NCBI GenBank assembly: GCA_900547725.1
Contig: URHR01000001.1
Coordinates: forward strand, 19,894-83,893
DNA length: 64,000 bases
Source: an uncultured Eubacteriales bacterium
GTDB taxonomy: Bacteria > Bacillota > Clostridia > Oscillospirales > CAG-272
Reading direction: 5' to 3'
In this document: positions 1 to 64,000 of the stretch, piece after piece
Position numbering within the stretch: position 1 is the first letter of the stretch
Layout of the letters: every line of letters starts with the position of its first letter
The notes under the pieces: model-generated
Seen by the model: only the letters and a program-made list of their open reading frames with translations
What the model was told of the DNA's origin: nothing
Database searches by the model: none
Program-made: the position numbers and the translations under genes

Positions 1-1373
1 TCATGCCACGGATGCTTGGAGACGGAAAGCGCGCCGTCCTTGACTTCATACGCCCATTTGTCCTTGCACTTGTCGGTCGGGGTGATCGTTTGCGTAATGC
101 CCGCTTCGGCAGGGGTTGTCACACTTTCGAAATCCTGACTCCAGACAGTGGTCAGCTTGGTCGGCAGGCGCGGGGTGTCGTCCCCGCCCTCTTCGTAAGT
201 GCCCTTTTCGATCGCGTCGAGCATTCCGCCCAACAGCTCGGCGTATTCTCTGTGTTCCGCCTCGGTGGGATGGTTGCCGCCCGCCGCCTGATCCGCGATG
301 TACACATAGTATTTCTCCGCCGCACCGCCAAGCTCATGCGTTACGCGCTTGATGATGTCGTTGTACTCGGTTTTCATCATACCGCCAACCAGAACGATGC
401 GGCAGTCCGCGCCGTTCTTCTCGCGCACCACGGCAACGAACGCCTTCAGCTTTGCCTCAAAGTCTGCGGCGGAAAGATTCTGAAACGCATCGTTTGTTCC
501 GACATTGAGAATCGAATAGTCCGCCTTCCGCGCAAAGCCGTACTCGGTTTTCATCGAGCGGTTGGGGCTTGCGTACTTGTAGCCCGCGAAAATGCCCGGA
601 TTTCCGACCGTCAGGCCCTGTCCCGAAAGCGCCATGACCGAAAGATCTGCGCCCATCGCCTCGGCGATCAGATAGGGGTATGCCATCGTTGCGTCCTGAT
701 CGCTGTAAGCGCCCTTGTGGTCGCCGATCACGCCCCAACCGCAGCAGATGCTGTCGCCGACGAATTCCAGAAGCAGGTTCTTCGCCGCAGGCGCGGTCTC
801 GGCAACCGTTCCGTCAAAGGACACGCTCTTGAGCATCGTGTTCGCCAGCGTGTAGCCCGTGACCTTGACCAAGCGGACGGTATGCGTGCCTTCGGGCAGA
901 TTCTTCAGGGTGATGGTCGCGTCACCCTTTTTCACTTCGTAGTAAGCGCTCTCGCCGTTGATGTATGCCGCGCCGTCCACATATGCGCGGAAGAAGCAGC
1001 CTTCCTTTCCCGCGCCCATATTGGTGGTGACCGAGAGGGCAAAGGTAATATCGCCCTTTCCGGTTGCAACAAACTCAATGCCCGACGCGCTCCAGTCGCA
1101 GGGAATGCCGTCCGCCATTGCTTCCATACGGGGGTCAAGCTTCTTCACCCACGCGCTGCTCCCGTTCAGTGCAAAGACGGTTCTGTCATCGGGCGTTTCG
1201 GGGTTATCCGGCGTGTTCGACGACCCGGGCGTTTTGGTTGTTCCGTCCGCCTTCTGCGCCTCGGTTGTGGAGCGCGCGGAAGTGCCCGGGTTTTTGGAGG
1301 GGTCGTTCGTTGCGCAGGATGCGAAAGGCACTGCCATGGCAAGCGCCAGTAAAATAGCCGCTACTCGTTTCAT
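1..1373 (-). CDS. Lipoprotein, CE2-like SGNH/GDSL carbohydrate esterase with an extra C-terminal lectin-like domain (3' end runs off the left edge)
   Basis: Absent from the ORF track because there is no stop in the window. My own minus-strand translation from the ATG at 1373 gives MKRVAAILLALAMAVPFASC (lipobox). Later motifs are LLEFVGDSICCGWG (GDS block), ILNVGTNDA and AAGGNHP (His block), and the sequence ends KWAYEVKDGALSVSKHPWH at the edge. RBS AAGGAGAG lies upstream. Confidence 0.75.
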   Translation of the reverse strand, partial: MKRVAAILLALAMAVPFASCATNDPSKNPGTSARSTTEAQKADGTTKTPGSSNTPDNPETPDDRTVFALNGSSAWVKKLDPRMEAMADGIPCDWSASGIEFVATGKGDITFALSVTTNMGAGKEGCFFRAYVDGAAYINGESAYYEVKKGDATITLKNLPEGTHTVRLVKVTGYTLANTMLKSVSFDGTVAETAPAAKNLLLEFVGDSICCGWGVIGDHKGAYSDQDATMAYPYLIAEAMGADLSVMALSGQGLTVGNPGIFAGYKYASPNRSMKTEYGFARKADYSILNVGTNDAFQNLSAADFEAKLKAFVAVVREKNGADCRIVLVGGMMKTEYNDIIKRVTHELGGAAEKYYVYIADQAAGGNHPTEAEHREYAELLGGMLDAIEKGTYEEGGDDTPRLPTKLTTVWSQDFESVTTPAEAGITQTITPTDKCKDKWAYEVKDGALSVSKHPWH

Positions 1374-1394
1374 AGAACTCTCCTTATCGGTTTA

Positions 1395-2573
1395 TCAGTT
1401 TTTGATGGTGAGAAGTCTCAGGTTGTCGATGGTCATTGCGGTGTTCTGCGCCCAAAGAACGATTGCGCTGTTCCCGGTCACATTGAAGGCCTTATCAAAG
1501 GTATAAGAGGAACAATATACTCCGTTGGCAAAGACAGTCGTCCGGCATCCTTCTTCGGTGCTCTCTACAAGGATAGAAAGACGGAAGGTTGCCTTTGCTG
1601 CATCCACATTCAGGAACTCTTTGCGGATGGATTTCTCGGTCTGCTTCGGCTCAAAGTCAATATAGTTCGTCACAACCGGCTTGGTAATCGCACCGCTTCC
1701 CCAACCGTTTCCGAGGTTCTGCCGCAAAGCAATTGCCAGAGCGCCGGCCTGATTGTTGTCACGATCGGTTGCGGAAAGCGCATTATCCCCGTTGAGAAGC
1801 AGGCAAAATACCGCCAATTCGTTGATGGTCAGATCCATTTCCAGAAGATAGGTTTTCGCCGCCTTCAACGTATTGGCATCCGCCAGAGTGAGATAGTAAT
1901 CCGCATTCTCATGCCAACCGTGCTTCGGAACTGACAACTTGCCGTCAACCACTTTGACATCCCAACCGCCGCATTTCGATGTCGCGGCAATCGTTTTTGT
2001 AATTCCCGCTTCATCCGGCGTTGCCGCGCTGTCAAAATTCTGACTCAAAGCCACTTCGGCAAACACGCCGTTCCGGTCAACCGCCATTGTCACAGGCGAG
2101 GAGACAACCGTCTCTCCGTCCTTGACGTAGACGGTAACCGAGAAGGTGACCGTCAGGTTGGACGGAACGCCCTTGATAATCGCCGCAAAAATACCCTTGG
2201 CATTCGCGTCGCCCGCAAGTTCCGCCGCAGTCACGCTCTTGGTCACGCCGTTCACCGTCTCCTTTACAGACGAATAGACCGTCGAGCCCTCCAACCCGTC
2301 TGCCGCGTTGTAAAGAACGCTCTTCTGCTCGCCGTCCGATACAAAGTTCGCGCGGATTTCCATACCGAGCGCCGTGCCGCGCAGGTCGGAAACAGTGGCA
2401 AGGAAACGCACGTCGTGCAGGGTTTCATCGGTTGCGTTGACCGCCGTTTGCACCGAACAAAGCGTCGGCGCTGTCAGGGTCACGGTATCGGTCGGTGCTT
2501 CCTCTGCGTGCGCCGTAACGGCAAACGACAGGAGCATTGCAAGGATCAACAAAATGGGTAGAATTCGTTTCAT
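1395..2573 (-). CDS. Secreted protein with a C-terminal concanavalin/LamG-like domain
   Basis: The ORF 1395..2822 is trimmed to the internal ATG at 2573, which has a GGAGG RBS and a signal peptide (MKRILPILLILAMLLSFAVTAHAEE). Its C-terminal block CGGWDVKVVDGKLSVPKHGWH matches the end of the neighbouring esterase. Confidence 0.7.
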   Translation of the reverse strand: MKRILPILLILAMLLSFAVTAHAEEAPTDTVTLTAPTLCSVQTAVNATDETLHDVRFLATVSDLRGTALGMEIRANFVSDGEQKSVLYNAADGLEGSTVYSSVKETVNGVTKSVTAAELAGDANAKGIFAAIIKGVPSNLTVTFSVTVYVKDGETVVSSPVTMAVDRNGVFAEVALSQNFDSAATPDEAGITKTIAATSKCGGWDVKVVDGKLSVPKHGWHENADYYLTLADANTLKAAKTYLLEMDLTINELAVFCLLLNGDNALSATDRDNNQAGALAIALRQNLGNGWGSGAITKPVVTNYIDFEPKQTEKSIRKEFLNVDAAKATFRLSILVESTEEGCRTTVFANGVYCSSYTFDKAFNVTGNSAIVLWAQNTAMTIDNLRLLTIKN

Positions 2574-2589
2574 CTTCTGATTCCTCCGT

Positions 2590-3510
2590 TTAAGAGTTGA
2601 TTTTGAACCGCAGAACCGTTGGGCAGTGGTCGCTGACCGACAGCAACCGCTCCTCGGCAACAATGCGGTATTCTTCCGCCCGAACGCGGGCGGTGGGATC
2701 GAAAAGGAACGCATGGTCAATTGCATAGGGGTAATGGAGCGCGGGCATTTCGTCTCTCTCCTGCTTCTCCCCTTTTCCCGAGGACGGGTGACAGGATGCG
2801 CGGTTGTCGCGCTCCGCCGCAAGGTCGTGCGTATCGCGAAACCCCAGTTCCGTCAGCCGTTTCGCGCCGCCTGCCGCAATGCCGGAATTGAAATCTCCGC
2901 AGAGCAGAACCGGGCAGGCATACGTTTCTGACAGGGCTGTCAGCTTTGCATGGATGAACTCCGCCTCTTCGGGCTGACACCACGTGCGCAGGCTGAGATG
3001 CGTGTTCGCAACCAACAGTCTGCCGCCATAGCCGCAGGGACTTCCGTTCAGCAGAACCCATGAGAGACTGCGAAACCGCGAACCGGGCTTTGCCGCCTCC
3101 GGGGCTTCCTCGGGGTATGCGTAGCGCGGGGATTCGTTGCAGGCATGGGCGGGATAGGTTTCGCGGCAGTCGTTTTTGGTGTCCACCACCGAAAAACCGT
3201 TTGCCGTGAAGTCCCACCTTCCCGCCGCTTCCTCCCGCCATCGGTCGGGGCGGTACAGAATCGGATTCCAACTCCCGCCCGGCAGCTCGCCGCTCCCCTT
3301 TGCCTCGGTATACGCTTTCCCGAGCGCGGGCAGAAACGCGGTGTCATGCCGATAGTAGTAGTCGAACTCCTGCAGGCAGATGAGATCGGGCGCGCGATCC
3401 GCGAGCCACGCGGCGGCGCGGAGTGCACGTTCCGCAGCGGTCCGATAGACCGCCGTTCCCGGCATCCACGCGTTGAGCAGATTCCAGGATACGCAAAGGG
3501 ATTCGGTCAT
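2590..3510 (-). CDS. Endonuclease/exonuclease/phosphatase (EEP) family protein, no signal peptide
   Basis: EEP motifs are present: SWNLLNAW, LICLQEFD, LCGDFNS, SDHCPTVLRF. The start is chosen at MTESL because its ATG overlaps the stop of the upstream micro-ORF (ATGA). Confidence 0.85.
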   Translation of the reverse strand: MTESLCVSWNLLNAWMPGTAVYRTAAERALRAAAWLADRAPDLICLQEFDYYYRHDTAFLPALGKAYTEAKGSGELPGGSWNPILYRPDRWREEAAGRWDFTANGFSVVDTKNDCRETYPAHACNESPRYAYPEEAPEAAKPGSRFRSLSWVLLNGSPCGYGGRLLVANTHLSLRTWCQPEEAEFIHAKLTALSETYACPVLLCGDFNSGIAAGGAKRLTELGFRDTHDLAAERDNRASCHPSSGKGEKQERDEMPALHYPYAIDHAFLFDPTARVRAEEYRIVAEERLLSVSDHCPTVLRFKINS

Positions 3511-3635
3511 CCGAGTTTCCATGCCGCCTCGCAGTCAAGCGCGTCGCCCTGCGAAAGCGTCAGCGATCCGGTCAGAATATCCTGCGCGGACAGCTCGACG
3601 GATGCCATCATGGGGGTTGTGTACAGCTTTTTCAT
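3507..3635 (-). CDS. Micro-ORF P1 (42 aa), member of the QDILT peptide family
   Basis: Sequence is MKKLYTTPMMASVELSAQDILTGSLTLSQGDALDCEAAWKLG. RBS AAAGGAGAGG lies 5 nt upstream. The stop overlaps the next ATG. Two paralogs sit at 31639..31758 and 41722..41874. Confidence 0.6.
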   Translation of the reverse strand: MKKLYTTPMMASVELSAQDILTGSLTLSQGDALDCEAAWKLG

Positions 3636-3667
3636 AACTACCTCTCCTTTCTTATTTTTCGGGTTCA

Positions 3668-5419
3668 TCAGGTTTTGGTAAATGCAAGTACGGTCGGGCA
3701 ATGGTCGCTCGCGCTCAGAAGGTTCCCGTCGGTCAGAACCAGATACACCTGCGGACGGATTCCTCCGAGCGTGAGAATATGGTCAATGGCATCGCTCTCA
3801 TAGCGCCCGCCCGGCGCTTTTCCGAGCTCGTGCCAAGTTCCCGAATCGTTGCGGACTTTCGCGGTATCGTAGGTGTCCGCAAACCCCTTTGCGCGCAGTT
3901 GCTCCAGAACGCCTTCCGATTGCGTGCGGCGGGAGTTATAATCCCCGCAGAGCAGGGTCACACAGCCCTCGTAGCGCGCGGCAACGCCCCGCATGGTATC
4001 CGAGACCACCGTTGCCTCCGCAGGATGCGTTCCGAGCGGCAGACTGGCATGGAAATTGCCGACCAGATACAGGCTTCCGTCCGAGCGGTCGCGCAGAACC
4101 GCCCAGATCAGCTTGCGGAAGCGGGAAACGCCGTCCGCCGCGCCCGGGTAGGTGGTAGATTCCACCGCGCCTGCGGCTTCCACCAGATCCAGCCATCCCG
4201 ATTCCGCCACCGTGTAACGGTCCTTGCGATAGAGAATCGGATTCCAGATGTTGTTCTGCTCTACGCCGTCCACCGTAACCTCGGCGTAAAGCGCCTTCGT
4301 CTGATCCAGAAGCCCGCGGGGCGCTTTGCGGTAGCTGACGTCGAATTCCTGCAGGCAGATGAAGTCCGGCAGGTAGGAAAGCAGCATCGCCGCCACAGTA
4401 TCGTCGCGCGTTCCGGGCGTTGCGTTGTTCTGCCAGACATTCAACACGTTCAGCGTGATGATAATCCGGTCGCCGCTCCTCTCGGAGACCGTGACAAGAC
4501 CGTCCATCTCCAGTTTTTCGCCGCCCGTGACGTTGGCAAACCGATTTTCGAGATAGAGCCGCAGAAGCGTTTCGGACAGCCCGTCGCCGTATTCCAGACG
4601 GTATTCCGTCCCGCTCCGCGCAATCCGGTAACCGTTCAGTCCCTCGGTCTTGCGGATGACAATGCGGTTCTGCGCCCCGTCGGCAGTGCCGTCGGGTTTC
4701 GCCCGCATCAACATCTCTCCCGAGGTGCTCCGCACGGTTTCAATCAGCTGTGCGGCAAGGTTCGCTTCGGTCTCGGTGCAGTCTACCTGATAGTCCGAGA
4801 CAGGCGCGCCGCCAACGGTCAGCGAACCGATCTGGTAGCTTGCATCATGCGACAGCTTCAGCGCGCTCCGCTTCAGGCAGAGGTTTCCGTCCCGCATCAC
4901 GAGCGCGTCGGTCATCTGCCCGGAGGCAATCCACAGCGCGGAATAGGTATAGGCGGCAAGCGTGATACAGCCCGCGTCGCCCGTTACCCTGAAATCGTTG
5001 TAGCGAAGCCCGCGGAACGAATCCCCCGCATAGCCCGCGACGTTTCCGACCGCAATGACCCCGCCGATGTCGTCGGGAATTCTGCGGTCGCTCCAGACCT
5101 GAAATTCCACGCCGCTCTTCTCTTCCCAATCCGCCGCGAGCGTGCGCGCAATCTTTGCGTAGTCCGCAGAGGAAACGCCGTCGGGCAGATTGGTTTGCTG
5201 ATAAACGAAGGCATAGAGCGCCTTGCCGTCGGCGGTCAGTTCCAGCCGGTCGGCGGAATCGTCCGCAGACGCCGGGGCGGTTTCCGTGTTGCCCGGGGCT
5301 TTGGTCAAAGCTTCCGTCCCGCGCGGCTTCGTTCCGGTCGGCGTACCCGATCCGCCCGGGTTACATCCGACCAGAAGAAACGCAAAAACCAGCAAAAACA
5401 GAAATGTTCTTTTCATCAT
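3668..5419 (-). CDS. Lipoprotein with an N-terminal alpha/beta module and a C-terminal EEP-fold hydrolase domain
   Basis: Lipobox MMKRTFLFLLVFAFLLVGC. EEP motifs are TLNVLNVW, FICLQEFD, LCGDYNS, SDHCPTVLAF. Confidence 0.85.
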   Translation of the reverse strand: MMKRTFLFLLVFAFLLVGCNPGGSGTPTGTKPRGTEALTKAPGNTETAPASADDSADRLELTADGKALYAFVYQQTNLPDGVSSADYAKIARTLAADWEEKSGVEFQVWSDRRIPDDIGGVIAVGNVAGYAGDSFRGLRYNDFRVTGDAGCITLAAYTYSALWIASGQMTDALVMRDGNLCLKRSALKLSHDASYQIGSLTVGGAPVSDYQVDCTETEANLAAQLIETVRSTSGEMLMRAKPDGTADGAQNRIVIRKTEGLNGYRIARSGTEYRLEYGDGLSETLLRLYLENRFANVTGGEKLEMDGLVTVSERSGDRIIITLNVLNVWQNNATPGTRDDTVAAMLLSYLPDFICLQEFDVSYRKAPRGLLDQTKALYAEVTVDGVEQNNIWNPILYRKDRYTVAESGWLDLVEAAGAVESTTYPGAADGVSRFRKLIWAVLRDRSDGSLYLVGNFHASLPLGTHPAEATVVSDTMRGVAARYEGCVTLLCGDYNSRRTQSEGVLEQLRAKGFADTYDTAKVRNDSGTWHELGKAPGGRYESDAIDHILTLGGIRPQVYLVLTDGNLLSASDHCPTVLAFTKT

Positions 5420-5440
5420 AGACGATAAACAGCCCTGCCG

Positions 5441-6931
5441 TTAATAACCGAAGCGCGAGTTGATGTTGTCAATCACTCTCTGCATATTCTCAGCTTTTCC
5501 GTTCAGCGCCGAGTACCAGTCGTCGGACGTGTTGTTGTAAAGCCGCTTGCGGAAGAGCGCGACGGGAGAATCCTCCCAGTCGAATTCGTTGGCAAAAATC
5601 CGCCCCATGTCATAGGTCTTGGAAGAGACGATCAGGTCGAACATCTTTGCGTTGATCGGGTCGTCCTGTCCGCGATACTTCAGAAGATCGTAAACCTTCG
5701 GCTGAACCGTGCGGTAGCCGCCCGAGGCAAGCGCCTCCATGACATACGCCGCGCGCTCGGTATTCTCGCAGTAGGTCGTCATCGACCACATGGTGTACGG
5801 GAAGCCCGAGGTGGAGTAGTACTCCTTCTGTTCGGTGTCCGCCTTCGGGAACGGAAGATAGCCGTAGCGGTCGTTCATCTTCTCGCGGTTCTTCATCAGA
5901 ACCAGAAAACTCGTCCCCGCCAGAACCGCACGCCCTTCGGTGAAGATATCAAAGCTGTAGGAGGTCGGATAGTAGTAATCGTCGCTCTTGAAGCAGGCGA
6001 TCAGGTCGCGCGAAAGATCGTAGATCGCACTTCCGCGGAATTCGGGCGCGATAATCAGCTTGCCTTCGTCATCGGTAGAGAGATACTTCAGACCGTTCGA
6101 CGCCAGAAACGCGTCGCCCACAACGGAATCCATTCCGATGTAACCGAAGGTATCGCCCGGATCTTTGCCCGAGACCTCGCTGTTCGTGTCCAGATAGGCG
6201 TTCCGAGAGATCTTATAGAACTCCTCCATGGTCCACAGCCCCTCCTGCGCCAGTTCGCGCGGGTCGGTCAGCGTGTCGTCCGCGTCGATCTTCGCCATAT
6301 TGACGCTCATGACAAAGGTCTGCAGAATGCCCGCCGCAGAGATGGAACCCGAGGCAAAATAAAGCTTATCGTTGATGGTCGCGCCCTTCAGAAGCGACGC
6401 CGACCACCAAGGCTTGGAGAAATCGAGAATGTTCCCGTATTCGTTCAGGTCGCGCAGGAAGCCGTCCGCCGAGAAGTTCGCCGCGCACTGGCTGTAGCAG
6501 GCGATCAGATCCACGGTCGTTCCCGACCGCAGTGCGTTCTCCACATTGGTAACATACTCGGTTCTGTCCGCGTTTCCGCCGTTGTAGTTCAGGTTGAACT
6601 CCAGAACCACCTTCAGGCGCTCCTGAACCAGCTCGTTGCGCGAAAAGGTCTGCTCGGCAATCTCGTCCCCCTTCGCGTAGTCCGTGTTGAAATCGTAGGA
6701 AGCTTCGCTGTTGCTCCACCCCATTACGCGCACGGTCTCGTTTCCGTAGTTCAGCCCTGCGGGAATCGAATCCCGGATGTACCCGTTTTCGTCATACGGA
6801 TTTTCGGTTGTCCCGGCGTCGGTTGTCGGTCCGTCGGTTTTTCCCGGATTCGGCGGTGCGGTCTTGCTGCCACACCCGAACAGGATTGCGGCAACCAGAA
6901 TCAGACAAAGAAGCAATGCAATTTTTTTCAT
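5441..6931 (-). CDS. Large lipoprotein solute-binding protein (ABC family-1 / LplA-like)
   Basis: ATG at 6931 with a GGGAGG RBS; the track start at 6937 is TTG. Lipobox MKKIALLLCLILVAAILFGC. Blocks FSRNELVQERL, YSQCAANF and FSKPWW are shared with the SBPs at 33974, 41910 and 54117. Confidence 0.85.
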   Translation of the reverse strand: MKKIALLLCLILVAAILFGCGSKTAPPNPGKTDGPTTDAGTTENPYDENGYIRDSIPAGLNYGNETVRVMGWSNSEASYDFNTDYAKGDEIAEQTFSRNELVQERLKVVLEFNLNYNGGNADRTEYVTNVENALRSGTTVDLIACYSQCAANFSADGFLRDLNEYGNILDFSKPWWSASLLKGATINDKLYFASGSISAAGILQTFVMSVNMAKIDADDTLTDPRELAQEGLWTMEEFYKISRNAYLDTNSEVSGKDPGDTFGYIGMDSVVGDAFLASNGLKYLSTDDEGKLIIAPEFRGSAIYDLSRDLIACFKSDDYYYPTSYSFDIFTEGRAVLAGTSFLVLMKNREKMNDRYGYLPFPKADTEQKEYYSTSGFPYTMWSMTTYCENTERAAYVMEALASGGYRTVQPKVYDLLKYRGQDDPINAKMFDLIVSSKTYDMGRIFANEFDWEDSPVALFRKRLYNNTSDDWYSALNGKAENMQRVIDNINSRFGY

Positions 6932-6962
6932 AAGCAACCTCCCGTTTAAGTATTACAGCCTC

Positions 6963-6991
6963 ATTATAGCAAATTCGGAACGATTATGCAA
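6963..6991 (-). promoter_or_regulatory. Candidate sigma-A promoter of the SBP/EEP operon
   Basis: On the minus strand the layout is TTGCAT (6991-6986), a 17-nt spacer, then TATAAT (6968-6963), about 30 nt upstream of the ATG. Confidence 0.45.
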
Positions 6992-7027
6992 TCGACAGTT
7001 TTTAGCATTCGGATATACTATTTTTAT
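6990..7027. promoter_or_regulatory. Candidate AraC operator (two half-sites, minus-strand orientation)
   Basis: 7012-7027 read on the minus strand is ATAAAAATAGTATATC, a 15/16 match to the repeat upstream of GH31. A degenerate second copy sits 22 bp closer to the promoter (6990-7005) and overlaps the -35. Confidence 0.4.
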
Positions 7028-7137
7028 ATTTTCCGCCTTCAAAAGCCTGCTTTTCCTCCACAAAAAAATATTACACAAAACCGGCAGGGTTAAATCGTGC
7101 AAAATTACCAAATCGTTTTTTCCTTTCGGTCAAGCCC

Positions 7138-7166
7138 TTGCAAAATGCGCCCCGGTCTGCTATAAT
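7138..7166 (+). promoter_or_regulatory. Candidate promoter of the AraC gene
   Basis: TTGCAA (7138-7143), a 17-nt spacer, then TATAAT (7161-7166). Confidence 0.4.
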
Positions 7167-7199
7167 CAACGCAGAAACAACCGTTACGGGAGGATGTGC

Positions 7200-8108
7200 A
7201 TGATGGAACCGCTCTACGAAAAAGCCAAGCAGAAAGAGGACAAACTGCTGCGTATTTCCTGTATGCTCTTTGACTACAAGAACAACATCCTGCCGCCGTG
7301 GCAGCCGCACCAGCGCGACCCGCGCACCTGCTGTCACCACCATCTGCACGAGAAAATCGAACTGCTGTATTTTATCGAGGGCACTGTCATCTTCCGGGTT
7401 GACGGCACGCCGTATACCTGCAATCCCGGGGATTTTCTGATCGTCAACCCATTCGAGCCGCACAGCGGGGTCACCTCGCCCGAGTGCGACGTCGTGCGTT
7501 ACTATGCCTTCAATCTCGACTGCAGTCTCCTCAAAAAGCTCCCCGTTTCCCGCCTGAGCGAGATTTTCGACCCGCTTCTCTCGGGTAGCGTCGCTTATCC
7601 CCACACCCTGCCCGCAACCGACCCGGCGGGGCGGATCATCCGGGAGGAGCTGGATGCCATTCTCGCAACCCGGCAGACCCGGAACGCCGAACTCTATCAG
7701 ATCGCCTCGGTCTGTCGGATCATCGCCGCGCTCGGAGACCCGGTCGTCTCCCCGTCCGGCGGAGGGACGCGCTCGGCGGATTTCGTGCGGCGCTGTATCC
7801 TTTATATTCAGAGCAACGACCCGCGCGCCGTCTCGCTGGAAGCCATCTCCCGCACATTTTCCTACAACAAAGCCTACTTCACCACGCTTTTCCGCAAGCA
7901 TTTCGGAGTTCCCTTTACCGATTTTCTCAACCGCTACAAGATCGAAAACGCCCATGCGCTCATCCGTAGCGGCAACCGCAACCTCTCCGAGGTCGCTCAG
8001 CTTTCGGGGTTCAATTATTACGCCTACTTCTTCCGGAAATTCAAAGAGGTCAGCGGAATGACCCCGGGCGAATACGTCGCCTACTGCGACCGCCTTGAAA
8101 AGAAATAA
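7200..8108 (+). CDS. AraC/XylS-family transcriptional regulator (cupin plus HTH)
   Basis: C-terminal HTH region FTDFLNRYKIENAHALIRSGNRNLSEVAQLSGFNYYAYFFRKFKEVSGMTPGEY. The start is placed after GGGAGG at 7188-7193 and could be ATG 7194, 7200 or 7203. Confidence 0.9.
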   Translation: MMEPLYEKAKQKEDKLLRISCMLFDYKNNILPPWQPHQRDPRTCCHHHLHEKIELLYFIEGTVIFRVDGTPYTCNPGDFLIVNPFEPHSGVTSPECDVVRYYAFNLDCSLLKKLPVSRLSEIFDPLLSGSVAYPHTLPATDPAGRIIREELDAILATRQTRNAELYQIASVCRIIAALGDPVVSPSGGGTRSADFVRRCILYIQSNDPRAVSLEAISRTFSYNKAYFTTLFRKHFGVPFTDFLNRYKIENAHALIRSGNRNLSEVAQLSGFNYYAYFFRKFKEVSGMTPGEYVAYCDRLEKK

Positions 8109-8141
8109 AAATCGTATATCCCGCTATAAAAATCGTATATC
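8105..8141 (+). promoter_or_regulatory. Perfect 16-bp direct repeat, candidate AraC operator
   Basis: ATAAAAATCGTATATC occurs at 8105-8120 and again at 8126-8141, a 21-bp offset. The proximal copy overlaps the -35 of the GH31 promoter by 2 nt. Confidence 0.5.
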
Positions 8142-8168
8142 GACACGGAATGCCTTTTTCTGTATAAT
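8140..8168 (+). promoter_or_regulatory. Candidate promoter of the GH31 gene
   Basis: TCGACA (8140-8145), a 17-nt spacer, then TATAAT (8163-8168). Confidence 0.55.
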
Positions 8169-8213
8169 AATTGTATAGCAGATCACAGCCCCGCAATCAG
8201 AAAGGAGTCTCCC

Positions 8214-10685
8214 ATGAGGCAATCCCCGATTCTTACCGCACCGAAAAGTCCCGCCACGCAAACCGTTCTTTGGCGGGATTTTCGTGTGACGGTTCTGTCC
8301 GACCGCCTCTTCCGCATTGAAGAGGATTCCACGCGCACCTTCAACGACCGCGCCACCCAGAGCGTTCTGTACCGCAACTTCCCGCCCGTCCCCTTCCGCA
8401 CCGGGGAAGCGGACGCCACGCTGACCGTTGCAACCGACGCCGCCGCGCTCACGCTGTCCGAAGATTCCGCGCAGTGCTTTGTCCTGTCGGGCGGGGTTCG
8501 CCATCCGCTTGACAACAGCGGCAATCTGCTCGGCACTACCCGCACGCTCGACTGTTTTGACGGGGAATACAACATCCGCGACGAGCACCGTCTCACGCTC
8601 TCGCCCGGAGTCTGCTCCCGCGACGGCGTTGCGGTTCTGGACGATACCGCGTCGCTCACGCTTGACGCGGACGGCTGTCCCGACATTGCCTCCCCCGACC
8701 GGAGCGACCGCTATGTCTTTGCCTACGGGCACGACTACCGCGCGGCGGTTCTCGCGCTTTACCGCCTGACGGGACTGCCGCCGATGCTCCCCCGCTTCGC
8801 CTTCGGAAACTGGTGGAGTCGCTACCACGCCTACACCGACCGGGAGTACCTGCATCTGATGGATCGCTTTGCCGCAGCGGACATCCCGCTCACGGTTGCA
8901 ACGCTTGACACCGACTGGCACTATTCCTCGCACCTCGACGAGGAGAAAGGCATTACCGCGAGCGGCAAAAACACCGCCGACCGGGGCTGTCTGGAAACGC
9001 CCGAGAACCGCAGAATCGGTTGGACAGGCTATTCGTGGAATCGCAACCTTTTCCCTGACCCGCACGCCTTTCTGCAGGCACTGCATCGGCGCGGCTTACG
9101 CGTCACGCTGAACCTGCACCCCGCCTCGGGCGTCCGCTATTACGAGGATGCTTACCCCGCCATGGCGGAAGCGATGGGCACAGACCCCAAGACCGAAGCG
9201 GTCATTCCCTTTGACGTGTCCTCCAAGCGTTTTCTGGAGGCTTACTTCCGCATCCTGCATCATCCCCTCGAGCAGGACGGCGTGGACTTCTGGTGGATCG
9301 ACTGGCAACAGGGCACTGCCTCCGCCAAGGACGGACTGGATCCTCTCTGGGCGCTCAACCATTACCATTACCTTGACCATGCCGCGCGCCACCGCCACCC
9401 GCTGATTATGTCCCGCTATGCGGGCATCGGCTCGCACCGCTACCCCATCGGTTTCTCGGGTGACACCACCATTTCGTGGGCAACCCTGCGCCTGATGCCC
9501 TATTTCACCGCAACCGCCGCAAACTGCGGCTACAGTTGGTGGAGTCACGATATCGGCGGGCATCACCTCGGGGAAAAAGATGACGAGCTTTACCTGCGCT
9601 TCCTGCAGTTCGGCGTGTTCAATCCCATCAACCGGATGCATTGCACCGACTCCCCCATGCTCACCAAAGAGCCATGGGCATACGAAAACGGAATCGGTCA
9701 GCTTGCCGCCGACGCCCTGCGCCTGCGCCACCGCATGATTCCCTATCTCTATTCCTGCAATCACCGCACCGCAACCGAGGGGCTTGCGCTCTGCGAGCCG
9801 CTCTACTACCAATACCCCGAATGCGGGGAAAGCTACCGTTACCCGAACGAATACCGCTTCGGTCAGCAGTTTCTGGTCGCACCGGTCACCGAGCACAGCC
9901 GCAGAAACGGATTGAGCGAAACGCCCGTCTGGTTGCCGGAGGGAATCTGGACAGACTTCTTCACGGGGGACGTCTACCGCGTCGGCAAAGGCGGAAAAGA
10001 ATTTGTCGCAATCCGCCCGACCGACAGCATCCCCGTTTTCGCCGAAGCGGGGGCGATCATGGTCTGCTCGGGCGATCCGGGAAACGCCTGCGGCAACCCG
10101 CACGCGTTGGAAGCGACCGTTTGGAACGGGAACGGCGGATTCCGCCTGTATGAGGATTGCGAGGACGGTGCCGAGTGCCTGACGGTCATCGGGACATCCT
10201 ACGACGCGCAGACGGGCACGCAGACCGTGACAATCCGCACCGAGGGTGACCGAAGCGTCCTCCCTCCCGACCGCCGGCTGACCATCCGCTTCCCGAATAT
10301 CGTCTCCCGCCACCCCGCCGATGAACTGCTTGCCCCGCAAACGGGCGATGTGACCGTCGCGGTCGAGCGAAACGGACAGAACACCGCCTTCGAAGCAGAT
10401 ACCTACGCAGAAGCCTCGGTCACGCTGACCGAATATGACCCTGCCGCGACCTATACCGTCCGCGTCACCGCACCTGCCGTGGATATTCTGACCGAGAAGA
10501 AACGCGAGGTCATCGCAAAACTGCAAAAAACGCAGGCAACCTTCTCTGTCCGCAGGAAAGTTGCCGAAAAGGTGCAGACCGCAGAGAACATCGACTGTCT
10601 GCAGGGACGGATTCTGCTTTCCGACCTCGGCGAGCAGGAAAAGAAACGCCTGTGCGAAACGCTCTTCCCGGACGAAGCCACATAA
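8214..10685 (+). CDS. Glycoside hydrolase family 31 (alpha-glycosidase), cytoplasmic
   Basis: Motifs FGNWWSRYHAYT, VDFWWIDWQQG, GFSGDTTISW, WWSHDIGGH. RBS AAAGGAG. No signal peptide. Confidence 0.9.
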   Translation: MRQSPILTAPKSPATQTVLWRDFRVTVLSDRLFRIEEDSTRTFNDRATQSVLYRNFPPVPFRTGEADATLTVATDAAALTLSEDSAQCFVLSGGVRHPLDNSGNLLGTTRTLDCFDGEYNIRDEHRLTLSPGVCSRDGVAVLDDTASLTLDADGCPDIASPDRSDRYVFAYGHDYRAAVLALYRLTGLPPMLPRFAFGNWWSRYHAYTDREYLHLMDRFAAADIPLTVATLDTDWHYSSHLDEEKGITASGKNTADRGCLETPENRRIGWTGYSWNRNLFPDPHAFLQALHRRGLRVTLNLHPASGVRYYEDAYPAMAEAMGTDPKTEAVIPFDVSSKRFLEAYFRILHHPLEQDGVDFWWIDWQQGTASAKDGLDPLWALNHYHYLDHAARHRHPLIMSRYAGIGSHRYPIGFSGDTTISWATLRLMPYFTATAANCGYSWWSHDIGGHHLGEKDDELYLRFLQFGVFNPINRMHCTDSPMLTKEPWAYENGIGQLAADALRLRHRMIPYLYSCNHRTATEGLALCEPLYYQYPECGESYRYPNEYRFGQQFLVAPVTEHSRRNGLSETPVWLPEGIWTDFFTGDVYRVGKGGKEFVAIRPTDSIPVFAEAGAIMVCSGDPGNACGNPHALEATVWNGNGGFRLYEDCEDGAECLTVIGTSYDAQTGTQTVTIRTEGDRSVLPPDRRLTIRFPNIVSRHPADELLAPQTGDVTVAVERNGQNTAFEADTYAEASVTLTEYDPAATYTVRVTAPAVDILTEKKREVIAKLQKTQATFSVRRKVAEKVQTAENIDCLQGRILLSDLGEQEKKRLCETLFPDEAT

Positions 10686-10895
10686 AAACGAAGTTTCTTG
10701 CCGAATCCGGGTTTCTCTCCTGTTTGTTTTGGCGTAAATTCTTTTTCCTTGCTTTCCGGTATTTCTTTTTCGTGTTCCCCGATATGTCGGTACGCGCTTG
10801 ACATCAAAATCCCTCCTGTGGCAGTTGCAGACATCGATCTGCTCTGCCATAGGAGGGCTTCTTTCCATTGTGTGTTTTTACGGACCTGTGCATCG

Positions 10896-10927
10896 CGGAT
10901 AAGCGGATTTTTACACCCGCTTATCCG
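10896..10927 (+). terminator. Rho-independent terminator after GH31
   Basis: An 11-bp stem CGGATAAGCGG / CCGCTTATCCG with a 10-nt loop, followed by ATTTTGTT. Confidence 0.55.
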
Positions 10928-10956
10928 ATTTTGTTGATCAGATCATAACGGTTCCG

Positions 10957-13218
10957 TTATTTTACCCTGATGCTACCGCCAACAACCTTGTTTACGTCAT
11001 ATGTAATGCCTGTTACGTCAATCTCAATACGAATCTTTCCGTCGGAAGGAATTACGCAACCGCTTTGAGAGGTTATGTTATAAGTGCCGTCTCCGTTCGG
11101 ATCAACGACTCCGACTCTGACGATTTTGGCTTCAAACAGTTTTGTTCCTGTGCTGTCGGAAACGATAACCGTTTGTCCTACTTGGAAAGACCCTGCTCTG
11201 ACAGTGGTCCACATTGACAATTTTTTGTTATTCGCGGCATCAATTGATTCGGATTTTCCCGTTATCTGCTTTGAAATCCCCTTTTCCGACGGAGCAACAG
11301 TGATTTCCACTTTTGTCTGACCTGCGCTCTTGACAATCTTGTAGTTGCTTAAATTAGCGTTCGACGTCGAAGTAAGTCTGAAACAATCAAGATTACTTTG
11401 TACCGATACTTGTTTCTTTTGGTCGAGTTTCACATAGTTGGGGTTCGTATCGCTGAGTTCCAATCCGGCTTTTCCGTTTACAAGCCTTAATGTAATCGTC
11501 TCCCCTGCGACAGGTGTGTACGTAGCAAGATACAACAGATCTCCGTTTTGCAAAATGGCACTGGTTGTGACATAGCCCTTTTCCAATTTGATTTCAACTT
11601 GTGAAATTTTGAAAGTTTTGATTTCGGAAACCACAGCCGCCCATTCGTCCGTTGCCGTGACGCCGATGCGGTATTCATATTCGGCAGCGTTCTTGGGAAT
11701 ATATTTGTCTGTAACTTTTGTCCACAATACTTCGCCTTTTCTACGGAACTCTACATATTTTTCGCCGGAGTCCAAAGCCGACGTGAAATTCTCTACGCCG
11801 TCATGTGTAGGTGCGCCAAATTTGATAAGAAGGTTATTAAATGTGAAGTTCGCAACAGGTTTGCCGTCGTACGTTTTACCCGTAAAGCTCTTAACGGTAA
11901 GCGTTCTTGGTTTCGCCTTTACGGTGAAGGATACGTACTCGGTGGCTCCGAAATTGTAGTTTACACCGTCATCGTATTGAATACGCACGCGGTATGTACC
12001 CGTTTTCTCGTTCCTTACTTCCTCTTTTGTAAGGGTACGACTCCAAACGCCTCCTTCAAGTTGTTTTTCCCAGACGATCGTCTTTGCGCCGTAACCATCA
12101 CCGATTTCAACGTAACCGGTTGTGGGATCGGGGATATTCGTTGCGCCGACAAAGAACTCGGTAAATGCGCTCGCATTGCTGATTTCAAAGTTGATGTCCG
12201 CTTTGATGATTGCCGCAGTGATGTCTGCTCTTGCAAGACTGTAATTGCCCGCGTCTTTCCCGGTGAGTTCAAAGCTTTGGACTGCCGCGCCGACGTTTTT
12301 GCTTGTCATCGTGATTGTTGCGGTAACCGTTTCGCCGTCAAGAACACCCGTAAGGGTTGCGGGCATGGTTGCGTTGCCGTCATACTCTTTGGTTGCCGCC
12401 CCGGTAAGCTCTTTCTTTGCGATTGCAAAGTCGAAAGTTTTTGACGCGGCTTTCCACTCTGCCGTGGCTTCTGCGCTGACTTTCACGGTATATTCGCCGA
12501 CATTCGTCGGAGCGGTTGCGGTATACGTATTGTCATCCGCGCCTTTTACCTTGAACATAAGTGCAGGTTCGCGATTGCCTTCAATTGCGAAATCGGCTTT
12601 CGTAATCGCAATCATCTGTCTGTCATAAGTCTTACCGAGCGTTTTTCCGTCTGCAAGCTTGATTTCATTGTCTTTTGCACCAAGTGCGTCGATGGTCACT
12701 TTCTTTTCGTAACCGCATTTCGTGCAGGTGAAAGTCTTTTCGCCGACTACGCCGTAGCCTTCCGGTTTGGTAACCACGCCTTCGTCAAAGGTATGCGCGG
12801 CGAAATCTTTGGTTTTGTCCGCGTGTCCGCAGGTTGTCGGGCGATAGTGTCCGCTTTCTTCGGTGTTCACCCATGCGTTCATATCATATTTGTGGGTGTG
12901 CGGAAGGACTTCGATCTTTTTGGTATAGCTGTATCCGCAGGTTTTGCACGTAAAGGTTCTGACGCCTTCCGTTTCCTCGGTGGGTTCGGTTGTAACTACC
13001 CCATCGTTGAACTCGTGCGGGAGTTTCTCCGTTGTGTCGGTGTGTTTCTTCGCGGTGCACGCGTGCCAGTGACAGGCTTCGTCCGTTGACCATTCGGTGG
13101 AAAACTCATGTTTCGGCGTAAGTGCGATCGGCAGTACGATGGCGCATGTCACGCCCGCCCCCAGGACGCACGCGAGGACGATTGCCAATACCTTGTGTGA
13201 TAAAATCCAGCTTTTCAT
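10957..13218 (-). CDS. N-terminally membrane-anchored surface protein with Cys/His-rich modules and MBG/YDG-type repeats
   Basis: N-terminal TM segment VLAIVLACVLGAGVTCAIVLPIAL. Modules HEFNDGVVT..TFTCKTCGYSY and HTFDEGVVT..TFTCTKCGYEK. Repeat KEYDGNATMPATLTGVLDGETVTA. RBS AAAGGGG. Confidence 0.8.
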   Translation of the reverse strand: MKSWILSHKVLAIVLACVLGAGVTCAIVLPIALTPKHEFSTEWSTDEACHWHACTAKKHTDTTEKLPHEFNDGVVTTEPTEETEGVRTFTCKTCGYSYTKKIEVLPHTHKYDMNAWVNTEESGHYRPTTCGHADKTKDFAAHTFDEGVVTKPEGYGVVGEKTFTCTKCGYEKKVTIDALGAKDNEIKLADGKTLGKTYDRQMIAITKADFAIEGNREPALMFKVKGADDNTYTATAPTNVGEYTVKVSAEATAEWKAASKTFDFAIAKKELTGAATKEYDGNATMPATLTGVLDGETVTATITMTSKNVGAAVQSFELTGKDAGNYSLARADITAAIIKADINFEISNASAFTEFFVGATNIPDPTTGYVEIGDGYGAKTIVWEKQLEGGVWSRTLTKEEVRNEKTGTYRVRIQYDDGVNYNFGATEYVSFTVKAKPRTLTVKSFTGKTYDGKPVANFTFNNLLIKFGAPTHDGVENFTSALDSGEKYVEFRRKGEVLWTKVTDKYIPKNAAEYEYRIGVTATDEWAAVVSEIKTFKISQVEIKLEKGYVTTSAILQNGDLLYLATYTPVAGETITLRLVNGKAGLELSDTNPNYVKLDQKKQVSVQSNLDCFRLTSTSNANLSNYKIVKSAGQTKVEITVAPSEKGISKQITGKSESIDAANNKKLSMWTTVRAGSFQVGQTVIVSDSTGTKLFEAKIVRVGVVDPNGDGTYNITSQSGCVIPSDGKIRIEIDVTGITYDVNKVVGGSIRVK

Positions 13219-13350
13219 AAATACCCCTTTCGTGTTATCGGTTTGTTTCGGTTCTGAAGCGGGTAAAACAACCGGCTTCCATTCTCATTGTGTTATGGAA
13301 AAACAGTTTTTTCGCCGTTCGCGGGCGGTTGATTTGCTGCCCGCGAACGC

Positions 13351-16300
13351 TCAGTTGCCCGGGTTTTCTACAAACTTTGCGTACACATACATTCTTTCGT
13401 GAACGGTAAAGGTACAGGTTGCGTCCGCCGATATGAGTTCTTCGCTCTGATCGTTAACGGATTGATACCAGCCGACGAAAGTAAATCCTTCGTTCGCCTC
13501 GGCGCGGAGCGTTATCTGCGCGCCCGCTTCAACCGCTCTGCCGTTGCCGAACTCGACCTTTTGCCCGTTTTCGGTAATGCGCCCTCCGTTATAAGGCGCT
13601 ACGTAAGCGTTGAAAAGATGCATTTCTTTCTCTGCAAATTTTGCGAAAACGTACAGATCGCGGTTTACCGTAAAGGTATAAGTCGCGTTCTCGGATATCA
13701 GCGTTTCGGCTTGCTGCTCGTTATAGAAATACCAGCCGAGGAAGTGATACCCTTCGTTTGCGACGGCGGTAAGAGTCACCCGCGCTCCCTTTTCAACCAT
13801 TCTGCCGTTGCCGAATTCGACCTTTTGACCGTTTTCGGTGATATAACCCCAGTTATACTCGTAACACTGCGCAAGGAAGCTGACCTGTTCCACGATTCTG
13901 ATCGTGATTACCACCTTGAACGCGGGGTTGGCAAGATAGGTGTAAGTAACGGTGTAAGAGCCGACCTTGCTCGTATCGAGCATATTGTTTGCGCTGACGC
14001 CGATCGTGCTTTCCACACGGTATTCCAGACCGCGGCAAAGTCTCTCGTATTTGTCACCGACTTTTCCGAGTACATTGACGTGTTCAAAATCAACCCAGAT
14101 TTCGCTGTTCAGATTGAATACGTATTCTTCTTTCGGGTTGCCGTTTCCGTCGGTTTCAAAGCCGAAATCGTTCAGGTCATGGAGCTTAATCCCGGTAACG
14201 ATGCCTCTGAACAAAGCGGTCAGATTCACATTGCCGGTTTCTTCGCTTACGGTAAAGGTGTATTTCAGGTCGGTCGAGAGCAACGAGTCCGCATTGTAGC
14301 CTTCGCTGTCGGAAGAGTAAAACCAGCCTATAAAGCGGTAGCCCGCGTTGGGTTTCACTTCGACGGTAACGCTTGCCTTATCGGGCAGGTCGTCGATATA
14401 CAGGTGTCCTTCGTCGGAAACGCCCGCGCTTGTGAATACGCCCGCGTCAGGACTCTCGATTATCGCATTGACGGAGAACGAATAGTCGAATCTTGCATAA
14501 ACGGTAGCGTCTTCGGTTACGGTGAACTCGTAAACGTCTTTGTCGGAAATAAGCGCGGCGGTTTCGCCTTCGCCGTCGTACCAGCCGACGAATTTAAAGT
14601 AAACGGTTTCTCCGCTTGCCGAAACTCTGACCTTTGACCCCTCGGTAACCACAAATTGCAGTTGCTTTTCGGCGGGAGAATACCCCTCCGAATTATTGTC
14701 GTAAAGGTTTCCGTGTTCGCCCGCGATAACGGTTAAGGTAACGCGTTCCTTTTCGGCAAACTTCGCGAAAAGATAGGTGTTATCGGTTATCGTAAAGGTT
14801 TCGGTCGCGTTCGACGAATAGAAGCGTTGTTCTTCTTCGAAAGAGTTGGTTATATACCAGCCGGCAAACTTGTACCCTTCGTTGGGTACAGCCGTCAGCG
14901 TGAGCGTTCCGCCGAGGTCGACTTCTTCCCGGTATCCGTCGGGATCTCTTACCACGACCTGACCGTCTTTCTGTATCACGCCTTGCGTGCCATCCCGATC
15001 CAGCAGATACGAATACGTTTCGGCTTTGGGGACGTTTACCTTGAGCGTGGCACGGACGGTCTTGTCATACTTGTAAGTAATTACAATTTCATGATCGCCC
15101 GTCTTTGTGTAGTCGACTTTGCTTGCGTCGACCGTGTATTCGGACGCGTCAAGAACGTTGCCGTTGTTCGTCGTTACGGTAAGCCCCCTAAGGTCGGCTT
15201 GCTTTTTGGTCGACAGGTTGTAATGGAAGAATCCGGATTCAAACCCTTCGCAGGTTACGTCAAGCGTCTCGACCGCCTCCACGAACAGGGCTTTGATATG
15301 CACGTCTGCGCCGTTCTGCCGGAATACGTATTCGGCTTCGGTCGAAACGGGTTCTTCGGAAAGGTTGCCCTCTTCGTCTACCAGATACCAGCCGACGAAC
15401 CTGTATCCTTCGGCGGGCTTTGCCAGTAACTCTCTTCTGCCGCCGAGCGCGAAATAATTTAAAACAAGGGGATCGTTACTCGTTTTCATTTCGGAAAACG
15501 CATTGCTTTTCTCCGTGACAGAGCCTTTGCCTGCGAATTCGACGGTAAGATGCGCGAACTGTTCGGAAACGTACACGTAGAAAGCGTTGTACACTTCATC
15601 TTTCATCGCTTTGTTGATCCTGCTGAAATGTACCGTGTATTTCATGTAGTAGACGCCTTCCTTATTGAAATCCAGTCCGCCGTAATCGATCGAATAATCG
15701 CCGAAGAACAATCGTACGTGTTCGTACACGTTGCCGTCGGTCGGGTTGTCTTTACGGCGAAGACCTCTTTCGTCCAGCTTCAGGAAGTCGGTTTCGGGCG
15801 TGCCGGGTTTGTAATACAATACGTTTTGCGCTTCAAGCGGCATCTCGCCCTCTCTGTATACCCGAGGCAGTCCCGACTCGCCCACCCAGTGTATCAACTG
15901 ATAAACGTCGGTTTTGAGATTGGATTTTTCGGGTTTGATTTTGAACATCGCGATGATGTTCAGATCAAAGTCGCTCATGCCGATTTCGTAAGTCGCATTT
16001 TTGGAGATAAGATCGCCGAGAACGCCGCCGGCGTACCATGTGTACCAACCGTCGAATTCGAAATCGCGATCGGGTACGGCGGTAAGGCTGTACTTCTGAT
16101 CTTTATCGGTGAAGATCAGCTGTTTTTCGGTGTAGGCGTCATATTTTTCTTCTATATAGAAGTTGCCGCCTTTTCCGGCTTTCACCGTAATGTCGCTGTT
16201 CTTCTCGGAAACATAAACGGTTATAACAAGGGTGAGTTCTTTTTCGTCGCTGACTCTGACCTTATATTCCACGCGATACTCGCCCTCTTTGGAATAATCG

Positions 16301-17325
16301 ATTTCGTCAAGCCCCGAAACGACGTATTGTTCGGGTGCAAGAAGCGTGTACACTTGTCTGAAGCCTTTTTCCTTTTTGCCCTTGATGATCAGTTTGCTTA
16401 AGTCGATTCCTGTCTGATTGCCGGGTTTGATGTATACCGACGTGGCGGCTCTTCCGTCCGCATAGCCCTTAGGCATATTCGAATCGCCGGGGAACGCCCA
16501 TATGCTTTCCATATCGGTAAGATCAGCCGCGAATTTGCAAACGATCGTCGTTATGCCGGCAACGGGTTCGTAATCAAAGCGGCTTTCCGTTGAAAACGGA
16601 GTGCTTTCGATTGCGCCGTCTTTCTCCATAAACCAGCCGCCAGGAACAAAATCATATCCGCATTCAACGGAAAGATGCAATTTTTTGTTCGCTTTGGAAT
16701 AGATTGTCTTTTCTTCGCCGGAATAGATTTTGTCAATTACATGGTCAATTATCCTATACTCTACCCCATAATAAAATTCGATTTCAGACGATACGACAAC
16801 CGTTCCCTCGCACGGACCGGGATTCTTTATCACGAGTTCCGAACTATTAGAGTTGTCAAGAAAAGCGAAAAAAGAGAAAGAGTCCGTTTCAAAAATAACG
16901 TTCCCGTCTTTGAACTCGCAGTCGAGTCGTTCGACATTGTTTTCGTTCTTGATGTGGAAAACAATATATTCTTCAACGCCTTCTATGGGTGCGGGTACGG
17001 ATACTTTGACTTTTCCGTCGGGTTGAACCTTTACGCCGTCGGATTCTACCGAAATGTCGATGACCGACATTTTTTCGTCGGCGAGCAACTTAAACTCTAC
17101 GGGCAGTTTGTCAATCGTACTTTTTGCGGTTTCTTCTGTCATTTCCACTTTTTCGGTTATAAGCTTTGCCTTTTTCCCGAAATTTCCGCCGGTAAGCGTA
17201 ACTCCCATGCTGCTTTTCAGTTCATCCGTTTTGGCGTCGCAGCTGTTGCAACCGCTGCAGCCTGCAAAAATGCACAGGCATAATGCGAACAATATCCCGG
17301 ATAGGACGCAAAGTAGTTTCTTCAT
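13351..17325 (-). CDS. 1324-aa lipoprotein built from Listeria-Bacteroides (Flg_new) type repeats
   Basis: Lipobox LCLCIFAGCSGC. There are at least 7 modules ending in G(Y/F)xFxGW(Y/F), namely FEFDGWY, YRFVGWY, YKFAGWY, FKFVGWY, YRFIGWF, YHFLGWY and FTFVGWY. RBS AAGGGAGAA. Confidence 0.85.
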   Translation of the reverse strand: MKKLLCVLSGILFALCLCIFAGCSGCNSCDAKTDELKSSMGVTLTGGNFGKKAKLITEKVEMTEETAKSTIDKLPVEFKLLADEKMSVIDISVESDGVKVQPDGKVKVSVPAPIEGVEEYIVFHIKNENNVERLDCEFKDGNVIFETDSFSFFAFLDNSNSSELVIKNPGPCEGTVVVSSEIEFYYGVEYRIIDHVIDKIYSGEEKTIYSKANKKLHLSVECGYDFVPGGWFMEKDGAIESTPFSTESRFDYEPVAGITTIVCKFAADLTDMESIWAFPGDSNMPKGYADGRAATSVYIKPGNQTGIDLSKLIIKGKKEKGFRQVYTLLAPEQYVVSGLDEIDYSKEGEYRVEYKVRVSDEKELTLVITVYVSEKNSDITVKAGKGGNFYIEEKYDAYTEKQLIFTDKDQKYSLTAVPDRDFEFDGWYTWYAGGVLGDLISKNATYEIGMSDFDLNIIAMFKIKPEKSNLKTDVYQLIHWVGESGLPRVYREGEMPLEAQNVLYYKPGTPETDFLKLDERGLRRKDNPTDGNVYEHVRLFFGDYSIDYGGLDFNKEGVYYMKYTVHFSRINKAMKDEVYNAFYVYVSEQFAHLTVEFAGKGSVTEKSNAFSEMKTSNDPLVLNYFALGGRRELLAKPAEGYRFVGWYLVDEEGNLSEEPVSTEAEYVFRQNGADVHIKALFVEAVETLDVTCEGFESGFFHYNLSTKKQADLRGLTVTTNNGNVLDASEYTVDASKVDYTKTGDHEIVITYKYDKTVRATLKVNVPKAETYSYLLDRDGTQGVIQKDGQVVVRDPDGYREEVDLGGTLTLTAVPNEGYKFAGWYITNSFEEEQRFYSSNATETFTITDNTYLFAKFAEKERVTLTVIAGEHGNLYDNNSEGYSPAEKQLQFVVTEGSKVRVSASGETVYFKFVGWYDGEGETAALISDKDVYEFTVTEDATVYARFDYSFSVNAIIESPDAGVFTSAGVSDEGHLYIDDLPDKASVTVEVKPNAGYRFIGWFYSSDSEGYNADSLLSTDLKYTFTVSEETGNVNLTALFRGIVTGIKLHDLNDFGFETDGNGNPKEEYVFNLNSEIWVDFEHVNVLGKVGDKYERLCRGLEYRVESTIGVSANNMLDTSKVGSYTVTYTYLANPAFKVVITIRIVEQVSFLAQCYEYNWGYITENGQKVEFGNGRMVEKGARVTLTAVANEGYHFLGWYFYNEQQAETLISENATYTFTVNRDLYVFAKFAEKEMHLFNAYVAPYNGGRITENGQKVEFGNGRAVEAGAQITLRAEANEGFTFVGWYQSVNDQSEELISADATCTFTVHERMYVYAKFVENPGN
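13354..13881 (-). repeat. Intragenic tandem duplication of the last two repeat modules
   Basis: Modules at 13354-13620 and 13621-13881 share ITENGQKVEFGNGR..V..GA..TL.A.ANEG..F.GWY and near-identical DNA runs (ctgccgttgccgaa(c/t)tcgaccttttg). Confidence 0.6.
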
Positions 17326-17474
17326 GGTTTTCTCCCTTTCTTTTTGTTCTTTCAGACTGCGGTTGGAAATTGCGATTCTGAAAATTGTGCCCGGGTATTT
17401 GAGCTTTTCCGCGTTGCAAAAGGATTCTTTTCCCCCCCTGCCGTTGTGTACCGAAAATCTGCTTACCGGCGTTT

Positions 17475-20400
17475 TTACGATTGCCGGTTTTTGGGAATTT
17501 TTTTGATTGCGCCGATGAGATCGGCAAACGATTTTTTCCTGATTGCAAACCAGAAGACCGAAAATCCGCCAAGTCCTGCGACCGCTGCCGAACCGACCGC
17601 GATACCCGCAATCGCCCCGCCCGAAAGTCCGTCTTTTTTGTCGGGAACGGGGGGATTTTCGCTGTCAGCCGTTTTTTCGCCGTCTGCCGTGCCGCCGCCC
17701 GGTGTGTTGTCCCCATACACGGCGGTAAGAACCCTTTCGTCCGTCACCTCAAAGGTATATTCCTTTTCGGTGCTTACGATTTTTCCGCTTTCGTCCTGCC
17801 AGCCTTTGAATACCTTGCCTTCTTTCTCCTCTGCCGTTACGGTTACGCTTTCACCGTGCGTATAGAATTTGCTTTCGCCGTTTACTACCACATGATACGT
17901 GCCGATTTTGGCAATTCTGAGGTCGGTGATTTCCTTTCCGTCCTTGTCAAAGTGTCTGCCGCAAGTTGCACAATCCTTGTGTCCTTTCGTTCCGAACACT
18001 TCCGTTGTAGCAGGGATTTCATCGATCCACTTCCCAAAGCTGTGTCCTTCGGGATTAACGGGCAGTTTCAGATCTTCCAGTGTGGTTTCCTGCTTGTTTT
18101 CATCCACAAGTTTTTTACAAGCCGGACATTCATAGTGCGCCTTTACGCCGTTTTGCATACAGGTGGAATCCGTTTGCCCGACAAGCGTACTGAAATCGTG
18201 CGGGGCTTCGCCCGATTTCGCGCCGCAGGTCTTGCACGCATAGAAGTGCGTATCCTTTCCTGCGGTATAAACCGAACTGAAGCTGTGCCCCGTCGCGGGT
18301 ATGCTTGCAGCCGAGTCGTTCCACGGCTTCGTGCAGGCGGCGTCGAAAAATTCTTTTCCGCAACCAACGCAGGCATATTTATCCTGCACGCCCGCTTCGG
18401 TACAGGTTGCAAGTTTTCCCATCTCTTTTATCGTCACGTTTTCGTGTATACAATCGGTTGCTCTCCGCGTTTGAACGGTGAACGTTACTTTCGTCATATC
18501 CGCGCTTTGTTCATATCTCATCAAAGTGCAGCCCGTAATATTGAAATCGCAAAGCCATCTGTCGATATTCCCTGCTTTCAAAGCCGGAAAAATCTTCCCC
18601 TCGGGTGCCTGAACCGTAAAACTGACTTCGCACGGAACGCCCAGGTAAAACAACCCGTCAATCAACGGACCGATGCTTGTTTGGTCTACCGTCACCTCAC
18701 ATCCGTTCTTTTCGGTGATTTTCAGCGTTTCGGGAAGATTTCCGGCGAGCGGTTGAGAAACTTCAATGTCCAAAGATTGCACCGTGTTTTCAACGCGCAA
18801 TAATACCAGAATAACCAGACTTCCGTCGCCTGATCTGATCTGTTTGCTCAAAAGTTCGCCGTTTGTTACGGTGACGTTGAGGTCGTCGACGCTTGCGGGG
18901 AATTTGCAGGTTGTGTGCGGCTTGAATGAGTAAACCATGACGCTGTTGTTGGTAATATATACCCCGCCGCAATCGGCAGCATTGCACAATGTGTCGTTGC
19001 CGTCGAGATCCGAAGACGCCTTGTAATAATAAATCCCGTTGGGAATGACGTTGCCTTTCACGACGTTGGGATAAAACAACGGGCTGTATGCCATTCCTTT
19101 ATAAAACTCGGGCACGTCGATTACAACTTCCCTGATATATTCGTCCGAGGAACACTCGGTGCAGATTCCGCCCACGAAATTGTGCGCCTTGAAATCACCG
19201 TATTCGCAACCGCAAACGTCACCGTTATACATATAATCACACTTTGCACGCTTCTGACAGGTTGCCACGCCGCCTTTGGGAGAGTGTCTCAGTTTGGTGT
19301 TTTCTTCTCCGCAATACTTGCAAAAGCCAAGATGTGTGTATGTTCCGTCTCCGTTGCCGAACGATCTGAACTCGTACTGATGCCCCGTAGCGGCAAGATA
19401 CTCTTTTCCGCACGCCTCGCACTTTGCGCCGCTTAAACAGGTCTGAATACCGCCGCTGTGTTTTTCCTTTATGATGTTTCCGCTTCCGTCCTTTTCAACT
19501 TCTCCGCAAGCGCACTGAAACACGTGGCGAGTCCCGTCGGCATCGTCCGGCGCAGCGGCGAAAGTATGTTTTGCGTCCGGACGATTCAGGTCGCCGCACG
19601 TTTTGCACTTCGCGTTGCAACCGGAATAAAAATCGTGGCCTTCGTATCCCGAGCCTTTGTCAAAAGCAGGGGCAACGCCGGGGCAGGCCGGGTCGGTGCA
19701 TTTTGTGTAGCTGTGATGGTCCAAATCGATCTTCTCGATTTTTTCAACCCACGTATGCTCGTGTCCGCCCGATACGGCTGCAATCCCGACGGGAATATCG
19801 CAGGTCTGCCCGTCCGCCGCCGTTGCGGTGATGTACATCGTTCCGCCGTCCATTGCGTTCACGGCGGTTATCCGATAGTAGCAGGTCGATTCGTCAAAAA
19901 CGTTGCTCGTTTGAATTTCCACACCTACGGGCACATTCTTTGCCGCATAGGTGTATGGACCGGGCGCGCCTCTGAGCCATATTCCCGTGTCGGTGTACAA
20001 CGTGCCGATTTTGCCCGTTTTTTCTACGCCGATTTCAGGATATACGGTTTGCGTATAACCGATATATGTCATACCTTTTGAAATGACAAAGTCCATGTCT
20101 ATTGCCGTTGTAGTGGCGTTGCGTCCTGCGCTGTCCCAGAGTTCGATATCCTTGCCTTTGCCAAACTCCGCGCCCAATATCTGCATATTTCTTTTGAGCA
20201 GAGCTGCGTCTTTGGACAACTTATAGTTCTCTTTCGGCGAAAAACGGACGCGGATACAATACGCAACGTTCTTCTCCACGAGTTGATTTTCAACTCTGCT
20301 CCACGGAAACGACGCTTTGTCTTTTTCCCACAGCGTTATTGCCTGACCTTTTTTGGATATGAAGAGGAGCGTTGCCGTATAGTTTGCGCCGCTCGGCACT

Positions 20401-20627
20401 TTGAGCATTCCTTCCGCTTCGTTTTCAAATTCGAATGCATCGGCAAGACTGTCGCCTACGTTTACCTTTCCGAACGCAACGCCCAATGTGTCAATCTGCG
20501 TTCCGTCTTTCGCGTATACTGCAAAAGTCGGGCTTGCAAATACAATGCCAAGCATAAACGCAAGGCAAATCGCAAGTCGCAAAGCTACCGTTACGATCTT
20601 TGGTTTACTTGTCTTGTAGGGTGTCAT
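17475..20627 (-). CDS. 1050-aa secreted Cys/His-rich surface protein with a C-terminal TM anchor
   Basis: Trimmed from 20978 to the ATG at 20627 (RBS GAAGGAG). Signal peptide IVTVALRLAICLAFMLGIVFASPTFAVYA. Many C-x-x-C / H-x-F modules. One Flg_new repeat (KVFKGWQD). C-terminal TM segment GGAIAGIAVGSAAVAGLGGFSVFWFAIRKK. Confidence 0.8.
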   Translation of the reverse strand: MTPYKTSKPKIVTVALRLAICLAFMLGIVFASPTFAVYAKDGTQIDTLGVAFGKVNVGDSLADAFEFENEAEGMLKVPSGANYTATLLFISKKGQAITLWEKDKASFPWSRVENQLVEKNVAYCIRVRFSPKENYKLSKDAALLKRNMQILGAEFGKGKDIELWDSAGRNATTTAIDMDFVISKGMTYIGYTQTVYPEIGVEKTGKIGTLYTDTGIWLRGAPGPYTYAAKNVPVGVEIQTSNVFDESTCYYRITAVNAMDGGTMYITATAADGQTCDIPVGIAAVSGGHEHTWVEKIEKIDLDHHSYTKCTDPACPGVAPAFDKGSGYEGHDFYSGCNAKCKTCGDLNRPDAKHTFAAAPDDADGTRHVFQCACGEVEKDGSGNIIKEKHSGGIQTCLSGAKCEACGKEYLAATGHQYEFRSFGNGDGTYTHLGFCKYCGEENTKLRHSPKGGVATCQKRAKCDYMYNGDVCGCEYGDFKAHNFVGGICTECSSDEYIREVVIDVPEFYKGMAYSPLFYPNVVKGNVIPNGIYYYKASSDLDGNDTLCNAADCGGVYITNNSVMVYSFKPHTTCKFPASVDDLNVTVTNGELLSKQIRSGDGSLVILVLLRVENTVQSLDIEVSQPLAGNLPETLKITEKNGCEVTVDQTSIGPLIDGLFYLGVPCEVSFTVQAPEGKIFPALKAGNIDRWLCDFNITGCTLMRYEQSADMTKVTFTVQTRRATDCIHENVTIKEMGKLATCTEAGVQDKYACVGCGKEFFDAACTKPWNDSAASIPATGHSFSSVYTAGKDTHFYACKTCGAKSGEAPHDFSTLVGQTDSTCMQNGVKAHYECPACKKLVDENKQETTLEDLKLPVNPEGHSFGKWIDEIPATTEVFGTKGHKDCATCGRHFDKDGKEITDLRIAKIGTYHVVVNGESKFYTHGESVTVTAEEKEGKVFKGWQDESGKIVSTEKEYTFEVTDERVLTAVYGDNTPGGGTADGEKTADSENPPVPDKKDGLSGGAIAGIAVGSAAVAGLGGFSVFWFAIRKKSFADLIGAIKKIPKNRQS

Positions 20628-20675
20628 AGAATGCTCCTTCTCCGGTTGTATTTTGCTTGTTGTTGCAAATGGCAC

Positions 20676-20704
20676 TTGACTTTCGCGCGCGTGTGTGATA
20701 TACT
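20676..20704 (+). promoter_or_regulatory. Candidate promoter of the SBP-LuxR pair
   Basis: TTGACT (20676-20681), a 17-nt spacer, then TATACT (20699-20704). The spacer contains the alternating tract CGCGCGCGTGTGTG. Confidence 0.5.
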
Positions 20705-20880
20705 GTAAATGCACGCGGTGTTTCTGTGCCCGCAACGTTTGAAGCATCATCAGTATAGCATAAACGCAATGAAAATTCCCCCACCCAAACCTTAAAAAGG
20801 TTGGGAAAACCAAAAAAAAATAAATTTTTTTTAAAAATTCGGTGGGCAAACGCTCATACAACCGGTAACGGAGGATCGAT

Positions 20881-22236
20881 ATGAGAGGGAAAACCAAAAA
20901 AATTGTTTCATGGTTTGCCGTCTTCGCGATGGCGCTCGCAATCCCCTTTCCTTTTTTTTCCTGCAAGAAAAACAACACCTTGCTGGATCCCCAAAACCCG
21001 ACGACCCTTACGATGTGGCACGTTTACGGCGAGCAGGTCAATTCGCCCATGAACGACTTTATCGAGCAATTCAATGCAACCGTCGGCAAAGAAAAAGGAA
21101 TCATTATTAACGTTACGCTGATGTCAAACGCCTCGCAGATCGGAGAAAAACTGAAAGACGCTCAGACAGGCAAAGCGGGATCCAAGGAAATGCCCGATTT
21201 GTTCTTTTGTCATTCGAATGACGCGCGTGGCCTTGGCACGGACAATCTTCTGAATTGGAACGATTATTTTTCCCCGTCCGAACTTGACAAATTCGTCCCC
21301 GATTTTTTAGACGACGGAATGGTCGACGATCATCTCGTTGTGTTCCCCGTTTCCAAATCGACGTATATGCTCTTCATCGCAGGCGGAGTTTTCGACAGAT
21401 TCGCCGCCGCCAAAGATGTTTCGCTATCTGACCTCGAAACCTGGAAAGGGTTCTTCTCCGTTGCCGAAAAGTATTACGATTGGTCGGGCGGCAAACCGTT
21501 CTGCGCGATCGATTATCTGATCAGAATTGCAGAACTGTGCGCCATATCCGACGGAGAGAATATTTCTTATAAAGACGGCTGGTACGACGCAAACAACCCC
21601 GCTCTGATAAACGCATACGAGATGTTTGCCACGTCTATCGCCAAAGGACATATTGTCGTATCCGATTTGTATTCCAACACGCAGGTTATGACGGGACAGA
21701 CTTGCGCAGGCATCGGTTCTTCGGCTTCCGTTCTTTATTACAACGACGAAATCACCTACCCCGACAATACGTCGGAAGCCATAAATCTGAAAGTCTTGCC
21801 CATGCCCCAACAGACAGGCAAACAAAAAGTCGCCACGCAATCGGGCGTCGGGCTTTGCGCTTATAAAACGACCGACCGGAAAGCCGAGGCTGCAACCGTC
21901 TTTGCGCAGTGGTTTACCGAGGAACAGCGCAACGTGGACTTCGTTCTTTCAACCGGATATATGCCTGTCAGAACGGGGGCTTTCGCCAAAATCGGAGATG
22001 ATTCCTTTCAGTCGGACGCCTACAAAAACCTTTACACCGCCTTCTCGAAAACCGTCGCAACCTGCACCTTTGTGAAAGAACCGAACTTCGACGGCTATTA
22101 TTCCAACGTGCGCACGCTGTACGACGAAATCCGCAAAATTCAGAAAAATCTTTCTTCACTATACGCGGCGGGCGAAACCACAGAGCAAATCGTCGCGAAA
22201 ATGAACGCCGCGCTAACGTCGCCTGACACAAAATAG
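20881..22236 (+). CDS. Lipoprotein solute-binding protein (ABC family-1)
   Basis: Lipobox AMALAIPFPFFSC. RBS GGAGGA. Typical SBP opening PTTLTMWHVYGEQ. Confidence 0.85.
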   Translation: MRGKTKKIVSWFAVFAMALAIPFPFFSCKKNNTLLDPQNPTTLTMWHVYGEQVNSPMNDFIEQFNATVGKEKGIIINVTLMSNASQIGEKLKDAQTGKAGSKEMPDLFFCHSNDARGLGTDNLLNWNDYFSPSELDKFVPDFLDDGMVDDHLVVFPVSKSTYMLFIAGGVFDRFAAAKDVSLSDLETWKGFFSVAEKYYDWSGGKPFCAIDYLIRIAELCAISDGENISYKDGWYDANNPALINAYEMFATSIAKGHIVVSDLYSNTQVMTGQTCAGIGSSASVLYYNDEITYPDNTSEAINLKVLPMPQQTGKQKVATQSGVGLCAYKTTDRKAEAATVFAQWFTEEQRNVDFVLSTGYMPVRTGAFAKIGDDSFQSDAYKNLYTAFSKTVATCTFVKEPNFDGYYSNVRTLYDEIRKIQKNLSSLYAAGETTEQIVAKMNAALTSPDTK

Positions 22237-22251
22237 CGAAGCAACCGGAAT

Positions 22252-23877
22252 ATGAAACTCATAGATTTCAAAAAGAAGAAAACATCTATGCATCGTAAGC
22301 TTTTGTTCTATATGCTTACGCTTGTTCTCGTTGTCGTGATGTTTATCGCAGTCGGCTTGTTTTTCGTCGGGCAGTTTTCTACAACAACGGAAAAATATTC
22401 AAACAATCTGACTTTTCAAAACGAGTTTTATACCAGACAAATCGAAAAATACTTTGACGGTATTTCGATGATGAGCGAAATGCTCGCAGCCGATTCTTCG
22501 GCGATAATAGACGCGTATCTGGATGAAAAAGAAATTCATGTAAGCGCGCTCAACGATTCTCAATTGTATACGGAAGGCGTGCAGGAAGCTCTTTTCCCCA
22601 AACTGAAAGAAGAGTTGCTTAAAGCGGACGCTTCGGGCGCATTTATCATGCTTAACGCAACCGTGAATACCGGCAAAGCCAACTCGGATAAATCCAAAAC
22701 AGGATTATATTTTCAACGCAGTACCCTTGACCAAACAGATGAAACGCTGCTGCTGTTTCGGGGCAGCGCGGAGCTCGGAAGGAAAAACAACATCATGCCT
22801 CACCGCAAATGGCGATTGGAATTCAGAACCGATTTCGTGCCGCAAACGGAAACCTTCTTTAACGAAACGATCGTCAAAGAAAAAAATTCCGTGTTGACCG
22901 ATATTTTTACGCTGAACGGAACAAGCGAAAAAGCAATGGCGTTCATTACGCCGCTGTTCGGCGCCGACGGCTCGTATTACGGCATTTGCGGGTTTGAAAT
23001 CTCAAATAATTACTTCAAAGACTTCTTTGCTCAGCCCACAAGGTTAGAGCAACTGACCTGCACCTTTTCCAAGTCGGCAGAAGACGGCAAAATCGACTGT
23101 GAAAACATATTCTGGGCAGGCGTTCTCGGCGGCTATTCCCTGAAACCGAGCGGTACGCTCGTACCAAAGGAAATGAACGACTCGCTCACCGAGTTCTTGG
23201 GCGAAAACACTTTCGTTGCTGCTAAAAACGAGGTTACGATCTGCAATAAGTCCTACACCCTTGCAGTTATGCAACCGAAAAGCGAATTCGACAAGACCGT
23301 GGCAGTCAATGTCACAAGAATCGTGTTGGTATGCTTTTTACTCGTTTTTTCCGCCGTTGTGCTGTGCGTGATTTTTTCAAAAAAATTCGTTTCCCCGGTG
23401 ATAAAAAGTCTTGAAAAAATACGGATGCAGGAGCATGCCGGAACAAAATCAGATATTATCGAAATCGACGACTTGTTCGTCTATCTTGCCGAACAGGACA
23501 GACTTCGCGATCTCGAAACGGAAACCCTGAAACGTCAGAACGAAGAACTTGCAATCGTAACCGAAAACCAGACAAGCGAAATCGACAAACGGCAAACGGA
23601 AATCGAGCGGCTGGCTTATTCCCGCAAAAACGAGATCGATCCGGATAATTATGAAGCATTCAAAATCGGCTTAAGAGAGCTTACAAAAACAGAAAAAACC
23701 GTTTTTAACCTCTATCTGCAAGGCAAAACCGCAAAAGAAATCGCCGATACACTTAATATACGCGAAAGTACGCTCAAATTCCACAATCACAATATTCTGG
23801 AAAAACTCGGTGTGTCATCCCGCAAGCAAATGCTGCGCTACGCAACTCTGCTGAAACAGGAAAAGCAGAACGAATGA
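22252..23877 (+). CDS. Membrane-bound one-component regulator: two TM segments, an extracytoplasmic domain and a LuxR/GerE HTH
   Basis: TM1 is LLFYMLTLVLVVVMFIAVGLFFVG and TM2 is IVLVCFLLVFSAVVLCVIF. C-terminal HTH region LTKTEKTVFNLYLQGKTAKEIADTLNIRESTLKFHNHNILEKLGVSSRKQM. Confidence 0.8.
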   Translation: MKLIDFKKKKTSMHRKLLFYMLTLVLVVVMFIAVGLFFVGQFSTTTEKYSNNLTFQNEFYTRQIEKYFDGISMMSEMLAADSSAIIDAYLDEKEIHVSALNDSQLYTEGVQEALFPKLKEELLKADASGAFIMLNATVNTGKANSDKSKTGLYFQRSTLDQTDETLLLFRGSAELGRKNNIMPHRKWRLEFRTDFVPQTETFFNETIVKEKNSVLTDIFTLNGTSEKAMAFITPLFGADGSYYGICGFEISNNYFKDFFAQPTRLEQLTCTFSKSAEDGKIDCENIFWAGVLGGYSLKPSGTLVPKEMNDSLTEFLGENTFVAAKNEVTICNKSYTLAVMQPKSEFDKTVAVNVTRIVLVCFLLVFSAVVLCVIFSKKFVSPVIKSLEKIRMQEHAGTKSDIIEIDDLFVYLAEQDRLRDLETETLKRQNEELAIVTENQTSEIDKRQTEIERLAYSRKNEIDPDNYEAFKIGLRELTKTEKTVFNLYLQGKTAKEIADTLNIRESTLKFHNHNILEKLGVSSRKQMLRYATLLKQEKQNE

Positions 23878-24135
23878 CATAACCGAATTATCGTGTATTT
23901 TGCAGAACACCGTGAATCGCCCGAAGAAGCAAAAAACAGATAGGTAAAGACGAACACTTGGTTGTTAAAATTTACATAGGGAGGTTTTTGTAAAAAAAAG
24001 AGCAAGAAGAGGCGAAAAAAGCAAAAAGACAAAGGTGAAATTTAAAGATGCTGAATCTATAATTGATTTCTTCTTGAAATATGTTCTAAAAGCTGCATAC
24101 TCTTATCTATCGTAAATATCATATACATTATCCCT

Positions 24136-24162
24136 CTCCGCGTTTCGTAATGAAACGCGGAG
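24136..24162. repeat. Perfect hairpin (11-bp stem)
   Basis: CTCCGCGTTTC, loop gtaat, GAAACGCGGAG. Confidence 0.8.
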
Positions 24163-24172
24163 TCAGATTACT

Positions 24173-24210
24173 GACAAAGGTCTCAGAACTCTCGTTCTGA
24201 GACCTTTGTC
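24173..24210. repeat. Perfect hairpin (16-bp stem)
   Basis: GACAAAGGTCTCAGAA, loop ctctcg, TTCTGAGACCTTTGTC. No flanking U-run on either strand. Confidence 0.8.
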
Positions 24211-24349
24211 GTACTTTACAAGTATTCGTATAAGTGATATAACAGAGGTATAAAAAGAAGCACGGAAGAGTGCCAATGTTTACGGAAGAAGCGGAGAAGA
24301 GATCCTGTTCAAGCAGATAAGGAACCTTTCTACAGTTTAGGTTTTCCCG

Positions 24350-24398
24350 AAACAATATGCACCCCTGATGTTAGACACTTTTGGGGTGCATATTGTTT
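24350..24398. repeat. Perfect hairpin (16-bp stem, 17-nt loop)
   Basis: AAACAATATGCACCCC, a 17-nt loop, then GGGGTGCATATTGTTT. Confidence 0.8.
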
Positions 24399-24518
24399 AC
24401 AGGTAAAACAGAAAAACAGATAGATAAAACAGGAGATAACCGACAGAATGTAAAATAACTCAAAATGGAGATGAACTACTTAAAAAGCTGAGCGCCTTGG
24501 TTCTTGCGAAAGAGCAAA

Positions 24519-26036
24519 TCAATTCATACAAAAAGATATGCAGTTGTTGACCTGCTGAATCTTACAGCCAGTCGCGGTTGGCAATATAGTTCCGTCAATC
24601 CCGACCATATATGCAAACCCATTTCTAACAAAATTTATCCCATCTGCTCCGATTTCCACTGCACGGTCCGGCGCTCCGATGTCATATTCAATTGAGGAAC
24701 AGCCACGTATCAATATTCTATCGGCTGTCAGTACAATTTGTGCGGTCGGGTGTTCACCCCGCACAATATCAACTGCAAGCGTCTCCCCCTTTTCCTCTAC
24801 CATAATATCGACTGCATCATCGGCTACTTTCAATCGGCATGGGTTGCTTTCAGTACTCCAAAGCCGAGCATCTACCACAGACAAATTTTCATACCTGGCA
24901 TCCCAGTTGGGGTTCGGCTCCTTTAGGTAAGCCTCTTGGTAGCGATCATCAAATTTCTGTATATCTCTGAAAAACAGATTTGTTCGATCAAAAAAGAGAT
25001 TAGCACGGTAAAATTGACTGCTGAACCAAATCGATTTGTATCCATTTCCTGTCCAATCCTGCAACGCGCACAGTGCCGACGTCGGTGTATGTAAAAAATT
25101 TTTTCGAAACCGAATTCCGGTCTCCTCCAAAAATTCTATCCGCACGCTTCCCGCCATCTGCAGTTTTTGCAGTTTTTCCAACTGCATAACATATCCCTTT
25201 TTCATTTTCTCCCATCCAAAGCTGTTTTCCTGCCCGGTCGTACAGTGTGAAAAGCAAACACATGGATTCTCAAAATATTGCCGGAAATACCAATCCAACA
25301 CATCCGAATTATTACCACTGCTCCATACAGGTTCCATTGTGCAACAGCCTTGCTCAAATCCGGCGTGATTTATTTGCTCATCATAGCCGTAAATAGGATC
25401 AATTCCAAGCATTCGGAATACCGGTGTACTGATGGTATTCTCCGCCCGTGAAGCAGGACAAAGCATATTGTTTTTGGATGGATAATATCCTCCGCTATAA
25501 TAGCCTCCCCAAAGTGTATACGCATCTACCGCATACTGCTCCCGGCAGATACAAAAAGCTTTGACATGATATTGTTCACTCATATATGCCATGGAATGTG
25601 CGTCGAGTAACCAAGAACCGGCAACCTGCGGGTAATATCCAAAATGTGCAGCAAATGCAGCAAACACCTCGTCGATAATAGCTTCCCTCTGTGTCGGAGT
25701 ATATGCCGGCAGAAAGCCTGGATTAACATACCAGTCCCAATCAAATCCCGGTCGTCCCCTCCACGGAATGCCCAGCTTTTCAGTCAACTGTCGGTTCATC
25801 TCCATCCAAACACCAAATTTCAGCAGTCTATCGGATTTGTCACAAAGAGCTATCATATCCTCTCTAAGCATAGCATCGTATTGTAACAAAAATGTTTGCG
25901 GCAATCCGTAAAAACGCCCCAATTCCATTTGTTTACGAACCGGCATAACAAGATCCATCGGCTTTCGCGGCTCACACCCTCTTACAAAATTGACAAGATT
26001 GACAACTCGCTCCTGCTTCACATTACTTTCCTCCAT
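24519..26036 (-). CDS. Cytoplasmic protein of unknown function, probably carbohydrate-active by context
   Basis: Clean 505-aa ORF in the low-GC block with no signal peptide, rich in W/Y/G (GFDWDWYVNPGFLPAY, LWGGYYSGGYYPSKNN). The start could instead be the GTG at 26021, preceded by GGAGGA. Confidence 0.65.
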   Translation of the reverse strand: MEESNVKQERVVNLVNFVRGCEPRKPMDLVMPVRKQMELGRFYGLPQTFLLQYDAMLREDMIALCDKSDRLLKFGVWMEMNRQLTEKLGIPWRGRPGFDWDWYVNPGFLPAYTPTQREAIIDEVFAAFAAHFGYYPQVAGSWLLDAHSMAYMSEQYHVKAFCICREQYAVDAYTLWGGYYSGGYYPSKNNMLCPASRAENTISTPVFRMLGIDPIYGYDEQINHAGFEQGCCTMEPVWSSGNNSDVLDWYFRQYFENPCVCFSHCTTGQENSFGWEKMKKGYVMQLEKLQKLQMAGSVRIEFLEETGIRFRKNFLHTPTSALCALQDWTGNGYKSIWFSSQFYRANLFFDRTNLFFRDIQKFDDRYQEAYLKEPNPNWDARYENLSVVDARLWSTESNPCRLKVADDAVDIMVEEKGETLAVDIVRGEHPTAQIVLTADRILIRGCSSIEYDIGAPDRAVEIGADGINFVRNGFAYMVGIDGTILPTATGCKIQQVNNCISFCMN

Positions 26037-26084
26037 TAATTTTCACTCATAATAAGCTACCGTTCGATGACCTCCTTTGATCAT

Positions 26085-28457
26085 TCAGCATGCTTCAATT
26101 TTGTAGCTGCCACCTTTCAAATCCAAAATGCGGCGGCCATATAACCAATCCGGCCGATATCCGGGAACGTCGGTAAAAATATAACCATCCGGCAGCACAA
26201 TTTCACCGGAAACCCCTTCCTCTTTTTCCACGATCAGAAGAATATGCTCCTCTTGTCGCTTCCAATGCACGGCAATACGCCCCTTTACAGTCAATTGCTC
26301 ACCCCGAGCCTCTTGCAGAGTACTGATAAAATTCGGCTGTACACGAACATAGGACGGTTGCATACGATATGGATTGATCTGCAACCCAGCAATATGGGAA
26401 ATAAAGAAACCACTGTAATCGGCCGTGAAGTGATGATTGAGCGAAGCCTGATAACCGTTTATCGTTTTCGCAAAGATTTCAGGCACCGATACCATACCAA
26501 AATCTGCAACTGTAATACCATAGGAAGGAGCATCTGTCCGGGTAATCATATGATAAGCCAATTCGGCATCTCCAAAAGCAGCCAAAACACGAAAAACTGT
26601 TCTGGCGCCGATAATTCCAAAATCAATCCGATCACCGTTGCTATGAATCATTTCCTTTAAACGTCGGTACGCCGGTTCCCGTTCGCCATACTCAAAAATA
26701 TCATAATATAATCCCATTGCTTGTGCGCATTGGCAATTCCCTTTAACTGTGCAAGTATTCCAATCCACGAGATATTTCCGAATAGAGGCATTTAGTTCCT
26801 TGCCCAGCAGACAGGCAAATTGCTGTTGTTCTTTCAATCCAACCAAGCCAAACATCCATTCGGCACGCCGGCAGATGCTATAAGCCGTAATCGTATCTGA
26901 AACATCATTCGGACATAGGTGATTTTCTCCTCCTCCGCGAAGCGAATGGCAATAATCCCCCAACCCAAATTTCAATATGCCCATGTTGTCCCGCCGTTTG
27001 GAAATATAATTGAGGTATCTGAACACAGCGTCCGAGCTCTCGAGGAAGAGTGATGCATCTCCCCGATAAAGGTAGGTTTGATAGGGTAATTCTACAATGA
27101 CCTGATCCCATACCGGTCCATTCCCCCATGCAAACCCCCAACCAGAGGTTGGAATAATACCCGGCAGAGCACCATCTTCACGCTGTGCGGCACAAATCAT
27201 ACGAAGCCACTGCTTATAGCTTCTCTCCACTCCTAAATTCTGCAGCATATGCTCCGCAGAGAGGGCAGCATCTCCCGTCCAACCATTCTTTTCCCGATGC
27301 GGGCAATCGGTTGGAAAATAAACAAAGTTAGCCAAATCGCTGATACGCGCATTTTGCTGCAACCGATTGGCAATTGGATCCGAACAGCAAAAACTCCCGC
27401 GTTCACTCAGATCGGAATTTTGTACGAGCATGGTAACGGTATCCGGTGCAATCTGACTTTCATCCGCACCGATCACCATGACATACCGTCCGCCGTGATA
27501 GGTGAAAGAAGGTACGTACTCCTCTGTCCCATCTCCCTTACAGATATACACATCGCGCTGTGCGAATCCTTGCGGATAAAATCTTGCAATGTTTTCAAAG
27601 GACATTTCACCGTCCGCACTGCAATATTCGGCGCACTGCAGCACAATACGCTGACCTTTCTTTCCCTTAATCTTCAGTTTAGGAACAAAAGCGGCATTTT
27701 CTTCAAACTCGAAAATATATCCTTCCTCATTCGTATCCGGTTGATAAAACGCAGTTTTGGAAAGCTCTACAGCCGCCGGGCTGATCTTTTTTGGTAAAAC
27801 AGTCGGTGCAACATGTCCTTTATAAAACTTTACTGCTTTCAGTTCTTTGGTAATCACTACCCGGTCAGTATCATTTGGCAACTTTTTTCCGCGGGTAACA
27901 CCGGAGAAAATAGCCGGAGTCCAAGCACTGTCATCAAAATCAGGCGAATTCCATCCATCTATTTCCAATGTCGCGTTGTAGTGCTCGCCACTTCGCAAAT
28001 CATCAAATATAATGGGTGAAGGGGCGCAGCGAAAAGTTTCATCAGCTTCAAAGCATAACGTTTTCTCACCGCAGACCGCCTCAAAAGACAACGCCACTTG
28101 AGGAGCAGAACGGAAAGAAGCTTTATCAAAATCCCATACAAACCCACCAATTGCATTGGATATTCCGTTTCCAAGCAGCAGCCCGATACAGTTTTTTCCC
28201 TGACGAAGCAGAGTATGTACATCATAAGTATCATAAAACAACATCTGATCAGGATTCGAAATATAGGGAGCCAATCGACCGTTGGTAATCTCAACTGAGT
28301 TGATCCATAACCGGTAAAATCCAGTGCAGGTCAGCGTAACCAATGCAGAATCCGGCACTGTATCCAGCACAAAAGTTTTACGCAGATAAGGAGCAGGAAT
28401 CGGCCTATCATAAGTGGCATAGTCGTGTGTAGCTTTAATTAATTTGGATGATAACAT
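26085..28457 (-). CDS. Alpha-L-rhamnosidase, GH78 family, cytoplasmic
   Basis: Motif FPTDCPHREKNGWTGDA plus an N-terminal rhamnosidase-like block (FYRLWINSVEITNGRLAPYISNPD). RBS GGGAGA. Confidence 0.9.
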   Translation of the reverse strand: MLSSKLIKATHDYATYDRPIPAPYLRKTFVLDTVPDSALVTLTCTGFYRLWINSVEITNGRLAPYISNPDQMLFYDTYDVHTLLRQGKNCIGLLLGNGISNAIGGFVWDFDKASFRSAPQVALSFEAVCGEKTLCFEADETFRCAPSPIIFDDLRSGEHYNATLEIDGWNSPDFDDSAWTPAIFSGVTRGKKLPNDTDRVVITKELKAVKFYKGHVAPTVLPKKISPAAVELSKTAFYQPDTNEEGYIFEFEENAAFVPKLKIKGKKGQRIVLQCAEYCSADGEMSFENIARFYPQGFAQRDVYICKGDGTEEYVPSFTYHGGRYVMVIGADESQIAPDTVTMLVQNSDLSERGSFCCSDPIANRLQQNARISDLANFVYFPTDCPHREKNGWTGDAALSAEHMLQNLGVERSYKQWLRMICAAQREDGALPGIIPTSGWGFAWGNGPVWDQVIVELPYQTYLYRGDASLFLESSDAVFRYLNYISKRRDNMGILKFGLGDYCHSLRGGGENHLCPNDVSDTITAYSICRRAEWMFGLVGLKEQQQFACLLGKELNASIRKYLVDWNTCTVKGNCQCAQAMGLYYDIFEYGEREPAYRRLKEMIHSNGDRIDFGIIGARTVFRVLAAFGDAELAYHMITRTDAPSYGITVADFGMVSVPEIFAKTINGYQASLNHHFTADYSGFFISHIAGLQINPYRMQPSYVRVQPNFISTLQEARGEQLTVKGRIAVHWKRQEEHILLIVEKEEGVSGEIVLPDGYIFTDVPGYRPDWLYGRRILDLKGGSYKIEAC

Positions 28458-28471
28458 ACAGATTCTCCCTT

Positions 28472-29683
28472 TTATAAATTACAATTGGATATCGTTACAT
28501 CGGCAAACAGCGGGAAATGGTCTGAAGCGGAAAGAGTACACTCATCTACTGCTACTCCAAACACAGATACCTCTGCGTGACCTTTGGCTAAAAAAATACG
28601 GTCAAACGATTGAATGGCATCTGTATCTGTCTCTGCACCTCCATCCGGCTGCATCAGTCCCAACTCTGTCCGGAATTTTGGATAGGGATGATAAGATTTG
28701 GTCTGAGCTGCGTATACAGTGGCCAGATCTTTCACATACACACATCCGACAGTTTCCGTCAGATACTTGTAGGATTTACTGGTTTTAATAAAGTTGAAGT
28801 CCCCCATCAGGAAAACCGGTACATCCGGCTCATCACAGTGCAAAGTATGAATTAACTCCTCAATTTCCTGCACCTGTCCAAGCCCCACCACAACGTTTCC
28901 CCCTTCCAACTGGGTATTCAACACGATGTATCGGCACCCTGTCTTTTTATCTTTGAGCTTCGCCCATGTCAACAGCCTGGTCTCGCCGTTTTCCTGCTGA
29001 TTCCGAAAGATCACAACCTTGGAATCGATCAATTCAGTTGTAGCGATATGATAAAGAATGGGAGACACATTCCGCCGACGATAAGTACCGTTCACCTTGG
29101 GATCGGTACTCTCCCGATATCCCAATTTTTCCAACAAAGTAATGATATTCTGATCACCGGCATATATCCGATTGTTGTCAGCACATTCCTGCAACCCCAG
29201 TACATCGGGACGATACGCTTGAACCACATTCGCTTGCAGAATATTCCGCTCGCAGACGTTTGGATGCCCCCAAAGAACATTATACGACATTAACCGCACG
29301 TTTCCGCAATGACGATAAGCATAACCCGAGGATGTCCCAAAATCATTCAGCAGATCGCTGTAATGACCACAGTAATCATCTCCGTCTTTCCAAACATTTC
29401 CCTGTCTGGTTTTCCGGCAGTATTCTTCAACTGCACCGTCTAAACCAAGGTAATCGGCGGCAGACAAACAAATAACATCTCCGTCTGACACGATCCGAAA
29501 CGAGCCGGGCGTGTAGCTCCGGTTAAAAGCCAATACAATACGCCGTTTTGCACACGCCTTTCGCAGAGTTTGCTCCCTCTCGAGCAATGTTGCCAATTTT
29601 ATGGCTTCGCGCTTCAAAAGATAATCGTTTTCACCGTATGAAACTTTAATCTGTTCAGCTTCGAGTTCCAATGTATATATCAT
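28472..29683 (-). CDS. EEP-family protein without a signal peptide (tandem paralog of the next gene)
   Basis: RLMSYNVLWGHP, VLGLQECADNNR, LMGDFNF, SASDHFPLFADV. Long stretches are near-identical to 29701..31509. Confidence 0.85.
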   Translation of the reverse strand: MIYTLELEAEQIKVSYGENDYLLKREAIKLATLLEREQTLRKACAKRRIVLAFNRSYTPGSFRIVSDGDVICLSAADYLGLDGAVEEYCRKTRQGNVWKDGDDYCGHYSDLLNDFGTSSGYAYRHCGNVRLMSYNVLWGHPNVCERNILQANVVQAYRPDVLGLQECADNNRIYAGDQNIITLLEKLGYRESTDPKVNGTYRRRNVSPILYHIATTELIDSKVVIFRNQQENGETRLLTWAKLKDKKTGCRYIVLNTQLEGGNVVVGLGQVQEIEELIHTLHCDEPDVPVFLMGDFNFIKTSKSYKYLTETVGCVYVKDLATVYAAQTKSYHPYPKFRTELGLMQPDGGAETDTDAIQSFDRIFLAKGHAEVSVFGVAVDECTLSASDHFPLFADVTISNCNL

Positions 29684-29700
29684 TTTTATTACCTGACTTT

Positions 29701-31509
29701 CTACCGATTGGCAAATACAAAATCAATAAAGATGGGGAAATGATCCGAAGCAGAGAGCGTACACTCATCGGCTATACAACCGTACACACGCACATCTGCC
29801 TCTCCTGTCGCTAAAAAGATATTGTCAAAGCTAAGTTGCCCTTGGTTATCATAACCGATGCCTCCAGCCGGCAACATCATACCATGGACCCGATCAAATC
29901 TCGGATAATCATGTGTCGATTTTGTAGTGGATACAAAATCGGTCGCAAGATCTCTTGTATGCCGGTATCCCGCTGTATTGACAATATAAGAATAGGTAGC
30001 GCTGGAGTGATTGAAGTTAAAATCTCCAATTAAGAATACCGGAACTCCCGAATACCTCTGCGATAGACTTTGAATCAGCGCCTCAATCTCCTGAACCTGT
30101 CCCAGCCCGACGACAGCATTTCCGCCTTCGAGATGAGTATTGACCACGATATAGTTTTTACCGTTGGCTTTATTCCGCAATACAGCCCAACTCAAAACCC
30201 GTGTTTCGCCTTTTGGTAATTGTTGATTCTCATAAATGTGATAATCGCTTTCCAGTACCTCTGTGGTGGCAGTGTGATAGAGGATGGGGCAAACATTATA
30301 TTTCCGGTATACCTCAGGCATCTCAGGATTCATGCTCTCCCGATATCCCAATGCTTCCAAAAGTGTGATAATGTTATTTTCGTTTGTAAGACGATTGTTA
30401 AAATCACATTCCTGCAATCCCAATACATCCGGCATATACTGCTTAATCATCTCACTCTGTAACCGGTTTCGCGCTGCAATATCCGGATGCCCCCAAAGTA
30501 CATTGTAGGACATTATGCGCACGTCACCTGCCGGCAAATAGGCATACTTGGTGGATTGAGTAAGTTTTGTAAGATGATCCTTATAATTGCCTTTAACGGA
30601 AAATCCATCTCGGAACGGGTAATAACCGTTTGGTGCCGCAGTTTCGAGGTATCGAAAAATCCCTTCAAATCCATAATAAGTGGAAGCAGCAAGCGTAATG
30701 CTTTTTTCAGACACTGTAATCTCAAAATCTCCCTGCGGCAATGCTTCGCTTTCCTCAATCACAATTTGTATCCCATCACCTGTCGGTGCGGAAGTGGTAG
30801 TTACCAAAGACTTTCCCGAAAGTGTCTTGATCGCCTCGCTTACACGATACGCATATCGAGCTGGCATCTGCGCCGCGCTATCATACACCACGCAGTAATC
30901 CGAAGCCGGATAATCAAAAAATGGGAACAAAGAAAATTGGATTCTCTGTACGGCCAAATAATTACGTGGTATCAACAATTCCGCCAATACCGGTGTTGTC
31001 GGCAGTTCTCCTTCCGGCTCTGCACCAAATACATCCTGCACAAACTGCGAAATTGCCAAATATAAACCGCTTTGTGTTTCGGAGTTAAAAAGCAATTTGT
31101 CCCCTACAACTGAAACGGAATATCCTTGTGCGTAGTCTACATCGCTTTTCTCTGTCTGTTCCGGACGATTCGTTATCCCCAACAAAATCTCCTTTTCGGC
31201 TCTCTCACCGCCACCCATATCCGAGGTTTCGGAATCCTTCCTCACCTGCAATTTGGCACCGGTATATGCTTCTACCGTTCCGGCCAACCGTTCTGCCATT
31301 GCCCGCACATATGTTTTGGGGTGCTCCGGAATCACAATTACATAGTCAGTTTTGTGATTTTTAACTACCTGCAAATTTTCTGTTTTCATCGGTCCTGTTG
31401 TGTCTGACAGACCGCCGGAATTTTGCGCATTTTTTCCATTACAACCAAACAGTAAAGCAATCACAAGTAATATCCCCCATGATGCAAACCTTTTTGATCG
31501 ACATTTCAT
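29701..31509 (-). CDS. Lipoprotein with an N-terminal alpha/beta module and an EEP-fold hydrolase domain
   Basis: Lipobox GILLVIALLFGC. N-module motif EILLGITNRPEQ. EEP motifs RIMSYNVLWGHP, VLGLQECDFNNR, LIGDFNF, SASDHFPIFIDF. Confidence 0.85.
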   Translation of the reverse strand: MKCRSKRFASWGILLVIALLFGCNGKNAQNSGGLSDTTGPMKTENLQVVKNHKTDYVIVIPEHPKTYVRAMAERLAGTVEAYTGAKLQVRKDSETSDMGGGERAEKEILLGITNRPEQTEKSDVDYAQGYSVSVVGDKLLFNSETQSGLYLAISQFVQDVFGAEPEGELPTTPVLAELLIPRNYLAVQRIQFSLFPFFDYPASDYCVVYDSAAQMPARYAYRVSEAIKTLSGKSLVTTTSAPTGDGIQIVIEESEALPQGDFEITVSEKSITLAASTYYGFEGIFRYLETAAPNGYYPFRDGFSVKGNYKDHLTKLTQSTKYAYLPAGDVRIMSYNVLWGHPDIAARNRLQSEMIKQYMPDVLGLQECDFNNRLTNENNIITLLEALGYRESMNPEMPEVYRKYNVCPILYHTATTEVLESDYHIYENQQLPKGETRVLSWAVLRNKANGKNYIVVNTHLEGGNAVVGLGQVQEIEALIQSLSQRYSGVPVFLIGDFNFNHSSATYSYIVNTAGYRHTRDLATDFVSTTKSTHDYPRFDRVHGMMLPAGGIGYDNQGQLSFDNIFLATGEADVRVYGCIADECTLSASDHFPIFIDFVFANR

Positions 31510-31638
31510 ATTCTAAACCTCTATCACAAAATCAAAATTCCAATTATAGGGTATCCCGAACAATTGTTATTCGGAATACCCCTTTTTGTATCAATCTATT
31601 GAACCAACATCATCGGCAGGCTATTCTTTAGCCGCACT

Positions 31639-31758
31639 TTAAGGATTGCCCCATTCCTTTTTATCTTCGCCATAAGGCTGGGAAATGGATACAGATTCGG
31701 TCAAAATATCTTGCGGCAGAGGCATAAAAAGCGCCTCGGGTCTTTGATAACTTTTCAC
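31639..31758 (-). CDS. Micro-ORF P3 (39 aa, GTG start), member of the QDILT peptide family
   Basis: Not in the ORF track. My translation is (M)KSYQRPEALFMPLPQDILTESVSISQPYGEDKKEWGNP. RBS AAGGAGGAA lies 8 nt upstream and abuts the TAA stop of the GLUG gene. Confidence 0.55.
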   Translation of the reverse strand: MKSYQRPEALFMPLPQDILTESVSISQPYGEDKKEWGNP

Positions 31759-31771
31759 AGAATGTTCCTCC

Positions 31772-33499
31772 TTATTCCTTGTATGCGTCTGCAAACGCCT
31801 TTATTTTGGCAAGCGAACTATTACTGTAAGGACTGTAATTTCCTTCTTTTTCCACATAGTAGGGATAGTCCTCAGATTGTGCATCTGCGCGATCGGCATA
31901 AGCTTCCCGTGCAACAGATGCAATGGTACGGGAGTGATCCTGTTCGATATAATCCGAATAAAAAGTAACGGATAAATCTCCAACAGTAATCGTCAGGTAT
32001 CCGACCGCACTGTATGCCAAGTTGTAGTTGGACTCAAACAGGTTAGCTACCGCACCGGAAAAGGTGTATGCAGTGTCGGTCTCCTCTAAAAATTTATAAA
32101 CGGTTGTGTCGAACGGTACGTTAATGTAAGGATCAAAAGCAAACCCTTGCTCTTTCTTGTATGTATCCAAGGCATCAGCGGTGAAAGTACCAACAGCCTT
32201 TACATATTTGGTTGGCGCGATGAGGGTGCCGATTTGCACGGTAACGTTGTCTGCTTTAAGCAGCGCATCTAACGTAGATTTTTTGATTTCAGTATCAAAA
32301 CGCAGACCTGTGGGATCGTCCAGCCGTACAGAAGCACCGGTCAGAGTTTTGAGAGTAATGTCGGTTACACAACCGGATGCACTCAAATTCCCCTTCCCCT
32401 TGTTTCCGGCCAAATTATGACCGCTAGCATAGCAGTTTTTCAGGTTTAACTGCTTCGCCTCATTCATACCAACCAGTTCACCCATAAAACCGGGGTCGGT
32501 TCCTTTACCGGACAGCATCTTGCCGGCATTAAAGCAATTCTCTATATTATAAACTGCCTTACTTCTGGCATCGCCAATGATACCGCCGGTGCGGCCATGT
32601 CCACGATTGGTCTCCACAAAGATATCCCCATAGTTCACACAGTTGCTGATAGATACCGTTGTATCTGTAGCCGCATCACCAACGGCTACGATACCACCAG
32701 AATACGCGATGGTAGCAGATCCGGTAAAGATTTGCGAAATATCTGCATAATTTGTGCAATTGGTTATCTGGGCTGCCTCGATTCTGGCCGCAATTCCGGC
32801 TGTATATTGCCGCTCTTTATTGGTGCCAGAAGTCGTTACCTGAAGTTGAATCTTTCCGTGTGCCGTACAATCCTGAATTTTACCTCCGGCGGCCAACATG
32901 CCGGTAATTCCGCCAAAGTAAAAATCAACTGATTTTGCTTCACGGGTAATTTGCACATCAGCATACACGGTGCAATTTTCAACAGCAGAACCGCCATAAA
33001 CAGATGCGCACAGTAAGCCGCTATAATTATTCTTTCTTGATCCGGCGCGTATATGACCGTGCACTGTGAGATTCTTTACTACAGCACCTCCATCCAACCT
33101 ACCAAAGAGTCCCGGTCTGTAATCCCGTTCCTCATTGATTGCAAAACCGGTTATGACTTTACCGTTTCCGTCAAATTTCCCCTTAAACGCTTTTCCTGCA
33201 TCATTCTGATTACCGATCCCTGTCCATTCCCGACCGCCAAGATCAATATCCGCAGTCAGAATATAATATTGATTATACGTAGCACTTCCATTTGAATTTA
33301 CAAGAGAGGCCAAATAAGCCAATTCTGAACCGTTTGAAATCTTCCACGGGTCATCATCAGTACCGGATCCACCGGAAAAAGATGCAGCAACGCTACCATC
33401 CCACGCAGCAGTGTCTGCTGCGATCGCCGGAAATTCCAGTAAAAAAGTCGAGAGCAACATGGCAAAAATGATGAAACATGATAAAACTTTGGTCTTCAT
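31772..33499 (-). CDS. Secreted GLUG-motif / beta-helix repeat protein
   Basis: Signal peptide MKTKVLSCFIIFAMLLSTFLLEFPAIA. N-terminal region DPWKISNGSELAYLA..ADIDLGG..FDGNGKVI..GLFG. Repeated GGI(T/V/I)G blocks. RBS GAGGAGG. Confidence 0.8.
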   Translation of the reverse strand: MKTKVLSCFIIFAMLLSTFLLEFPAIAADTAAWDGSVAASFSGGSGTDDDPWKISNGSELAYLASLVNSNGSATYNQYYILTADIDLGGREWTGIGNQNDAGKAFKGKFDGNGKVITGFAINEERDYRPGLFGRLDGGAVVKNLTVHGHIRAGSRKNNYSGLLCASVYGGSAVENCTVYADVQITREAKSVDFYFGGITGMLAAGGKIQDCTAHGKIQLQVTTSGTNKERQYTAGIAARIEAAQITNCTNYADISQIFTGSATIAYSGGIVAVGDAATDTTVSISNCVNYGDIFVETNRGHGRTGGIIGDARSKAVYNIENCFNAGKMLSGKGTDPGFMGELVGMNEAKQLNLKNCYASGHNLAGNKGKGNLSASGCVTDITLKTLTGASVRLDDPTGLRFDTEIKKSTLDALLKADNVTVQIGTLIAPTKYVKAVGTFTADALDTYKKEQGFAFDPYINVPFDTTVYKFLEETDTAYTFSGAVANLFESNYNLAYSAVGYLTITVGDLSVTFYSDYIEQDHSRTIASVAREAYADRADAQSEDYPYYVEKEGNYSPYSNSSLAKIKAFADAYKE

Positions 33500-33617
33500 A
33501 AGTTCCTCCTCAATTTTGTTTTTTATGATTGTTCCTTCAACGCCTATTTGCGTTGAAGGATCAATTCCTTAAAATATGTTACTGACCAAGTGCAGAAAAT
33601 GGATTACCATGGCAAAG

Positions 33618-33830
33618 TCAATACCGTTTACTCCACTCCCGGTTATCGGTAACATCCGGCTTAACCGGTTCATCTGAGTCGGCAAATTCGGTTGACTCCG
33701 GAAATTCAGCATTGGTTCCGGATGTCTTGTCAACCGCCTGTTGCATAGGCTTTTCACAGGCGCATAAGGAAGTGAGCAGCAGTGTCAGGCAAAGCAAGAA
33801 AATCATCCATACTTTATTCGTTCTATTCAT
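33618..33830 (-). CDS. Small acidic lipoprotein (70 aa)
   Basis: Lipobox LLLTSLCAC. RBS AGAGGAA 6 nt upstream. It lies between the SBP and GLUG genes. Confidence 0.55.
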   Translation of the reverse strand: MNRTNKVWMIFLLCLTLLLTSLCACEKPMQQAVDKTSGTNAEFPESTEFADSDEPVKPDVTDNREWSKRY

Positions 33831-33973
33831 ATTGATTCCTCTGCTTTGTTCATGTTAATTCCCCTGCCGCGCGACACCGGCACAGGTAAAAAGCAAGTAC
33901 ATTCCGATTAGAGGGTAGAAGCTCCGGAGCCGGAGTTACATATCAATCTTGCAATTGTCATCGAACAGATCTG

Positions 33974-35506
33974 TTATCTGGCTTCTTCCGAAGCCTTCCA
34001 CAATTCTTGGAAAGTCTGGTTCAGTTTAATTACTTCCTCAACGATCAAATCCCGTTTGCCCTTCAGAAGTGAACTGATCGTATTGGTACCGGAAGCATAC
34101 ATATCTCTCAGCTGTGTCGTACCGAACGCCTTAAAAGCAGTTCCAATATAGATATTAGCAGGATCAAAGAAGGTTGATGATTCCATAATCTCCAACATTC
34201 GTACGGATTCGGGATCCTTGGCATATCGCGTGGTCAGAGCTCTTTCGTAGTAAGCCGATTTTACAGTTTGATAACTCTCAGAAGCATAAGCCTCCAAGAA
34301 CTGGCTGGATTCCACCCGTTTGGCTCCCCCCACCGTGCGCGGGATAGCATACAGCAAGCATTGATCCTGAATATAGGAATAGTATTCATCCTGTGTCTCG
34401 GAATCAGATTTTGGCAGCGGTAAAATGCCATAGCCCTGTTTGGTTTCACCCAGATTCTTCATACCCGTTTCCTCCAGGAAGAAAAGCCGGAAGCTGGTCA
34501 AAGCTGCGGTACCTGCTGTAAATTTTCCGACCACATCAAAATAGGTAGAGCTGGTATATGATCCATCGCCATACATCATTCCCAAAATCTTATCTATTGC
34601 ATTAGAAAAATTGGCGGTAGAACTCAAATCATTGACATAAAGATTCTCCCCATCCTTTCCAACCACACGCAGACCGGCAGAGGCCATATAGCCATCCGTG
34701 AGGGAAGACCCCGATCCTACCCACATCACATAACCGAATTGATCATCAACATTCACGCCATTACCATCGAGATCGTTGTAAAAATTCGCTGACAGTTCAG
34801 CCACCTCATGAAAATCCCAATCTCCGTTCAGAACCGTTTGATAGGGATATTCCACACCAACATCGGTAAACAAATTTTTATTAAAAAACATTCCTATCAT
34901 GTACCGATAATAAGACAGCGAGAACTGACCGGTAAGAAGATACTGTGCATTTCCCACAGAGAGCGCATCATTGTAACCTTGAGAATAGTAATCCTTCTCT
35001 GTGTTGATAAAAGGCAAATCCAACAGATTGGCAAAATGCCCCAGCTGAGCCATCCCACACATACGATATCCGGCGGTAGTCATAATATTATAGGTATCAA
35101 AACCGCCATTGATCAGATTGGTAATTTCGTCAGTAATAAAATTGCTGTTTGTATCACCGACCCGTTCGTACACTTCAATTCTACAATTCAACCGATCTTC
35201 CAAATTAAGATTTCGTTTGAACATAGCATCTTGTACTACATTTACCTCAGACTCCTCCTGCAGCATTTCCCGCACCGTTTCACTCTGCACGTAGGAAAAA
35301 AGTCGGATAGTATGTTGCTCAAAATCCAAGTCATCCGGAAGATCGTCTACATCGTTGCGAATTTCTTCTGTTTGATCTTCTCCCCCAGTTGTCGTGGCAG
35401 TTTCTGTACTCTTCGGTTTTTCGGTCTTTGTTCCGCACGAAGCCAACGGAACAAGAAGCAGTAGAATGGCACAAAAAAGCGCCAATCTTTTTTTCAATAC
35501 GTCCAT
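33974..35506 (-). CDS. Large lipoprotein solute-binding protein (LplA-like)
   Basis: ATG at 35506; the track start is TTG. Lipobox LLLLVPLASC. Block MFKRNLNLEDRL is shared with the other large SBPs. Confidence 0.85.
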   Translation of the reverse strand: MDVLKKRLALFCAILLLLVPLASCGTKTEKPKSTETATTTGGEDQTEEIRNDVDDLPDDLDFEQHTIRLFSYVQSETVREMLQEESEVNVVQDAMFKRNLNLEDRLNCRIEVYERVGDTNSNFITDEITNLINGGFDTYNIMTTAGYRMCGMAQLGHFANLLDLPFINTEKDYYSQGYNDALSVGNAQYLLTGQFSLSYYRYMIGMFFNKNLFTDVGVEYPYQTVLNGDWDFHEVAELSANFYNDLDGNGVNVDDQFGYVMWVGSGSSLTDGYMASAGLRVVGKDGENLYVNDLSSTANFSNAIDKILGMMYGDGSYTSSTYFDVVGKFTAGTAALTSFRLFFLEETGMKNLGETKQGYGILPLPKSDSETQDEYYSYIQDQCLLYAIPRTVGGAKRVESSQFLEAYASESYQTVKSAYYERALTTRYAKDPESVRMLEIMESSTFFDPANIYIGTAFKAFGTTQLRDMYASGTNTISSLLKGKRDLIVEEVIKLNQTFQELWKASEEAR

Positions 35507-35549
35507 TTCCAATTAACTCCTCTCTTTCTTCCGATTTATCGGTACTTAT

Positions 35550-35558
35550 ATTATACCA
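35550..35558 (-). promoter_or_regulatory. Extended -10 element upstream of the SBP gene
   Basis: Minus strand reads TGGTATAAT. No good -35 is seen. Confidence 0.4.
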
Positions 35559-35833
35559 CTTCTAAATGACAAAAAAAGTGGTGATTTCGTCTAAAATGGT
35601 GGGTAAAACCGTCTGGTTTCAAATCAATTCTGTAACATTTGATAGCTTTACGCTATGAACCCGATAATAGCCACTTTCGGACATCTCCAAAAGCCGGTGC
35701 ATTTTGCTGATTGAATATTGTCTGCCTCCATTTGTTGAGCAACAAAATACTGATCATTTTAACGAATCCCCCCGGGGTAAGCACATTTTCGTACTCGCTT
35801 TGTGTCGAATTTCTCTCGACATAACAAAACCTC

Positions 35834-35860
35834 CTACGGTAGTTGTTGATACTACCATAG
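35834..35860 (-). terminator. Terminator-like hairpin after the AraC gene
   Basis: On the minus-strand RNA this forms a 10-bp stem (CUAUGGUAGU / ACUACCGUAG, one G-U pair) followed by GAGGUUUUGUU. Confidence 0.5.
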
Positions 35861-35911
35861 AAGGTTTTTTTCAATACCCGCTTTTTACGGAGTTGTTCAC
35901 TTGATACTTTT

Positions 35912-36856
35912 TTATTTCGTTAATGATCTCCCGCTATATATTTTTTGAAACTCTCTGGGTGTGCTACCAATGATTTTTTTGAATACTGTGCGAAAAGAAT
36001 GGACATCGTTGTACCCAACCATTTCGGAAACCATCTCAATTGAAGCATCCGTTTCAATCAAAAGTTCACAGGCATTTTGAATCCGAACTTTCTGCAAATA
36101 CTTGTTAAAGGTCATTCCGGTCACTTCATAAAATTTTTTGCTGATATAATTTGAATTGAAATACTTCTCTTGACAAATCTTTGAGAGAGTAATATTCTCT
36201 GTGTAATTTTCCATTACATAGTCGCAAATTTCCTGTATCGCCTTATGCTTGGGCCTTCCGCTCAAATTCGGTAAATGCTGCTGAAAAGCAGTGAGGAGAA
36301 TCTCTATTGCCATACAACGCAGCAAAGCATGATGCCCTGGTAGGTTTTTATGATATACATCCAACGCTTTTTCAAACAACGCCAATATCTGTCCATCGCT
36401 ATCATAATATACTCTGTCTGCTGGATCCATTTTAAGCAAAGAAACGTCAAAATCAATGTTTTGATGCCGGCATAACTCCGAGAGTGTACATTCCCCCGCT
36501 GTTTCTATCAAAAAATCAGGCGTAAACAGGAAATTGATCAAAACCAAATCATGGCTGGCGTTTTGATAATCATGAAATGTATTATAATCAATAAAGATGA
36601 AATTTCCTACTCCCAAATGCTGATATTCGGACACAACACCCTTCTTTTCAATATGCTGACTTACAGTGCCATTCAATACATATACCAATTCGAAGCATCG
36701 GTGATTATGCAATAACATATTGGCTTGTTGCGTTTTCAGAACTACACAGCTCTTGGAAATCAGTAAAGTCTTACTTGCGCCATTTTTAATTGCAGAAATA
36801 TCAGGACTGATTCCGGTAAGTGGGTTGCTGTTGTAAAATGCTTTTCTGTTTTTCAT
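35912..36856 (-). CDS. AraC/XylS-family transcriptional regulator
   Basis: HTH region TFNKYLQKVRIQNACELLIETDASIEMVSEMVGYNDVHSFRTVFKKIIGSTPREF. Start at MKNRKAF with a GGAG RBS. Confidence 0.9.
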   Translation of the reverse strand: MKNRKAFYNSNPLTGISPDISAIKNGASKTLLISKSCVVLKTQQANMLLHNHRCFELVYVLNGTVSQHIEKKGVVSEYQHLGVGNFIFIDYNTFHDYQNASHDLVLINFLFTPDFLIETAGECTLSELCRHQNIDFDVSLLKMDPADRVYYDSDGQILALFEKALDVYHKNLPGHHALLRCMAIEILLTAFQQHLPNLSGRPKHKAIQEICDYVMENYTENITLSKICQEKYFNSNYISKKFYEVTGMTFNKYLQKVRIQNACELLIETDASIEMVSEMVGYNDVHSFRTVFKKIIGSTPREFQKIYSGRSLTK

Positions 36857-37153
36857 AACAATCTCCAAGAATTCGATGCGCATAATGATATACAATCATA
36901 AGCAGATCAATATCACAATTCAAAAAGAAAACATGCCGTTCTGCTGTAATCTCAGAGTGATGTGCCGGTTATCAGCTCATCCGTTGGTGACAGGTTGTAT
37001 GCATATTCATTCCAACGTAACCAATTTCCTCCACTTTCATTCGCAAATGTGATCGTATAATTCAGTGTCGGATTATCCTCCGCACCAGTCGGTTCATACT
37101 ATCATCGCGATACCGCCCCTTCAACTTGCCATTTTAGCCTGCCTCGTTGCTCT

Positions 37154-37546
37154 TCACTTCATATTATACCACAATTCAGTGACATTGTCAATCACGAAAA
37201 ACCAAACCGCCCAAAGACACAATTTCTTCCTTACTGCACCGTAAGAGGCACCGTGTCTGAATATCTGAATGAGAATATCCGGGTCTGATATTTGTGGAAG
37301 CGTGCTGTCTTTTTGGTCTTTGAATACCACTATATATATTCTTTCTCTGTTTTGTGGGATATTGCCATGTTCCATGGGGTTTAATACTCTGTATGTATAT
37401 TTGTAGCCCAATTCTTCAAGTTGCTCACATATAACTTGAAAGATATTGCCATTATCATGAATTTCTTTCACTTTTTGGCGCAATCCGTCGGATTTTCGCA
37501 ATCCGCATTGGCTTTTTTCAATAAGTATCTTGTTTTTTTTCGTCAA
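37154..37546 (-). pseudogene. Fragment of a DNA (cytosine-5) methyltransferase
   Basis: LEELGYKYTYRVLNPMEHGNIPQNRERIYIVVF resembles C5-MTase motif VIII (QxRxR) and its context. The N-terminal catalytic motifs and the C-terminal TRD are absent. Confidence 0.5.
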
Positions 37547-37559
37547 AACATGGTATAAT
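37530..37559 (+). promoter_or_regulatory. Candidate promoter with an extended -10
   Basis: TTGTTT, an 18-nt spacer, then TGGTATAAT (37551-37559), upstream of the AraC gene at 37603. Confidence 0.45.
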
Positions 37560-37602
37560 CATATAAAAAATCAGAAAAAAAGACGAAGGGTGCGCCGCTG
37601 TT

Positions 37603-38376
37603 ATGGAAAATATTTCTTTTATTTCTCGGCAACACCTCACCGAGAACCAATCGGTTTCCGAGCACAGCCATCGCTGTTGGGAGGTGGTTTTTTACAACAC
37701 CTGCTCCGGCGTGAGCAAAATCGGCAACGAGGAATTCCTCTTTCGCAACAACTCCTTTGCGGTCATCCCGCCCGACTGCCCCCACAACGAACTTCACTGC
37801 GAAACCGGCTCGCTGATCTATGTCGGATTTTCCACCGATGACCTCCGCGTCCGCCCCGGCATTTACGGCGACACCGAAAACCGACTGATGGAGCGACTGG
37901 TCCACCTGATTCTCTCGGTGTTCCGCACCCGCTTTTCGGATTCGGACGGTTCGGACGAGCTGATCGGCAACCTGCTCCACGCAATGGTCCTGCTCCTGAT
38001 CCGCGTTTGCAACGAATCGCACATCCGCCAGCCGGACCTGCTATACGCCCGGCGCTTTATCGACGAGAACATGAACCGGAAAATCGACCTCACGGGTCTT
38101 GCCAAAAGCAGGGGCATGACATTTGACCTGTTCCGCAGGAGCTTTAAGAAAAAATACGGCGTCTCGCCCAAGAACTATCTGATTGACCTGCGGCTGGAAA
38201 AGGCGAAAAAGATGCTGGAGGAGCCGGACCGCAACTGCACGCAGGTGGCGCTGGAATGCGGCTTTTCCAGCTCGGCGCAGTTTTCCACCATGTTCCGCGA
38301 GAGATACGGAATCACCCCCAAAAAATACGCGCTCGAAAAGAAGATCCCCGCCCGCTCTGCCGAAAAGACGCCCTGA
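37603..38376 (+). CDS. AraC/XylS-family transcriptional regulator
   Basis: HTH region PKNYLIDLRLEKAKKMLEEPDRNCTQVALECGFSSSAQFSTMFRERYGITPKKY. Confidence 0.9.
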   Translation: MENISFISRQHLTENQSVSEHSHRCWEVVFYNTCSGVSKIGNEEFLFRNNSFAVIPPDCPHNELHCETGSLIYVGFSTDDLRVRPGIYGDTENRLMERLVHLILSVFRTRFSDSDGSDELIGNLLHAMVLLLIRVCNESHIRQPDLLYARRFIDENMNRKIDLTGLAKSRGMTFDLFRRSFKKKYGVSPKNYLIDLRLEKAKKMLEEPDRNCTQVALECGFSSSAQFSTMFRERYGITPKKYALEKKIPARSAEKTP

Positions 38377-38381
38377 ACAGC

Positions 38382-38411
38382 AAAAAAGCCCCCGCGTCGG
38401 GGGGCTTTTTT
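38382..38411. terminator. Bidirectional rho-independent terminator between convergent AraC genes
   Basis: AAAAAAGCCCCC, a short loop, then GGGGGCTTTTTT. Confidence 0.7.
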
Positions 38412-38455
38412 GCGTGCGGAAAGCGTTTGTTTTTCGCCGTGCGGCGGCGGTTGCG

Positions 38456-39274
38456 TTATTTTCTCCACCTTTTAATATATTGCAACGGCGTTACGCCGCG
38501 CATCCGCTTGAACATCGTGAAGAACTGCGAGCTGTTCCCCATCCCGATGCGCTCCGCAACCTCCTGCACGCTCAGGTCGGTGTTAATCAGCAGATAGGTG
38601 GCATGGTTGATCCGCATTTCGGAAATCAGCTGATGAATCGAGGTCCCCGTGTATGCGCGAAAGTCCTCGTACAGCTTGGAGCGGCTGAGGAAAAAGGATT
38701 TTGCAATGTCCTCCGCCGTAATCGGCTCGCAATAGTGCTTTCCGATGTAATCGATGACCTCGGTCAGATAGTTCGGCGCGGGCGTGGTTCGGATCACCGC
38801 CTTCGGGTCGGTTGCGCGGATGGCGTTTCCGAGCATCAGACCGAACAGCAGCTTTCGGTCCTCGGGGGAGCGGTCGCGTTCCAGAAACATCCTGCAAAGC
38901 GTTTTCAGAAAAGGAAGGCAATCCTCCGAAAGCGGGAAAATCACCGATCTCTCCGTCCGATACGGCGCAATACAGTCAAACATCGCGGGCAGGGACTCCG
39001 TCAGCAGGGAGCCGAAGAAAAACGCAACGGTTTGCGTTTCCGCGTTGCGGTCATGCTCCGTGGTGTGCATACAGTAGGGCGCGCGCAATGCAAGAAACGG
39101 TTGCGACAGCACGGTAACGGCGTTGTTGGTGTTGAGAACGGTTCGGGTATAGCTGAGCGTCAGCTCCGCTTCGTAGTGCGGGTGCATATGCAGCGCGGGC
39201 GGCACATATTGGACCGTGCCCAGCAGGGGATAGAAATCGAAGTCCTGTCCGTGGTCCTCAAAGAAAACTGCCAT
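38456..39274 (-). CDS. AraC/XylS-family transcriptional regulator
   Basis: Start at MAVFFEDHG (RBS GGAGGA 4-5 nt upstream). HTH region LISEMRINHATYLLINTDLSVQEVAERIGMGNSSQFFTMFKRMRGVTPLQY. Confidence 0.85.
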   Translation of the reverse strand: MAVFFEDHGQDFDFYPLLGTVQYVPPALHMHPHYEAELTLSYTRTVLNTNNAVTVLSQPFLALRAPYCMHTTEHDRNAETQTVAFFFGSLLTESLPAMFDCIAPYRTERSVIFPLSEDCLPFLKTLCRMFLERDRSPEDRKLLFGLMLGNAIRATDPKAVIRTTPAPNYLTEVIDYIGKHYCEPITAEDIAKSFFLSRSKLYEDFRAYTGTSIHQLISEMRINHATYLLINTDLSVQEVAERIGMGNSSQFFTMFKRMRGVTPLQYIKRWRK

Positions 39275-39462
39275 CTCATCCTCCGATTGGATAAAACCGT
39301 ATTTTTCTATATTGTAACACATCGGCGCCGATTTGTCAACCTGTTTTACGATATGCAAAAGGTTCTGGCGGATCAAAATCAAAATTACAGTCAAAATAAC
39401 ATAAAAAAAGCGTAAAAACGGGCGGATTCAGACAAGCGAACAAAAGCAAACGCTTTCGTTTT

Positions 39463-39508
39463 CGGACAAAACCGAATAAATCGCATGGTAAGACGGACAA
39501 ATAGGAAT
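39463..39508 (+). promoter_or_regulatory. Direct repeat CGGACAAAnnnGAAT x2, candidate operator
   Basis: CGGACAAAACCGAAT at 39463-39477 and CGGACAAATAGGAAT at 39494-39508, 12/15 identical with a 31-bp offset. The proximal copy touches the -35. Confidence 0.35.
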
Positions 39509-39536
39509 GTACAACCGACAGCGGATATGCTATAAT
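39508..39536 (+). promoter_or_regulatory. Candidate promoter of the GLUG / micro-ORF / SBP / MBL operon
   Basis: TGTACA, a 17-nt spacer, then TATAAT (39531-39536). Confidence 0.4.
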
Positions 39537-39586
39537 AAATGTACGGATGAACCCATCCGAAAAAACAGAAAAGAGAGGAAAGACCA

Positions 39587-41704
39587 ATGAAGAAATGTTT
39601 AGCGCTCCTGTTGTCTGTCTGCCTGATTCTCGGGCTTATGCCGTTGGCGGCAATTCCCGCTGTTGCGGAAACCGGGAATACGGAAGACTCCACCGAAAGC
39701 GGCACAGTCGAAGGAAAAGAGGTTGCGTCTCTCGTTGAGCTGACAACTGCTCTGGGGAACGGCTTCAAAAACCTGCGGCTGATGTCGGACATCGACCTCG
39801 GCGGAAAAACCGTTACCGAACCGATCGCGAATCTCGGCGACGGCGTAACGCTGGACGGAAACGGCAAGTCCATTGTGAATTTTTCCATGAATGCCAAGGG
39901 TGAAAACGACATCCACACCATGAGTCTGTTCGGCACGGCGGCGGGAAAAGTCACCGTAAAGAACCTGACAATCGGCGAACCCGACCACCCCATCGCTTAC
40001 ACCTACAAGGCGATCAAAGGCGGCGCGGGTGACGAGCATTACGCGGTCCTCTTTGCGGAAAGCACGGCAGGCTCCGATCTGACGGTTTCGGGCGTAACGG
40101 TTTACACCAACATGGCTCCCGTCAAGGATTGCCCCGACACCGCGATGGTTTCCGGCTTCGTTTCGGTTGTCGGCGGAACCGCAACCTTTGAAAACTGCAA
40201 CCTTTACGGCTCCGTGAAAAACAAGGAAGGTAAGGTTTACGGCGATACCCGCGCTTCCGGCTACATTGCCGAAGTCTCTGCGGGCGCAACCGTTACGATG
40301 AAGGCCTGCACGAACAACGCGGAAATCCGCGGCGGCTTCTACACGGGCGGCTTCATCGGAAAGGTCAAAGAAGGAACGGTATCCCTGACGGGATGCGCGA
40401 ACAAAGGCAATGTGTTCGGTGAGGCACAGGTCGGCGGCATGGTCGGCGTTACGGAGCCTGCGGCAGACAAAACCCTGAACCTGACTTTTGATAAGTGTCA
40501 GAACCTCGGAGTAATCACGGCCAACGATGCGGATTGCGGCGGTTTCCTCGGAAAAGCGGACCTGCAAAAAGGCAATCTGACCGGCTCTATAACCTTTACT
40601 TCCTGCGTCAATCGCGGTGAAGTGAAAGCCAACACCAGACTGGGCGGATTTGTCGGAAAATACGGAAAGAACGGAAGCGAGAGTTCCGCTAACGGGGCAG
40701 CGCTCAATGTTCCCCTGCATTTTGAAAAGTGCCTGAACGCAGCAAATGTAACCTCCAAAGGCTGGCACACCGGCGGATTCTTGGGCTATGCTTATATCTC
40801 CGAGGGCATGGAGTTCCGTTCCTGCGTAAACCTCGGAACGGTCAGCGGCGTTGGAAATGTCGGCGGCTTTTTCGGTTATCTCTTTGCGCATCTCGGCGGC
40901 AACAAAACCGCCAAAACCGCAGTGCTCATTGACTGCAGTGTAAATGCGGGAACGGTTACGGGTACCGAAAGTAATATCTGCGGCTTCGGAGGTCACTTCA
41001 CTTCGTGGAGCGAAATGATGATAAAAATGACCGACTCCTTCAACCTTGCGGATGTAAAAGCGGGAGAAGGAAAGTACACCGGACCGATCCTGATTTCCAA
41101 CAAGGATCTGGTTAACAAGACAGCATGGATTGCCGGATGCGGCACCTTCGGAGCAACAAATCTCGTTACGGAAAACGGCAAATATCAGCCCATCGCAGGC
41201 ACCAAGGTCTGCACAACTGCTCAAGAGGCACTGGATTATCTGAACGAAAAGACCAACAACCAGTCCACGCTGGGCGGACAGTTCCTGATTGTAGGCGAAA
41301 AACTCTCCTTTACCGAGGCTCCCGCACTTCTCGGCGTGCAGAAGTCCGGAACCGCAGACGGAAAATTCTCGGCTCGTTTCTCGGCAATTCTCAAGAATTA
41401 TGATCTGGAAGCCTACCAAGAAGTCGGCTTTGCCGTAACGCTTGGCGACAAAACGGTTGAAAAGTCCGGCACCAAGGTCTACAGCAACCTCTCGGAGGGC
41501 ACGGGAGCGCATCTTGCGTCCGAGTTCGGCGGCTCCTACTTCTTTACGCTCAACCTGACGGATATTCCCGCTACCGGTACGCAAACCGTTACCGTTCGGG
41601 TGTTCGCGGTCAACAGCAACGGCGTGAAGGTATATGAAAGCATCACCTACACCGCAACCTTTGCAAACGGAGAATGCGCAATTGCAGTTTCCGCAAATGC
41701 ATGA
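39587..41704 (+). CDS. Secreted GLUG-motif / beta-helix repeat protein
   Basis: Signal peptide MKKCLALLLSVCLILGLMPLAAIPAVA. N-terminal motifs SDIDLGG..LDGNGKSI..SLFG. Repeats YTGGFIGK, VGGMVG, CGGFLGK, LGGFVGK, HTGGFLGY, VGGFFGY. Confidence 0.8.
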   Translation: MKKCLALLLSVCLILGLMPLAAIPAVAETGNTEDSTESGTVEGKEVASLVELTTALGNGFKNLRLMSDIDLGGKTVTEPIANLGDGVTLDGNGKSIVNFSMNAKGENDIHTMSLFGTAAGKVTVKNLTIGEPDHPIAYTYKAIKGGAGDEHYAVLFAESTAGSDLTVSGVTVYTNMAPVKDCPDTAMVSGFVSVVGGTATFENCNLYGSVKNKEGKVYGDTRASGYIAEVSAGATVTMKACTNNAEIRGGFYTGGFIGKVKEGTVSLTGCANKGNVFGEAQVGGMVGVTEPAADKTLNLTFDKCQNLGVITANDADCGGFLGKADLQKGNLTGSITFTSCVNRGEVKANTRLGGFVGKYGKNGSESSANGAALNVPLHFEKCLNAANVTSKGWHTGGFLGYAYISEGMEFRSCVNLGTVSGVGNVGGFFGYLFAHLGGNKTAKTAVLIDCSVNAGTVTGTESNICGFGGHFTSWSEMMIKMTDSFNLADVKAGEGKYTGPILISNKDLVNKTAWIAGCGTFGATNLVTENGKYQPIAGTKVCTTAQEALDYLNEKTNNQSTLGGQFLIVGEKLSFTEAPALLGVQKSGTADGKFSARFSAILKNYDLEAYQEVGFAVTLGDKTVEKSGTKVYSNLSEGTGAHLASEFGGSYFFTLNLTDIPATGTQTVTVRVFAVNSNGVKVYESITYTATFANGECAIAVSANA

Positions 41705-41721
41705 CACAGAGGAGGATTACG

Positions 41722-41874
41722 ATGATGAAAACAAAAGCGTATTTTGCACCCGCTATGTCGGTTGTTGCGTTTGATTTTGAAGCACAGGATATTCTGACTC
41801 TGAGCCAAGGCTCTATGAAACAAGAACTGACGATGTCTTTCGATGAGCTGTTGAACAGCGGCAGCAACAACTGA
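41722..41874 (+). CDS. Micro-ORF P2 (50 aa), member of the QDILT peptide family
   Basis: Sequence is MMKTKAYFAPAMSVVAFDFEAQDILTLSQGSMKQELTMSFDELLNSGSNN. RBS GGAGGA lies 6 nt upstream. It starts 17 nt after the GLUG stop and ends 35 nt before the SBP gene. Confidence 0.6.
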   Translation: MMKTKAYFAPAMSVVAFDFEAQDILTLSQGSMKQELTMSFDELLNSGSNN

Positions 41875-41909
41875 CAATCGTCACTGATCCGGGAAAGGGG
41901 AAAACCGAT

Positions 41910-43454
41910 ATGAAACTGATTTGCAAATGGCTGTCACTCTGCCTGTTTGCGGCAATGCTGCTGACAACGTTTGCGTCCTGCGCCAAGCCGAAGCCCGAAA
42001 ATCCGGGCTCCGGCACCGCAACAAACGGAACGCAAAGCGAACAGACGCGCGAGGAAGTGACCACCAAAGTCTCCGCTCTCGAACAGAGCGGCTTGGAAAA
42101 GAAAAACTTCGGCGGCAGAAAAATGAAGATCTGGCACGGCTCCGGCACAGTCTGGTCGCCTTATCCGATGGAAGTTACCCTTGACGAGGCGCTGACCGAC
42201 ATCATTTATGACGGCGCCTACAAGCGGAACACGGGGTTGGAACGCGACCTGAACATCGCGCTTCAGTTCGTGGACTCGGGAACCGACCCGAACACGGTAG
42301 GCGACAACACCAACACCGACAAAAAAGCGCTTGATATGCTTTGGAAAAGCGGCGACTCCGCCTCGTATGACATGATTCTTGCGGGCGGCTTTGCAAGCGC
42401 TACGCTGGCTACGGAAGGCTTCTTCCTTGACCTGGACAACTGCAAGGATGTCAAGCCCGACGCGGACTACTACGAATCGCGCGTGAACCGTCAGGTCCGC
42501 CTGATGGATCACCAGTACTTCGCAAGCGGTTTCTACTCCGTAACGGGAACAAGCGGCATTGAGGTCATTTATGTCAACACCGACATCATCAACAGCGTGA
42601 ACACCGATCCCGACAATCCCGTTTCCACGGAAATCCTTTACGAAAAGGCGCTGAACAAGACCTGGACCGTTGATTATATGCTGGAGCTGGGAAGCCGCTA
42701 TGCTCTCCCCTCCTCCAACACCGGGCACTATGAAAGCGACCAGTACGGCACCATCTTCTCCTATCACAGTATGCACAGCGTCTACCACGGCCTCGGCGGA
42801 ACGGACATCGTCTGGAACGACGCAAGCAACCGCTACAATGTTGTGCTCTCCAACCAGTCGAACCAGAAGATCTTTGAGTACATCAGAGAGAATATCACCA
42901 AAAAGAACGGCGGTGAAGTTCTGCTCTCCAAGCGGTCTCCCGGCGCGGGCGTTGAAGAATTCCTTGCAAAATCGGCTCCGTTCTTCTGGGGCGGTCTGAA
43001 CAACATCAAGGAAGTCATCGCCGACGGAATGCACTGGACCATGCTCCCTCCCCCGCTCTTCAAGGAAGGGAACGACTACAACTCCTTCACCTCCGCATGG
43101 TGTCTGAACTTTGCGGGAATCCCCTCCAATGTCACGGACTCCGAGACTTCTTCCTATCTCTATGAGATGTTCATGTGCTACTCCTACGATTACCTCTATC
43201 CCGCTTACTACGAAACCTGCTTCCAGCTGACCTATCAGCCCGACTCGACCTCGGTTCGGATTTTCAATCTGATCGCGCGTTCCAGATATGTGTCTATGGT
43301 AAACCTTTACTCTCTGAACAACTCCGGCGTGGAGATCAAAGACATTTGCAGAGACACAAACCTTGAGCTTGGTTCCTCGCTGAAGCGTGCAAGCGAAGTG
43401 ATTGCGGCAAATCTCACCAAGCTGGTTGAGAACTTCTCCAAGAAAGAGCAGTGA
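41910..43454 (+). CDS. Large lipoprotein solute-binding protein (LplA-like)
   Basis: Lipobox AAMLLTTFASC. Block AYKRNTGLERDL is shared with the other large SBPs. Confidence 0.85.
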   Translation: MKLICKWLSLCLFAAMLLTTFASCAKPKPENPGSGTATNGTQSEQTREEVTTKVSALEQSGLEKKNFGGRKMKIWHGSGTVWSPYPMEVTLDEALTDIIYDGAYKRNTGLERDLNIALQFVDSGTDPNTVGDNTNTDKKALDMLWKSGDSASYDMILAGGFASATLATEGFFLDLDNCKDVKPDADYYESRVNRQVRLMDHQYFASGFYSVTGTSGIEVIYVNTDIINSVNTDPDNPVSTEILYEKALNKTWTVDYMLELGSRYALPSSNTGHYESDQYGTIFSYHSMHSVYHGLGGTDIVWNDASNRYNVVLSNQSNQKIFEYIRENITKKNGGEVLLSKRSPGAGVEEFLAKSAPFFWGGLNNIKEVIADGMHWTMLPPPLFKEGNDYNSFTSAWCLNFAGIPSNVTDSETSSYLYEMFMCYSYDYLYPAYYETCFQLTYQPDSTSVRIFNLIARSRYVSMVNLYSLNNSGVEIKDICRDTNLELGSSLKRASEVIAANLTKLVENFSKKEQ

Positions 43455-45403
43455 GGAAAAGAAACGGATTCGGTGCATGCGTGGCAGTGCTGTTGCTCCT
43501 TTGTCTGGCGGCAACAGCGCTCTGCGCGTGCAAAATCGGTTCCGGAGGCACCGAGACCGAAGAAAAAACAACTGCCTCCGATCGGAGCGAAACGGAAACA
43601 ACTATGACGGAACCAGATACCTCATTTCGGATCTTCGGGAATCAGAAGCTGACCCCGATCGTCCTCTCCGACATTCCGGACCGGAATGCCGACGATATCA
43701 AAAAAGAACTGAACATTGGCTTGCGGCGCGCGTTCGGGGTGTTCCCGATCTATGAAACGGCGGCGCAGACCGCCGTGAACGCCGACAGAACGGAAATTCT
43801 TGTCGGGACCACAAACCGCCCCGAAAGCACGGGCGCCGTCCCCGAGGCGGGGCAAAACGACGCTTGGTACTATGTTGGCGTGCGCGGAAACAAGCTGGTC
43901 ATCAACGCCTCCAACGGCTATTACCTTGACCGCGCGATCGAATACTTCGTCTCCTGCCTGCCGACCGAGCAGACAGACCGCTTCTCCCTTCCCGCCGACT
44001 TCGGGAAGCAGGAGATTTTCCGCGACTATTTCGCAAGCCGCTGGAAGCTGACCGATCTTCCCGCCTACACGGGCGCGCGGATCACGCTCTCGCCCGATAC
44101 CTACACCACGGGCGCGCTGATGACGGAACTTGCAAACAAGCAGAAAGCCGACGCGCGGGTCCAGTTGGTACTTGCAACCAACAACGCCGAATACCTGCGC
44201 TATGTCGACCGACTTGTGCAGTACGGATTCCTGAAAGAAAGCAGCTCCGAGGCGGAAAACAACCTTTACACAACGCTGACGCGCGGAAAAGAACGGGTTT
44301 ACATCTATTTCACCGCCGCAATGTCCCGTGTTACGGTTGTCTATGAGAAAAACGGCGCTTCGGTTTCCGAGGTGTCCTACACGACAGCCAACGCAGGACA
44401 GAGCGCCGAACTTTACCAGTACGGTCTGAATATGCGCCCCTACAGCGACCCGACTTCGGGCGCGGAAGGCTATGAAATCAACTGCGGAATGCTGTATGTC
44501 ATCCGCACCGCCGATAACCGCCTGATCGTAATCGACGGCGGCGACCGCGTGCAGATGATGACCGAAGCCGCAGACGGGACCTTCCCCCACGCCGCGCTCA
44601 ACCGCTTCCTGCACAGGATCACCGGGACAAAAGAAACCGAAAAAATTACGGTTTCCTGTTGGTTCCTCACGCACGGACACAGCGACCACCTCGGTTTTGC
44701 TTATTTCCTGCAACAGTATGCGGATCAGTATGACCTGAAATCGGTTTGCGCCAATCTCGCCACGGGGTTGATGACATCCGATTTTGCCGAGACGAAAATC
44801 CTTTCCGATTTCGGCACATGGCTGAAGCGCACCTATCCCGCTTGCCGCGAGGTGCGGCTCCATACGGGGCAGAAGCTGCGTTTTGCCGATGTGGAAATGC
44901 AGGTGCTCTACACGCACGAGGACGCGCTGTCCCCTGCGGGCGCCACGCAGATCAAGGACTTCAACGACAGCACAACGGTTGTTAAAATCACGCTCGGCGG
45001 AACCGACCTGCTGGTGCTTGGCGATGTCTATCACATCGGGGAGGATTACCTGACCGCAGCGTACACCGAGGCAACCCTGCATTGCGACATGATGCAGGTT
45101 TCGCATCACGGCTTCAACGACCTGCAACGCCTCTCCCCGCTTGTGCGGGCAAAGGTTGCGCTGATTCCGCAGGCTTACGGCTGGTTCGTTTATGCGAGCG
45201 GAAGCAGCGACGGGACCGACTATTGGACCTATTGGTCGGCGCGGATGAAAAAGGTCATTGACGATCTGAAGGCGTATTCCGACCCCAACATGATATTCTT
45301 CTCGGGGAACGAATCCATGACCGTCGGGCTTTCCTGCCGACAGGGCGAAGTCACGGTCATTCTGGAGCCTGCGCGGCGGTATCGGCTGAGCGACCTCGGC
45401 TGA
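43451..45403 (+). CDS. Lipoprotein with an N-terminal alpha/beta module and a metallo-beta-lactamase-fold (ComEC-like) hydrolase domain
   Basis: The GTG start overlaps the SBP stop (GTGA). Lipobox LLCLAATALCAC. N-module motif EILVGTTNRPES. MBL motifs LTHGHSDHLG and QVSHHGFN. Confidence 0.85.
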   Translation: MRKRNGFGACVAVLLLLCLAATALCACKIGSGGTETEEKTTASDRSETETTMTEPDTSFRIFGNQKLTPIVLSDIPDRNADDIKKELNIGLRRAFGVFPIYETAAQTAVNADRTEILVGTTNRPESTGAVPEAGQNDAWYYVGVRGNKLVINASNGYYLDRAIEYFVSCLPTEQTDRFSLPADFGKQEIFRDYFASRWKLTDLPAYTGARITLSPDTYTTGALMTELANKQKADARVQLVLATNNAEYLRYVDRLVQYGFLKESSSEAENNLYTTLTRGKERVYIYFTAAMSRVTVVYEKNGASVSEVSYTTANAGQSAELYQYGLNMRPYSDPTSGAEGYEINCGMLYVIRTADNRLIVIDGGDRVQMMTEAADGTFPHAALNRFLHRITGTKETEKITVSCWFLTHGHSDHLGFAYFLQQYADQYDLKSVCANLATGLMTSDFAETKILSDFGTWLKRTYPACREVRLHTGQKLRFADVEMQVLYTHEDALSPAGATQIKDFNDSTTVVKITLGGTDLLVLGDVYHIGEDYLTAAYTEATLHCDMMQVSHHGFNDLQRLSPLVRAKVALIPQAYGWFVYASGSSDGTDYWTYWSARMKKVIDDLKAYSDPNMIFFSGNESMTVGLSCRQGEVTVILEPARRYRLSDLG

Positions 45404-45470
45404 TGTGCCGCTGAGCCAAAAAGCCCCTGCGGGGTGTGCTCTGCGCAAGTCCGGAACCGAACAACAAAAT

Positions 45471-45531
45471 AAAGAGCCTCCTATGGTAATTGTAGATATA
45501 TATCTATTCTACCATAGGAGGCTCTTTTTTT
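45471..45531. terminator. Bidirectional rho-independent terminator
   Basis: A 17-bp stem AAAGAGCCTCCTATGGT / ACCATAGGAGGCTCTTT with an A-run before and a T-run after, between convergent genes. Confidence 0.75.
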
Positions 45532-45580
45532 CAATTGTCCGTTTTTAACGGACTTGTGCATGGATCAGAGGGGAATCTTT

Positions 45581-46417
45581 TCAGCTGCGGCGGAGCAGAC
45601 CTTCCTTTTCCAGGTATTCGCGCAGCATCAGCGGCCAGTCGGTCTGAATCAGGTCAAAGCCGCGTCCGGCAAGCCAGCCCCAGCCGTCGGCGGGATCTCC
45701 GGTCAGGGAGCGGTCGTCGGAATGCCCGGCGCAAAGCTGCTCACGGTAGTTGTAAATAATGGAATTGACCCAGACCAGCTTGCCGTCGCGGTGCATCCGG
45801 TCAAGAAACGGCTCCGATGCGACCTCTGCCGACTCCTCGCGGAACAGAACCTCTGCGCCGATATAGTTGATCCGCCGGTGCATCAGCCGCTCATGCTCCG
45901 GGTGCGTATCCCGGACAACCGGCATGAACGGCAGATCCGGCGCGACCTCCTCCAGCACGGTCAGCACCCTTTCGGAGAGCGAGGACTTCACCACCACGCG
46001 GTCGGTCATTCCGTGCCGGCGGATGGCTTGATAAATTTCCTTCGGGTGTCCCCAGAACTTATCCACATTGATCAGACACCGGCTGCCGAACTGCTCCAGC
46101 ACCGCGTCCAGCGTTGCAACGCCGAACTGCGTCGGAGCCCGGTCGAAGTTGACATACCGCAAGCGGCTGATCTCCTCTGCGGTCATGTACGGCAGGCGTT
46201 CGGCGCACCACAGGTGAACCGGCTCCATACCGGGATGAAAGATGAAGAGCTTTCCGTCCGCACTCATTTCCACATCGATCTCAATCATGTCGGCTCCCTG
46301 CCGCAGTGCGATCTCATACGCCGCCAGCGTGTTGCACGGGATATTTCCGCCCGATACACCGCGGTGTGCCACAATCAGGCGGCGTTCTGCTGCCGCTTCC
46401 GATAAGCTGTTCTGCAT
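45581..46417 (-). CDS. Glycerophosphodiester phosphodiesterase (GDPD) family, cytoplasmic
   Basis: LIVAHRGVSGGNIPCNTLAAYEIALRQGADMIEIDVEMSADGKLFIFH. Start at MQNSL with a GAAGGA RBS. Confidence 0.85.
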   Translation of the reverse strand: MQNSLSEAAAERRLIVAHRGVSGGNIPCNTLAAYEIALRQGADMIEIDVEMSADGKLFIFHPGMEPVHLWCAERLPYMTAEEISRLRYVNFDRAPTQFGVATLDAVLEQFGSRCLINVDKFWGHPKEIYQAIRRHGMTDRVVVKSSLSERVLTVLEEVAPDLPFMPVVRDTHPEHERLMHRRINYIGAEVLFREESAEVASEPFLDRMHRDGKLVWVNSIIYNYREQLCAGHSDDRSLTGDPADGWGWLAGRGFDLIQTDWPLMLREYLEKEGLLRRS

Positions 46418-46461
46418 GGTTTGTCCTTCTTTCCTGTTTGAGTGATTGATTCCCGGAGCTC

Positions 46462-47628
46462 TCAGATCCGGTCGCACGGGCGGTTGTGGAACGGCAGCGG
46501 GAACCACGCCGAAGCCGGCTGGGACAGCGGCTTTCCGGGAATTCCGCAGGGAGACGGCAGTCCGAGCAGCAGGCGGGTCGCCTCCTCCCCGGTCAGAACC
46601 GTTCCGGCGATCCCCTCCGTCCGTGTCACCTGCACCGTCCCGTCCACCGTTACGGTCAGCGTCCCGTATCCGTCAACGGCAAAGCGGACGATGCCGGGAA
46701 GCAGCGGAAAATGCTCCGCCCGTGCGCGCAGACCTGCCTCGATCAGTCCCCGATAGTCAAAAATACGGTAGCGCTCCCGCCCGGACAGCTTTGCGGCAGT
46801 CGCAATCGGCAGCAAAAGCGCCAGCTTTCCGGTCTCCGCCGGCGCAATGCCGTAGAGCAGCAGGGAGGATCTGCCCACCTCATTGAAGAATGCGTGCAGC
46901 GCGTGCGGCAGGAATGCGGGATCTTCCAGCTCCAGCTCACTGACGGCGTCCAGCCCGGAATCCGCGCACAGATACCCTACCGTTTTTCCTGCCCGCAGGA
47001 TCCGGTACGGTCTGCGCTTTCCGGAGCGCAGAGTCGGAAGGAAATCCGCCTCCGTCCGCGCGGCATGAACCGGCGTCCGGTCATACAGCGACAGAAACAA
47101 CCGGATTTCCTCCGGGGCAGCGTCACCGGACAGCTCCGCGACCGCGAAATCAAGCGCCGGGAAGGGCAGGCAGTCATCCCGGCTGAAGGTCAGCTCCATG
47201 CCGTAGCCACCGGTCGAATAGCCGAAATGCGCATACCGGGAGCGTTTGCCCCCCAGTTCCCCGACTGTAACGCCCCGATCTTCCATTTCGGCGTTCAGAC
47301 GGGTCATCAGCTCGCGCATGATGCCGCGACTCCGGTATTCCTGTAACACGCCGACCGTGCCGACGCCGCCGACCTGTACCGTCTGCCCGAACATCCGGAC
47401 CGGATGGACACGCAATGCGGCAAGCCCGACCAGACGGTCTCCGTCAAACGCCAGCAGATGCGGCGGCATGACATCGGCGCTCCCGTAAAGCTTCGGCTGA
47501 AGCGTGCGAAAATAGGAGCGGTCGTAAACCTCCGTACCGTCTTCATTGACGCGGAGCGAAAAAATGCGGTTTGCGGTATCCAGGATCCGGTCGAAATCCG
47601 CCGCAGTTGACCAGCGATAAGTGATCAT
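46462..47628 (-). CDS. GNAT N-acetyltransferase, Eis-like (with a C-terminal SCP2-like region)
   Basis: VGGVGTVGVLQEYRSRGIMRELMTRLNAEMEDRGVTVGELGGKRSRYAHFGY. RBS AAGGAG. Confidence 0.8.
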   Translation of the reverse strand: MITYRWSTAADFDRILDTANRIFSLRVNEDGTEVYDRSYFRTLQPKLYGSADVMPPHLLAFDGDRLVGLAALRVHPVRMFGQTVQVGGVGTVGVLQEYRSRGIMRELMTRLNAEMEDRGVTVGELGGKRSRYAHFGYSTGGYGMELTFSRDDCLPFPALDFAVAELSGDAAPEEIRLFLSLYDRTPVHAARTEADFLPTLRSGKRRPYRILRAGKTVGYLCADSGLDAVSELELEDPAFLPHALHAFFNEVGRSSLLLYGIAPAETGKLALLLPIATAAKLSGRERYRIFDYRGLIEAGLRARAEHFPLLPGIVRFAVDGYGTLTVTVDGTVQVTRTEGIAGTVLTGEEATRLLLGLPSPCGIPGKPLSQPASAWFPLPFHNRPCDRI

Positions 47629-47739
47629 AGCAATCTCCTTGCAACAAAATCATTCCGTTCTGCGAAAAAGGGACTCCCCATCATTATAGCACAAAGCAGG
47701 CGGAATGTAAAGTGGTTTTTCGGCTTTTCCGGTGCGGGT

Positions 47740-49383
47740 TTACCCGGCAAAATCATAGGTTATCAGAATCGGACAATGATCCGACGGCGCCTCACCGTCA
47801 ATCAGGCTGTCATCCACCGTATAGCGGGTGACAAGAAAATCCTCGCCGGTGAGGAAGAAATAGTCGATCACCGAGGTCCGGAAGGTCGGCTTCCGGTCAG
47901 CCTCCAGCGCCACATCGGACGCAGTCACGAAGCCGGATTCCATCAGATGCCGGACGGACGGCTCGGAGGCAATTTCGTTGAAATCCCCGCTGATGACCGT
48001 CGGAACACCGGCATATTTCTCAAGGAACGCGGTCAGCGCCTGCACCTGCGCCAGACGGACTGCCGGATCCTTGGCGTGGTCGGTGTGCGTGTTGACGCAC
48101 AGAAACCGCTTCCCATCCGTCCGGCGCCGCAGGATCGCATAGGTGAATATCCGGTTGCAGATGGACCCGTCCACGCGCGAAACGGTGTCCGGCGTCCCGG
48201 TCAGCCACCGGGTTCCGCTTTCCTCCACCTCAAAAAGCGCACGCCGGTAAAAGATTGCGCTGTGCTCCCCGCTTCCGCCGGCGTCCCGTCCGACACCGAC
48301 CGAGGCGTATTCCGTCCCCAGACCGTCGCGCAGTGCCGCCATCCACTCCTCGCTTGCCTCCTGTACGCCGAGCGTATCGGGCAGATGCTTCCGGATCATG
48401 GTCAGCACCCGTCCCACGCGCGCTTCGGTCATGTTGTGGACCAGCAGATTAAAGCTCATGGACCGGATGGAGGTATCCTCGCAGGAAACCGCTCCGTCCC
48501 GCACGTCCAATGCCGCATTTCCCTCCGCCGTCCTCAGTGCCTCCAGCAGACGGTTCACCGCACGGTAAAGCTGCGGGATATCGCTCCCGTACAGAAGCAC
48601 ATCCCCTCCCGCTGCGCCGGCATAAAAGCAGGGCGATGCAGGCAGGTTCTCCGGAAGGACACCGACAGAGCCGATCCGAATGCACGGTCCGGCAGGCTGA
48701 GCTGCCCCTGCGGCGGCGGTCGGCAGAAGATAACCGGTCCGCTCACGGATCACATTCCCCAAGCGCTCTGCCAGCGTCCGGCAGGCGGGACGGTTCTCAT
48801 AGATCAGCGTGTAGGCTCCGAGATCGGTTCCGTTCAGCGAAACCTCCGACACTGCGTAATCTCCCTTCACAAAACGCTCCGCTTCCGGCAGGAAGAAGGA
48901 CTCCGCCCCCGCCGGCGGAAGCAACCCGGAAAACGCACGCACCGCCGCCAGTACGCTTTCATGCGACAGCCCTGCCAGCACCACTTTTTTGCCGCACAGC
49001 CGGATGATGTAGTCCCGGTCGCGGTGCAACTCCGCGCAGACCGCCCGGCTCTCCGGTCGGTTGGTGGCGCCGACCAGAATTTCGTACTCCCCTACCGCGT
49101 GTGCCGAATCGTTTTCCCGGACAAAATCATTCCGGACAGGAAGGGTCGCACCGAATCGCTCCCGCAGGGTATTCCGCAGGGTCTGTAACTCCCGGTACAG
49201 TGCCTCGTTCAGCTCTTCCTCGGCATAAACGATCGAATACGATGCCAGCGCAGTGACCGGCAGGGACCGATCCGCCGCAGAGCCGGTCGTATCGGCATTC
49301 TCTGCCGGTTTGCCTGTTCCGCAGCCGGCAAGCAATACCGCCGCCAGCAGGAACAGAGAAATCCGTTTCCATGTTCTTTTCAT
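47740..49383 (-). CDS. Lipoprotein with two N-terminal alpha/beta modules and an EEP-fold hydrolase domain
   Basis: Lipobox LLAAVLLAGC. N-module motif EILVGATNRPES. EEP motifs MSFNLLVHN, TLGVQEASEEW, ISGDFNE, PSDHCPILITY. Confidence 0.85.
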   Translation of the reverse strand: MKRTWKRISLFLLAAVLLAGCGTGKPAENADTTGSAADRSLPVTALASYSIVYAEEELNEALYRELQTLRNTLRERFGATLPVRNDFVRENDSAHAVGEYEILVGATNRPESRAVCAELHRDRDYIIRLCGKKVVLAGLSHESVLAAVRAFSGLLPPAGAESFFLPEAERFVKGDYAVSEVSLNGTDLGAYTLIYENRPACRTLAERLGNVIRERTGYLLPTAAAGAAQPAGPCIRIGSVGVLPENLPASPCFYAGAAGGDVLLYGSDIPQLYRAVNRLLEALRTAEGNAALDVRDGAVSCEDTSIRSMSFNLLVHNMTEARVGRVLTMIRKHLPDTLGVQEASEEWMAALRDGLGTEYASVGVGRDAGGSGEHSAIFYRRALFEVEESGTRWLTGTPDTVSRVDGSICNRIFTYAILRRRTDGKRFLCVNTHTDHAKDPAVRLAQVQALTAFLEKYAGVPTVISGDFNEIASEPSVRHLMESGFVTASDVALEADRKPTFRTSVIDYFFLTGEDFLVTRYTVDDSLIDGEAPSDHCPILITYDFAG

Positions 49384-49424
49384 AGTAGCCTCATCTGTGT
49401 GTTTTTTACCTCTGTAATCCGGAA

Positions 49425-49462
49425 AGACCGCTGTGTCCGCGTTTCCGGGAACACAGCGGTCT
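49425..49462 (-). terminator. Hairpin downstream of the 49472 gene (weak terminator candidate)
   Basis: A 12-bp stem AGACCGCTGTGT / ACACAGCGGTCT. The U-tract is poor. Confidence 0.35.
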
Positions 49463-49471
49463 GATGCAGGA

Positions 49472-51943
49472 TCAGTCTTTCCGACGTTTCTTCACCAATC
49501 CCCCGGCAAGTGCACCGGACAGCAGGATTGCCATGATCGCCCAGCCGGCGTCAGCGCTCGACTGACAGCCGCGCGACTCCTTCCCGGACGTGCCGGAAGT
49601 CGGCTCCTCAGTCTTTCCGCCGGTCGGTGCTTCCGTGGTCGGCTTCTCAGAGGTCGGTTTCTCCGAGGTCGGAGGCTCCGGGGTCGGAGGCTGTGGCTGC
49701 TCCGGCTCATCCTTTGCAACGGCGTCTGCGGAGACATTCTGCACCAACGCATTTGCCTCACCCGGCCAGATCAGCCCGCTCTCGGCGTAATCGTCCGGCG
49801 TTTCGGCAATCACCGCCACGGAGGAGATTGCCAGGTTGGTGCCTCTTCCAACCATGAAGCCGAAGAAGGAATTGCTGGTGGAAATGGTGTTGCTACCCTT
49901 AATCCAAACGACCGTCTGACCTTCACAGGTTGCAATGATGCGGTAGGTTTCCCGCTCCATTGCGGAGTAAGTGAATGTAACCTCTTTTCCGGCTCTGACC
50001 GCTTCCCAGAATGCTTTTACGGTTTCTTCTTCCATGGTGGTCGTGCAGTTGTCCAACTCACCATTGTAACGGAAACAGGTGTTTGTTTCTCCACTGGTCT
50101 TTCCGTCCTCACCGATGGTGTTGGACTGAACGAAAACAAAGTAGGAGGGGGAGGGCTCCACGAAGCGGAACCGGATCTGCACGGTAAAGTTCTGAATGTT
50201 CTTCGGAATACCGTTCCCGGTCAGCATAACCTTTACACCGTCGCCGGAGTTGGTTTTCACACGCAGCTCGCCGTCCTTGATCATAAAGGCGTCCGGCTCG
50301 GCATCGTTGGTTACGAAATAACCGGTCTTCGAAAAATCTGTCACCTTGGCAAAGTCCATGTAATGCAGGACATACCCCGCCTTGTATTTGGTATCGGCGG
50401 TGTCGCTGTAAGCCAGCTCCGGCTCGGCGGGCTGCTTGCGGTTCGGGGTCAGGATGTTTTCCAGGGGCTCTTCCGGCTTCGGCGGATCGATCTCACCGCG
50501 GACGCCGGAGATACGCATGGACCGCAGGACCGCCGCGCTGGAGCTGCCGCCGTCACAGCGGAAGGACAGCGTCATGCTCTTCGGATCCACCGTCAGTCCC
50601 TTTGCCGCATTCGTGTAGGTAACGGTTTTGTCGCCAAAGGTTACGCTGAAGGTGTTCATCTTCCCGTTTTTGACGTAGAACCGATAGGTCAGAAATTCGC
50701 CGTCCGCGATGGCGGCATTCAGCGCCTTGGCGTTCGTCTTGTTCGCATCGTCATCGGTTGCGGCAAAATCCGCCCAGGAATACAGGTCATCCGATTTGAA
50801 AACCAGCACGCTGTAGTTTTCTCCCTCCACCCGTTTGGTGAAGCACCACTGATCCGTGTGTGCGTCCGGGTCAAACCCGAAGCCGTAAACCAGATAGTTA
50901 TTCTTCTTATTCCCCTGCGCAATTGCCATGGTATACTCGTAGACATACTCGCTGTAGCCGGTCATATCGTTCAGAGCAACATACGCACTGACATGATCGC
51001 TCCAGGAGCCGACTGCCAAGCCTTTGTCGGTCAGTGCCTGATAGTTTTTGCCGCGATAGGTGTTCTGCAGGCGTTCGATAACCTCGATTCCAAGCGCCTC
51101 TGCCAGGTCAGCTGCCGGCGTTTCGGCGGTCAGCTGTTTTTCTGTCCAGATGGATTTGTAATCCTTTTCGACCAAAGCCGCTGTCGCATCCTTTTCGGTT
51201 ACGGTCAGCTTTTCCAGCGTCACCGCCAGCACCTGATCGCCGTCGGCACGGCAGGCAAGCGTGAACTTTCCCTTTTGGGCGCTGATCTGCGATGCCGGAT
51301 CGGTGTTTGCGTAGGTCACGGTAACATCTCCGCAGGAGACGATCACCTTTGCCAGCTTACCGCCCTCAACGACAAAGCGGTAGGATGCAACCTTCTTTTC
51401 GTTGCGGATTGCGGTTTTCAGTGCCTTCGCGTTGTCGGCATTGTCGAATGCGTAGCCGGCATTGAAAACCATCTGATCGCCGCTGAAACGGAAGTTGGTG
51501 CCGTCATTGACGATCTCCCACGCGCCGTCCCCGTTTTTGTCATTTGCAAAGCCGAAAAAGAGGTAGCAGTTGTCTCCGGAAGCATCGAACTTCATGGCTG
51601 CTTCCACCGTGTAATCGGTTTTCTCCGCCAGGGATGTTCCAAGGCTCACGCCGTGTGCGCGGAAGTTGACCGAGGAGAAGGTCAGTCCGTCCGCCGTCAG
51701 AACGGCTTTTGCCTTCTGATACTTCACCGAGGTTTTGTCCGCAACACCGATGCCGAGATTCTCCAGCCCGTTTGCATCGGTCGGCTGTGTCAGGTTCAGA
51801 TCCTGATATTTCTTTGCGAAATCAATGTTTGCAACTTCGACCGGTTCGCCGCTCGTTTCCGTTCCGTCCGCCAGAACCGGCAGGGACAGGAAGCAGGACG
51901 ACAACAGCAGGACAGCGATAAGGACAGATACAATGCGTTTCAT
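49472..51943 (-). CDS. 823-aa secreted multi-module lectin-like protein with a Pro/Thr linker and a C-terminal TM anchor
   Basis: Signal peptide MKRIVSVLIAVLLLSSCFLSLPVLADG. Internally repeated modules of about 190 aa. Linker PQPPTPEPPTSEKPTSEKPTTEAPT. The tail is AGWAIMAILLSGALAGGLVKKRRKD with no LPXTG. Confidence 0.8.
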   Translation of the reverse strand: MKRIVSVLIAVLLLSSCFLSLPVLADGTETSGEPVEVANIDFAKKYQDLNLTQPTDANGLENLGIGVADKTSVKYQKAKAVLTADGLTFSSVNFRAHGVSLGTSLAEKTDYTVEAAMKFDASGDNCYLFFGFANDKNGDGAWEIVNDGTNFRFSGDQMVFNAGYAFDNADNAKALKTAIRNEKKVASYRFVVEGGKLAKVIVSCGDVTVTYANTDPASQISAQKGKFTLACRADGDQVLAVTLEKLTVTEKDATAALVEKDYKSIWTEKQLTAETPAADLAEALGIEVIERLQNTYRGKNYQALTDKGLAVGSWSDHVSAYVALNDMTGYSEYVYEYTMAIAQGNKKNNYLVYGFGFDPDAHTDQWCFTKRVEGENYSVLVFKSDDLYSWADFAATDDDANKTNAKALNAAIADGEFLTYRFYVKNGKMNTFSVTFGDKTVTYTNAAKGLTVDPKSMTLSFRCDGGSSSAAVLRSMRISGVRGEIDPPKPEEPLENILTPNRKQPAEPELAYSDTADTKYKAGYVLHYMDFAKVTDFSKTGYFVTNDAEPDAFMIKDGELRVKTNSGDGVKVMLTGNGIPKNIQNFTVQIRFRFVEPSPSYFVFVQSNTIGEDGKTSGETNTCFRYNGELDNCTTTMEEETVKAFWEAVRAGKEVTFTYSAMERETYRIIATCEGQTVVWIKGSNTISTSNSFFGFMVGRGTNLAISSVAVIAETPDDYAESGLIWPGEANALVQNVSADAVAKDEPEQPQPPTPEPPTSEKPTSEKPTTEAPTGGKTEEPTSGTSGKESRGCQSSADAGWAIMAILLSGALAGGLVKKRRKD

Positions 51944-52019
51944 AGTTTGTTTCCTTCCTTCATTTTACAGATTTCAGGGTACGGGGTAACGCGTTCACTT
52001 TCCGCTTCTCTCACCTCCT

Positions 52020-54104
52020 CTAAGAGAATTGTCTGACGTAATCCGGCGCGGAGCCGACCTTGTGCGGCAGAGGCAGAATCATGACCGATTCGTCCTCCAT
52101 CAGCAGGTTTTCCCGGACGCTCTTCACGTCGAAATGGTTCCTGGGGCTGTTCCAAAGCCCCTCCTTCATCACAGTCGCATACGGACTGGTCCACAGTGCC
52201 GTATCCGCCGCAATTTTCAGATACATCTGCGTATTCCCGCCGTTGTAGCCGTGGTGTGCCACCTGAACAATATCGCTTTTCAGGGTGTTTCCGTACATCC
52301 GGTAGACAATGGTGGATGCATCGTCATGCGCATCGTTCAGAAAGACAATCCGCTGTCCGCCCAGCGTAACGGTGTAGATCAGGGACGAGGAGTTGGTCAC
52401 CTTCATCACTGCGGGAGACAGGTCCTCGTGCGTGTAGAGCATATCCACCATTGCATCGCCGAACCACATCAGCTGTCCTGCGTGCGGGATGATCAGCGAA
52501 GCGTTGCTGTAGGTGACCGCGATTGCCTGCTTGGCACGCGTAATCATTTCGGTCATATCCGGCGTCACGTTCGCCGCCTCCACATTTTTGCTGTAGGTCT
52601 CATAGGACGGAATGTTCAGCACAACCGACTCCATCGTCACCTTCTCGCCGTAGTGCTCGGCAAACCCGATGAAGCCGCCGTAGTGATCCACGTGTGCGTG
52701 TGAAAGAATCCATGCGGCAATTACCGGCTTTCCTCCACGCACATTCTGCGCCACCAGCTGTTCGTAGATCGACTTCCAGTTTTTCTCATAGTTGAGTCCC
52801 CCGTCGATGACCAGAAAACGTCCGTCCGACAGCCGGAGGATAAACGCACAGGCGCCGTTGATCTGCGTCAGCTGCGGCGTGGTCACCTTGTCCGTGGAAT
52901 CCGGACTTTGCCTGCCCAGCGTCACGTTTGCCGCAGTCTCCGAAGCAATGCGTGTGATCTGATAGAACTTCGCATAGTTGACGCTGAGCAGGTTGTAGCC
53001 GTCGGTATAGGTGGCAAACAGATTGCCGTTTACCTCCCGCCGGGCATAGCAGGTAAAACCAAGGGTCTCCAGCTTTTCAAGGTACGCGCGGTATTCCTCC
53101 GCCGTTGTGTTGTGATACTGGACATAGTAGGAATTCAGATCCGACCGATTCATCAAATCGTAGCCGGTCTCCCGGTATTGCGGAATGGTTCCGAAGCCCT
53201 CCGCCGCCCGCGTTCCGGTCAGCGCCGGGAAGATAGAGAAGGCGTCTCCCTTTCCACTGGAAATCATATTGCACAGCTCCTTTGTAACATCCGGAAGATA
53301 GCCCGTCAGAGCCACCGAGCCGGAAACGCGGTCAACCTGCAGGGTACGGTCCATAAACAGAGAACGGTTTTCCCGGGAAAGAGACCGGTTGGTGTCCCCG
53401 ACCAGAATCTCCCGCCCGGCACGCGGCTCCAGATCCGTCACCACGGCGGGAGCAAAGCCGAACCGCTCCGAGATGGCATTCCGGATATCCTCCGCGGCGT
53501 TTTTCGCCTCGGCACTGTCGGCCGCGTAGACAATCCGAAGGTCGCGGTTCTGCGGGGAAAAGATCTCCACGGACGGGTAGCTCTCACTGGTATAGGTATA
53601 TTCGTGCGGCAGCGTCAGCCCGCCGTCCTGCGATTCGCAGACCGTCAGCAGCTGCTTTACGGCAAGCGGATACAGGGCATCATCTGCGGCAACAATCACC
53701 GCCTGACCGTCCGCAATCCGTATGGAAAATCCGTGCTCCGGCACTCCCTGCCCGACCTGCGCCGAGGCTTCAAACGAGGTCTCCCCCATGAGGATCATCG
53801 GACTGCCGTCCTGCCGGACCAGCGAATCGGCGCCTGCCTTCAGGGACACGCCGCAAAGGACACGGATCCGCGTCTGCAGTTCCGTCACCGCATTCCCAAG
53901 GCACGCACTTGCCCGGAGCGGATAGACCAGCCGTCCGACCGATTCCCCGTCCCGAATCAACGTCATGCGTGCATTCTGCTCTGCGGTTGTCTCCGTTGTT
54001 CCGGTGTCAGGCTGCTTTGGTTTGCCGGTGCAGGACGCGGTCGCCGACAGACACAGCAGCATCGCCCCCGCCGCAGCGCATAGCCTGAGTGTTCGCAGCT
54101 TCAT
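52020..54104 (-). CDS. Lipoprotein with two N-terminal alpha/beta modules and a metallo-beta-lactamase-fold (ComEC-like) hydrolase domain
   Basis: Lipobox LLCLSATASC. N-module motif REILVGDTNRSLS. MBL motifs LSHAHVDHYGG and QVAHHGYNGG. RBS GGGGAGG. Confidence 0.85.
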   Translation of the reverse strand: MKLRTLRLCAAAGAMLLCLSATASCTGKPKQPDTGTTETTAEQNARMTLIRDGESVGRLVYPLRASACLGNAVTELQTRIRVLCGVSLKAGADSLVRQDGSPMILMGETSFEASAQVGQGVPEHGFSIRIADGQAVIVAADDALYPLAVKQLLTVCESQDGGLTLPHEYTYTSESYPSVEIFSPQNRDLRIVYAADSAEAKNAAEDIRNAISERFGFAPAVVTDLEPRAGREILVGDTNRSLSRENRSLFMDRTLQVDRVSGSVALTGYLPDVTKELCNMISSGKGDAFSIFPALTGTRAAEGFGTIPQYRETGYDLMNRSDLNSYYVQYHNTTAEEYRAYLEKLETLGFTCYARREVNGNLFATYTDGYNLLSVNYAKFYQITRIASETAANVTLGRQSPDSTDKVTTPQLTQINGACAFILRLSDGRFLVIDGGLNYEKNWKSIYEQLVAQNVRGGKPVIAAWILSHAHVDHYGGFIGFAEHYGEKVTMESVVLNIPSYETYSKNVEAANVTPDMTEMITRAKQAIAVTYSNASLIIPHAGQLMWFGDAMVDMLYTHEDLSPAVMKVTNSSSLIYTVTLGGQRIVFLNDAHDDASTIVYRMYGNTLKSDIVQVAHHGYNGGNTQMYLKIAADTALWTSPYATVMKEGLWNSPRNHFDVKSVRENLLMEDESVMILPLPHKVGSAPDYVRQFS

Positions 54105-54116
54105 ATGTGCCTCCCC

Positions 54117-55640
54117 TCAGGGTGTTGTCTCCGCCGCGGGGCGGAACGCCTTAAGAACTCCGGAAAGATTGTTGTTGATCAGCGGCAGACTGATGTTCAC
54201 GCCGGTGACCGCGTTCTTGTTGTCGGAGATTCTTCTCTGAATGACCGAAGCCGTTCCGAGACGGAAAATATTGTCCAGCTCCAGGCGGGTAATGCCGAGA
54301 TCGGTCAGCCCCAGCACAACATCCAGCATCTGCGAGGCAATCGGATCCTTGGCAATTCTGCCCTGCAGAATCACGTTGTAGTACTCCGGTTTTACAACCT
54401 GGTAGGAGATTGCACAAAGCCACTCCATCACCGTGCAGACCCGCCGGAGTCTGTCCTCACTGCCCAGGTTACGGGGAACGCCGCAAAGTGCGCCCGCCTC
54501 ATAAACATAACTGACGTACTGCGCCTGATTGGAATCATACTTCGGCAGCGGAACGATTCCGTAAGGAACCGCCTTGCCCGCCACATAAAGCCGCATATCT
54601 CCGATGGTACCGCCCAGGAAGGTTGCACGTCCCTCCTCGAACACCCACTGGGTATCCTTGGTGGCAAACTTTCCGGAGGTGTAGCTCTCGGAATCGTACG
54701 AGGTACGGATATAGTTCTCGCGGTCATTCCCGTTGTCGGAGAAGAAATCGCGCATGATGGTGCCGTAAACATCGGTAAAACGCGTGTCCAGCTCACTCAG
54801 CACCAACCCCTCCTTCTCATCCTGCCGGCAGATGCGGATATCCGCCGCGCTGAGCATTGCCGAAGCAAACGCAATGTGCGATGCAACACCGTAATGGTTC
54901 GGCGTTGCTCCCTCCACGTGTGTCTGGCTTGCAATCTCATGCATCCGCTCAAAGGTCCAGGTATTGTTCCGCACATCGGTGTACGGCGATTCGATTCCGT
55001 ACGCGGCCAGGACATCGGTGTTAAAAGCAAGGCACCAGATGGATTCGTACCACATCAGCTGCATATCCCCGACCACATAGAACAGGTTGTCGTATACCGA
55101 CAGCTCCTCCATCGCCGCACTGTACCACCACGGCTTGTTGAAGTTGAGGTAAGAGGCATAGTCATTGACCGATTTATAAACGCCGCGCTGTGCCAGAATC
55201 GCCTGCGCCCAGGATTCGTTGTAACAGATGTCGTATTCGTTTTTTCCGCCAAGGTCTGAGATCACCAGCCGTTCCATCAGCTCCTTGTTTTCGGCATACG
55301 GCAGCTCCTTGACCTTCAGGTTAATATCCAGCTCCTGCTTGACATACTCGTTTCTGGAAAAGATCGCACTGCTGACCGCACTGGACAGGTCGTCCGGAAC
55401 CATTGTTGTAATCGCATAGTCACTGATGTTGTTGAGAATGACAAAATCCTGGTTTTCGAAATCTCCCTGCGGCAGATCCGCGTACAGCTCGTTATCCGTC
55501 CCGTCCGTTGTTCCGGGAGGCGTTGTTCCGGAATCCGATCCCGGTGTCTTCCGTCCCGTGCATCCGACCAACAGCAGCCCTGCGGTCAGAAGGACCGCCA
55601 AAACACTTCTTGCTATCTGTTTCACTTTGGTTTCCTCCAT
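54117..55640 (-). CDS. Large lipoprotein solute-binding protein (LplA-like)
   Basis: Trimmed from 55769. Lipobox LLTAGLLLVGC. Blocks FSRNEYVKQEL and FNKPWW. The start is either ATG 55640 or, more likely, GTG 55625, which is preceded by GGAGGA. Confidence 0.85.
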   Translation of the reverse strand: MEETKVKQIARSVLAVLLTAGLLLVGCTGRKTPGSDSGTTPPGTTDGTDNELYADLPQGDFENQDFVILNNISDYAITTMVPDDLSSAVSSAIFSRNEYVKQELDINLKVKELPYAENKELMERLVISDLGGKNEYDICYNESWAQAILAQRGVYKSVNDYASYLNFNKPWWYSAAMEELSVYDNLFYVVGDMQLMWYESIWCLAFNTDVLAAYGIESPYTDVRNNTWTFERMHEIASQTHVEGATPNHYGVASHIAFASAMLSAADIRICRQDEKEGLVLSELDTRFTDVYGTIMRDFFSDNGNDRENYIRTSYDSESYTSGKFATKDTQWVFEEGRATFLGGTIGDMRLYVAGKAVPYGIVPLPKYDSNQAQYVSYVYEAGALCGVPRNLGSEDRLRRVCTVMEWLCAISYQVVKPEYYNVILQGRIAKDPIASQMLDVVLGLTDLGITRLELDNIFRLGTASVIQRRISDNKNAVTGVNISLPLINNNLSGVLKAFRPAAETTP

Positions 55641-55860
55641 ATCTCTGTTTTTCAGAGCAGACCTCTGCTCTTTTTGACTTTCTTCTGTGTTTTTTGCATT
55701 CCCGGTATTTTCAGCAGATTGACCGATGCAATCTCGGCAACCGGGCGCCTGTTCGATGGAGATAAACAAGTTTTTCCGGAATTATCTCTGCCAACCACCT
55801 TTATTATATCAGCAAGCCACCGGAATATCAATACATTTTTTACGCCTGTTTCTTCTGTTT

Positions 55861-57153
55861 TTACGCCTGATGCGTGGATTTACGGATTTCCTCCTCATAG
55901 GTATGCAGATCCACCACGCTTCCGTTCAGCCTGGATGCTTCCGCCGCAAAGGCGACCAGATGGTTTTCCACCGATGTTGCAATATCCGTAATGGAGTTTC
56001 CGTCATAGGTTCCCGCAAGAAGACTGCAGAAGCTGCGGATGATCCCGCGGTCGCCGCCGCCGTGACCGCCCCGGATGCTCTCATCCCGGACAGCCTCGGA
56101 GATGCTGATCTTCGTCTCCTGCCGCGTCGCGAAATCGAACAGCGTGACGAAATCATCCGACATCTGCGCGGAAATCTCCCCTTTTGTGCCCATGATGCGG
56201 ATTTTTCTGCCGCCGCGGTTGAAGGCACTCATGGTAAAAGAAACCGTGGCGCCGTCCTCGTACTCCAGATCCACCACCTGATGATCCACAACATCGTTGT
56301 CACAGCGGAATACGCACCTGCCGTAATCCGTCTCCGTGATGGCGCGTTCAATGTCGGAATCGGTCGGATGATGTTTTTTGGTCGCGGTTTTCACAAAGGC
56401 GGGAAAGGCGCGGTCACGGTAGATCTTCAGCGCGCTGTACGGGCAATCCTTTTCCACCGGGCATCCCTGCGCGCAGAACTCCGGCGCACCGGCAGGCATA
56501 TTCTCTCGCCGGAAATAGGAAAGCCCGCCAAAGCTCTGCAACCGCGTGCATCGCTCACCAAGCAGCCACTGCACAATGTCCAGATCGTGACAGCTCTTTG
56601 CCAAAATCATCGGTGTGCTGTCCTCCGAGCGGTGCCAGTTCCCGCGCACATAGCTGTGGCTCTGGTGGACATTTCCGACGCACTCCACGTGAACGATGTT
56701 GATGATCCGCCCCACGCGCCCGTCCTCCACCAGCCGCTTCAGCAACCGGAAGAACGGAGTAAAGCGGAGAACGTGGCAGACCACCACCCGCACGCCGCGC
56801 CGCCGGGCGGCATCCGCAACCTGCAGGCACTCCGCAGGCGTCGGTGCAACCGGCTTTTCCAGAAGCAACTGATACCCCAGCTCAATGGCGCGCATTGCGG
56901 GAGCAAAATGCAATCGGTCCTGCGTGGCAATGATTGCGGCATCTGCAAATTTCGGGCGGTCAAGGATCTCCTCCCAGCACGCAAAGCAGGCATCCGCCGG
57001 CAGTGCAAACATTCGCCGGATGTAATCCCTGCGCTCCGGATCCGGATCGGCAACCCCGACCAGTTCGAATTCCGGACAATTCTGTGCGCCGAGTTCCGCG
57101 TAGGTTGTCCCCCGATCTCCGGCACCGATCAAGATTATTTTGATTTTTTTCAT
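55861..57153 (-). CDS. Gfo/Idh/MocA-family NAD(P)-dependent oxidoreductase
   Basis: N-terminal Rossmann motif MKKIKIILIGAGDRGTTY. Also ATQDRLHFAPAMRAIELGYQLLLEKP. RBS CAGGAG. Confidence 0.9.
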   Translation of the reverse strand: MKKIKIILIGAGDRGTTYAELGAQNCPEFELVGVADPDPERRDYIRRMFALPADACFACWEEILDRPKFADAAIIATQDRLHFAPAMRAIELGYQLLLEKPVAPTPAECLQVADAARRRGVRVVVCHVLRFTPFFRLLKRLVEDGRVGRIINIVHVECVGNVHQSHSYVRGNWHRSEDSTPMILAKSCHDLDIVQWLLGERCTRLQSFGGLSYFRRENMPAGAPEFCAQGCPVEKDCPYSALKIYRDRAFPAFVKTATKKHHPTDSDIERAITETDYGRCVFRCDNDVVDHQVVDLEYEDGATVSFTMSAFNRGGRKIRIMGTKGEISAQMSDDFVTLFDFATRQETKISISEAVRDESIRGGHGGGDRGIIRSFCSLLAGTYDGNSITDIATSVENHLVAFAAEASRLNGSVVDLHTYEEEIRKSTHQA

Positions 57154-57260
57154 GATAAACTCCTGTTTTCGTTTCGTATGACCCTTTTTTATTGTACCAT
57201 ATGCACAGGCAAAAGTAAATGCTGTTTTTGCTCACAAATCTTCTTTTTTCGGTCCTCTTC

Positions 57261-57289
57261 TTGACAAAATCCGTGCCATGCGGTATAAT
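57261..57289 (+). promoter_or_regulatory. Consensus sigma-A promoter of the AraC gene
   Basis: TTGACA (57261-57266), a 17-nt spacer, then TATAAT (57284-57289). Confidence 0.65.
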
Positions 57290-57370
57290 AAAGTCAGGCG
57301 CGGATCCGATTTGCGGTCAAAGTCCGCCGGATACCGCACGCCCACAGAATACAGCCAGGAGGACACGGCA

Positions 57371-58207
57371 ATGTACAAAACCCATTATGTCGCTAACAAT
57401 ACCGACATTTTCATGAGCGAGCATCACGGCAGGAGCGCACCGCACGTTGTGGAAATCGGTCACTCCACGCCGCCCCACGGCTACGAATCCAAGCCCCTGC
57501 GCCGGAACGTCTGGGTCCTGCACTATGTTGTCAGCGGCTGCGGCGTTTACTTCAGGCAGCCGGTCACGGGACCCTGCGTTTTCATCGAAACACCGGATAC
57601 CGTGCACTACTACACCATATCCGGCGACCCTGCAGCGCCCGCATGGGAGCAGTACTGGATCATGTTTGACGGAGCCACCGTCCCGGATTGGCTCGCCTAC
57701 GCCGGCTTTCCGAAGGTTCCGACGGTTCTGCCCTGCACCTATATGCATCAGGCGCAGAACATTTTCGCCGAGCTGCTCACCAGTTCCAATTACATCGGGC
57801 TCAATGACCATTACTATATGCTGTCCGGGCTCTGCCGCCTGTTTGCGCTCCACGCGGCAATGAAGGAACACCCTCCACGCTCCGATTCCGCCTACGTCCG
57901 CAAGCTCCGCGCCTACATCCACGAAAATTACGCCACCATCCGGAACGAGGAAGAGCTTGCCGATCTGGTGCATCTTTCCACGCGCTACATGAACAAAATT
58001 TTCAAAAAAGAGACCGGTGAATCACCGATCCGGTATCTGAATCATTATCGCATCCGCTGTGCAAAAAATCTGCTGGAGCGTCCGGAGCTGTCGGTTCACG
58101 AAATTTCGGAAATGCTCGGTTTCTCCAATCCGAATTATTTCTGCTGTGTCTTCCAGCGGCACTGCAACGGCATCTCCCCTCTGGCTTACCGCAAGGGCGC
58201 GAGATGA
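57371..58207 (+). CDS. AraC/XylS-family transcriptional regulator
   Basis: Start at MYKTHYV with a GGAGGA RBS. HTH region PIRYLNHYRIRCAKNLLERPELSVHEISEMLGFSNPNYFCCVFQRHCNGISPLAY. Confidence 0.9.
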   Translation: MYKTHYVANNTDIFMSEHHGRSAPHVVEIGHSTPPHGYESKPLRRNVWVLHYVVSGCGVYFRQPVTGPCVFIETPDTVHYYTISGDPAAPAWEQYWIMFDGATVPDWLAYAGFPKVPTVLPCTYMHQAQNIFAELLTSSNYIGLNDHYYMLSGLCRLFALHAAMKEHPPRSDSAYVRKLRAYIHENYATIRNEEELADLVHLSTRYMNKIFKKETGESPIRYLNHYRIRCAKNLLERPELSVHEISEMLGFSNPNYFCCVFQRHCNGISPLAYRKGAR

Positions 58208-58295
58208 CCTTTCCCGGAAAGCGAAAAGAGGCTGTAAAAAATCCCTAGTTAAATCGTTACGCTTTCCCTGGCATTTTATTGCTTCCAATCTCATT

Positions 58296-58448
58296 TTATA
58301 TGGGCGAGAGTTCCTCAAGCTCGTACTCGCCCAGCTTTACCTTCAAGTGCTTTTCGATAATCTCCGAATATCTTTCGCACGTTTTCGTTTTAGACGAAGG
58401 CTCTATGTAGTTCGCAAACCATACGTCCAACCATTCTTTGTATTTCAT
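58296..58448 (-). pseudogene. N-terminal remnant (about 50 aa) of a tyrosine integrase
   Basis: MKYKEWLDVWFANYIEPSSKTKTCERYSEIIEKHLKVKLGEYELEELSPI followed by a stop. This is the typical N-terminal SAM-like domain of phage/ICE integrases. No catalytic domain follows in any frame. Confidence 0.6.
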
Positions 58449-58704
58449 TGAAAACTCCTTTCGATTTACTGTTATTATTATAATTTTTCTCACCGTAAAT
58501 AGGAAATCACCCCTCGAAACGGCATAAAAAAAGAGAGAACGTTTATCCTTGTTCTCTCTGAAAAGATTTGTATTAAATTGTAGGTGTCAGGCGGGGATTA
58601 AAACGAAGTCGTCAGTTCAAGTCCTGTTTTTTGAAAAATAGGTCAAAATGCAGCTCCTAAATTCAAATATTCCGCGAAGGACGCGAACCACAAGATATGG
58701 CAAC

Positions 58705-58740
58705 AAAAAAGCACAAGACCTACTAAATCTTGTGCTTTTT
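58705..58740 (-). terminator. Rho-independent terminator downstream of the tRNA fragment
   Basis: AAAAAAGCACAAGA, a 9-nt loop, then TCTTGTGCTTTTT. Confidence 0.6.
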
Positions 58741-58770
58741 ATATTTTGTAGCTTTTTCGTACTACAAAGA

Positions 58771-58811
58771 TGGCTCCCCCTACTGGACTTGAACCAGTGA
58801 CCCGACGCGAA
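58771..58811 (-). pseudogene. tRNA 3' half (variable loop, T-arm, acceptor 3' strand, CCA) with no 5' half
   Basis: Minus strand reads GGGTC ACTGG TTCAAGT CCAGT AGGGGGA G CCA. Upstream sequence cannot form an anticodon arm, D arm or acceptor 5' strand. Confidence 0.55.
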
Positions 58812-58846
58812 AGTTAGAGATAAATTTGTGCATTTTATCTCATTTT

Positions 58847-60469
58847 TCACACCTTGATCTTACGGTCTGCCTGAAAATCCCCGATAAATCGATACTCGAT
58901 AACGATCTCTTGTCTCTGTTGATCCTGCGGGTTATAACGATCCCCGACAAGGATTCTGCTGATCAGCGTGTTCACCAAATCCCGGTTCAGCTCCGTGATG
59001 TCATCGTATTGCTCGATGATCTTTACGAATTGGGCTGCGGAATCATCCGCGGCTCTTTTTTCGCCCGTCAGCCTTTTGAGCTCCATCAGCCGTTTCTGTG
59101 CGGCTTCCTGCTCCGTCTCGCATTCCTCCGACATCATCCGGAACCGTCCCTCGGTCAACAGTCCTGAAAGTCTGTCTTGATACAGGCTTCGGAACATCGC
59201 ATTGCATTTGGCAATCTTGCTTTCCAGCTCGGCAATCTCTTTTTCCGCGCGCTTTTCATCCGCTCCGGTTGCCGCCGTCACCTTGTTCGTCACTGCGTCG
59301 ATAAAGCCTTTCCGATCCTCCCGGACACTCCTGAGAACATCCCGCAGATCATTCAGCACCGCCGTATAGATCTCATCGTATTTGATGTAGTGGCTTGTGC
59401 AGACATCCTTCCCTTTTTTCTTATAGGTATTGCACATATAATATCCGCCGTTTGCATGGGAGCTTGCAAGTCTCAACGCATGACCGCATCGGTGGCATTT
59501 CAGCAGTCCGGCAAAGATGTTCTCAAAACCGGATTCGGTTTCCCTTTTTCGGTTGCCGAGCGCCGCGTGTGCGTCCTCCCAAAGCTGTTCGGGAATCAGT
59601 GCAGGGAATCGATCTTTGATAACGATCCACTTGTCCTCGCTCTGTGCAACCTGCTTCTTGCTCTTGAACGACTGTTTTCTGCGTTTCCCGCTGATGAAGT
59701 GACCGAGGTAGATTTCATTCCGCACCAATCGGTAGATCGTCACAAGATTCCAGTCAAAAGGGTCTTTGGAGTACCTCCTGCCGGCGATTTTCGCCTGATA
59801 TGCCGCAGGGGTGATCTGATGCTCTGCGGACAGGACTCGCGCAATCTTATTGTAGCCGTAGCCTTGGTATGCCGCCATTCGGAAGATTCGGAGAACGGTT
59901 GGAGCGGTTTCATCATCAATCTCCAGGACGTGCTTGTCCGCCTTGCTTTTCCTGTAGCCGTATGGCGCTTGCGAACCGATGAACTCCCCGTTCTTTGCCT
60001 TCGCAATGAAAGCCTGTCTTGTTTTCCTTGAACAGTCGGCGGGATAGTATTCATTGAAAATGTTCTTGATCGGGAACATCAGGTCGTAGTCCACGCAGGA
60101 TTCCTCGGTGTCCACGTCATCTCCGACAGCAATGAATCGGATTCCCATTTGCGGGAAGGTTTCGCTGATGAAGGTTCCCACCTGAAGGTAGTTTCTGCCG
60201 AATCGGGACAGGTCCTTAACAATGATGGTATTGAATCTCCCCTCTTTCGCATCCTTCATCATCCGCTGAAAGTCCGGACGGTTGAAGTTGGTTCCGGTGT
60301 AGCCGTCATCGCTGTAATGGTCATACACAAGAAAGCCGTGGGTGTTGCAATAATCCGTCAGAATCTTTCCCTGCGTTTCGATGGAGACGCTGGTGCCGTC
60401 CTGATCGTCATCGTCGCTGAGCCTTTTGTAGATTGCCGCTATGGTTCTGCTTTGCTCTGTTTTCTTCAT
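58847..60469 (-). CDS. Large serine recombinase (TnpX/TndX-like)
   Basis: N-terminal resolvase domain AAIYKRLSDDDDQDGTSVSIETQ..YSDDGYTGTNFNRPDFQRMM..IIVKDLSRFGRN, then a recombinase/zinc-ribbon region CHRCGHAL..MCNTYKKKGKDVCTSH and a coiled coil. ATG at 60469 with an AAGGAG RBS. Confidence 0.9.
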   Translation of the reverse strand: MKKTEQSRTIAAIYKRLSDDDDQDGTSVSIETQGKILTDYCNTHGFLVYDHYSDDGYTGTNFNRPDFQRMMKDAKEGRFNTIIVKDLSRFGRNYLQVGTFISETFPQMGIRFIAVGDDVDTEESCVDYDLMFPIKNIFNEYYPADCSRKTRQAFIAKAKNGEFIGSQAPYGYRKSKADKHVLEIDDETAPTVLRIFRMAAYQGYGYNKIARVLSAEHQITPAAYQAKIAGRRYSKDPFDWNLVTIYRLVRNEIYLGHFISGKRRKQSFKSKKQVAQSEDKWIVIKDRFPALIPEQLWEDAHAALGNRKRETESGFENIFAGLLKCHRCGHALRLASSHANGGYYMCNTYKKKGKDVCTSHYIKYDEIYTAVLNDLRDVLRSVREDRKGFIDAVTNKVTAATGADEKRAEKEIAELESKIAKCNAMFRSLYQDRLSGLLTEGRFRMMSEECETEQEAAQKRLMELKRLTGEKRAADDSAAQFVKIIEQYDDITELNRDLVNTLISRILVGDRYNPQDQQRQEIVIEYRFIGDFQADRKIKV

Positions 60470-60640
60470 CTTCTCCTTCTTTCCGAGCAAAGCGATTGGG
60501 TACTGTCCATATTATATCACATCTGCTCGCAAATGTCTACTGAAATTTTGTGTACAAAAGAATCTTTTTCATAATCCCACCGCTTGGGGTGATATCCAAA
60601 ATAAAACTGCTGTCTCGAACCGGAAAATTTCGTTTTCGAC

Positions 60641-60669
60641 TTGACAAACCAAGTATTTTCGGCTATAAT
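60641..60669 (+). promoter_or_regulatory. Consensus sigma-A promoter of the ATPase gene
   Basis: TTGACA (60641-60646), a 17-nt spacer, then TATAAT (60664-60669). Confidence 0.6.
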
Positions 60670-60706
60670 AGGATTGTATCGTATTTTAGCCATAGGAGGT
60701 GCTACG

Positions 60707-61936
60707 ATGTCATATATCAAGCGAACACTGGAAAAGCGAATCACGGAGATCAGCCAAGAATACAGCTGCCTTTTACTCATCGGTCCCCGTCAGGTCGGAA
60801 AGACAACCATGTTGGAGCATCTGATGGAAGGAACTCCGAGAAAGCGCGTCACACTTGACGATGTGGACGAACGGAAGCTCGCCAAAAGTGATCCGGCACT
60901 TTTTCTGGATCTGCACCCTGCCCCGATTCTGATTGATGAGGTGCAGTATGCGCCGGAATTGTTTTCCTATATTAAAATAAAGGTGGACAACGGTGCTGCT
61001 CCGGGGTCTTTTTGGCTCACGGGGTCCCAATCCTTCCGTCTGATGGAGCTTGCACAGGAGTCGCTCGCCGGCAGAACTGCCATTCTTCATATGTCTGCGC
61101 TTTCACAAAATGAACTTTACGGAGGCGGTGAAACAGAGCCGTTTTCTTTGAATCTTACCGCATTGAATCACCGAAAAGAGTTACAAGCCCCTGTCTCATC
61201 CGTTCTTGAAATGTATGAGCGCATTTGGGAGGGCGGAATGCCGGGGCATCGAAGCGGCAGATATACCGACCGTGATGTTTTTTACAGCTCCTATATTCAA
61301 AGCTATATTGACCGCGATGTATCCGAAATGATTCCGGGAGTCGACAAGCTCCTTTATGCAGATTTCATCCGCGCCGCCGCCTGCCGCGCCGGTCAGATGC
61401 TGAACCTTCACGACATTGCAGGAGACGTTGGTGTCAGTGATGACACCGCAAAGCGTTGGTTAACCATCATGGAAAAGTCGGAGATCATCTTTTTCCTCCG
61501 CCCCTATTCCAACAACCTGTTGAAGCGAACGATCAAAACACCAAAGATGTATTTCTTTGACACAGGGCTTGTCGCTTATCTCACCAAGTACTCCAGTCCG
61601 GATATTCTTATGAACGGTGCAATCAATGGTGCAATTCTTGAAAACTACACGGTTGCGGAAATTATCAAAACCTATCACAACTGCGCAAAAGAACCGCTTC
61701 TGCACTATTACCGCGACAAAGAATCCAACGAGATTGACCTTGTGATGGAAAGTGACGGAGAACTTCACCCGATGGAGATTAAGAAATCCGCGTCTCCCGC
61801 CGGTGAGTTGGCAAGCGCCTTCAAAATTCTTGATAAAAGCTCTGTGCCGCGCGGAACCGGTGCAATCCTCTGTATGCGGAACGAGTTGTCAGCAGTCAGT
61901 CGTGAGGTGTTTATCGTCCCCATTTGGATGATCTGA
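60707..61936 (+). CDS. AAA-type ATPase with a DUF4143-like C-terminal region
   Basis: Walker A motif LLIGPRQVGKTT. Also LIDEVQYAPELF and YFFDTGL. RBS AGGAGG. Confidence 0.8.
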   Translation: MSYIKRTLEKRITEISQEYSCLLLIGPRQVGKTTMLEHLMEGTPRKRVTLDDVDERKLAKSDPALFLDLHPAPILIDEVQYAPELFSYIKIKVDNGAAPGSFWLTGSQSFRLMELAQESLAGRTAILHMSALSQNELYGGGETEPFSLNLTALNHRKELQAPVSSVLEMYERIWEGGMPGHRSGRYTDRDVFYSSYIQSYIDRDVSEMIPGVDKLLYADFIRAAACRAGQMLNLHDIAGDVGVSDDTAKRWLTIMEKSEIIFFLRPYSNNLLKRTIKTPKMYFFDTGLVAYLTKYSSPDILMNGAINGAILENYTVAEIIKTYHNCAKEPLLHYYRDKESNEIDLVMESDGELHPMEIKKSASPAGELASAFKILDKSSVPRGTGAILCMRNELSAVSREVFIVPIWMI

Positions 61937-62008
61937 GCGATGCGTAAGCATTTCGGACACACATCCAAGAATAAGCAACCGTCTCATTGAACCCTGAAAA
62001 GGTAAATT

Positions 62009-62039
62009 GGTATAAGATTGGTATAAGAACGGTATAAGA
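62009..62039 (+). repeat. Three direct repeats GGTATAAGA with 11-bp phasing
   Basis: Copies at 62009-62017, 62020-62028 and 62031-62039. Confidence 0.85.
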
Positions 62040-62125
62040 TATAGCCTACTGGACACTTTTCTGCTTTTTGATATTATTGTCCAGTAGCCTCAACTGCTTT
62101 TCAAGGATACTGTTATCCAACAGCC

Positions 62126-62176
62126 TCTATCTTGCGTTTTTCCCTGTTTTCCGGCATTTCTATCTTGCGTTTTTCC
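62126..62176 (+). repeat. 18-bp perfect direct repeat with a 33-bp offset
   Basis: TCTATCTTGCGTTTTTCC at 62126-62143 and 62159-62176. Confidence 0.85.
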
Positions 62177-62298
62177 GAAACCTGTACTTTTAAGTGGCAT
62201 CTCCATAGGTATCAAGCATAATAGATATGGACACCTTTCACTACCCATTTATAAGAAAATCCATCTGCAACGGCAGTTCTGATATGTTTTATTTGGTT

Positions 62299-62340
62299 TT
62301 ATCGATACCTTCGATGAAATTTTGTCGAAGGTATCGATAA
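62299..62340. repeat. 16-bp perfect inverted repeat
   Basis: TTATCGATACCTTCGA, a 10-nt spacer, then TCGAAGGTATCGATAA. Confidence 0.85.
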
Positions 62341-62357
62341 AAATATTGTCGATGCAG

Positions 62358-62561
62358 TCACGTGGGTATGTTCGTCGTTCTGATTGGATTTCGCGCTGAT
62401 TCGAAGTCACCTCCTGCGCGAATTTGCTCCGCAACACATTTTGCCACATAGTCGGCATACAGCTCCTTGAAACTTTGGGAGCCGAACACTCTTACGACAC
62501 ATACAGTCGTTTTTCCAATCTGTAACTCCCGTGCGGGGTTCTGTTGATATTCTCTGTCCAT
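62358..62561 (-). CDS. Small mobile-element protein, possibly TnpW-like
   Basis: 67-aa ORF with a strong RBS (AAGGAGGAAAG). The core QIGKTTVCVVRVFGSQSFKELYADYVAKCV resembles small transposon-encoded proteins. This is recalled from memory, not searched. Confidence 0.4.
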   Translation of the reverse strand: MDREYQQNPARELQIGKTTVCVVRVFGSQSFKELYADYVAKCVAEQIRAGGDFESARNPIRTTNIPT

Positions 62562-62656
62562 AATCTTTCCTCCTTTGTTGGAATAGAGAAAACCACCCGT
62601 CTGTGCGAGTGGTTTTCGTAATATTGGGTTGTCCTGTTTTCACTGTCTTTACATTA

Positions 62657-63570
62657 GAGTGTGTTTCCAAAGTCATCAGCAGGCGAAATTATGCAAGCCA
62701 GAGCAGAGTAGCCGCCAAATGAATGAAAGCGAGGAATCTGCAAGCGAGCTTTTCGAAACGCATAGCGATTCTGCGATGATCTTTGATCTTCATGAAAAAG
62801 CATTCAACAAGATGCCTTTCTTTGTAGTGATAAAAATCGGTGTACCACGGATCAACTGAATTCGACTTTGGTGGAATACAGAAATCAGCGTCACGGTTCG
62901 CGATGTATTCACGGTTTTCCCACGAACCATAGGCTTTGTCAGCAAGAACAGTACTGCCGGAAATATCGAGCTGTTCAAGGCATTTTTGCATCATGACTCC
63001 GTCATGTACCTGTCCTCCGGTGAGCTCCAGTGCCAAAGGGTAGCCGAGTCCATCCACTACCGCGTGAATTTTGGTTGATCTTCCCCCTCGGCTGATTCCA
63101 ATATGCTGATGATCATCATATCCCGGAGCCCCCTTTTTGCACCGGCACTTGACCGATGCGCTTTTATATAGGTTTCGTCAATACACAGATCCTGCATATC
63201 CGGATTCTTGCAAACACTTTCAAACAACTGCTTGAGTTTTTCGTCTTTCACCCACTGAGAAAACCGTTTGTACACTGTCTGCCACGGACCATAGTATTCC
63301 GGAAGATCACGCCAGGGAGCCCCGGTGTGCATGATCCAGAGAACTCCATTCAAGAGTTTGCGATTATCCGCTTGCGGTCTCCCGGTTTTCTTTGGTGTAT
63401 TACCGAGAAATGGTCTGATCTTCTCCCACTGGGTATCATCGATTTCATATCGTCTTGCCATCTTTGCGCTCCCCACGATTATCTTTGCCGTAAATATTAT
63501 ACACGATACGAGCGATTTTTGCAAGATGTTATTCGATTTCTTTCAAGCGATTGCGTTTAGAAACGCACTT
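62657..63570 (-). mobile_element. IS5-family (IS427/IS1031-like group) insertion sequence, about 914 bp
   Basis: Two overlapping transposase ORFs. Imperfect terminal inverted repeats: left GAGTGTGTTTCCAAAGTC (62657-62674) against right GCGTTTAGAAACGCACTT (63553-63570), 13/18 complementary. No target duplication is confirmed. Confidence 0.65.
62689..63461 (-). CDS. IS5-family DDE transposase (OrfA-OrfB, programmed -1 frameshift)
   Basis: OrfA is MARRYEIDDTQWEKIRPFLG..GRPQADNRKLLNGVLWIMHTGAPWRDLP. OrfB is DGLGYPLALELTGGQVHD..VLADKAYGS. The slippery run GCAAAAAGGGGG lies at 63140-63129. Shifting frame there joins ..GAKKGAPGYDDHQHIGISRGGRSTKIHAVVDGLGYP. Confidence 0.8.
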
Positions 63571-64000
63571 TGGTCTCTTTATAATCTTTTTCCTCCTTTT
63601 ACAAAAACAATACGTATTAATAATATATTTTTTATTTTGAGCATAAACTTCTTTTTCACCTTTTTCGCCATCCTTTTCCGTCTTTTGAGCTTCTTTATTT
63701 TCAACCGCAGAAGTTGCGTTTAATTGTGAAGAAATTTCTTGAATCTCGGGATGTTCTTTTTTTATATTAATCTGATACTGAATCCATTCATTAATTTCAT
63801 CCGGGGTAGCCTTTCTAAACTTTACCCCCAACTTTGTAAATTTGTATTTTTGTAGTTTTAATTTTAGCTTATAAAACTCTATCAAATCACTGTAAAAATT
63901 TAAATATCTACACTCTACAATTTTCCCTTCAACAACTATATGGGTAGATGAAAATATTACTGTTATTTTTTCAAGAAAATTAGAATTTCTTATTTCATTA
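63529..64000 (-). CDS. AT-rich hypothetical gene, 5' end beyond the right edge, 3' end fused into the IS terminus
   Basis: The reading frame is open from the window edge (..NEIRNSNFLEKITVIFSSTHIVVEGKIVECRYLNFYSD..). The last roughly 14 codons lie inside the IS inverted repeat. Confidence 0.35.
   Translation of the reverse strand, partial: NEIRNSNFLEKITVIFSSTHIVVEGKIVECRYLNFYSDLIEFYKLKLKLQKYKFTKLGVKFRKATPDEINEWIQYQINIKKEHPEIQEISSQLNATSAVENKEAQKTEKDGEKGEKEVYAQNKKYIINTYCFCKRRKKIIKRPKCVSKRNRLKEIE

Follow-up and report, generated by a model that had tools for sequence, protein, structure and literature searches.

To our knowledge, GH20b-type domains have so far been described only at the N-terminus of glycosidase barrels, and we know of no role for them beyond stabilisation. 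GH20b (PF02838), GH67N (PF03648) and NAGLU_N (PF12971) are N-terminal, non-catalytic domains of GH20, GH84, GH67, GH89 and GH115 enzymes. For instance, GH20b is needed for the expression and stability of LnbB, and the GH20 relatives of the module described here are documented solely as structural stabilisers (PMC4449183). Literature searches turned up no publication that describes the module in proteins other than glycosidases.

The enzymes to which this module is attached also have described counterparts. BT3783 and BT2630 (4C1R, 3MPR; PMC4978465) are mannose-6-phosphatases of the yeast-mannan PULs of Bacteroides thetaiotaomicron, that is, surface or periplasmic glycan-processing phosphatases whose genes lie in glycan-utilisation loci. 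In Streptococcus pneumoniae, Pce/CbpE (2BIB, 1WRA) is the phosphorylcholine esterase that acts on teichoic acid and, like the C-terminal MBL domain of ComEC (9IC4), is a binuclear metallo-phosphodiesterase at the cell surface. Pce is targeted by choline-binding repeats, while ComEC is an integral membrane protein.

The window, a stretch of 64,000 nucleotides, contains all six open reading frames that a first-pass annotation had named, on the strands and with the folds it gave. The host of the module proteins is an uncultured human-gut Clostridia bacterium. Open reading frames antisense to the six genes were rejected as GC-driven artefacts. The genes are:

29701..31509 (-), EEP lipoprotein EEP_29701, 602 aa: lipobox, linker, module 1, divergent module 2 and EEP domain (PF03372, 1.6e-9)
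47740..49383 (-), EEP lipoprotein EEP_47740, 547 aa: two modules and a BT3783-related EEP domain (PF03372)
3668..5419 (-), EEP lipoprotein EEP_3668, 583 aa: divergent module 1, possible second module and EEP domain (PF03372)
28472..29683 (-), EEP_28472, an EEP paralogue without a signal peptide, lying 18 nt downstream of EEP_29701 (PF03372), with a divergent N-terminal module-like region at 29381-29683
43451..45403 (+), MBL lipoprotein MBL_43451, 650 aa: module, alpha/beta middle domain of ~120 aa and binuclear MBL domain (PF00753)
52020..54104 (-), MBL lipoprotein MBL_52020, 694 aa: two modules, middle domain and MBL domain (PF00753)

Five of the six are bacterial lipoproteins, with the lipobox sequences LFGC, LAGC, LVGC, LCAC and TASC, and EEP_28472 is without a lipobox Cys. 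In NCBIfam, neither the six proteins nor the module matched a model above its cut-off. A paralogous SBP-like lipoprotein of ~500 aa directly adjoins three of the module-bearing hydrolases, and a fourth such paralogue lies one gene away from EEP_29701. AraC regulators and SBP-like lipoproteins share cassettes with module-bearing enzymes. When related loci were searched with EEP_47740, the only match was one near-identical human-gut Clostridia MAG.

All four EEP proteins score above the PF03372 cut-off. By inspection, EEP_29701, EEP_47740 and EEP_3668 carry the family's catalytic residues (N, E, H, D-x-N and D-H) in the motifs YN/FN, QE, (T/F)H, GD(F/Y)N and SDH; in EEP_28472 a Q replaces the histidine of the NTH motif. 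Against the PDB, EEP_47740 matches 3g6s (3e-25) and 4c1r (9.7e-18), which places its catalytic domain in one EEP subfamily with BT3783, a relatedness judged by sequence alone. Unlike EEP_47740, BT3783 is a single domain of ~290 aa, lacks the module and belongs to a Gram-negative host. EEP_29701 matches BT3783 at only 7e-3 and is nearer to PDE12-type EEPs.

The MBL proteins match PF00753, and the full set of metallo-beta-lactamase metal ligands, comprising HxHxDH and the distal ligands (in MBL_43451, H408, H410, D412, H413, H471, D525 and H553), is invariant in 34 MBL relatives. By sequence, MBL_43451 had no match in the PDB. Using its MBL domain as the query of a structure search, the best matches were Pce/CbpE (1.1e-12) and the MBL domain of ComEC (1.4e-12), its nearest structural neighbours, with which it shares a sequence identity of just 12-15%. 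Targeting differs as well: the MBL proteins of the window combine a lipid anchor, a GH20b-like module and an extra middle domain, and Pfam scans of them gave no choline-binding repeats, so that their architecture is not that of Pce/CbpE. Most plausibly, the catalytic domains of the window proteins are phosphatases or phosphodiesterases acting on phosphorylated glycopolymers (teichoic acids, phosphomannan, capsule), although weak ComEC-like and ExoIII-like matches would fit surface nucleases equally well for both the MBL and the EEP domains.

The five lipoproteins do have one N-terminal module in common, as had been proposed: it is homologous, folded and ~120 aa long. The following copies were recognised in the window:

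31012..31377 (-), module copy 1 of EEP_29701 (EILLGITNRPEQ); HMM E=1.9e-28
30613..30921 (-), divergent module copy 2 of EEP_29701, nearest to canonical GH20b; PF02838 E=9.5e-4 alone, hhalign 94.5%
48886..49260 (-), module copy 1 of EEP_47740 (EILVGATNRPES); HMM E=1.2e-27
48499..48858 (-), module copy 2 of EEP_47740, degenerate motif CIRIGSVGV; HMM E=8.2e-17
4877..5248 (-), divergent module copy of EEP_3668, motif lost (VIAVGNVAGYAG); HMM E=5.4e-23
43622..43987 (+), module copy of MBL_43451 (EILVGTTNRPES), the sequence used for modelling; HMM E=1.5e-25
53604..53975 (-), module copy 1 of MBL_52020, degenerate motif MILMGETSFEAS; HMM E=1.1e-26
53235..53579 (-), module copy 2 of MBL_52020 (EILVGDTNRSLS); HMM E=2.1e-22

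The motifs originally quoted for the module (EILLGITNRPEQ, EILVGATNRPES, EILVGTTNRPES and EILVGDTNRSLS) are all found, together with the Y-x-h-x-h-x-G-x-K-h-h hairpin. An HMM seeded with only the four modules that carry them, run on the 11,420 six-frame open reading frames of the genome, retrieved 13 more at E below 1e-5, and its iterated version recovers all window modules at E=1e-17 to 1e-28. The iterated HMM was the only means of recovering the module of EEP_3668, which is a true member despite its divergence; a possible second module in this protein is weak (hhalign, 9%). It also bore out the duplication reported for EEP_47740 and MBL_52020, a list that was nonetheless incomplete, as EEP_29701 also contains a divergent copy 2, which Pfam GH20b places at residues 205-281 and which hhalign aligns with the module profile at 94.5%. 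As for position, the module does follow the lipobox Cys but not directly, being 20-35 residues away, past a T/E/P/G-rich linker that is predicted to be disordered (in the model of full-length MBL_43451, pLDDT is below 50 at residues 27-54). The N-terminus of EEP_28472, taken at first for a remnant, may be better described as one divergent module: over 83 aa it is 29% identical to the part of EEP_29701 that runs from the second half of module 2 into the linker before the EEP domain, and its C-terminal half alone aligns with the module profile (hhalign, probability 12%).

The module is best explained as a divergent subfamily within the Pfam group Glyco_hydro_20b/Glyco_hydro_67N/NAGLU_N, the accessory domains without catalytic role at the N-terminus of glycoside hydrolases. 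The isolated module of MBL_43451 is modelled by AlphaFold2 with pLDDT 89.2 and pTM 0.85, in a beta-alpha-beta-beta-(alpha)-beta-beta-alpha topology. All of the top 50 Foldseek matches in the PDB are N-terminal domains of GH84, GH20, GH67, GH115 and GH138 enzymes (probability about 1, TMq 0.40-0.61), and a profile search of the PDB points to the N-domains of GH84 BT_4395 (E=0.03) and of GH67. Pfam GH20b, GH67N and NAGLU_N match the window and genome copies with scores ranging from weak to significant: for PF02838, EEP_29701 reaches 29.4 bits against a gathering cut-off of 26.1, other copies 12-22 bits. Unlike canonical GH20b, most copies fall under the threshold; among module relatives, matches to the group reach 5e-10 and 1.1e-11. 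Sequence and structure searches with the module match nothing but domains of this type, with which it shares the alpha/beta fold, the strand order, the N-terminal position and the succession of an h-h-h-G strand, a beta-hairpin and a long helix. The kinship with GH20/DUF4838-type N-terminal domains, raised in the first-pass annotation, is thus one on which Pfam, PDB profile and Foldseek agree, and the structure prediction and profile comparison proposed there yielded a single folded GH20b-type domain and not a short motif.

The module differs from the GH20b group in its partners, in its frequent tandem copies and in a loop motif of its own, T-N-R-x-E-S. In the window, it is followed by EEP or MBL domains rather than directly by a (beta/alpha)8 glycoside-hydrolase domain, and the fusion of one homologous module to these two unrelated catalytic folds, assigned by Pfam, stands as first described. 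Contrary to what had been thought, such fusions are not unusual and are no property of this neighbourhood: the iterated HMM found 29 copies in 21 lipoproteins of this genome, with at least eight partner types (EEP, MBL, SGNH, GH16, GDPD+Metallophos, AXE1 and two unknown domains), and 10,352 public cluster representatives carry the module at E<=1e-3, with up to eight copies per protein. A module peculiar to this neighbourhood is ruled out by these counts. Among 146 of the best 150 public matches, the partners were EEP (51), MBL (23), GDPD (12), GH16 (6), DUF4838 (5), BNR_2 (4), Metallophos (4) and alkaline phosphatase (3), that is, mainly phosphoesterases and a few glycosidases. Among the latter are five close relatives in which a module of the same subfamily precedes the DUF4838 catalytic domain (PF16126) of GH163 and GH185 enzymes (BT1035, Sp_0475; PMC10570127), a domain absent from all window proteins; these relatives tie the module directly to the kinship first suggested. 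Lipoprotein status is supported across the 146 relatives by the near invariance of Met1 and of the lipobox Cys.

The module phylogeny that had been suggested gave a tree that does not follow the catalytic partner, the MBL state requiring 9 changes versus 9.5 when shuffled. There are well-supported sister pairs across folds, namely AXE1 with an unknown protein, C53 (98/96), and one EEP with module 2 of MBL_52020 (95/91); as 18 of the 26 inner branches are open and branches are long, the tree gives neither date nor direction for the swaps. The best explanation is that the module has spread in a human-gut Clostridia lineage through domain shuffling and tandem duplication.

Most likely, the module folds by itself and acts as an accessory or positioning domain of phosphoesterases at the cell surface. 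For the overall reading, in which a divergent GH20b-group module has spread onto surface lipoprotein hydrolases as a self-folding accessory or positioning stalk, we estimate a probability of roughly 0.6. Lipidation of the lipobox Cys would anchor the protein first, and the disordered linker and one to three self-folding modules would then form a stable N-terminal stalk. This stalk would stabilise the catalytic domain, as GH20b does for GH20 domains, would keep it at a distance from the membrane and might also orient polymeric substrates. The lipoprotein hydrolases that carry the module are mostly of phosphoester-cleaving folds (EEP, MBL, GDPD, Metallophos), with some carbohydrate esterases and glycosidases. 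The model of full-length MBL_43451 (pTM 0.84) was taken as a sign of compactness, although pTM alone is weak evidence of packing. Against a role as a buttress, a single conserved packing interface would have to serve more than eight unrelated catalytic folds, which is difficult to picture; the middle domain of the MBL proteins, moreover, lies between module and catalytic domain, and tandem arrays of up to eight copies also point to a unit with a function of its own and not to a dedicated support.

It is possible, but on balance unlikely, that the module is instead an autonomous CBM-like recognition domain, in which a shared polymer would be bound by the conserved loop patch (E / T-N-R / E-S) that follows strand 3 and the catalytic domains would be interchangeable warheads. 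The candidate ligand would be the phosphodiester-linked glycopolymer that the enzymes degrade or, for retention, the producer's own wall. The polar motif E-h-x-h-G-x-T-N-R-x-E-S is strongly conserved across partners, in 18 of the 29 genome copies, and absent from BT_4395, the one canonical case compared, which hints that the module may own a ligand site. Consistent with such binding are the independence of the module from its partner fold, its tandem copies, the near invariance of D, E, I, L, G, R and A in 146 relatives with differing partners, and the retention of at least one intact motif in all eight two-copy proteins of the genome; additionally, the dominance of five phosphoesterase folds among partners suggests a common substrate class. 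By contrast, 11 of the 29 copies and 6 of the 21 proteins lack the motif, an internal salt bridge could explain the conserved charged residues, Pfam scans of the module itself matched no CBM family, and carbohydrate binding is known for no GH20b/GH67N member, the documented role being structural (PMC4449183). More doubtful still is the wider proposal of a new GH20b-derived, CBM-like family that binds phosphodiester-linked glycopolymers (teichoic acids, phosphomannans, capsular phosphoglycans), in which the 21 lipoproteins, the SBP-like lipoproteins and the AraC regulators would form a Gram-positive gut system for harvesting phosphoglycans at the surface.

By analogy with cohesin-dockerin, the module might also be a protein-protein docking unit that brings lipoprotein hydrolases into surface multi-enzyme complexes or pairs them with SBP-like lipoproteins. 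Many different enzymes of one genome share it, and SBP-like genes stand beside three window hydrolases and one gene from EEP_29701; however, co-regulated glycan-utilisation cassettes explain this adjacency equally well, no partner protein is known and the fold family offers no precedent, which makes docking very improbable. Finally, a short low-complexity or convergent motif on unrelated N-termini with different folds, for which the low pairwise identities (11-26% to the first sequence) could speak, has next to no probability, being ruled out by HMM E-values of 1e-17 to 1e-34 along the full ~115 positions, by the confident single fold that AlphaFold2 predicts from the family alignment and by consistent Foldseek neighbours.

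Here the GH20b fold serves as a mobile N-terminal building block for many enzymes other than glycosidases, chiefly of five phosphoesterase folds, in a family of more than 10,000 cluster representatives whose sampled members are unnamed or generically annotated. If the module is only a scaffold, it would still supply a rule by which thousands of hypothetical proteins can be usefully annotated. If it binds a polymer, it would represent a new family of binding modules, and phosphorylated glycopolymers would be indicated as a class of nutrients that uncultured gut Clostridia use.

The N-terminal module of about 115-120 aa that follows the lipobox in several lipoproteins of the window is a real variant of a known domain type, and not the trace of a rare local shuffling event, as the first-pass annotation had supposed. 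The six open reading frames singled out there translate as described, and Pfam agrees with their assignment to the EEP and MBL folds:

3668-5419, minus strand: Exo_endo_phos (PF03372), EEP_3668
28472-29683, minus strand: Exo_endo_phos (PF03372), EEP_28472
29701-31509, minus strand: Exo_endo_phos (PF03372), EEP_29701
43451-45403, plus strand: Lactamase_B (PF00753), MBL_43451
47740-49383, minus strand: Exo_endo_phos (PF03372), EEP_47740
52020-54104, minus strand: Lactamase_B (PF00753), MBL_52020

In five of the six proteins a lipobox (LFGC, LAGC, LVGC, LCAC or TASC) closes an N-terminal signal peptide, and the motifs quoted for the module, followed by a hairpin of the type Y-x-h-x-h-x-G-x-K-h-h, are found in the proteins. 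Long antisense ORFs over the six genes gave no family matches where tested and reflect the G+C content of 56-62% in most of these genes.

A starting HMM built only from the four motif-bearing modules was searched against 11,420 six-frame ORFs of the 2.2-Mb assembly and recovered 13 further ORFs (E < 1e-5); after three rounds of iteration the search converged, giving 29 module copies spread over 21 ORFs. Each copy spans essentially the whole model of about 115 positions, with E values from 3e-12 to 7.5e-34, and, by these profile comparisons, the similarity exceeds chance. The iterated HMM recovered both copies of the duplications reported in EEP_47740 and MBL_52020, and the module of EEP_3668 is a genuine though divergent family member. 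The single copy seen in EEP_29701 is accompanied by a second that had been missed, in the part that Pfam gives to Glyco_hydro_20b (hhalign, 94.5% against the module profile). A possible second copy in EEP_3668 and a possible module at the N-terminus of the signal-less EEP_28472 align with the module profile at hhalign probabilities of 9% and 12%, though residues 48-129 of EEP_28472 share 29% identity with residues 248-330 of EEP_29701, which run from the second half of this second module into the linker preceding the EEP domain.

The isolated modules have weak yet consistent Pfam matches to Glyco_hydro_20b, Glyco_hydro_67N and NAGLU_N, and the 29-copy profile, compared with the PDB, matched the N-terminal domain of the GH84 O-GlcNAcase BT_4395 (E=0.03) and, likewise, that of a GH67 alpha-glucuronidase. 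The AlphaFold2 model obtained from the 29-sequence alignment is confident (pLDDT 89.2, pTM 0.85) and has the topology beta-alpha-beta-beta-(short alpha)-beta-beta-alpha, where the EILVG strand is beta-3, the T-N-R-P-E-S segment forms the loop and short helix directly after it, and the hairpin is beta-4/beta-5. In a Foldseek search of the PDB, all of the best 50 matches were N-terminal accessory domains of GH84, GH20, GH67, GH115 and GH138 (probability about 1, TMq 0.40-0.61). Because Pfam, the PDB profile comparison and the AlphaFold2/Foldseek results agree, the resemblance to GH20/DUF4838-type N-terminal domains suggested earlier proved correct, and neither profile nor structure comparison reduces the similarity to a low-complexity motif shared by different folds.

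Regarding the catalytic parts, the EEP domain of EEP_47740 matches Bacteroides EEP structures in the PDB (3G6S, 3e-25; 3MPR/4C1R, about 1e-17), the latter being BT3783, a mannose-6-phosphatase of yeast-mannan PULs (PMC4978465), whereas EEP_29701 is closer to PDE12-type phosphodiesterases. Sequence searches of the PDB gave no relative of the MBL proteins, but the full-length model of MBL_43451 (pLDDT 87.1, pTM 0.84) is nearest to Pce/CbpE, the pneumococcal teichoic-acid phosphorylcholine esterase (1.1e-12), and to the ComEC MBL domain (1.4e-12), in line with weak NCBIfam ComEC matches. The metal ligands (7/7) are invariant in 34 MBL relatives. Given these structural and sequence neighbours, EEP, MBL and most other partners are predicted to be phosphoester hydrolases. 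In the MBL lipoproteins, module and MBL domain are separated by an additional alpha/beta domain of about 120 aa (43982-44350, plus strand, and the equivalent stretch of 52020-54104), with only weak Pfam matches (DUF6591 and IseA-like); the EEP proteins are without it. In the signal-less paralogue EEP_28472, 18 nt downstream of EEP_29701 (minus strand), Gln replaces the conserved N-T-H histidine (LNTQLEGG, versus VNTHLEGG in EEP_29701 and VNTHFDH in 3G6S); this gene may be a duplicate that is decaying or has lost activity.

Carriers are locally enriched in the window (5 of 21, in 2.9% of the assembly), but the phenomenon is genome-wide. According to Pfam, nine carriers are MBL and six EEP proteins, and six further kinds have one each: a GDSL/SGNH esterase, a GH16, a GDPD+Metallophos protein, an AXE1 esterase, a 1018-aa protein that matches CBM4_9 weakly and below threshold (22.3 bits, cut-off 25.9) and a 459-aa protein whose fold was not recognised. 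Since the domain is short and its changes are saturated, the maximum likelihood tree built from the 29 copies has little resolution. Modules do not cluster by catalytic partner (MBL, 9 changes versus 9.5 expected from shuffling; EEP, 8 versus 8.5), and each of the only two starred branches joins modules of different partner folds: the AXE1 protein with a neighbouring unknown protein of contig C53 (98/96), and the second module of an EEP with that of MBL_52020 (95/91). The phylogeny proposed as a check for domain swapping thus supports repeated shuffling between catalytic partners, as far as module sequences can tell, and gives neither its direction nor its timing. The two C53 genes (5338-7704 and 9246-12299, both minus strand), about 1.5 kb apart, encode different catalytic parts, one being the AXE1 esterase and the other the 1018-aa protein. 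A recent duplication or swap of a module within one locus is most clearly suggested by this pair.

Beyond this genome, the profile matched 10,352 proteins among 1.84 billion cluster representatives at E<=1e-3 (4,274 at E<=1e-10; 679 at E<=1e-30), with up to 8 copies per protein. The strongest match, the 8-copy protein P0110 (3,270-3,306 aa including its cluster member), clusters with P0257 (MCR4728637.1), recorded as a 3,306-aa Lachnospiraceae MAG protein. A Pfam census of partners, covering 146 of the best 150 matches, found phosphoesterases (EEP 51, MBL 23, GDPD 12, Metallophos 4, alkaline phosphatase 3) and others (GH16 6, DUF4838 5, BNR_2 4, GH5 1, apiosidase 1). For some of these proteins, Pfam also gives the module a significant score (GH20b 9, GH67N 8, NAGLU_N 2; best, 5e-10 and 1.1e-11). 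Since Met1 and the lipobox Cys hardly vary in these sets, almost all members are lipoproteins. The subfamily is patchily distributed: 22/25 genomes of the same genus are positive (2-32 copies each, the window's own genome included), as are 4/16 from other families of the order and 4/301 of an even phylum-wide sample (E<=1e-8). EEP_47740 has a 97%-identical copy in a MAG from the human gut that carries the label Clostridia bacterium HGM12690, and named relatives are hypothetical proteins of Clostridia, Oscillospiraceae or Lachnospiraceae MAGs.

The gene context is consistent with glycan utilisation. The window has AraC regulators (35912, 38456 and 57278), GLUG-type surface proteins, a GH78 rhamnosidase, a GDPD without the module, and four SBP-like lipoproteins of about 500 aa:

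5441-6937, minus strand
33974-35512, minus strand
41910-43454, plus strand
54117-55769, minus strand

These are paralogues (19-25% identity, E 1e-5 to 1e-32). Three directly adjoin a module-bearing hydrolase gene, with a 4-nt overlap between the stop of 41910 and the MBL_43451 start, and 33974 is one gene from EEP_29701; no ABC permease genes were seen beside the four. Two phosphoesterase genes lack the module: a 310-aa EEP (2590-3522, minus strand) just downstream of EEP_3668, and a GDPD+DUF4996 protein (45581-46507, minus strand) between MBL_43451 and EEP_47740, adjoined by a GNAT acetyltransferase (46462-47628). The region from about 20000 to 37000 forms a compositional island, with a G+C of 44-46% in EEP_29701, EEP_28472 and the SBP-like gene at 33974, compared with 56% in the genome and 58-62% in the other module genes. 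This cassette may have been horizontally acquired.

As to function, the fold and family of the module, its N-terminal place behind a lipid anchor and disordered linker, its promiscuity, its tandem copies and its partner bias toward phosphoesterases are established. By analogy with GH20b, which stabilises the GH20 enzyme (PMC4449183), the module would be a self-folding stalk or stabiliser, and it may help polymeric substrates to dock. The chief alternative, an autonomous binding module, would fit its independence of partner fold, its tandem arrays and a polar motif that is conserved in 18/29 copies and that each two-copy protein retains at least once; however, this motif is missing from six carriers and binding has no known precedent within the fold family. 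The module fold and its Pfam group are already known. NCBIfam has no model for the module, and the literature searched contains no account of a GH20b-group fold used systematically, and as tandem copies, on surface lipoprotein hydrolases other than glycosidases.

Follow-up and report, generated by a model that had tools for sequence, protein, structure and literature searches.

The stretch of DNA analysed here (the window; 64,000 nucleotides) contains, at positions 31639..31758 of the minus strand, a micro-gene of 39 codons plus TAA that uses a GTG start codon. Upstream of it lies the gene (31772..33499, minus strand) of a secreted beta-helix protein of 575 aa that has GLUG motifs (Pfam Glug E 1.7e-6) and a signal peptide recognised by inspection; downstream lies the gene (29701..31509, minus strand) of a 602-aa lipoprotein that carries an endonuclease/exonuclease/phosphatase (EEP) domain (Pfam PF03372 E 1.6e-9). 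The gap between these two genes, which had been described in a first-pass annotation of this DNA as 260 bp long, does exist, but measures 262 nt (31510-31771). Read on the minus strand, the TAA stop codon of the GLUG gene (31774-31772) is followed by GGAGGAA (31771-31765), a CATTCT spacer, and GTG (31758-31756), which confirms the previous reading of this string; the frame then continues through 38 sense codons and is closed by TAA at 31641-31639, so that the 39 sense codons previously placed after the GTG are in fact the total including the GTG. The 39-aa product is VKSYQRPEALFMPLPQDILTESVSISQPYGEDKKEWGNP, or (M)KSYQRPEALFMPLPQDILTESVSISQPYGEDKKEWGNP when written with the initiator Met. The Shine-Dalgarno (SD) sequence GGAGGAA (31765..31771, minus strand) lies 6 nt 5' of the GTG and directly abuts the TAA of the upstream GLUG gene, which suggests translational coupling of the micro-gene, whose start lies 13 nt past the GLUG stop, to the GLUG gene.

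Downstream of the micro-gene, 56 nt past its stop codon, lies a hairpin with a 16-bp stem (GGGGUAUUCCGAAUAA-CAA-UUGUUCGGGAUACCCU; 31548..31582, minus strand) that is followed by a U-rich stretch. The 126-nt stretch that includes this hairpin (31515-31640) has a predicted fold of -37.2 kcal/mol (z = -3.8 vs shuffles), and the hairpin was not called by a simple terminator scan. A promoter-like site (ATAACA-16-TATAAT; 31543..31570, minus strand), which is a consensus match only (10/12 positions), overlaps the hairpin and is located 5' of the EEP gene. Based on the hairpin and the overlapping promoter-like site, the GLUG transcript most likely ends with the micro-gene, with the hairpin as the likely, and perhaps leaky, terminus of a transcript that covers both genes, and the EEP gene may have a promoter of its own. 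A search of positions 31300-31900 against Rfam families yielded no match, and the spacer was hence ruled out as a known riboswitch or leader RNA. The idea that the micro-gene represents an attenuator or uORF was also rejected, as the distance to the downstream gene ranges from -29 to +376 nt and as the peptide sequence, not only the presence of an ORF, is conserved.

Comparative sequence data indicate that the 39-codon GTG ORF is a real and probably translated gene, as had been proposed, and support a translation start at the GTG rather than at an internal ATG. A leave-one-out family profile, for which 17 paralogues were used and the target was withheld, was searched against all 52,981 segments of the six-frame genome translation; in this search, the GTG product scored 22.3 bits (E = 2.3e-4) and the 28-aa product of the internal ATG scored 7.9 bits (E 7). 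The part between the GTG and the ATG, which contains the K..Y-x-x-P residues that the internal start was correctly predicted to drop, puts K, Y, and P in the family register and adds ~14 bits to the score; because the GTG product outscores the ATG product, the K-x-Y-x-x-P stretch, which is present in the GTG product only, can be regarded as family-like. The exact 39-aa product was found on 106 public contigs in the NCBI, ENA, Logan, and JGI protein collections; the ORF, originally introduced as hidden, is thus short rather than hidden. The micro-gene product falls into a public 90% cluster with 22 members, each of which is 39 aa long; all 15 sequences listed for this cluster are full-length, and the JGI copy is spelled with V as its first residue, while neither the 28-aa internal-ATG product nor a 51-aa TTG product was present in the same public protein collections. 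In a search of 1.84 billion proteins, family matches also started at residue 1 in nearly all short called proteins among the best 150 listed.

With regard to conservation of the start site, orthologues of the target are absent from the other species of its genus: a DNA search for the locus found no match in 60 relatives, and a search with the GLUG protein across the genus found only paralogue-level matches (38-39%). The comparison of the GTG and its SD was thus confined to strains, and included the window and 10 strain-variant loci (11 loci in total) that were retrieved via four variant proteins. TAAGGAGGAACATTCTGTG was identical across the window and the 10 strain-variant loci, SD and GTG were invariant, and the frame of the micro-gene was intact in all 11 loci, even with the GLUG stop codon shifted; loss of the GTG or SD or disruption of the frame, any of which would speak against the GTG start, was hence not seen in any of the 11 strain loci. 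An alternative explanation is that the ORF arose by chance in a spacer that does not code for protein, or that only the 28-aa product is made from the internal ATG. The very short length of the ORF and the observation that, at strain-level divergence, the flanking spacer is conserved as much as the ORF would be consistent with this explanation. By contrast, the difference between the two leave-one-out E values, the presence of a strong SD at the correct spacing from the GTG and of none before the ATG, a placement that is identical to that of 20 paralogues, and the selection of the GTG by public gene callers in every case argue against it, and we consider it very unlikely. The GTG micro-gene itself, already called by public pipelines, is a modest finding; its value is in what the family is.

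The genome (2.2 Mb in 170 contigs, 93.6% complete) contains 21 members of this peptide family as well as one degenerate copy without Pro. Two of the paralogues are located in the window: P1 (MKKLYTTPMMASVELSAQDILTGSLTLSQGDALDCEAAWKLG; 3507..3635, minus strand), which has an ATG start and the SD AAGGAGAGG, is located between two EEP genes and has its exact product on 698 public contigs, and a third window copy (MMKTKAYFAPAMSVVAFDFEAQDILTLSQGSMKQELTMSFDELLNSGSNN; 41722..41874, plus strand), which begins 17 nt past the gene for a 705-aa secreted GLUG-like protein, has its exact product on 380 public contigs. The proposed paralogy between the micro-gene and P1 is supported, as the profile places both in one peptide family. 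The full-length alignment that had been reported for the two peptides was only partly reproduced: pairwise BLASTP covers 13 residues (PQDILTESVSISQ / AQDILTGSLTLSQ; 62% identity, E 9e-5), and the N-terminal K..Y..P match is seen at the level of the family profile only. Searches of Pfam, NCBIfam, and PHROGs with the three window peptides found no match for any of them, and no curated model in these collections matches the family.

Family members share the consensus MKKxYxxPxM-x8-DILTxS, followed by 17-26 variable, net-acidic residues that frequently include Trp or Phe close to the end. Counted from the Tyr to where the DILT box ends, 18 of the 21 copies have a spacing of 18 residues; the target has 17 and the third window copy has 20. 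An AGGAGG-like SD precedes the start codon in all 21 copies, and this start codon is ATG in 20 of them and GTG in the target alone. The start of each of the 21 copies lies 12-98 nt, and in 20 cases no more than 32 nt, past the stop codon of a same-strand ORF of 330-873 aa; by inspection, a signal peptide or lipobox is encoded in most of these upstream ORFs. Most of their products match no Pfam family, with matches limited to GLUG (two proteins) and Beta_helix, EEP, Metallophos, and Lactamase_B (one each), and GLUG-like GGxxG repeats are present in 11 of them. Beyond this genome, 28 of 37 species genomes in the genus carry between 1 and 26 family copies, and public data contain 1,351 clusters (50% identity) at an E of 0.001 or better, nearly all with lengths of 32-60 aa; none of the 90 family homologues that were listed with source names carried a name. 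The features that characterize the family are present in the target: the profile matches it from its first residue, an SD leads its start codon, and it lies just past a large same-strand ORF. It is atypical in its GTG start, its 17-residue spacing, and its Pro-rich linker.

These atypical features raise the question of whether the target may be a decaying or inactive paralogue, i.e., a former precursor gene that is now a poor substrate or poorly translated. Its status as the only GTG-initiated member among the 21 copies and its Tyr-to-box distance of 17 instead of 18 residues would fit this explanation, as would the lowest profile score among the copies in the window, the lack of an orthologue in the sister species, and the 9 nonsynonymous versus 2 synonymous changes (affecting residues 16, 21, 23, 24, 26, 33, and 34) found among strains. 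On the other hand, none of the 11 strain loci shows any damage to frame, SD, or GTG, the public variants are all 39 aa long, and codons 1-12 are invariant among the strain loci, with one variable site in the first 45 nt as compared to 10 in the remaining 72 nt (p = 0.049 across the 11 strain variants). A hypervariable tail is, moreover, typical of RiPP cores, and a second family member with a GTG start (L118; AGGAGG, 8 nt, GTG) was identified in a sister species (G016). Decay of the target thus seems improbable.

A candidate maturation machinery was identified elsewhere in the genome (G000), where three tightly packed genes at C2:54036-55491 encode an HprK-fold kinase, a discrete PqqD RRE, and an S26-fold Ser/His peptidase. 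The RRE (C2:54737-55024; 95 aa; PqqD PF05402 E 1.2e-18) is the one discrete PqqD RRE that a PF05402 search of the genome found; its relatives in the PDB are TfuB1, TbiB1, LppB (9x8z), and PbaB1 (9x90), and it is about equally distant from lasso RREs and LppB. Upstream of the RRE gene, the kinase gene (C2:54036-54740) encodes a 234-aa P-loop protein with the motif SGVGKST and with weak matches to curated HMMs (TIGR04352, HprK_rel_A, ScmC); its AF2 model (pLDDT 94.6) had HprK/P (1kkm, 1jb1) and PEPCK as its best folds in Foldseek (E ~2e-6). Downstream of the RRE gene, the peptidase gene (C2:55021-55491) encodes a 156-aa protein that matches the archaeal signal-peptidase-I model TIGR02228 at E 2.5e-5, below the cut-off of that model; the best Foldseek folds for its AF2 model (pLDDT 90.8) were SpsB, SipA, LexA, and human Sec11, and Ser29 (in SMxP), His69, and G83-D84-N85 are invariant in 25 homologues. 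PDB sequence searches with the peptidase and the kinase yielded nothing useful.

The order of this triad is conserved in 24 of 24 genus loci examined, and public genomes contain at least 590 relatives; among the best 80 of these, the RRE adjoins the kinase in 63 and the peptidase in 69. A PF14907 nucleotidyltransferase of the LppN type (C24:1934-3130; E 5.5e-43) is located on another contig, within a polysaccharide locus. No exporter was found beside the cassette in this genome, and a tblastn search with the ABC-2 permease from locus L059 against the 93.6%-complete genome found no homologue at E below 1e-5; an ABC-2 permease is present at 3 of 80 cassette loci in other genomes. Neither the target nor any of its 20 paralogues is linked to the cassette, each being on a different contig or at a large distance from it. 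A single minimal cassette of kinase, RRE, and peptidase thus appears to serve ~21 unlinked precursor genes.

The closest characterized parallel is provided by the linear polyphosphorylated peptides (LPP), which were first described in 2026, in Bacilli, and whose biological role is still unknown (Popov et al., Nat Commun 2026, PMC13381572). LPP clusters of Bacilli have the layout lppA-K-B-S-D-N, and the precursor motif is YxxPxVLxHQxIxFET|xxS; LppB binds YxxP, LppS (catalytic S29, H68, and D93) cuts after T-1, and LppK polyphosphorylates S3 of the precursor (PMC13381572). In overall architecture, the short precursors of the target family resemble those of the LPP system, with an N-terminal K-x-Y-x-x-P, a Thr/Ser box at a fixed distance, and a variable tail. 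With regard to the enzymes, both systems include an HprK-like kinase, a discrete PqqD RRE, and a soluble, archaeal-type, signal-peptidase-like Ser/His enzyme that has its nucleophile at residue 29; a PF14907 nucleotidyltransferase occurs in both, and both are linked to polysaccharide loci. A number of differences are also apparent. While the LPP cluster is lppA-K-B-S-D-N with the precursor gene inside it, only K-B-S are clustered here, the PF14907 gene is located elsewhere in the genome, and 21 scattered precursor genes each follow a gene for a large, usually secreted, protein. The LPP box is FET-xx-S, with Ser at +3 and Tyr at -16, whereas the box here is DILT-x-S, with Ser at +2 and Tyr at -18 (17 residues in the target), and the LppA core of 45 residues compares to cores of 17-26 residues here. 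LPP clusters also include an MsbA-like exporter, whereas none is present beside the cassette here and no ABC-2 homologue was found in the genome, and the LPP hosts are Bacilli, whereas the lineage studied here consists of uncultured gut Clostridia. A search of the PDB with the family profile found chance matches only, with no LppA leader chain among them.

Based on these parallels, we favor the interpretation, with a probability of roughly 70%, that the target belongs to a set of 21 (perhaps 22) dispersed LPP-like precursors in a clostridial variant of the LPP system. The target carries the motifs Y4-Q-R-P7-E-A-L and D-I-L-T20-E-S22. By analogy with LppA, the split between leader and core would be at residue 20/21, giving a putative leader of residues 1-20 (Y4-x-x-P7 ... 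D17-I-L-T20) and a putative core of residues 21-39 that has the family-invariant Ser at residue 22. Translation would begin at the GTG and, as suggested by the gene layout, would be coupled to the stop codon of the upstream gene for the secreted GLUG protein. The N-terminal K-x-Y-x-x-P would then dock into the single discrete PqqD-type RRE of the genome, as in the analogous LPP system, and the RRE would present the D-I-L-T-x-S box, 17-18 residues past the Tyr, to the adjacent S26-fold Ser/His peptidase. This peptidase would, again by analogy, remove the leader, probably after Thr20, and the adjacent HprK-fold kinase would phosphorylate the invariant Ser22 just beyond the cut. The maturation cassette would hence be a stand-alone unit, and the scattered precursor genes would each be placed behind a gene for a large, usually secreted, protein.

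Some features of the leader and the RRE are also reminiscent of lasso peptides, i.e., of a precursor with a YxxP leader and a Thr near the cut whose core is cyclised by an Asn-synthetase-like enzyme. Specifically, the leader resembles Bacillota lasso leaders, the best solved relatives of the RRE are the lasso RREs TfuB1 and TbiB1, and the best NCBIfam match is lasso_PqqD, at a score below the cut-off of that model. However, paeninodin/pseudomycoidin-type lasso systems of Bacillota include a cyclase and a B2 cysteine peptidase, and this genome lacks both: the B2 transglutaminase-like peptidase PF13471 was not found, and no credible cyclase was identified, with PF00733 Asn_synthase giving two partial matches at 20-22 bits. 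The leader peptidase here is a serine enzyme of the S26 fold, in contrast to the cysteine leader peptidase of these lasso systems. In addition, the first acidic residue of the target after the putative cut (core residue 1 aside) is at core position 10, outside the lasso ring range of 7-9. A lasso precursor is thus extremely unlikely.

The interpretation of the target as an LPP-like precursor is further supported by the distribution of peptide and cassette in other genomes. At the level of the order, the kinase is present in 16 of 17 peptide-positive genomes as compared to 51 of 151 genomes overall (Fisher p = 6e-8), and within the genus 25 genomes carry both peptide and RRE, 3 the peptide only, 2 the RRE only, and 7 neither (p = 3.5e-4), with both p values computed without correction for shared ancestry. 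Precursor genes of the family type are located directly beside the cassette at five loci of other lineages (L016, L052, L059, L084, and L114). The gene order at L016 is a large ORF, the peptide, a small TM protein, kinase, RRE, peptidase, and PF14907, followed by cps genes; L059 has a gene for a 1173-aa secreted protein, the peptide, kinase, RRE, an ABC-2 permease and ATPase, and the peptidase; L052 has the peptide, kinase, RRE, peptidase, an NTase-like gene, and an ABC-2 permease; and at L114 the peptide gene is located upstream of the kinase. At L084, from Faecalibacterium gallinarum JCM 17207, kinase, RRE, and peptidase genes are followed by genes for two family-leader peptides (leader IYEKASAEVIRFSNSDVITTSG..., with Cys-rich cores), each followed in turn by a gene for an enzyme in which a Radical_SAM domain was found; in our reading of their Cys motifs, these enzymes would be of the SPASM type. 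This radical-SAM variant hence shares the kinase-RRE-peptidase triad and the leader type with the genome studied here, but pairs each Cys-rich precursor core with a radical-SAM enzyme, whereas the target contains no Cys and has no radical-SAM neighbour.

The same data bear on a different explanation for the family, in which the peptide is a small protein that is tied to the upstream surface protein (e.g., as an export, folding, or anchoring partner or as a stoichiometric reporter that translational coupling would produce) and is unrelated to the cassette, with the leader-like motif serving as a protein-protein contact. The position of all 21 copies 12-98 nt past a large same-strand ORF, the separation of the precursors from the cassette in this genome, where an exporter was not found, and the existence in the order of 35 kinase-positive genomes without a detectable family peptide would all be consistent with such a role. 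However, the upstream proteins are heterogeneous (including GLUG-like, other beta-helix, EEP, metallophos, and MBL proteins), making a single contact motif for all of them unlikely. The occurrence of the cassette in 16 of the 17 peptide-positive genomes and the presence of family peptides within canonical RiPP clusters elsewhere also argue against this explanation, as does the fixed distance from the Tyr to the box, since a constant spacing would be needed for an RRE to offer a cleavage site to its partner peptidase. We thus consider a role as surface-protein partner that is independent of the cassette to be unlikely. Overall, by analogy with the LPP system, the family most likely provides an LPP-like pathway of Clostridia with its dispersed precursors, whose genes are habitually coupled to those of large, mostly secreted, proteins.

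A comparable arrangement is found with the prochlorosins, where many dispersed ProcA precursors are served by one ProcM. As in the genome studied here, a single machinery is combined with dozens of unlinked precursors that have a conserved leader and hypervariable cores; unlike here, the chemistry is that of a lanthionine synthetase, and coupling of every precursor gene to a gene for a surface protein is not known for the prochlorosins. In the libraries that were searched, no curated model and no paper covered the peptide family or the cassette, and no paper on the dispersed-precursor arrangement described here was found. Both the peptide family, with its 1,351 clusters, and the cassette, with at least 590 relatives in public genomes, are common in gut and rumen Clostridia. 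Mining approaches that rely on gene clusters to identify RiPPs will miss dispersed precursors of this kind. For genome annotation, our findings suggest that sub-50-codon genes of this family with non-ATG start codons are real and worth keeping.

The layout of the precursor genes behind genes for large, mostly secreted, proteins also provides a clue to peptide function. A tentative extension of the LPP-like reading, which we regard as speculative and on balance unlikely, is that each precursor is functionally matched to its upstream secreted protein, with the matured phosphopeptide tethering or regulating this particular protein as its cognate ligand, its primer, or its anchor. The peptide would be phosphorylated, and perhaps nucleotidylated or glycosylated via the PF14907 enzyme of the polysaccharide locus, and its phosphates would be trimmed or recycled by phosphoesterases of the cell surface (EEP, metallophos, MBL) whose genes are clustered with those of the peptides. 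If true, this would assign LPP-type peptides to cell-surface building, as opposed to antibiosis or signalling. A label of "solute-binding protein" that had been considered for lipoproteins of ~500 aa encoded beside the peptides was dropped, because these lipoproteins have no Pfam match. With regard to the phosphoesterases, 7 of the 8 EEP genes in the genome have a gene for a family peptide no more than 3.5 kb away (binomial 6e-8; by locus 9e-6), and family members are also found behind Metallophos and MBL-fold genes; the enrichment of such surface enzymes near the peptides, which is a lead only, may be meaningful if the peptides are phosphorylated.

In four strain variants (loci L002 and L005-L007), the gene encoding the GLUG protein upstream of the target micro-gene ends at an in-frame TAA located 6 nt (two codons) before the stop codon found in the window (GCATAAATGGAATAAGGAGG; compared over window positions 31772-31790). 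The Shine-Dalgarno sequence and GTG of the micro-gene are nevertheless identical in all four, and exact abutment of the GLUG stop and the Shine-Dalgarno sequence is thus dispensable. A second GTG-start family member was identified in a sister species (L118, 3355-3585, minus strand; G016, contig C8), where AGGAGG is followed, after 8 nt, by GTG AAA CCA TAT, giving the product (M)KPYVTPEMQMSFWETQDILTTSTYAEDLDQAWGADQNWTIIGSIH; this member is flanked on one side by a 410-aa ORF and on the other by the homologue most similar (39% identity) to the GLUG protein of the target. The genome of the window itself (G000) also contains a degenerate 22nd family copy, MMMKQYFLLVFDLIWAEETDVIRTSDLTEADNSDDIVRDIWSIDKL (L119, 1334-1531, minus strand; contig C29), which is preceded by a GLUG paralogue and has kept the DVIRTS box while losing the Pro of YxxP.

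The proteins encoded upstream of the 21 family copies are heterogeneous, yet two C-terminal domain signatures recur among them (e.g., at residues ~387-400 of the GLUG protein, window 31772-33499): GA[SA][IV]R..P.G[IL]RF in five and x-V-R-F-x-A, ~110 residues before the C-terminus, in six. Neither signature in these proteins is covered by Pfam. Between the GLUG gene and a gene for a ~512-aa lipoprotein lies an ORF of 70 aa whose N-terminus resembles a lipobox (MNRTNKVWMIFLLCLTLLLTSLCAC...; window 33618-33830, minus strand); this ORF is annotated as a gene of 70 aa in the strain-variant loci. Lipoproteins of ~500 aa are often encoded next after the micro-genes (window 5441-6937, 33974-35512, and 41910-43454); since these had no Pfam match at E ≤ 0.001, the label "solute-binding protein" was rejected as unsupported.

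Of the eight EEP (PF03372) genes in G000, seven have a gene for a family micro-peptide no more than 3.5 kb away (binomial p = 6e-8); EEP genes near family peptides are found on contigs C1, C7, C18, and C19 (window 2590-5419, 28472-31509, and 47740-49383). Metallophos and MBL-fold genes are the direct upstream neighbours of some family members in this genome, and this arrangement may reflect a tie between surface phosphoesterases and the putatively phosphorylated peptides.

A PF14907 nucleotidyltransferase of the LppN type is encoded in G000 (C24, 1934-3130, minus strand; E = 5.5e-43), surrounded by a glycosyltransferase/polymerase polysaccharide locus and without linkage to the kinase-RRE-peptidase cassette. 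In the cultured strain Faecalibacterium gallinarum JCM 17207 (L084, 8001-13024; NZ_BQKV01000027.1), this cassette is followed by two peptides combining the family leader with a Cys-rich core, each with one radical-SAM enzyme; this locus is a predicted radical-SAM variant of the pathway, for which the strain represents a possible experimental model. The complete arrangement is found in a Ca. Fimimorpha faecalis MAG (L059, 3758-11592), where a 1173-aa secreted protein, a 38-aa family precursor, the kinase, the RRE, an ABC-2 permease with its ATPase, and the SpI-like peptidase place cassette and surface-protein coupling side by side in a single locus.
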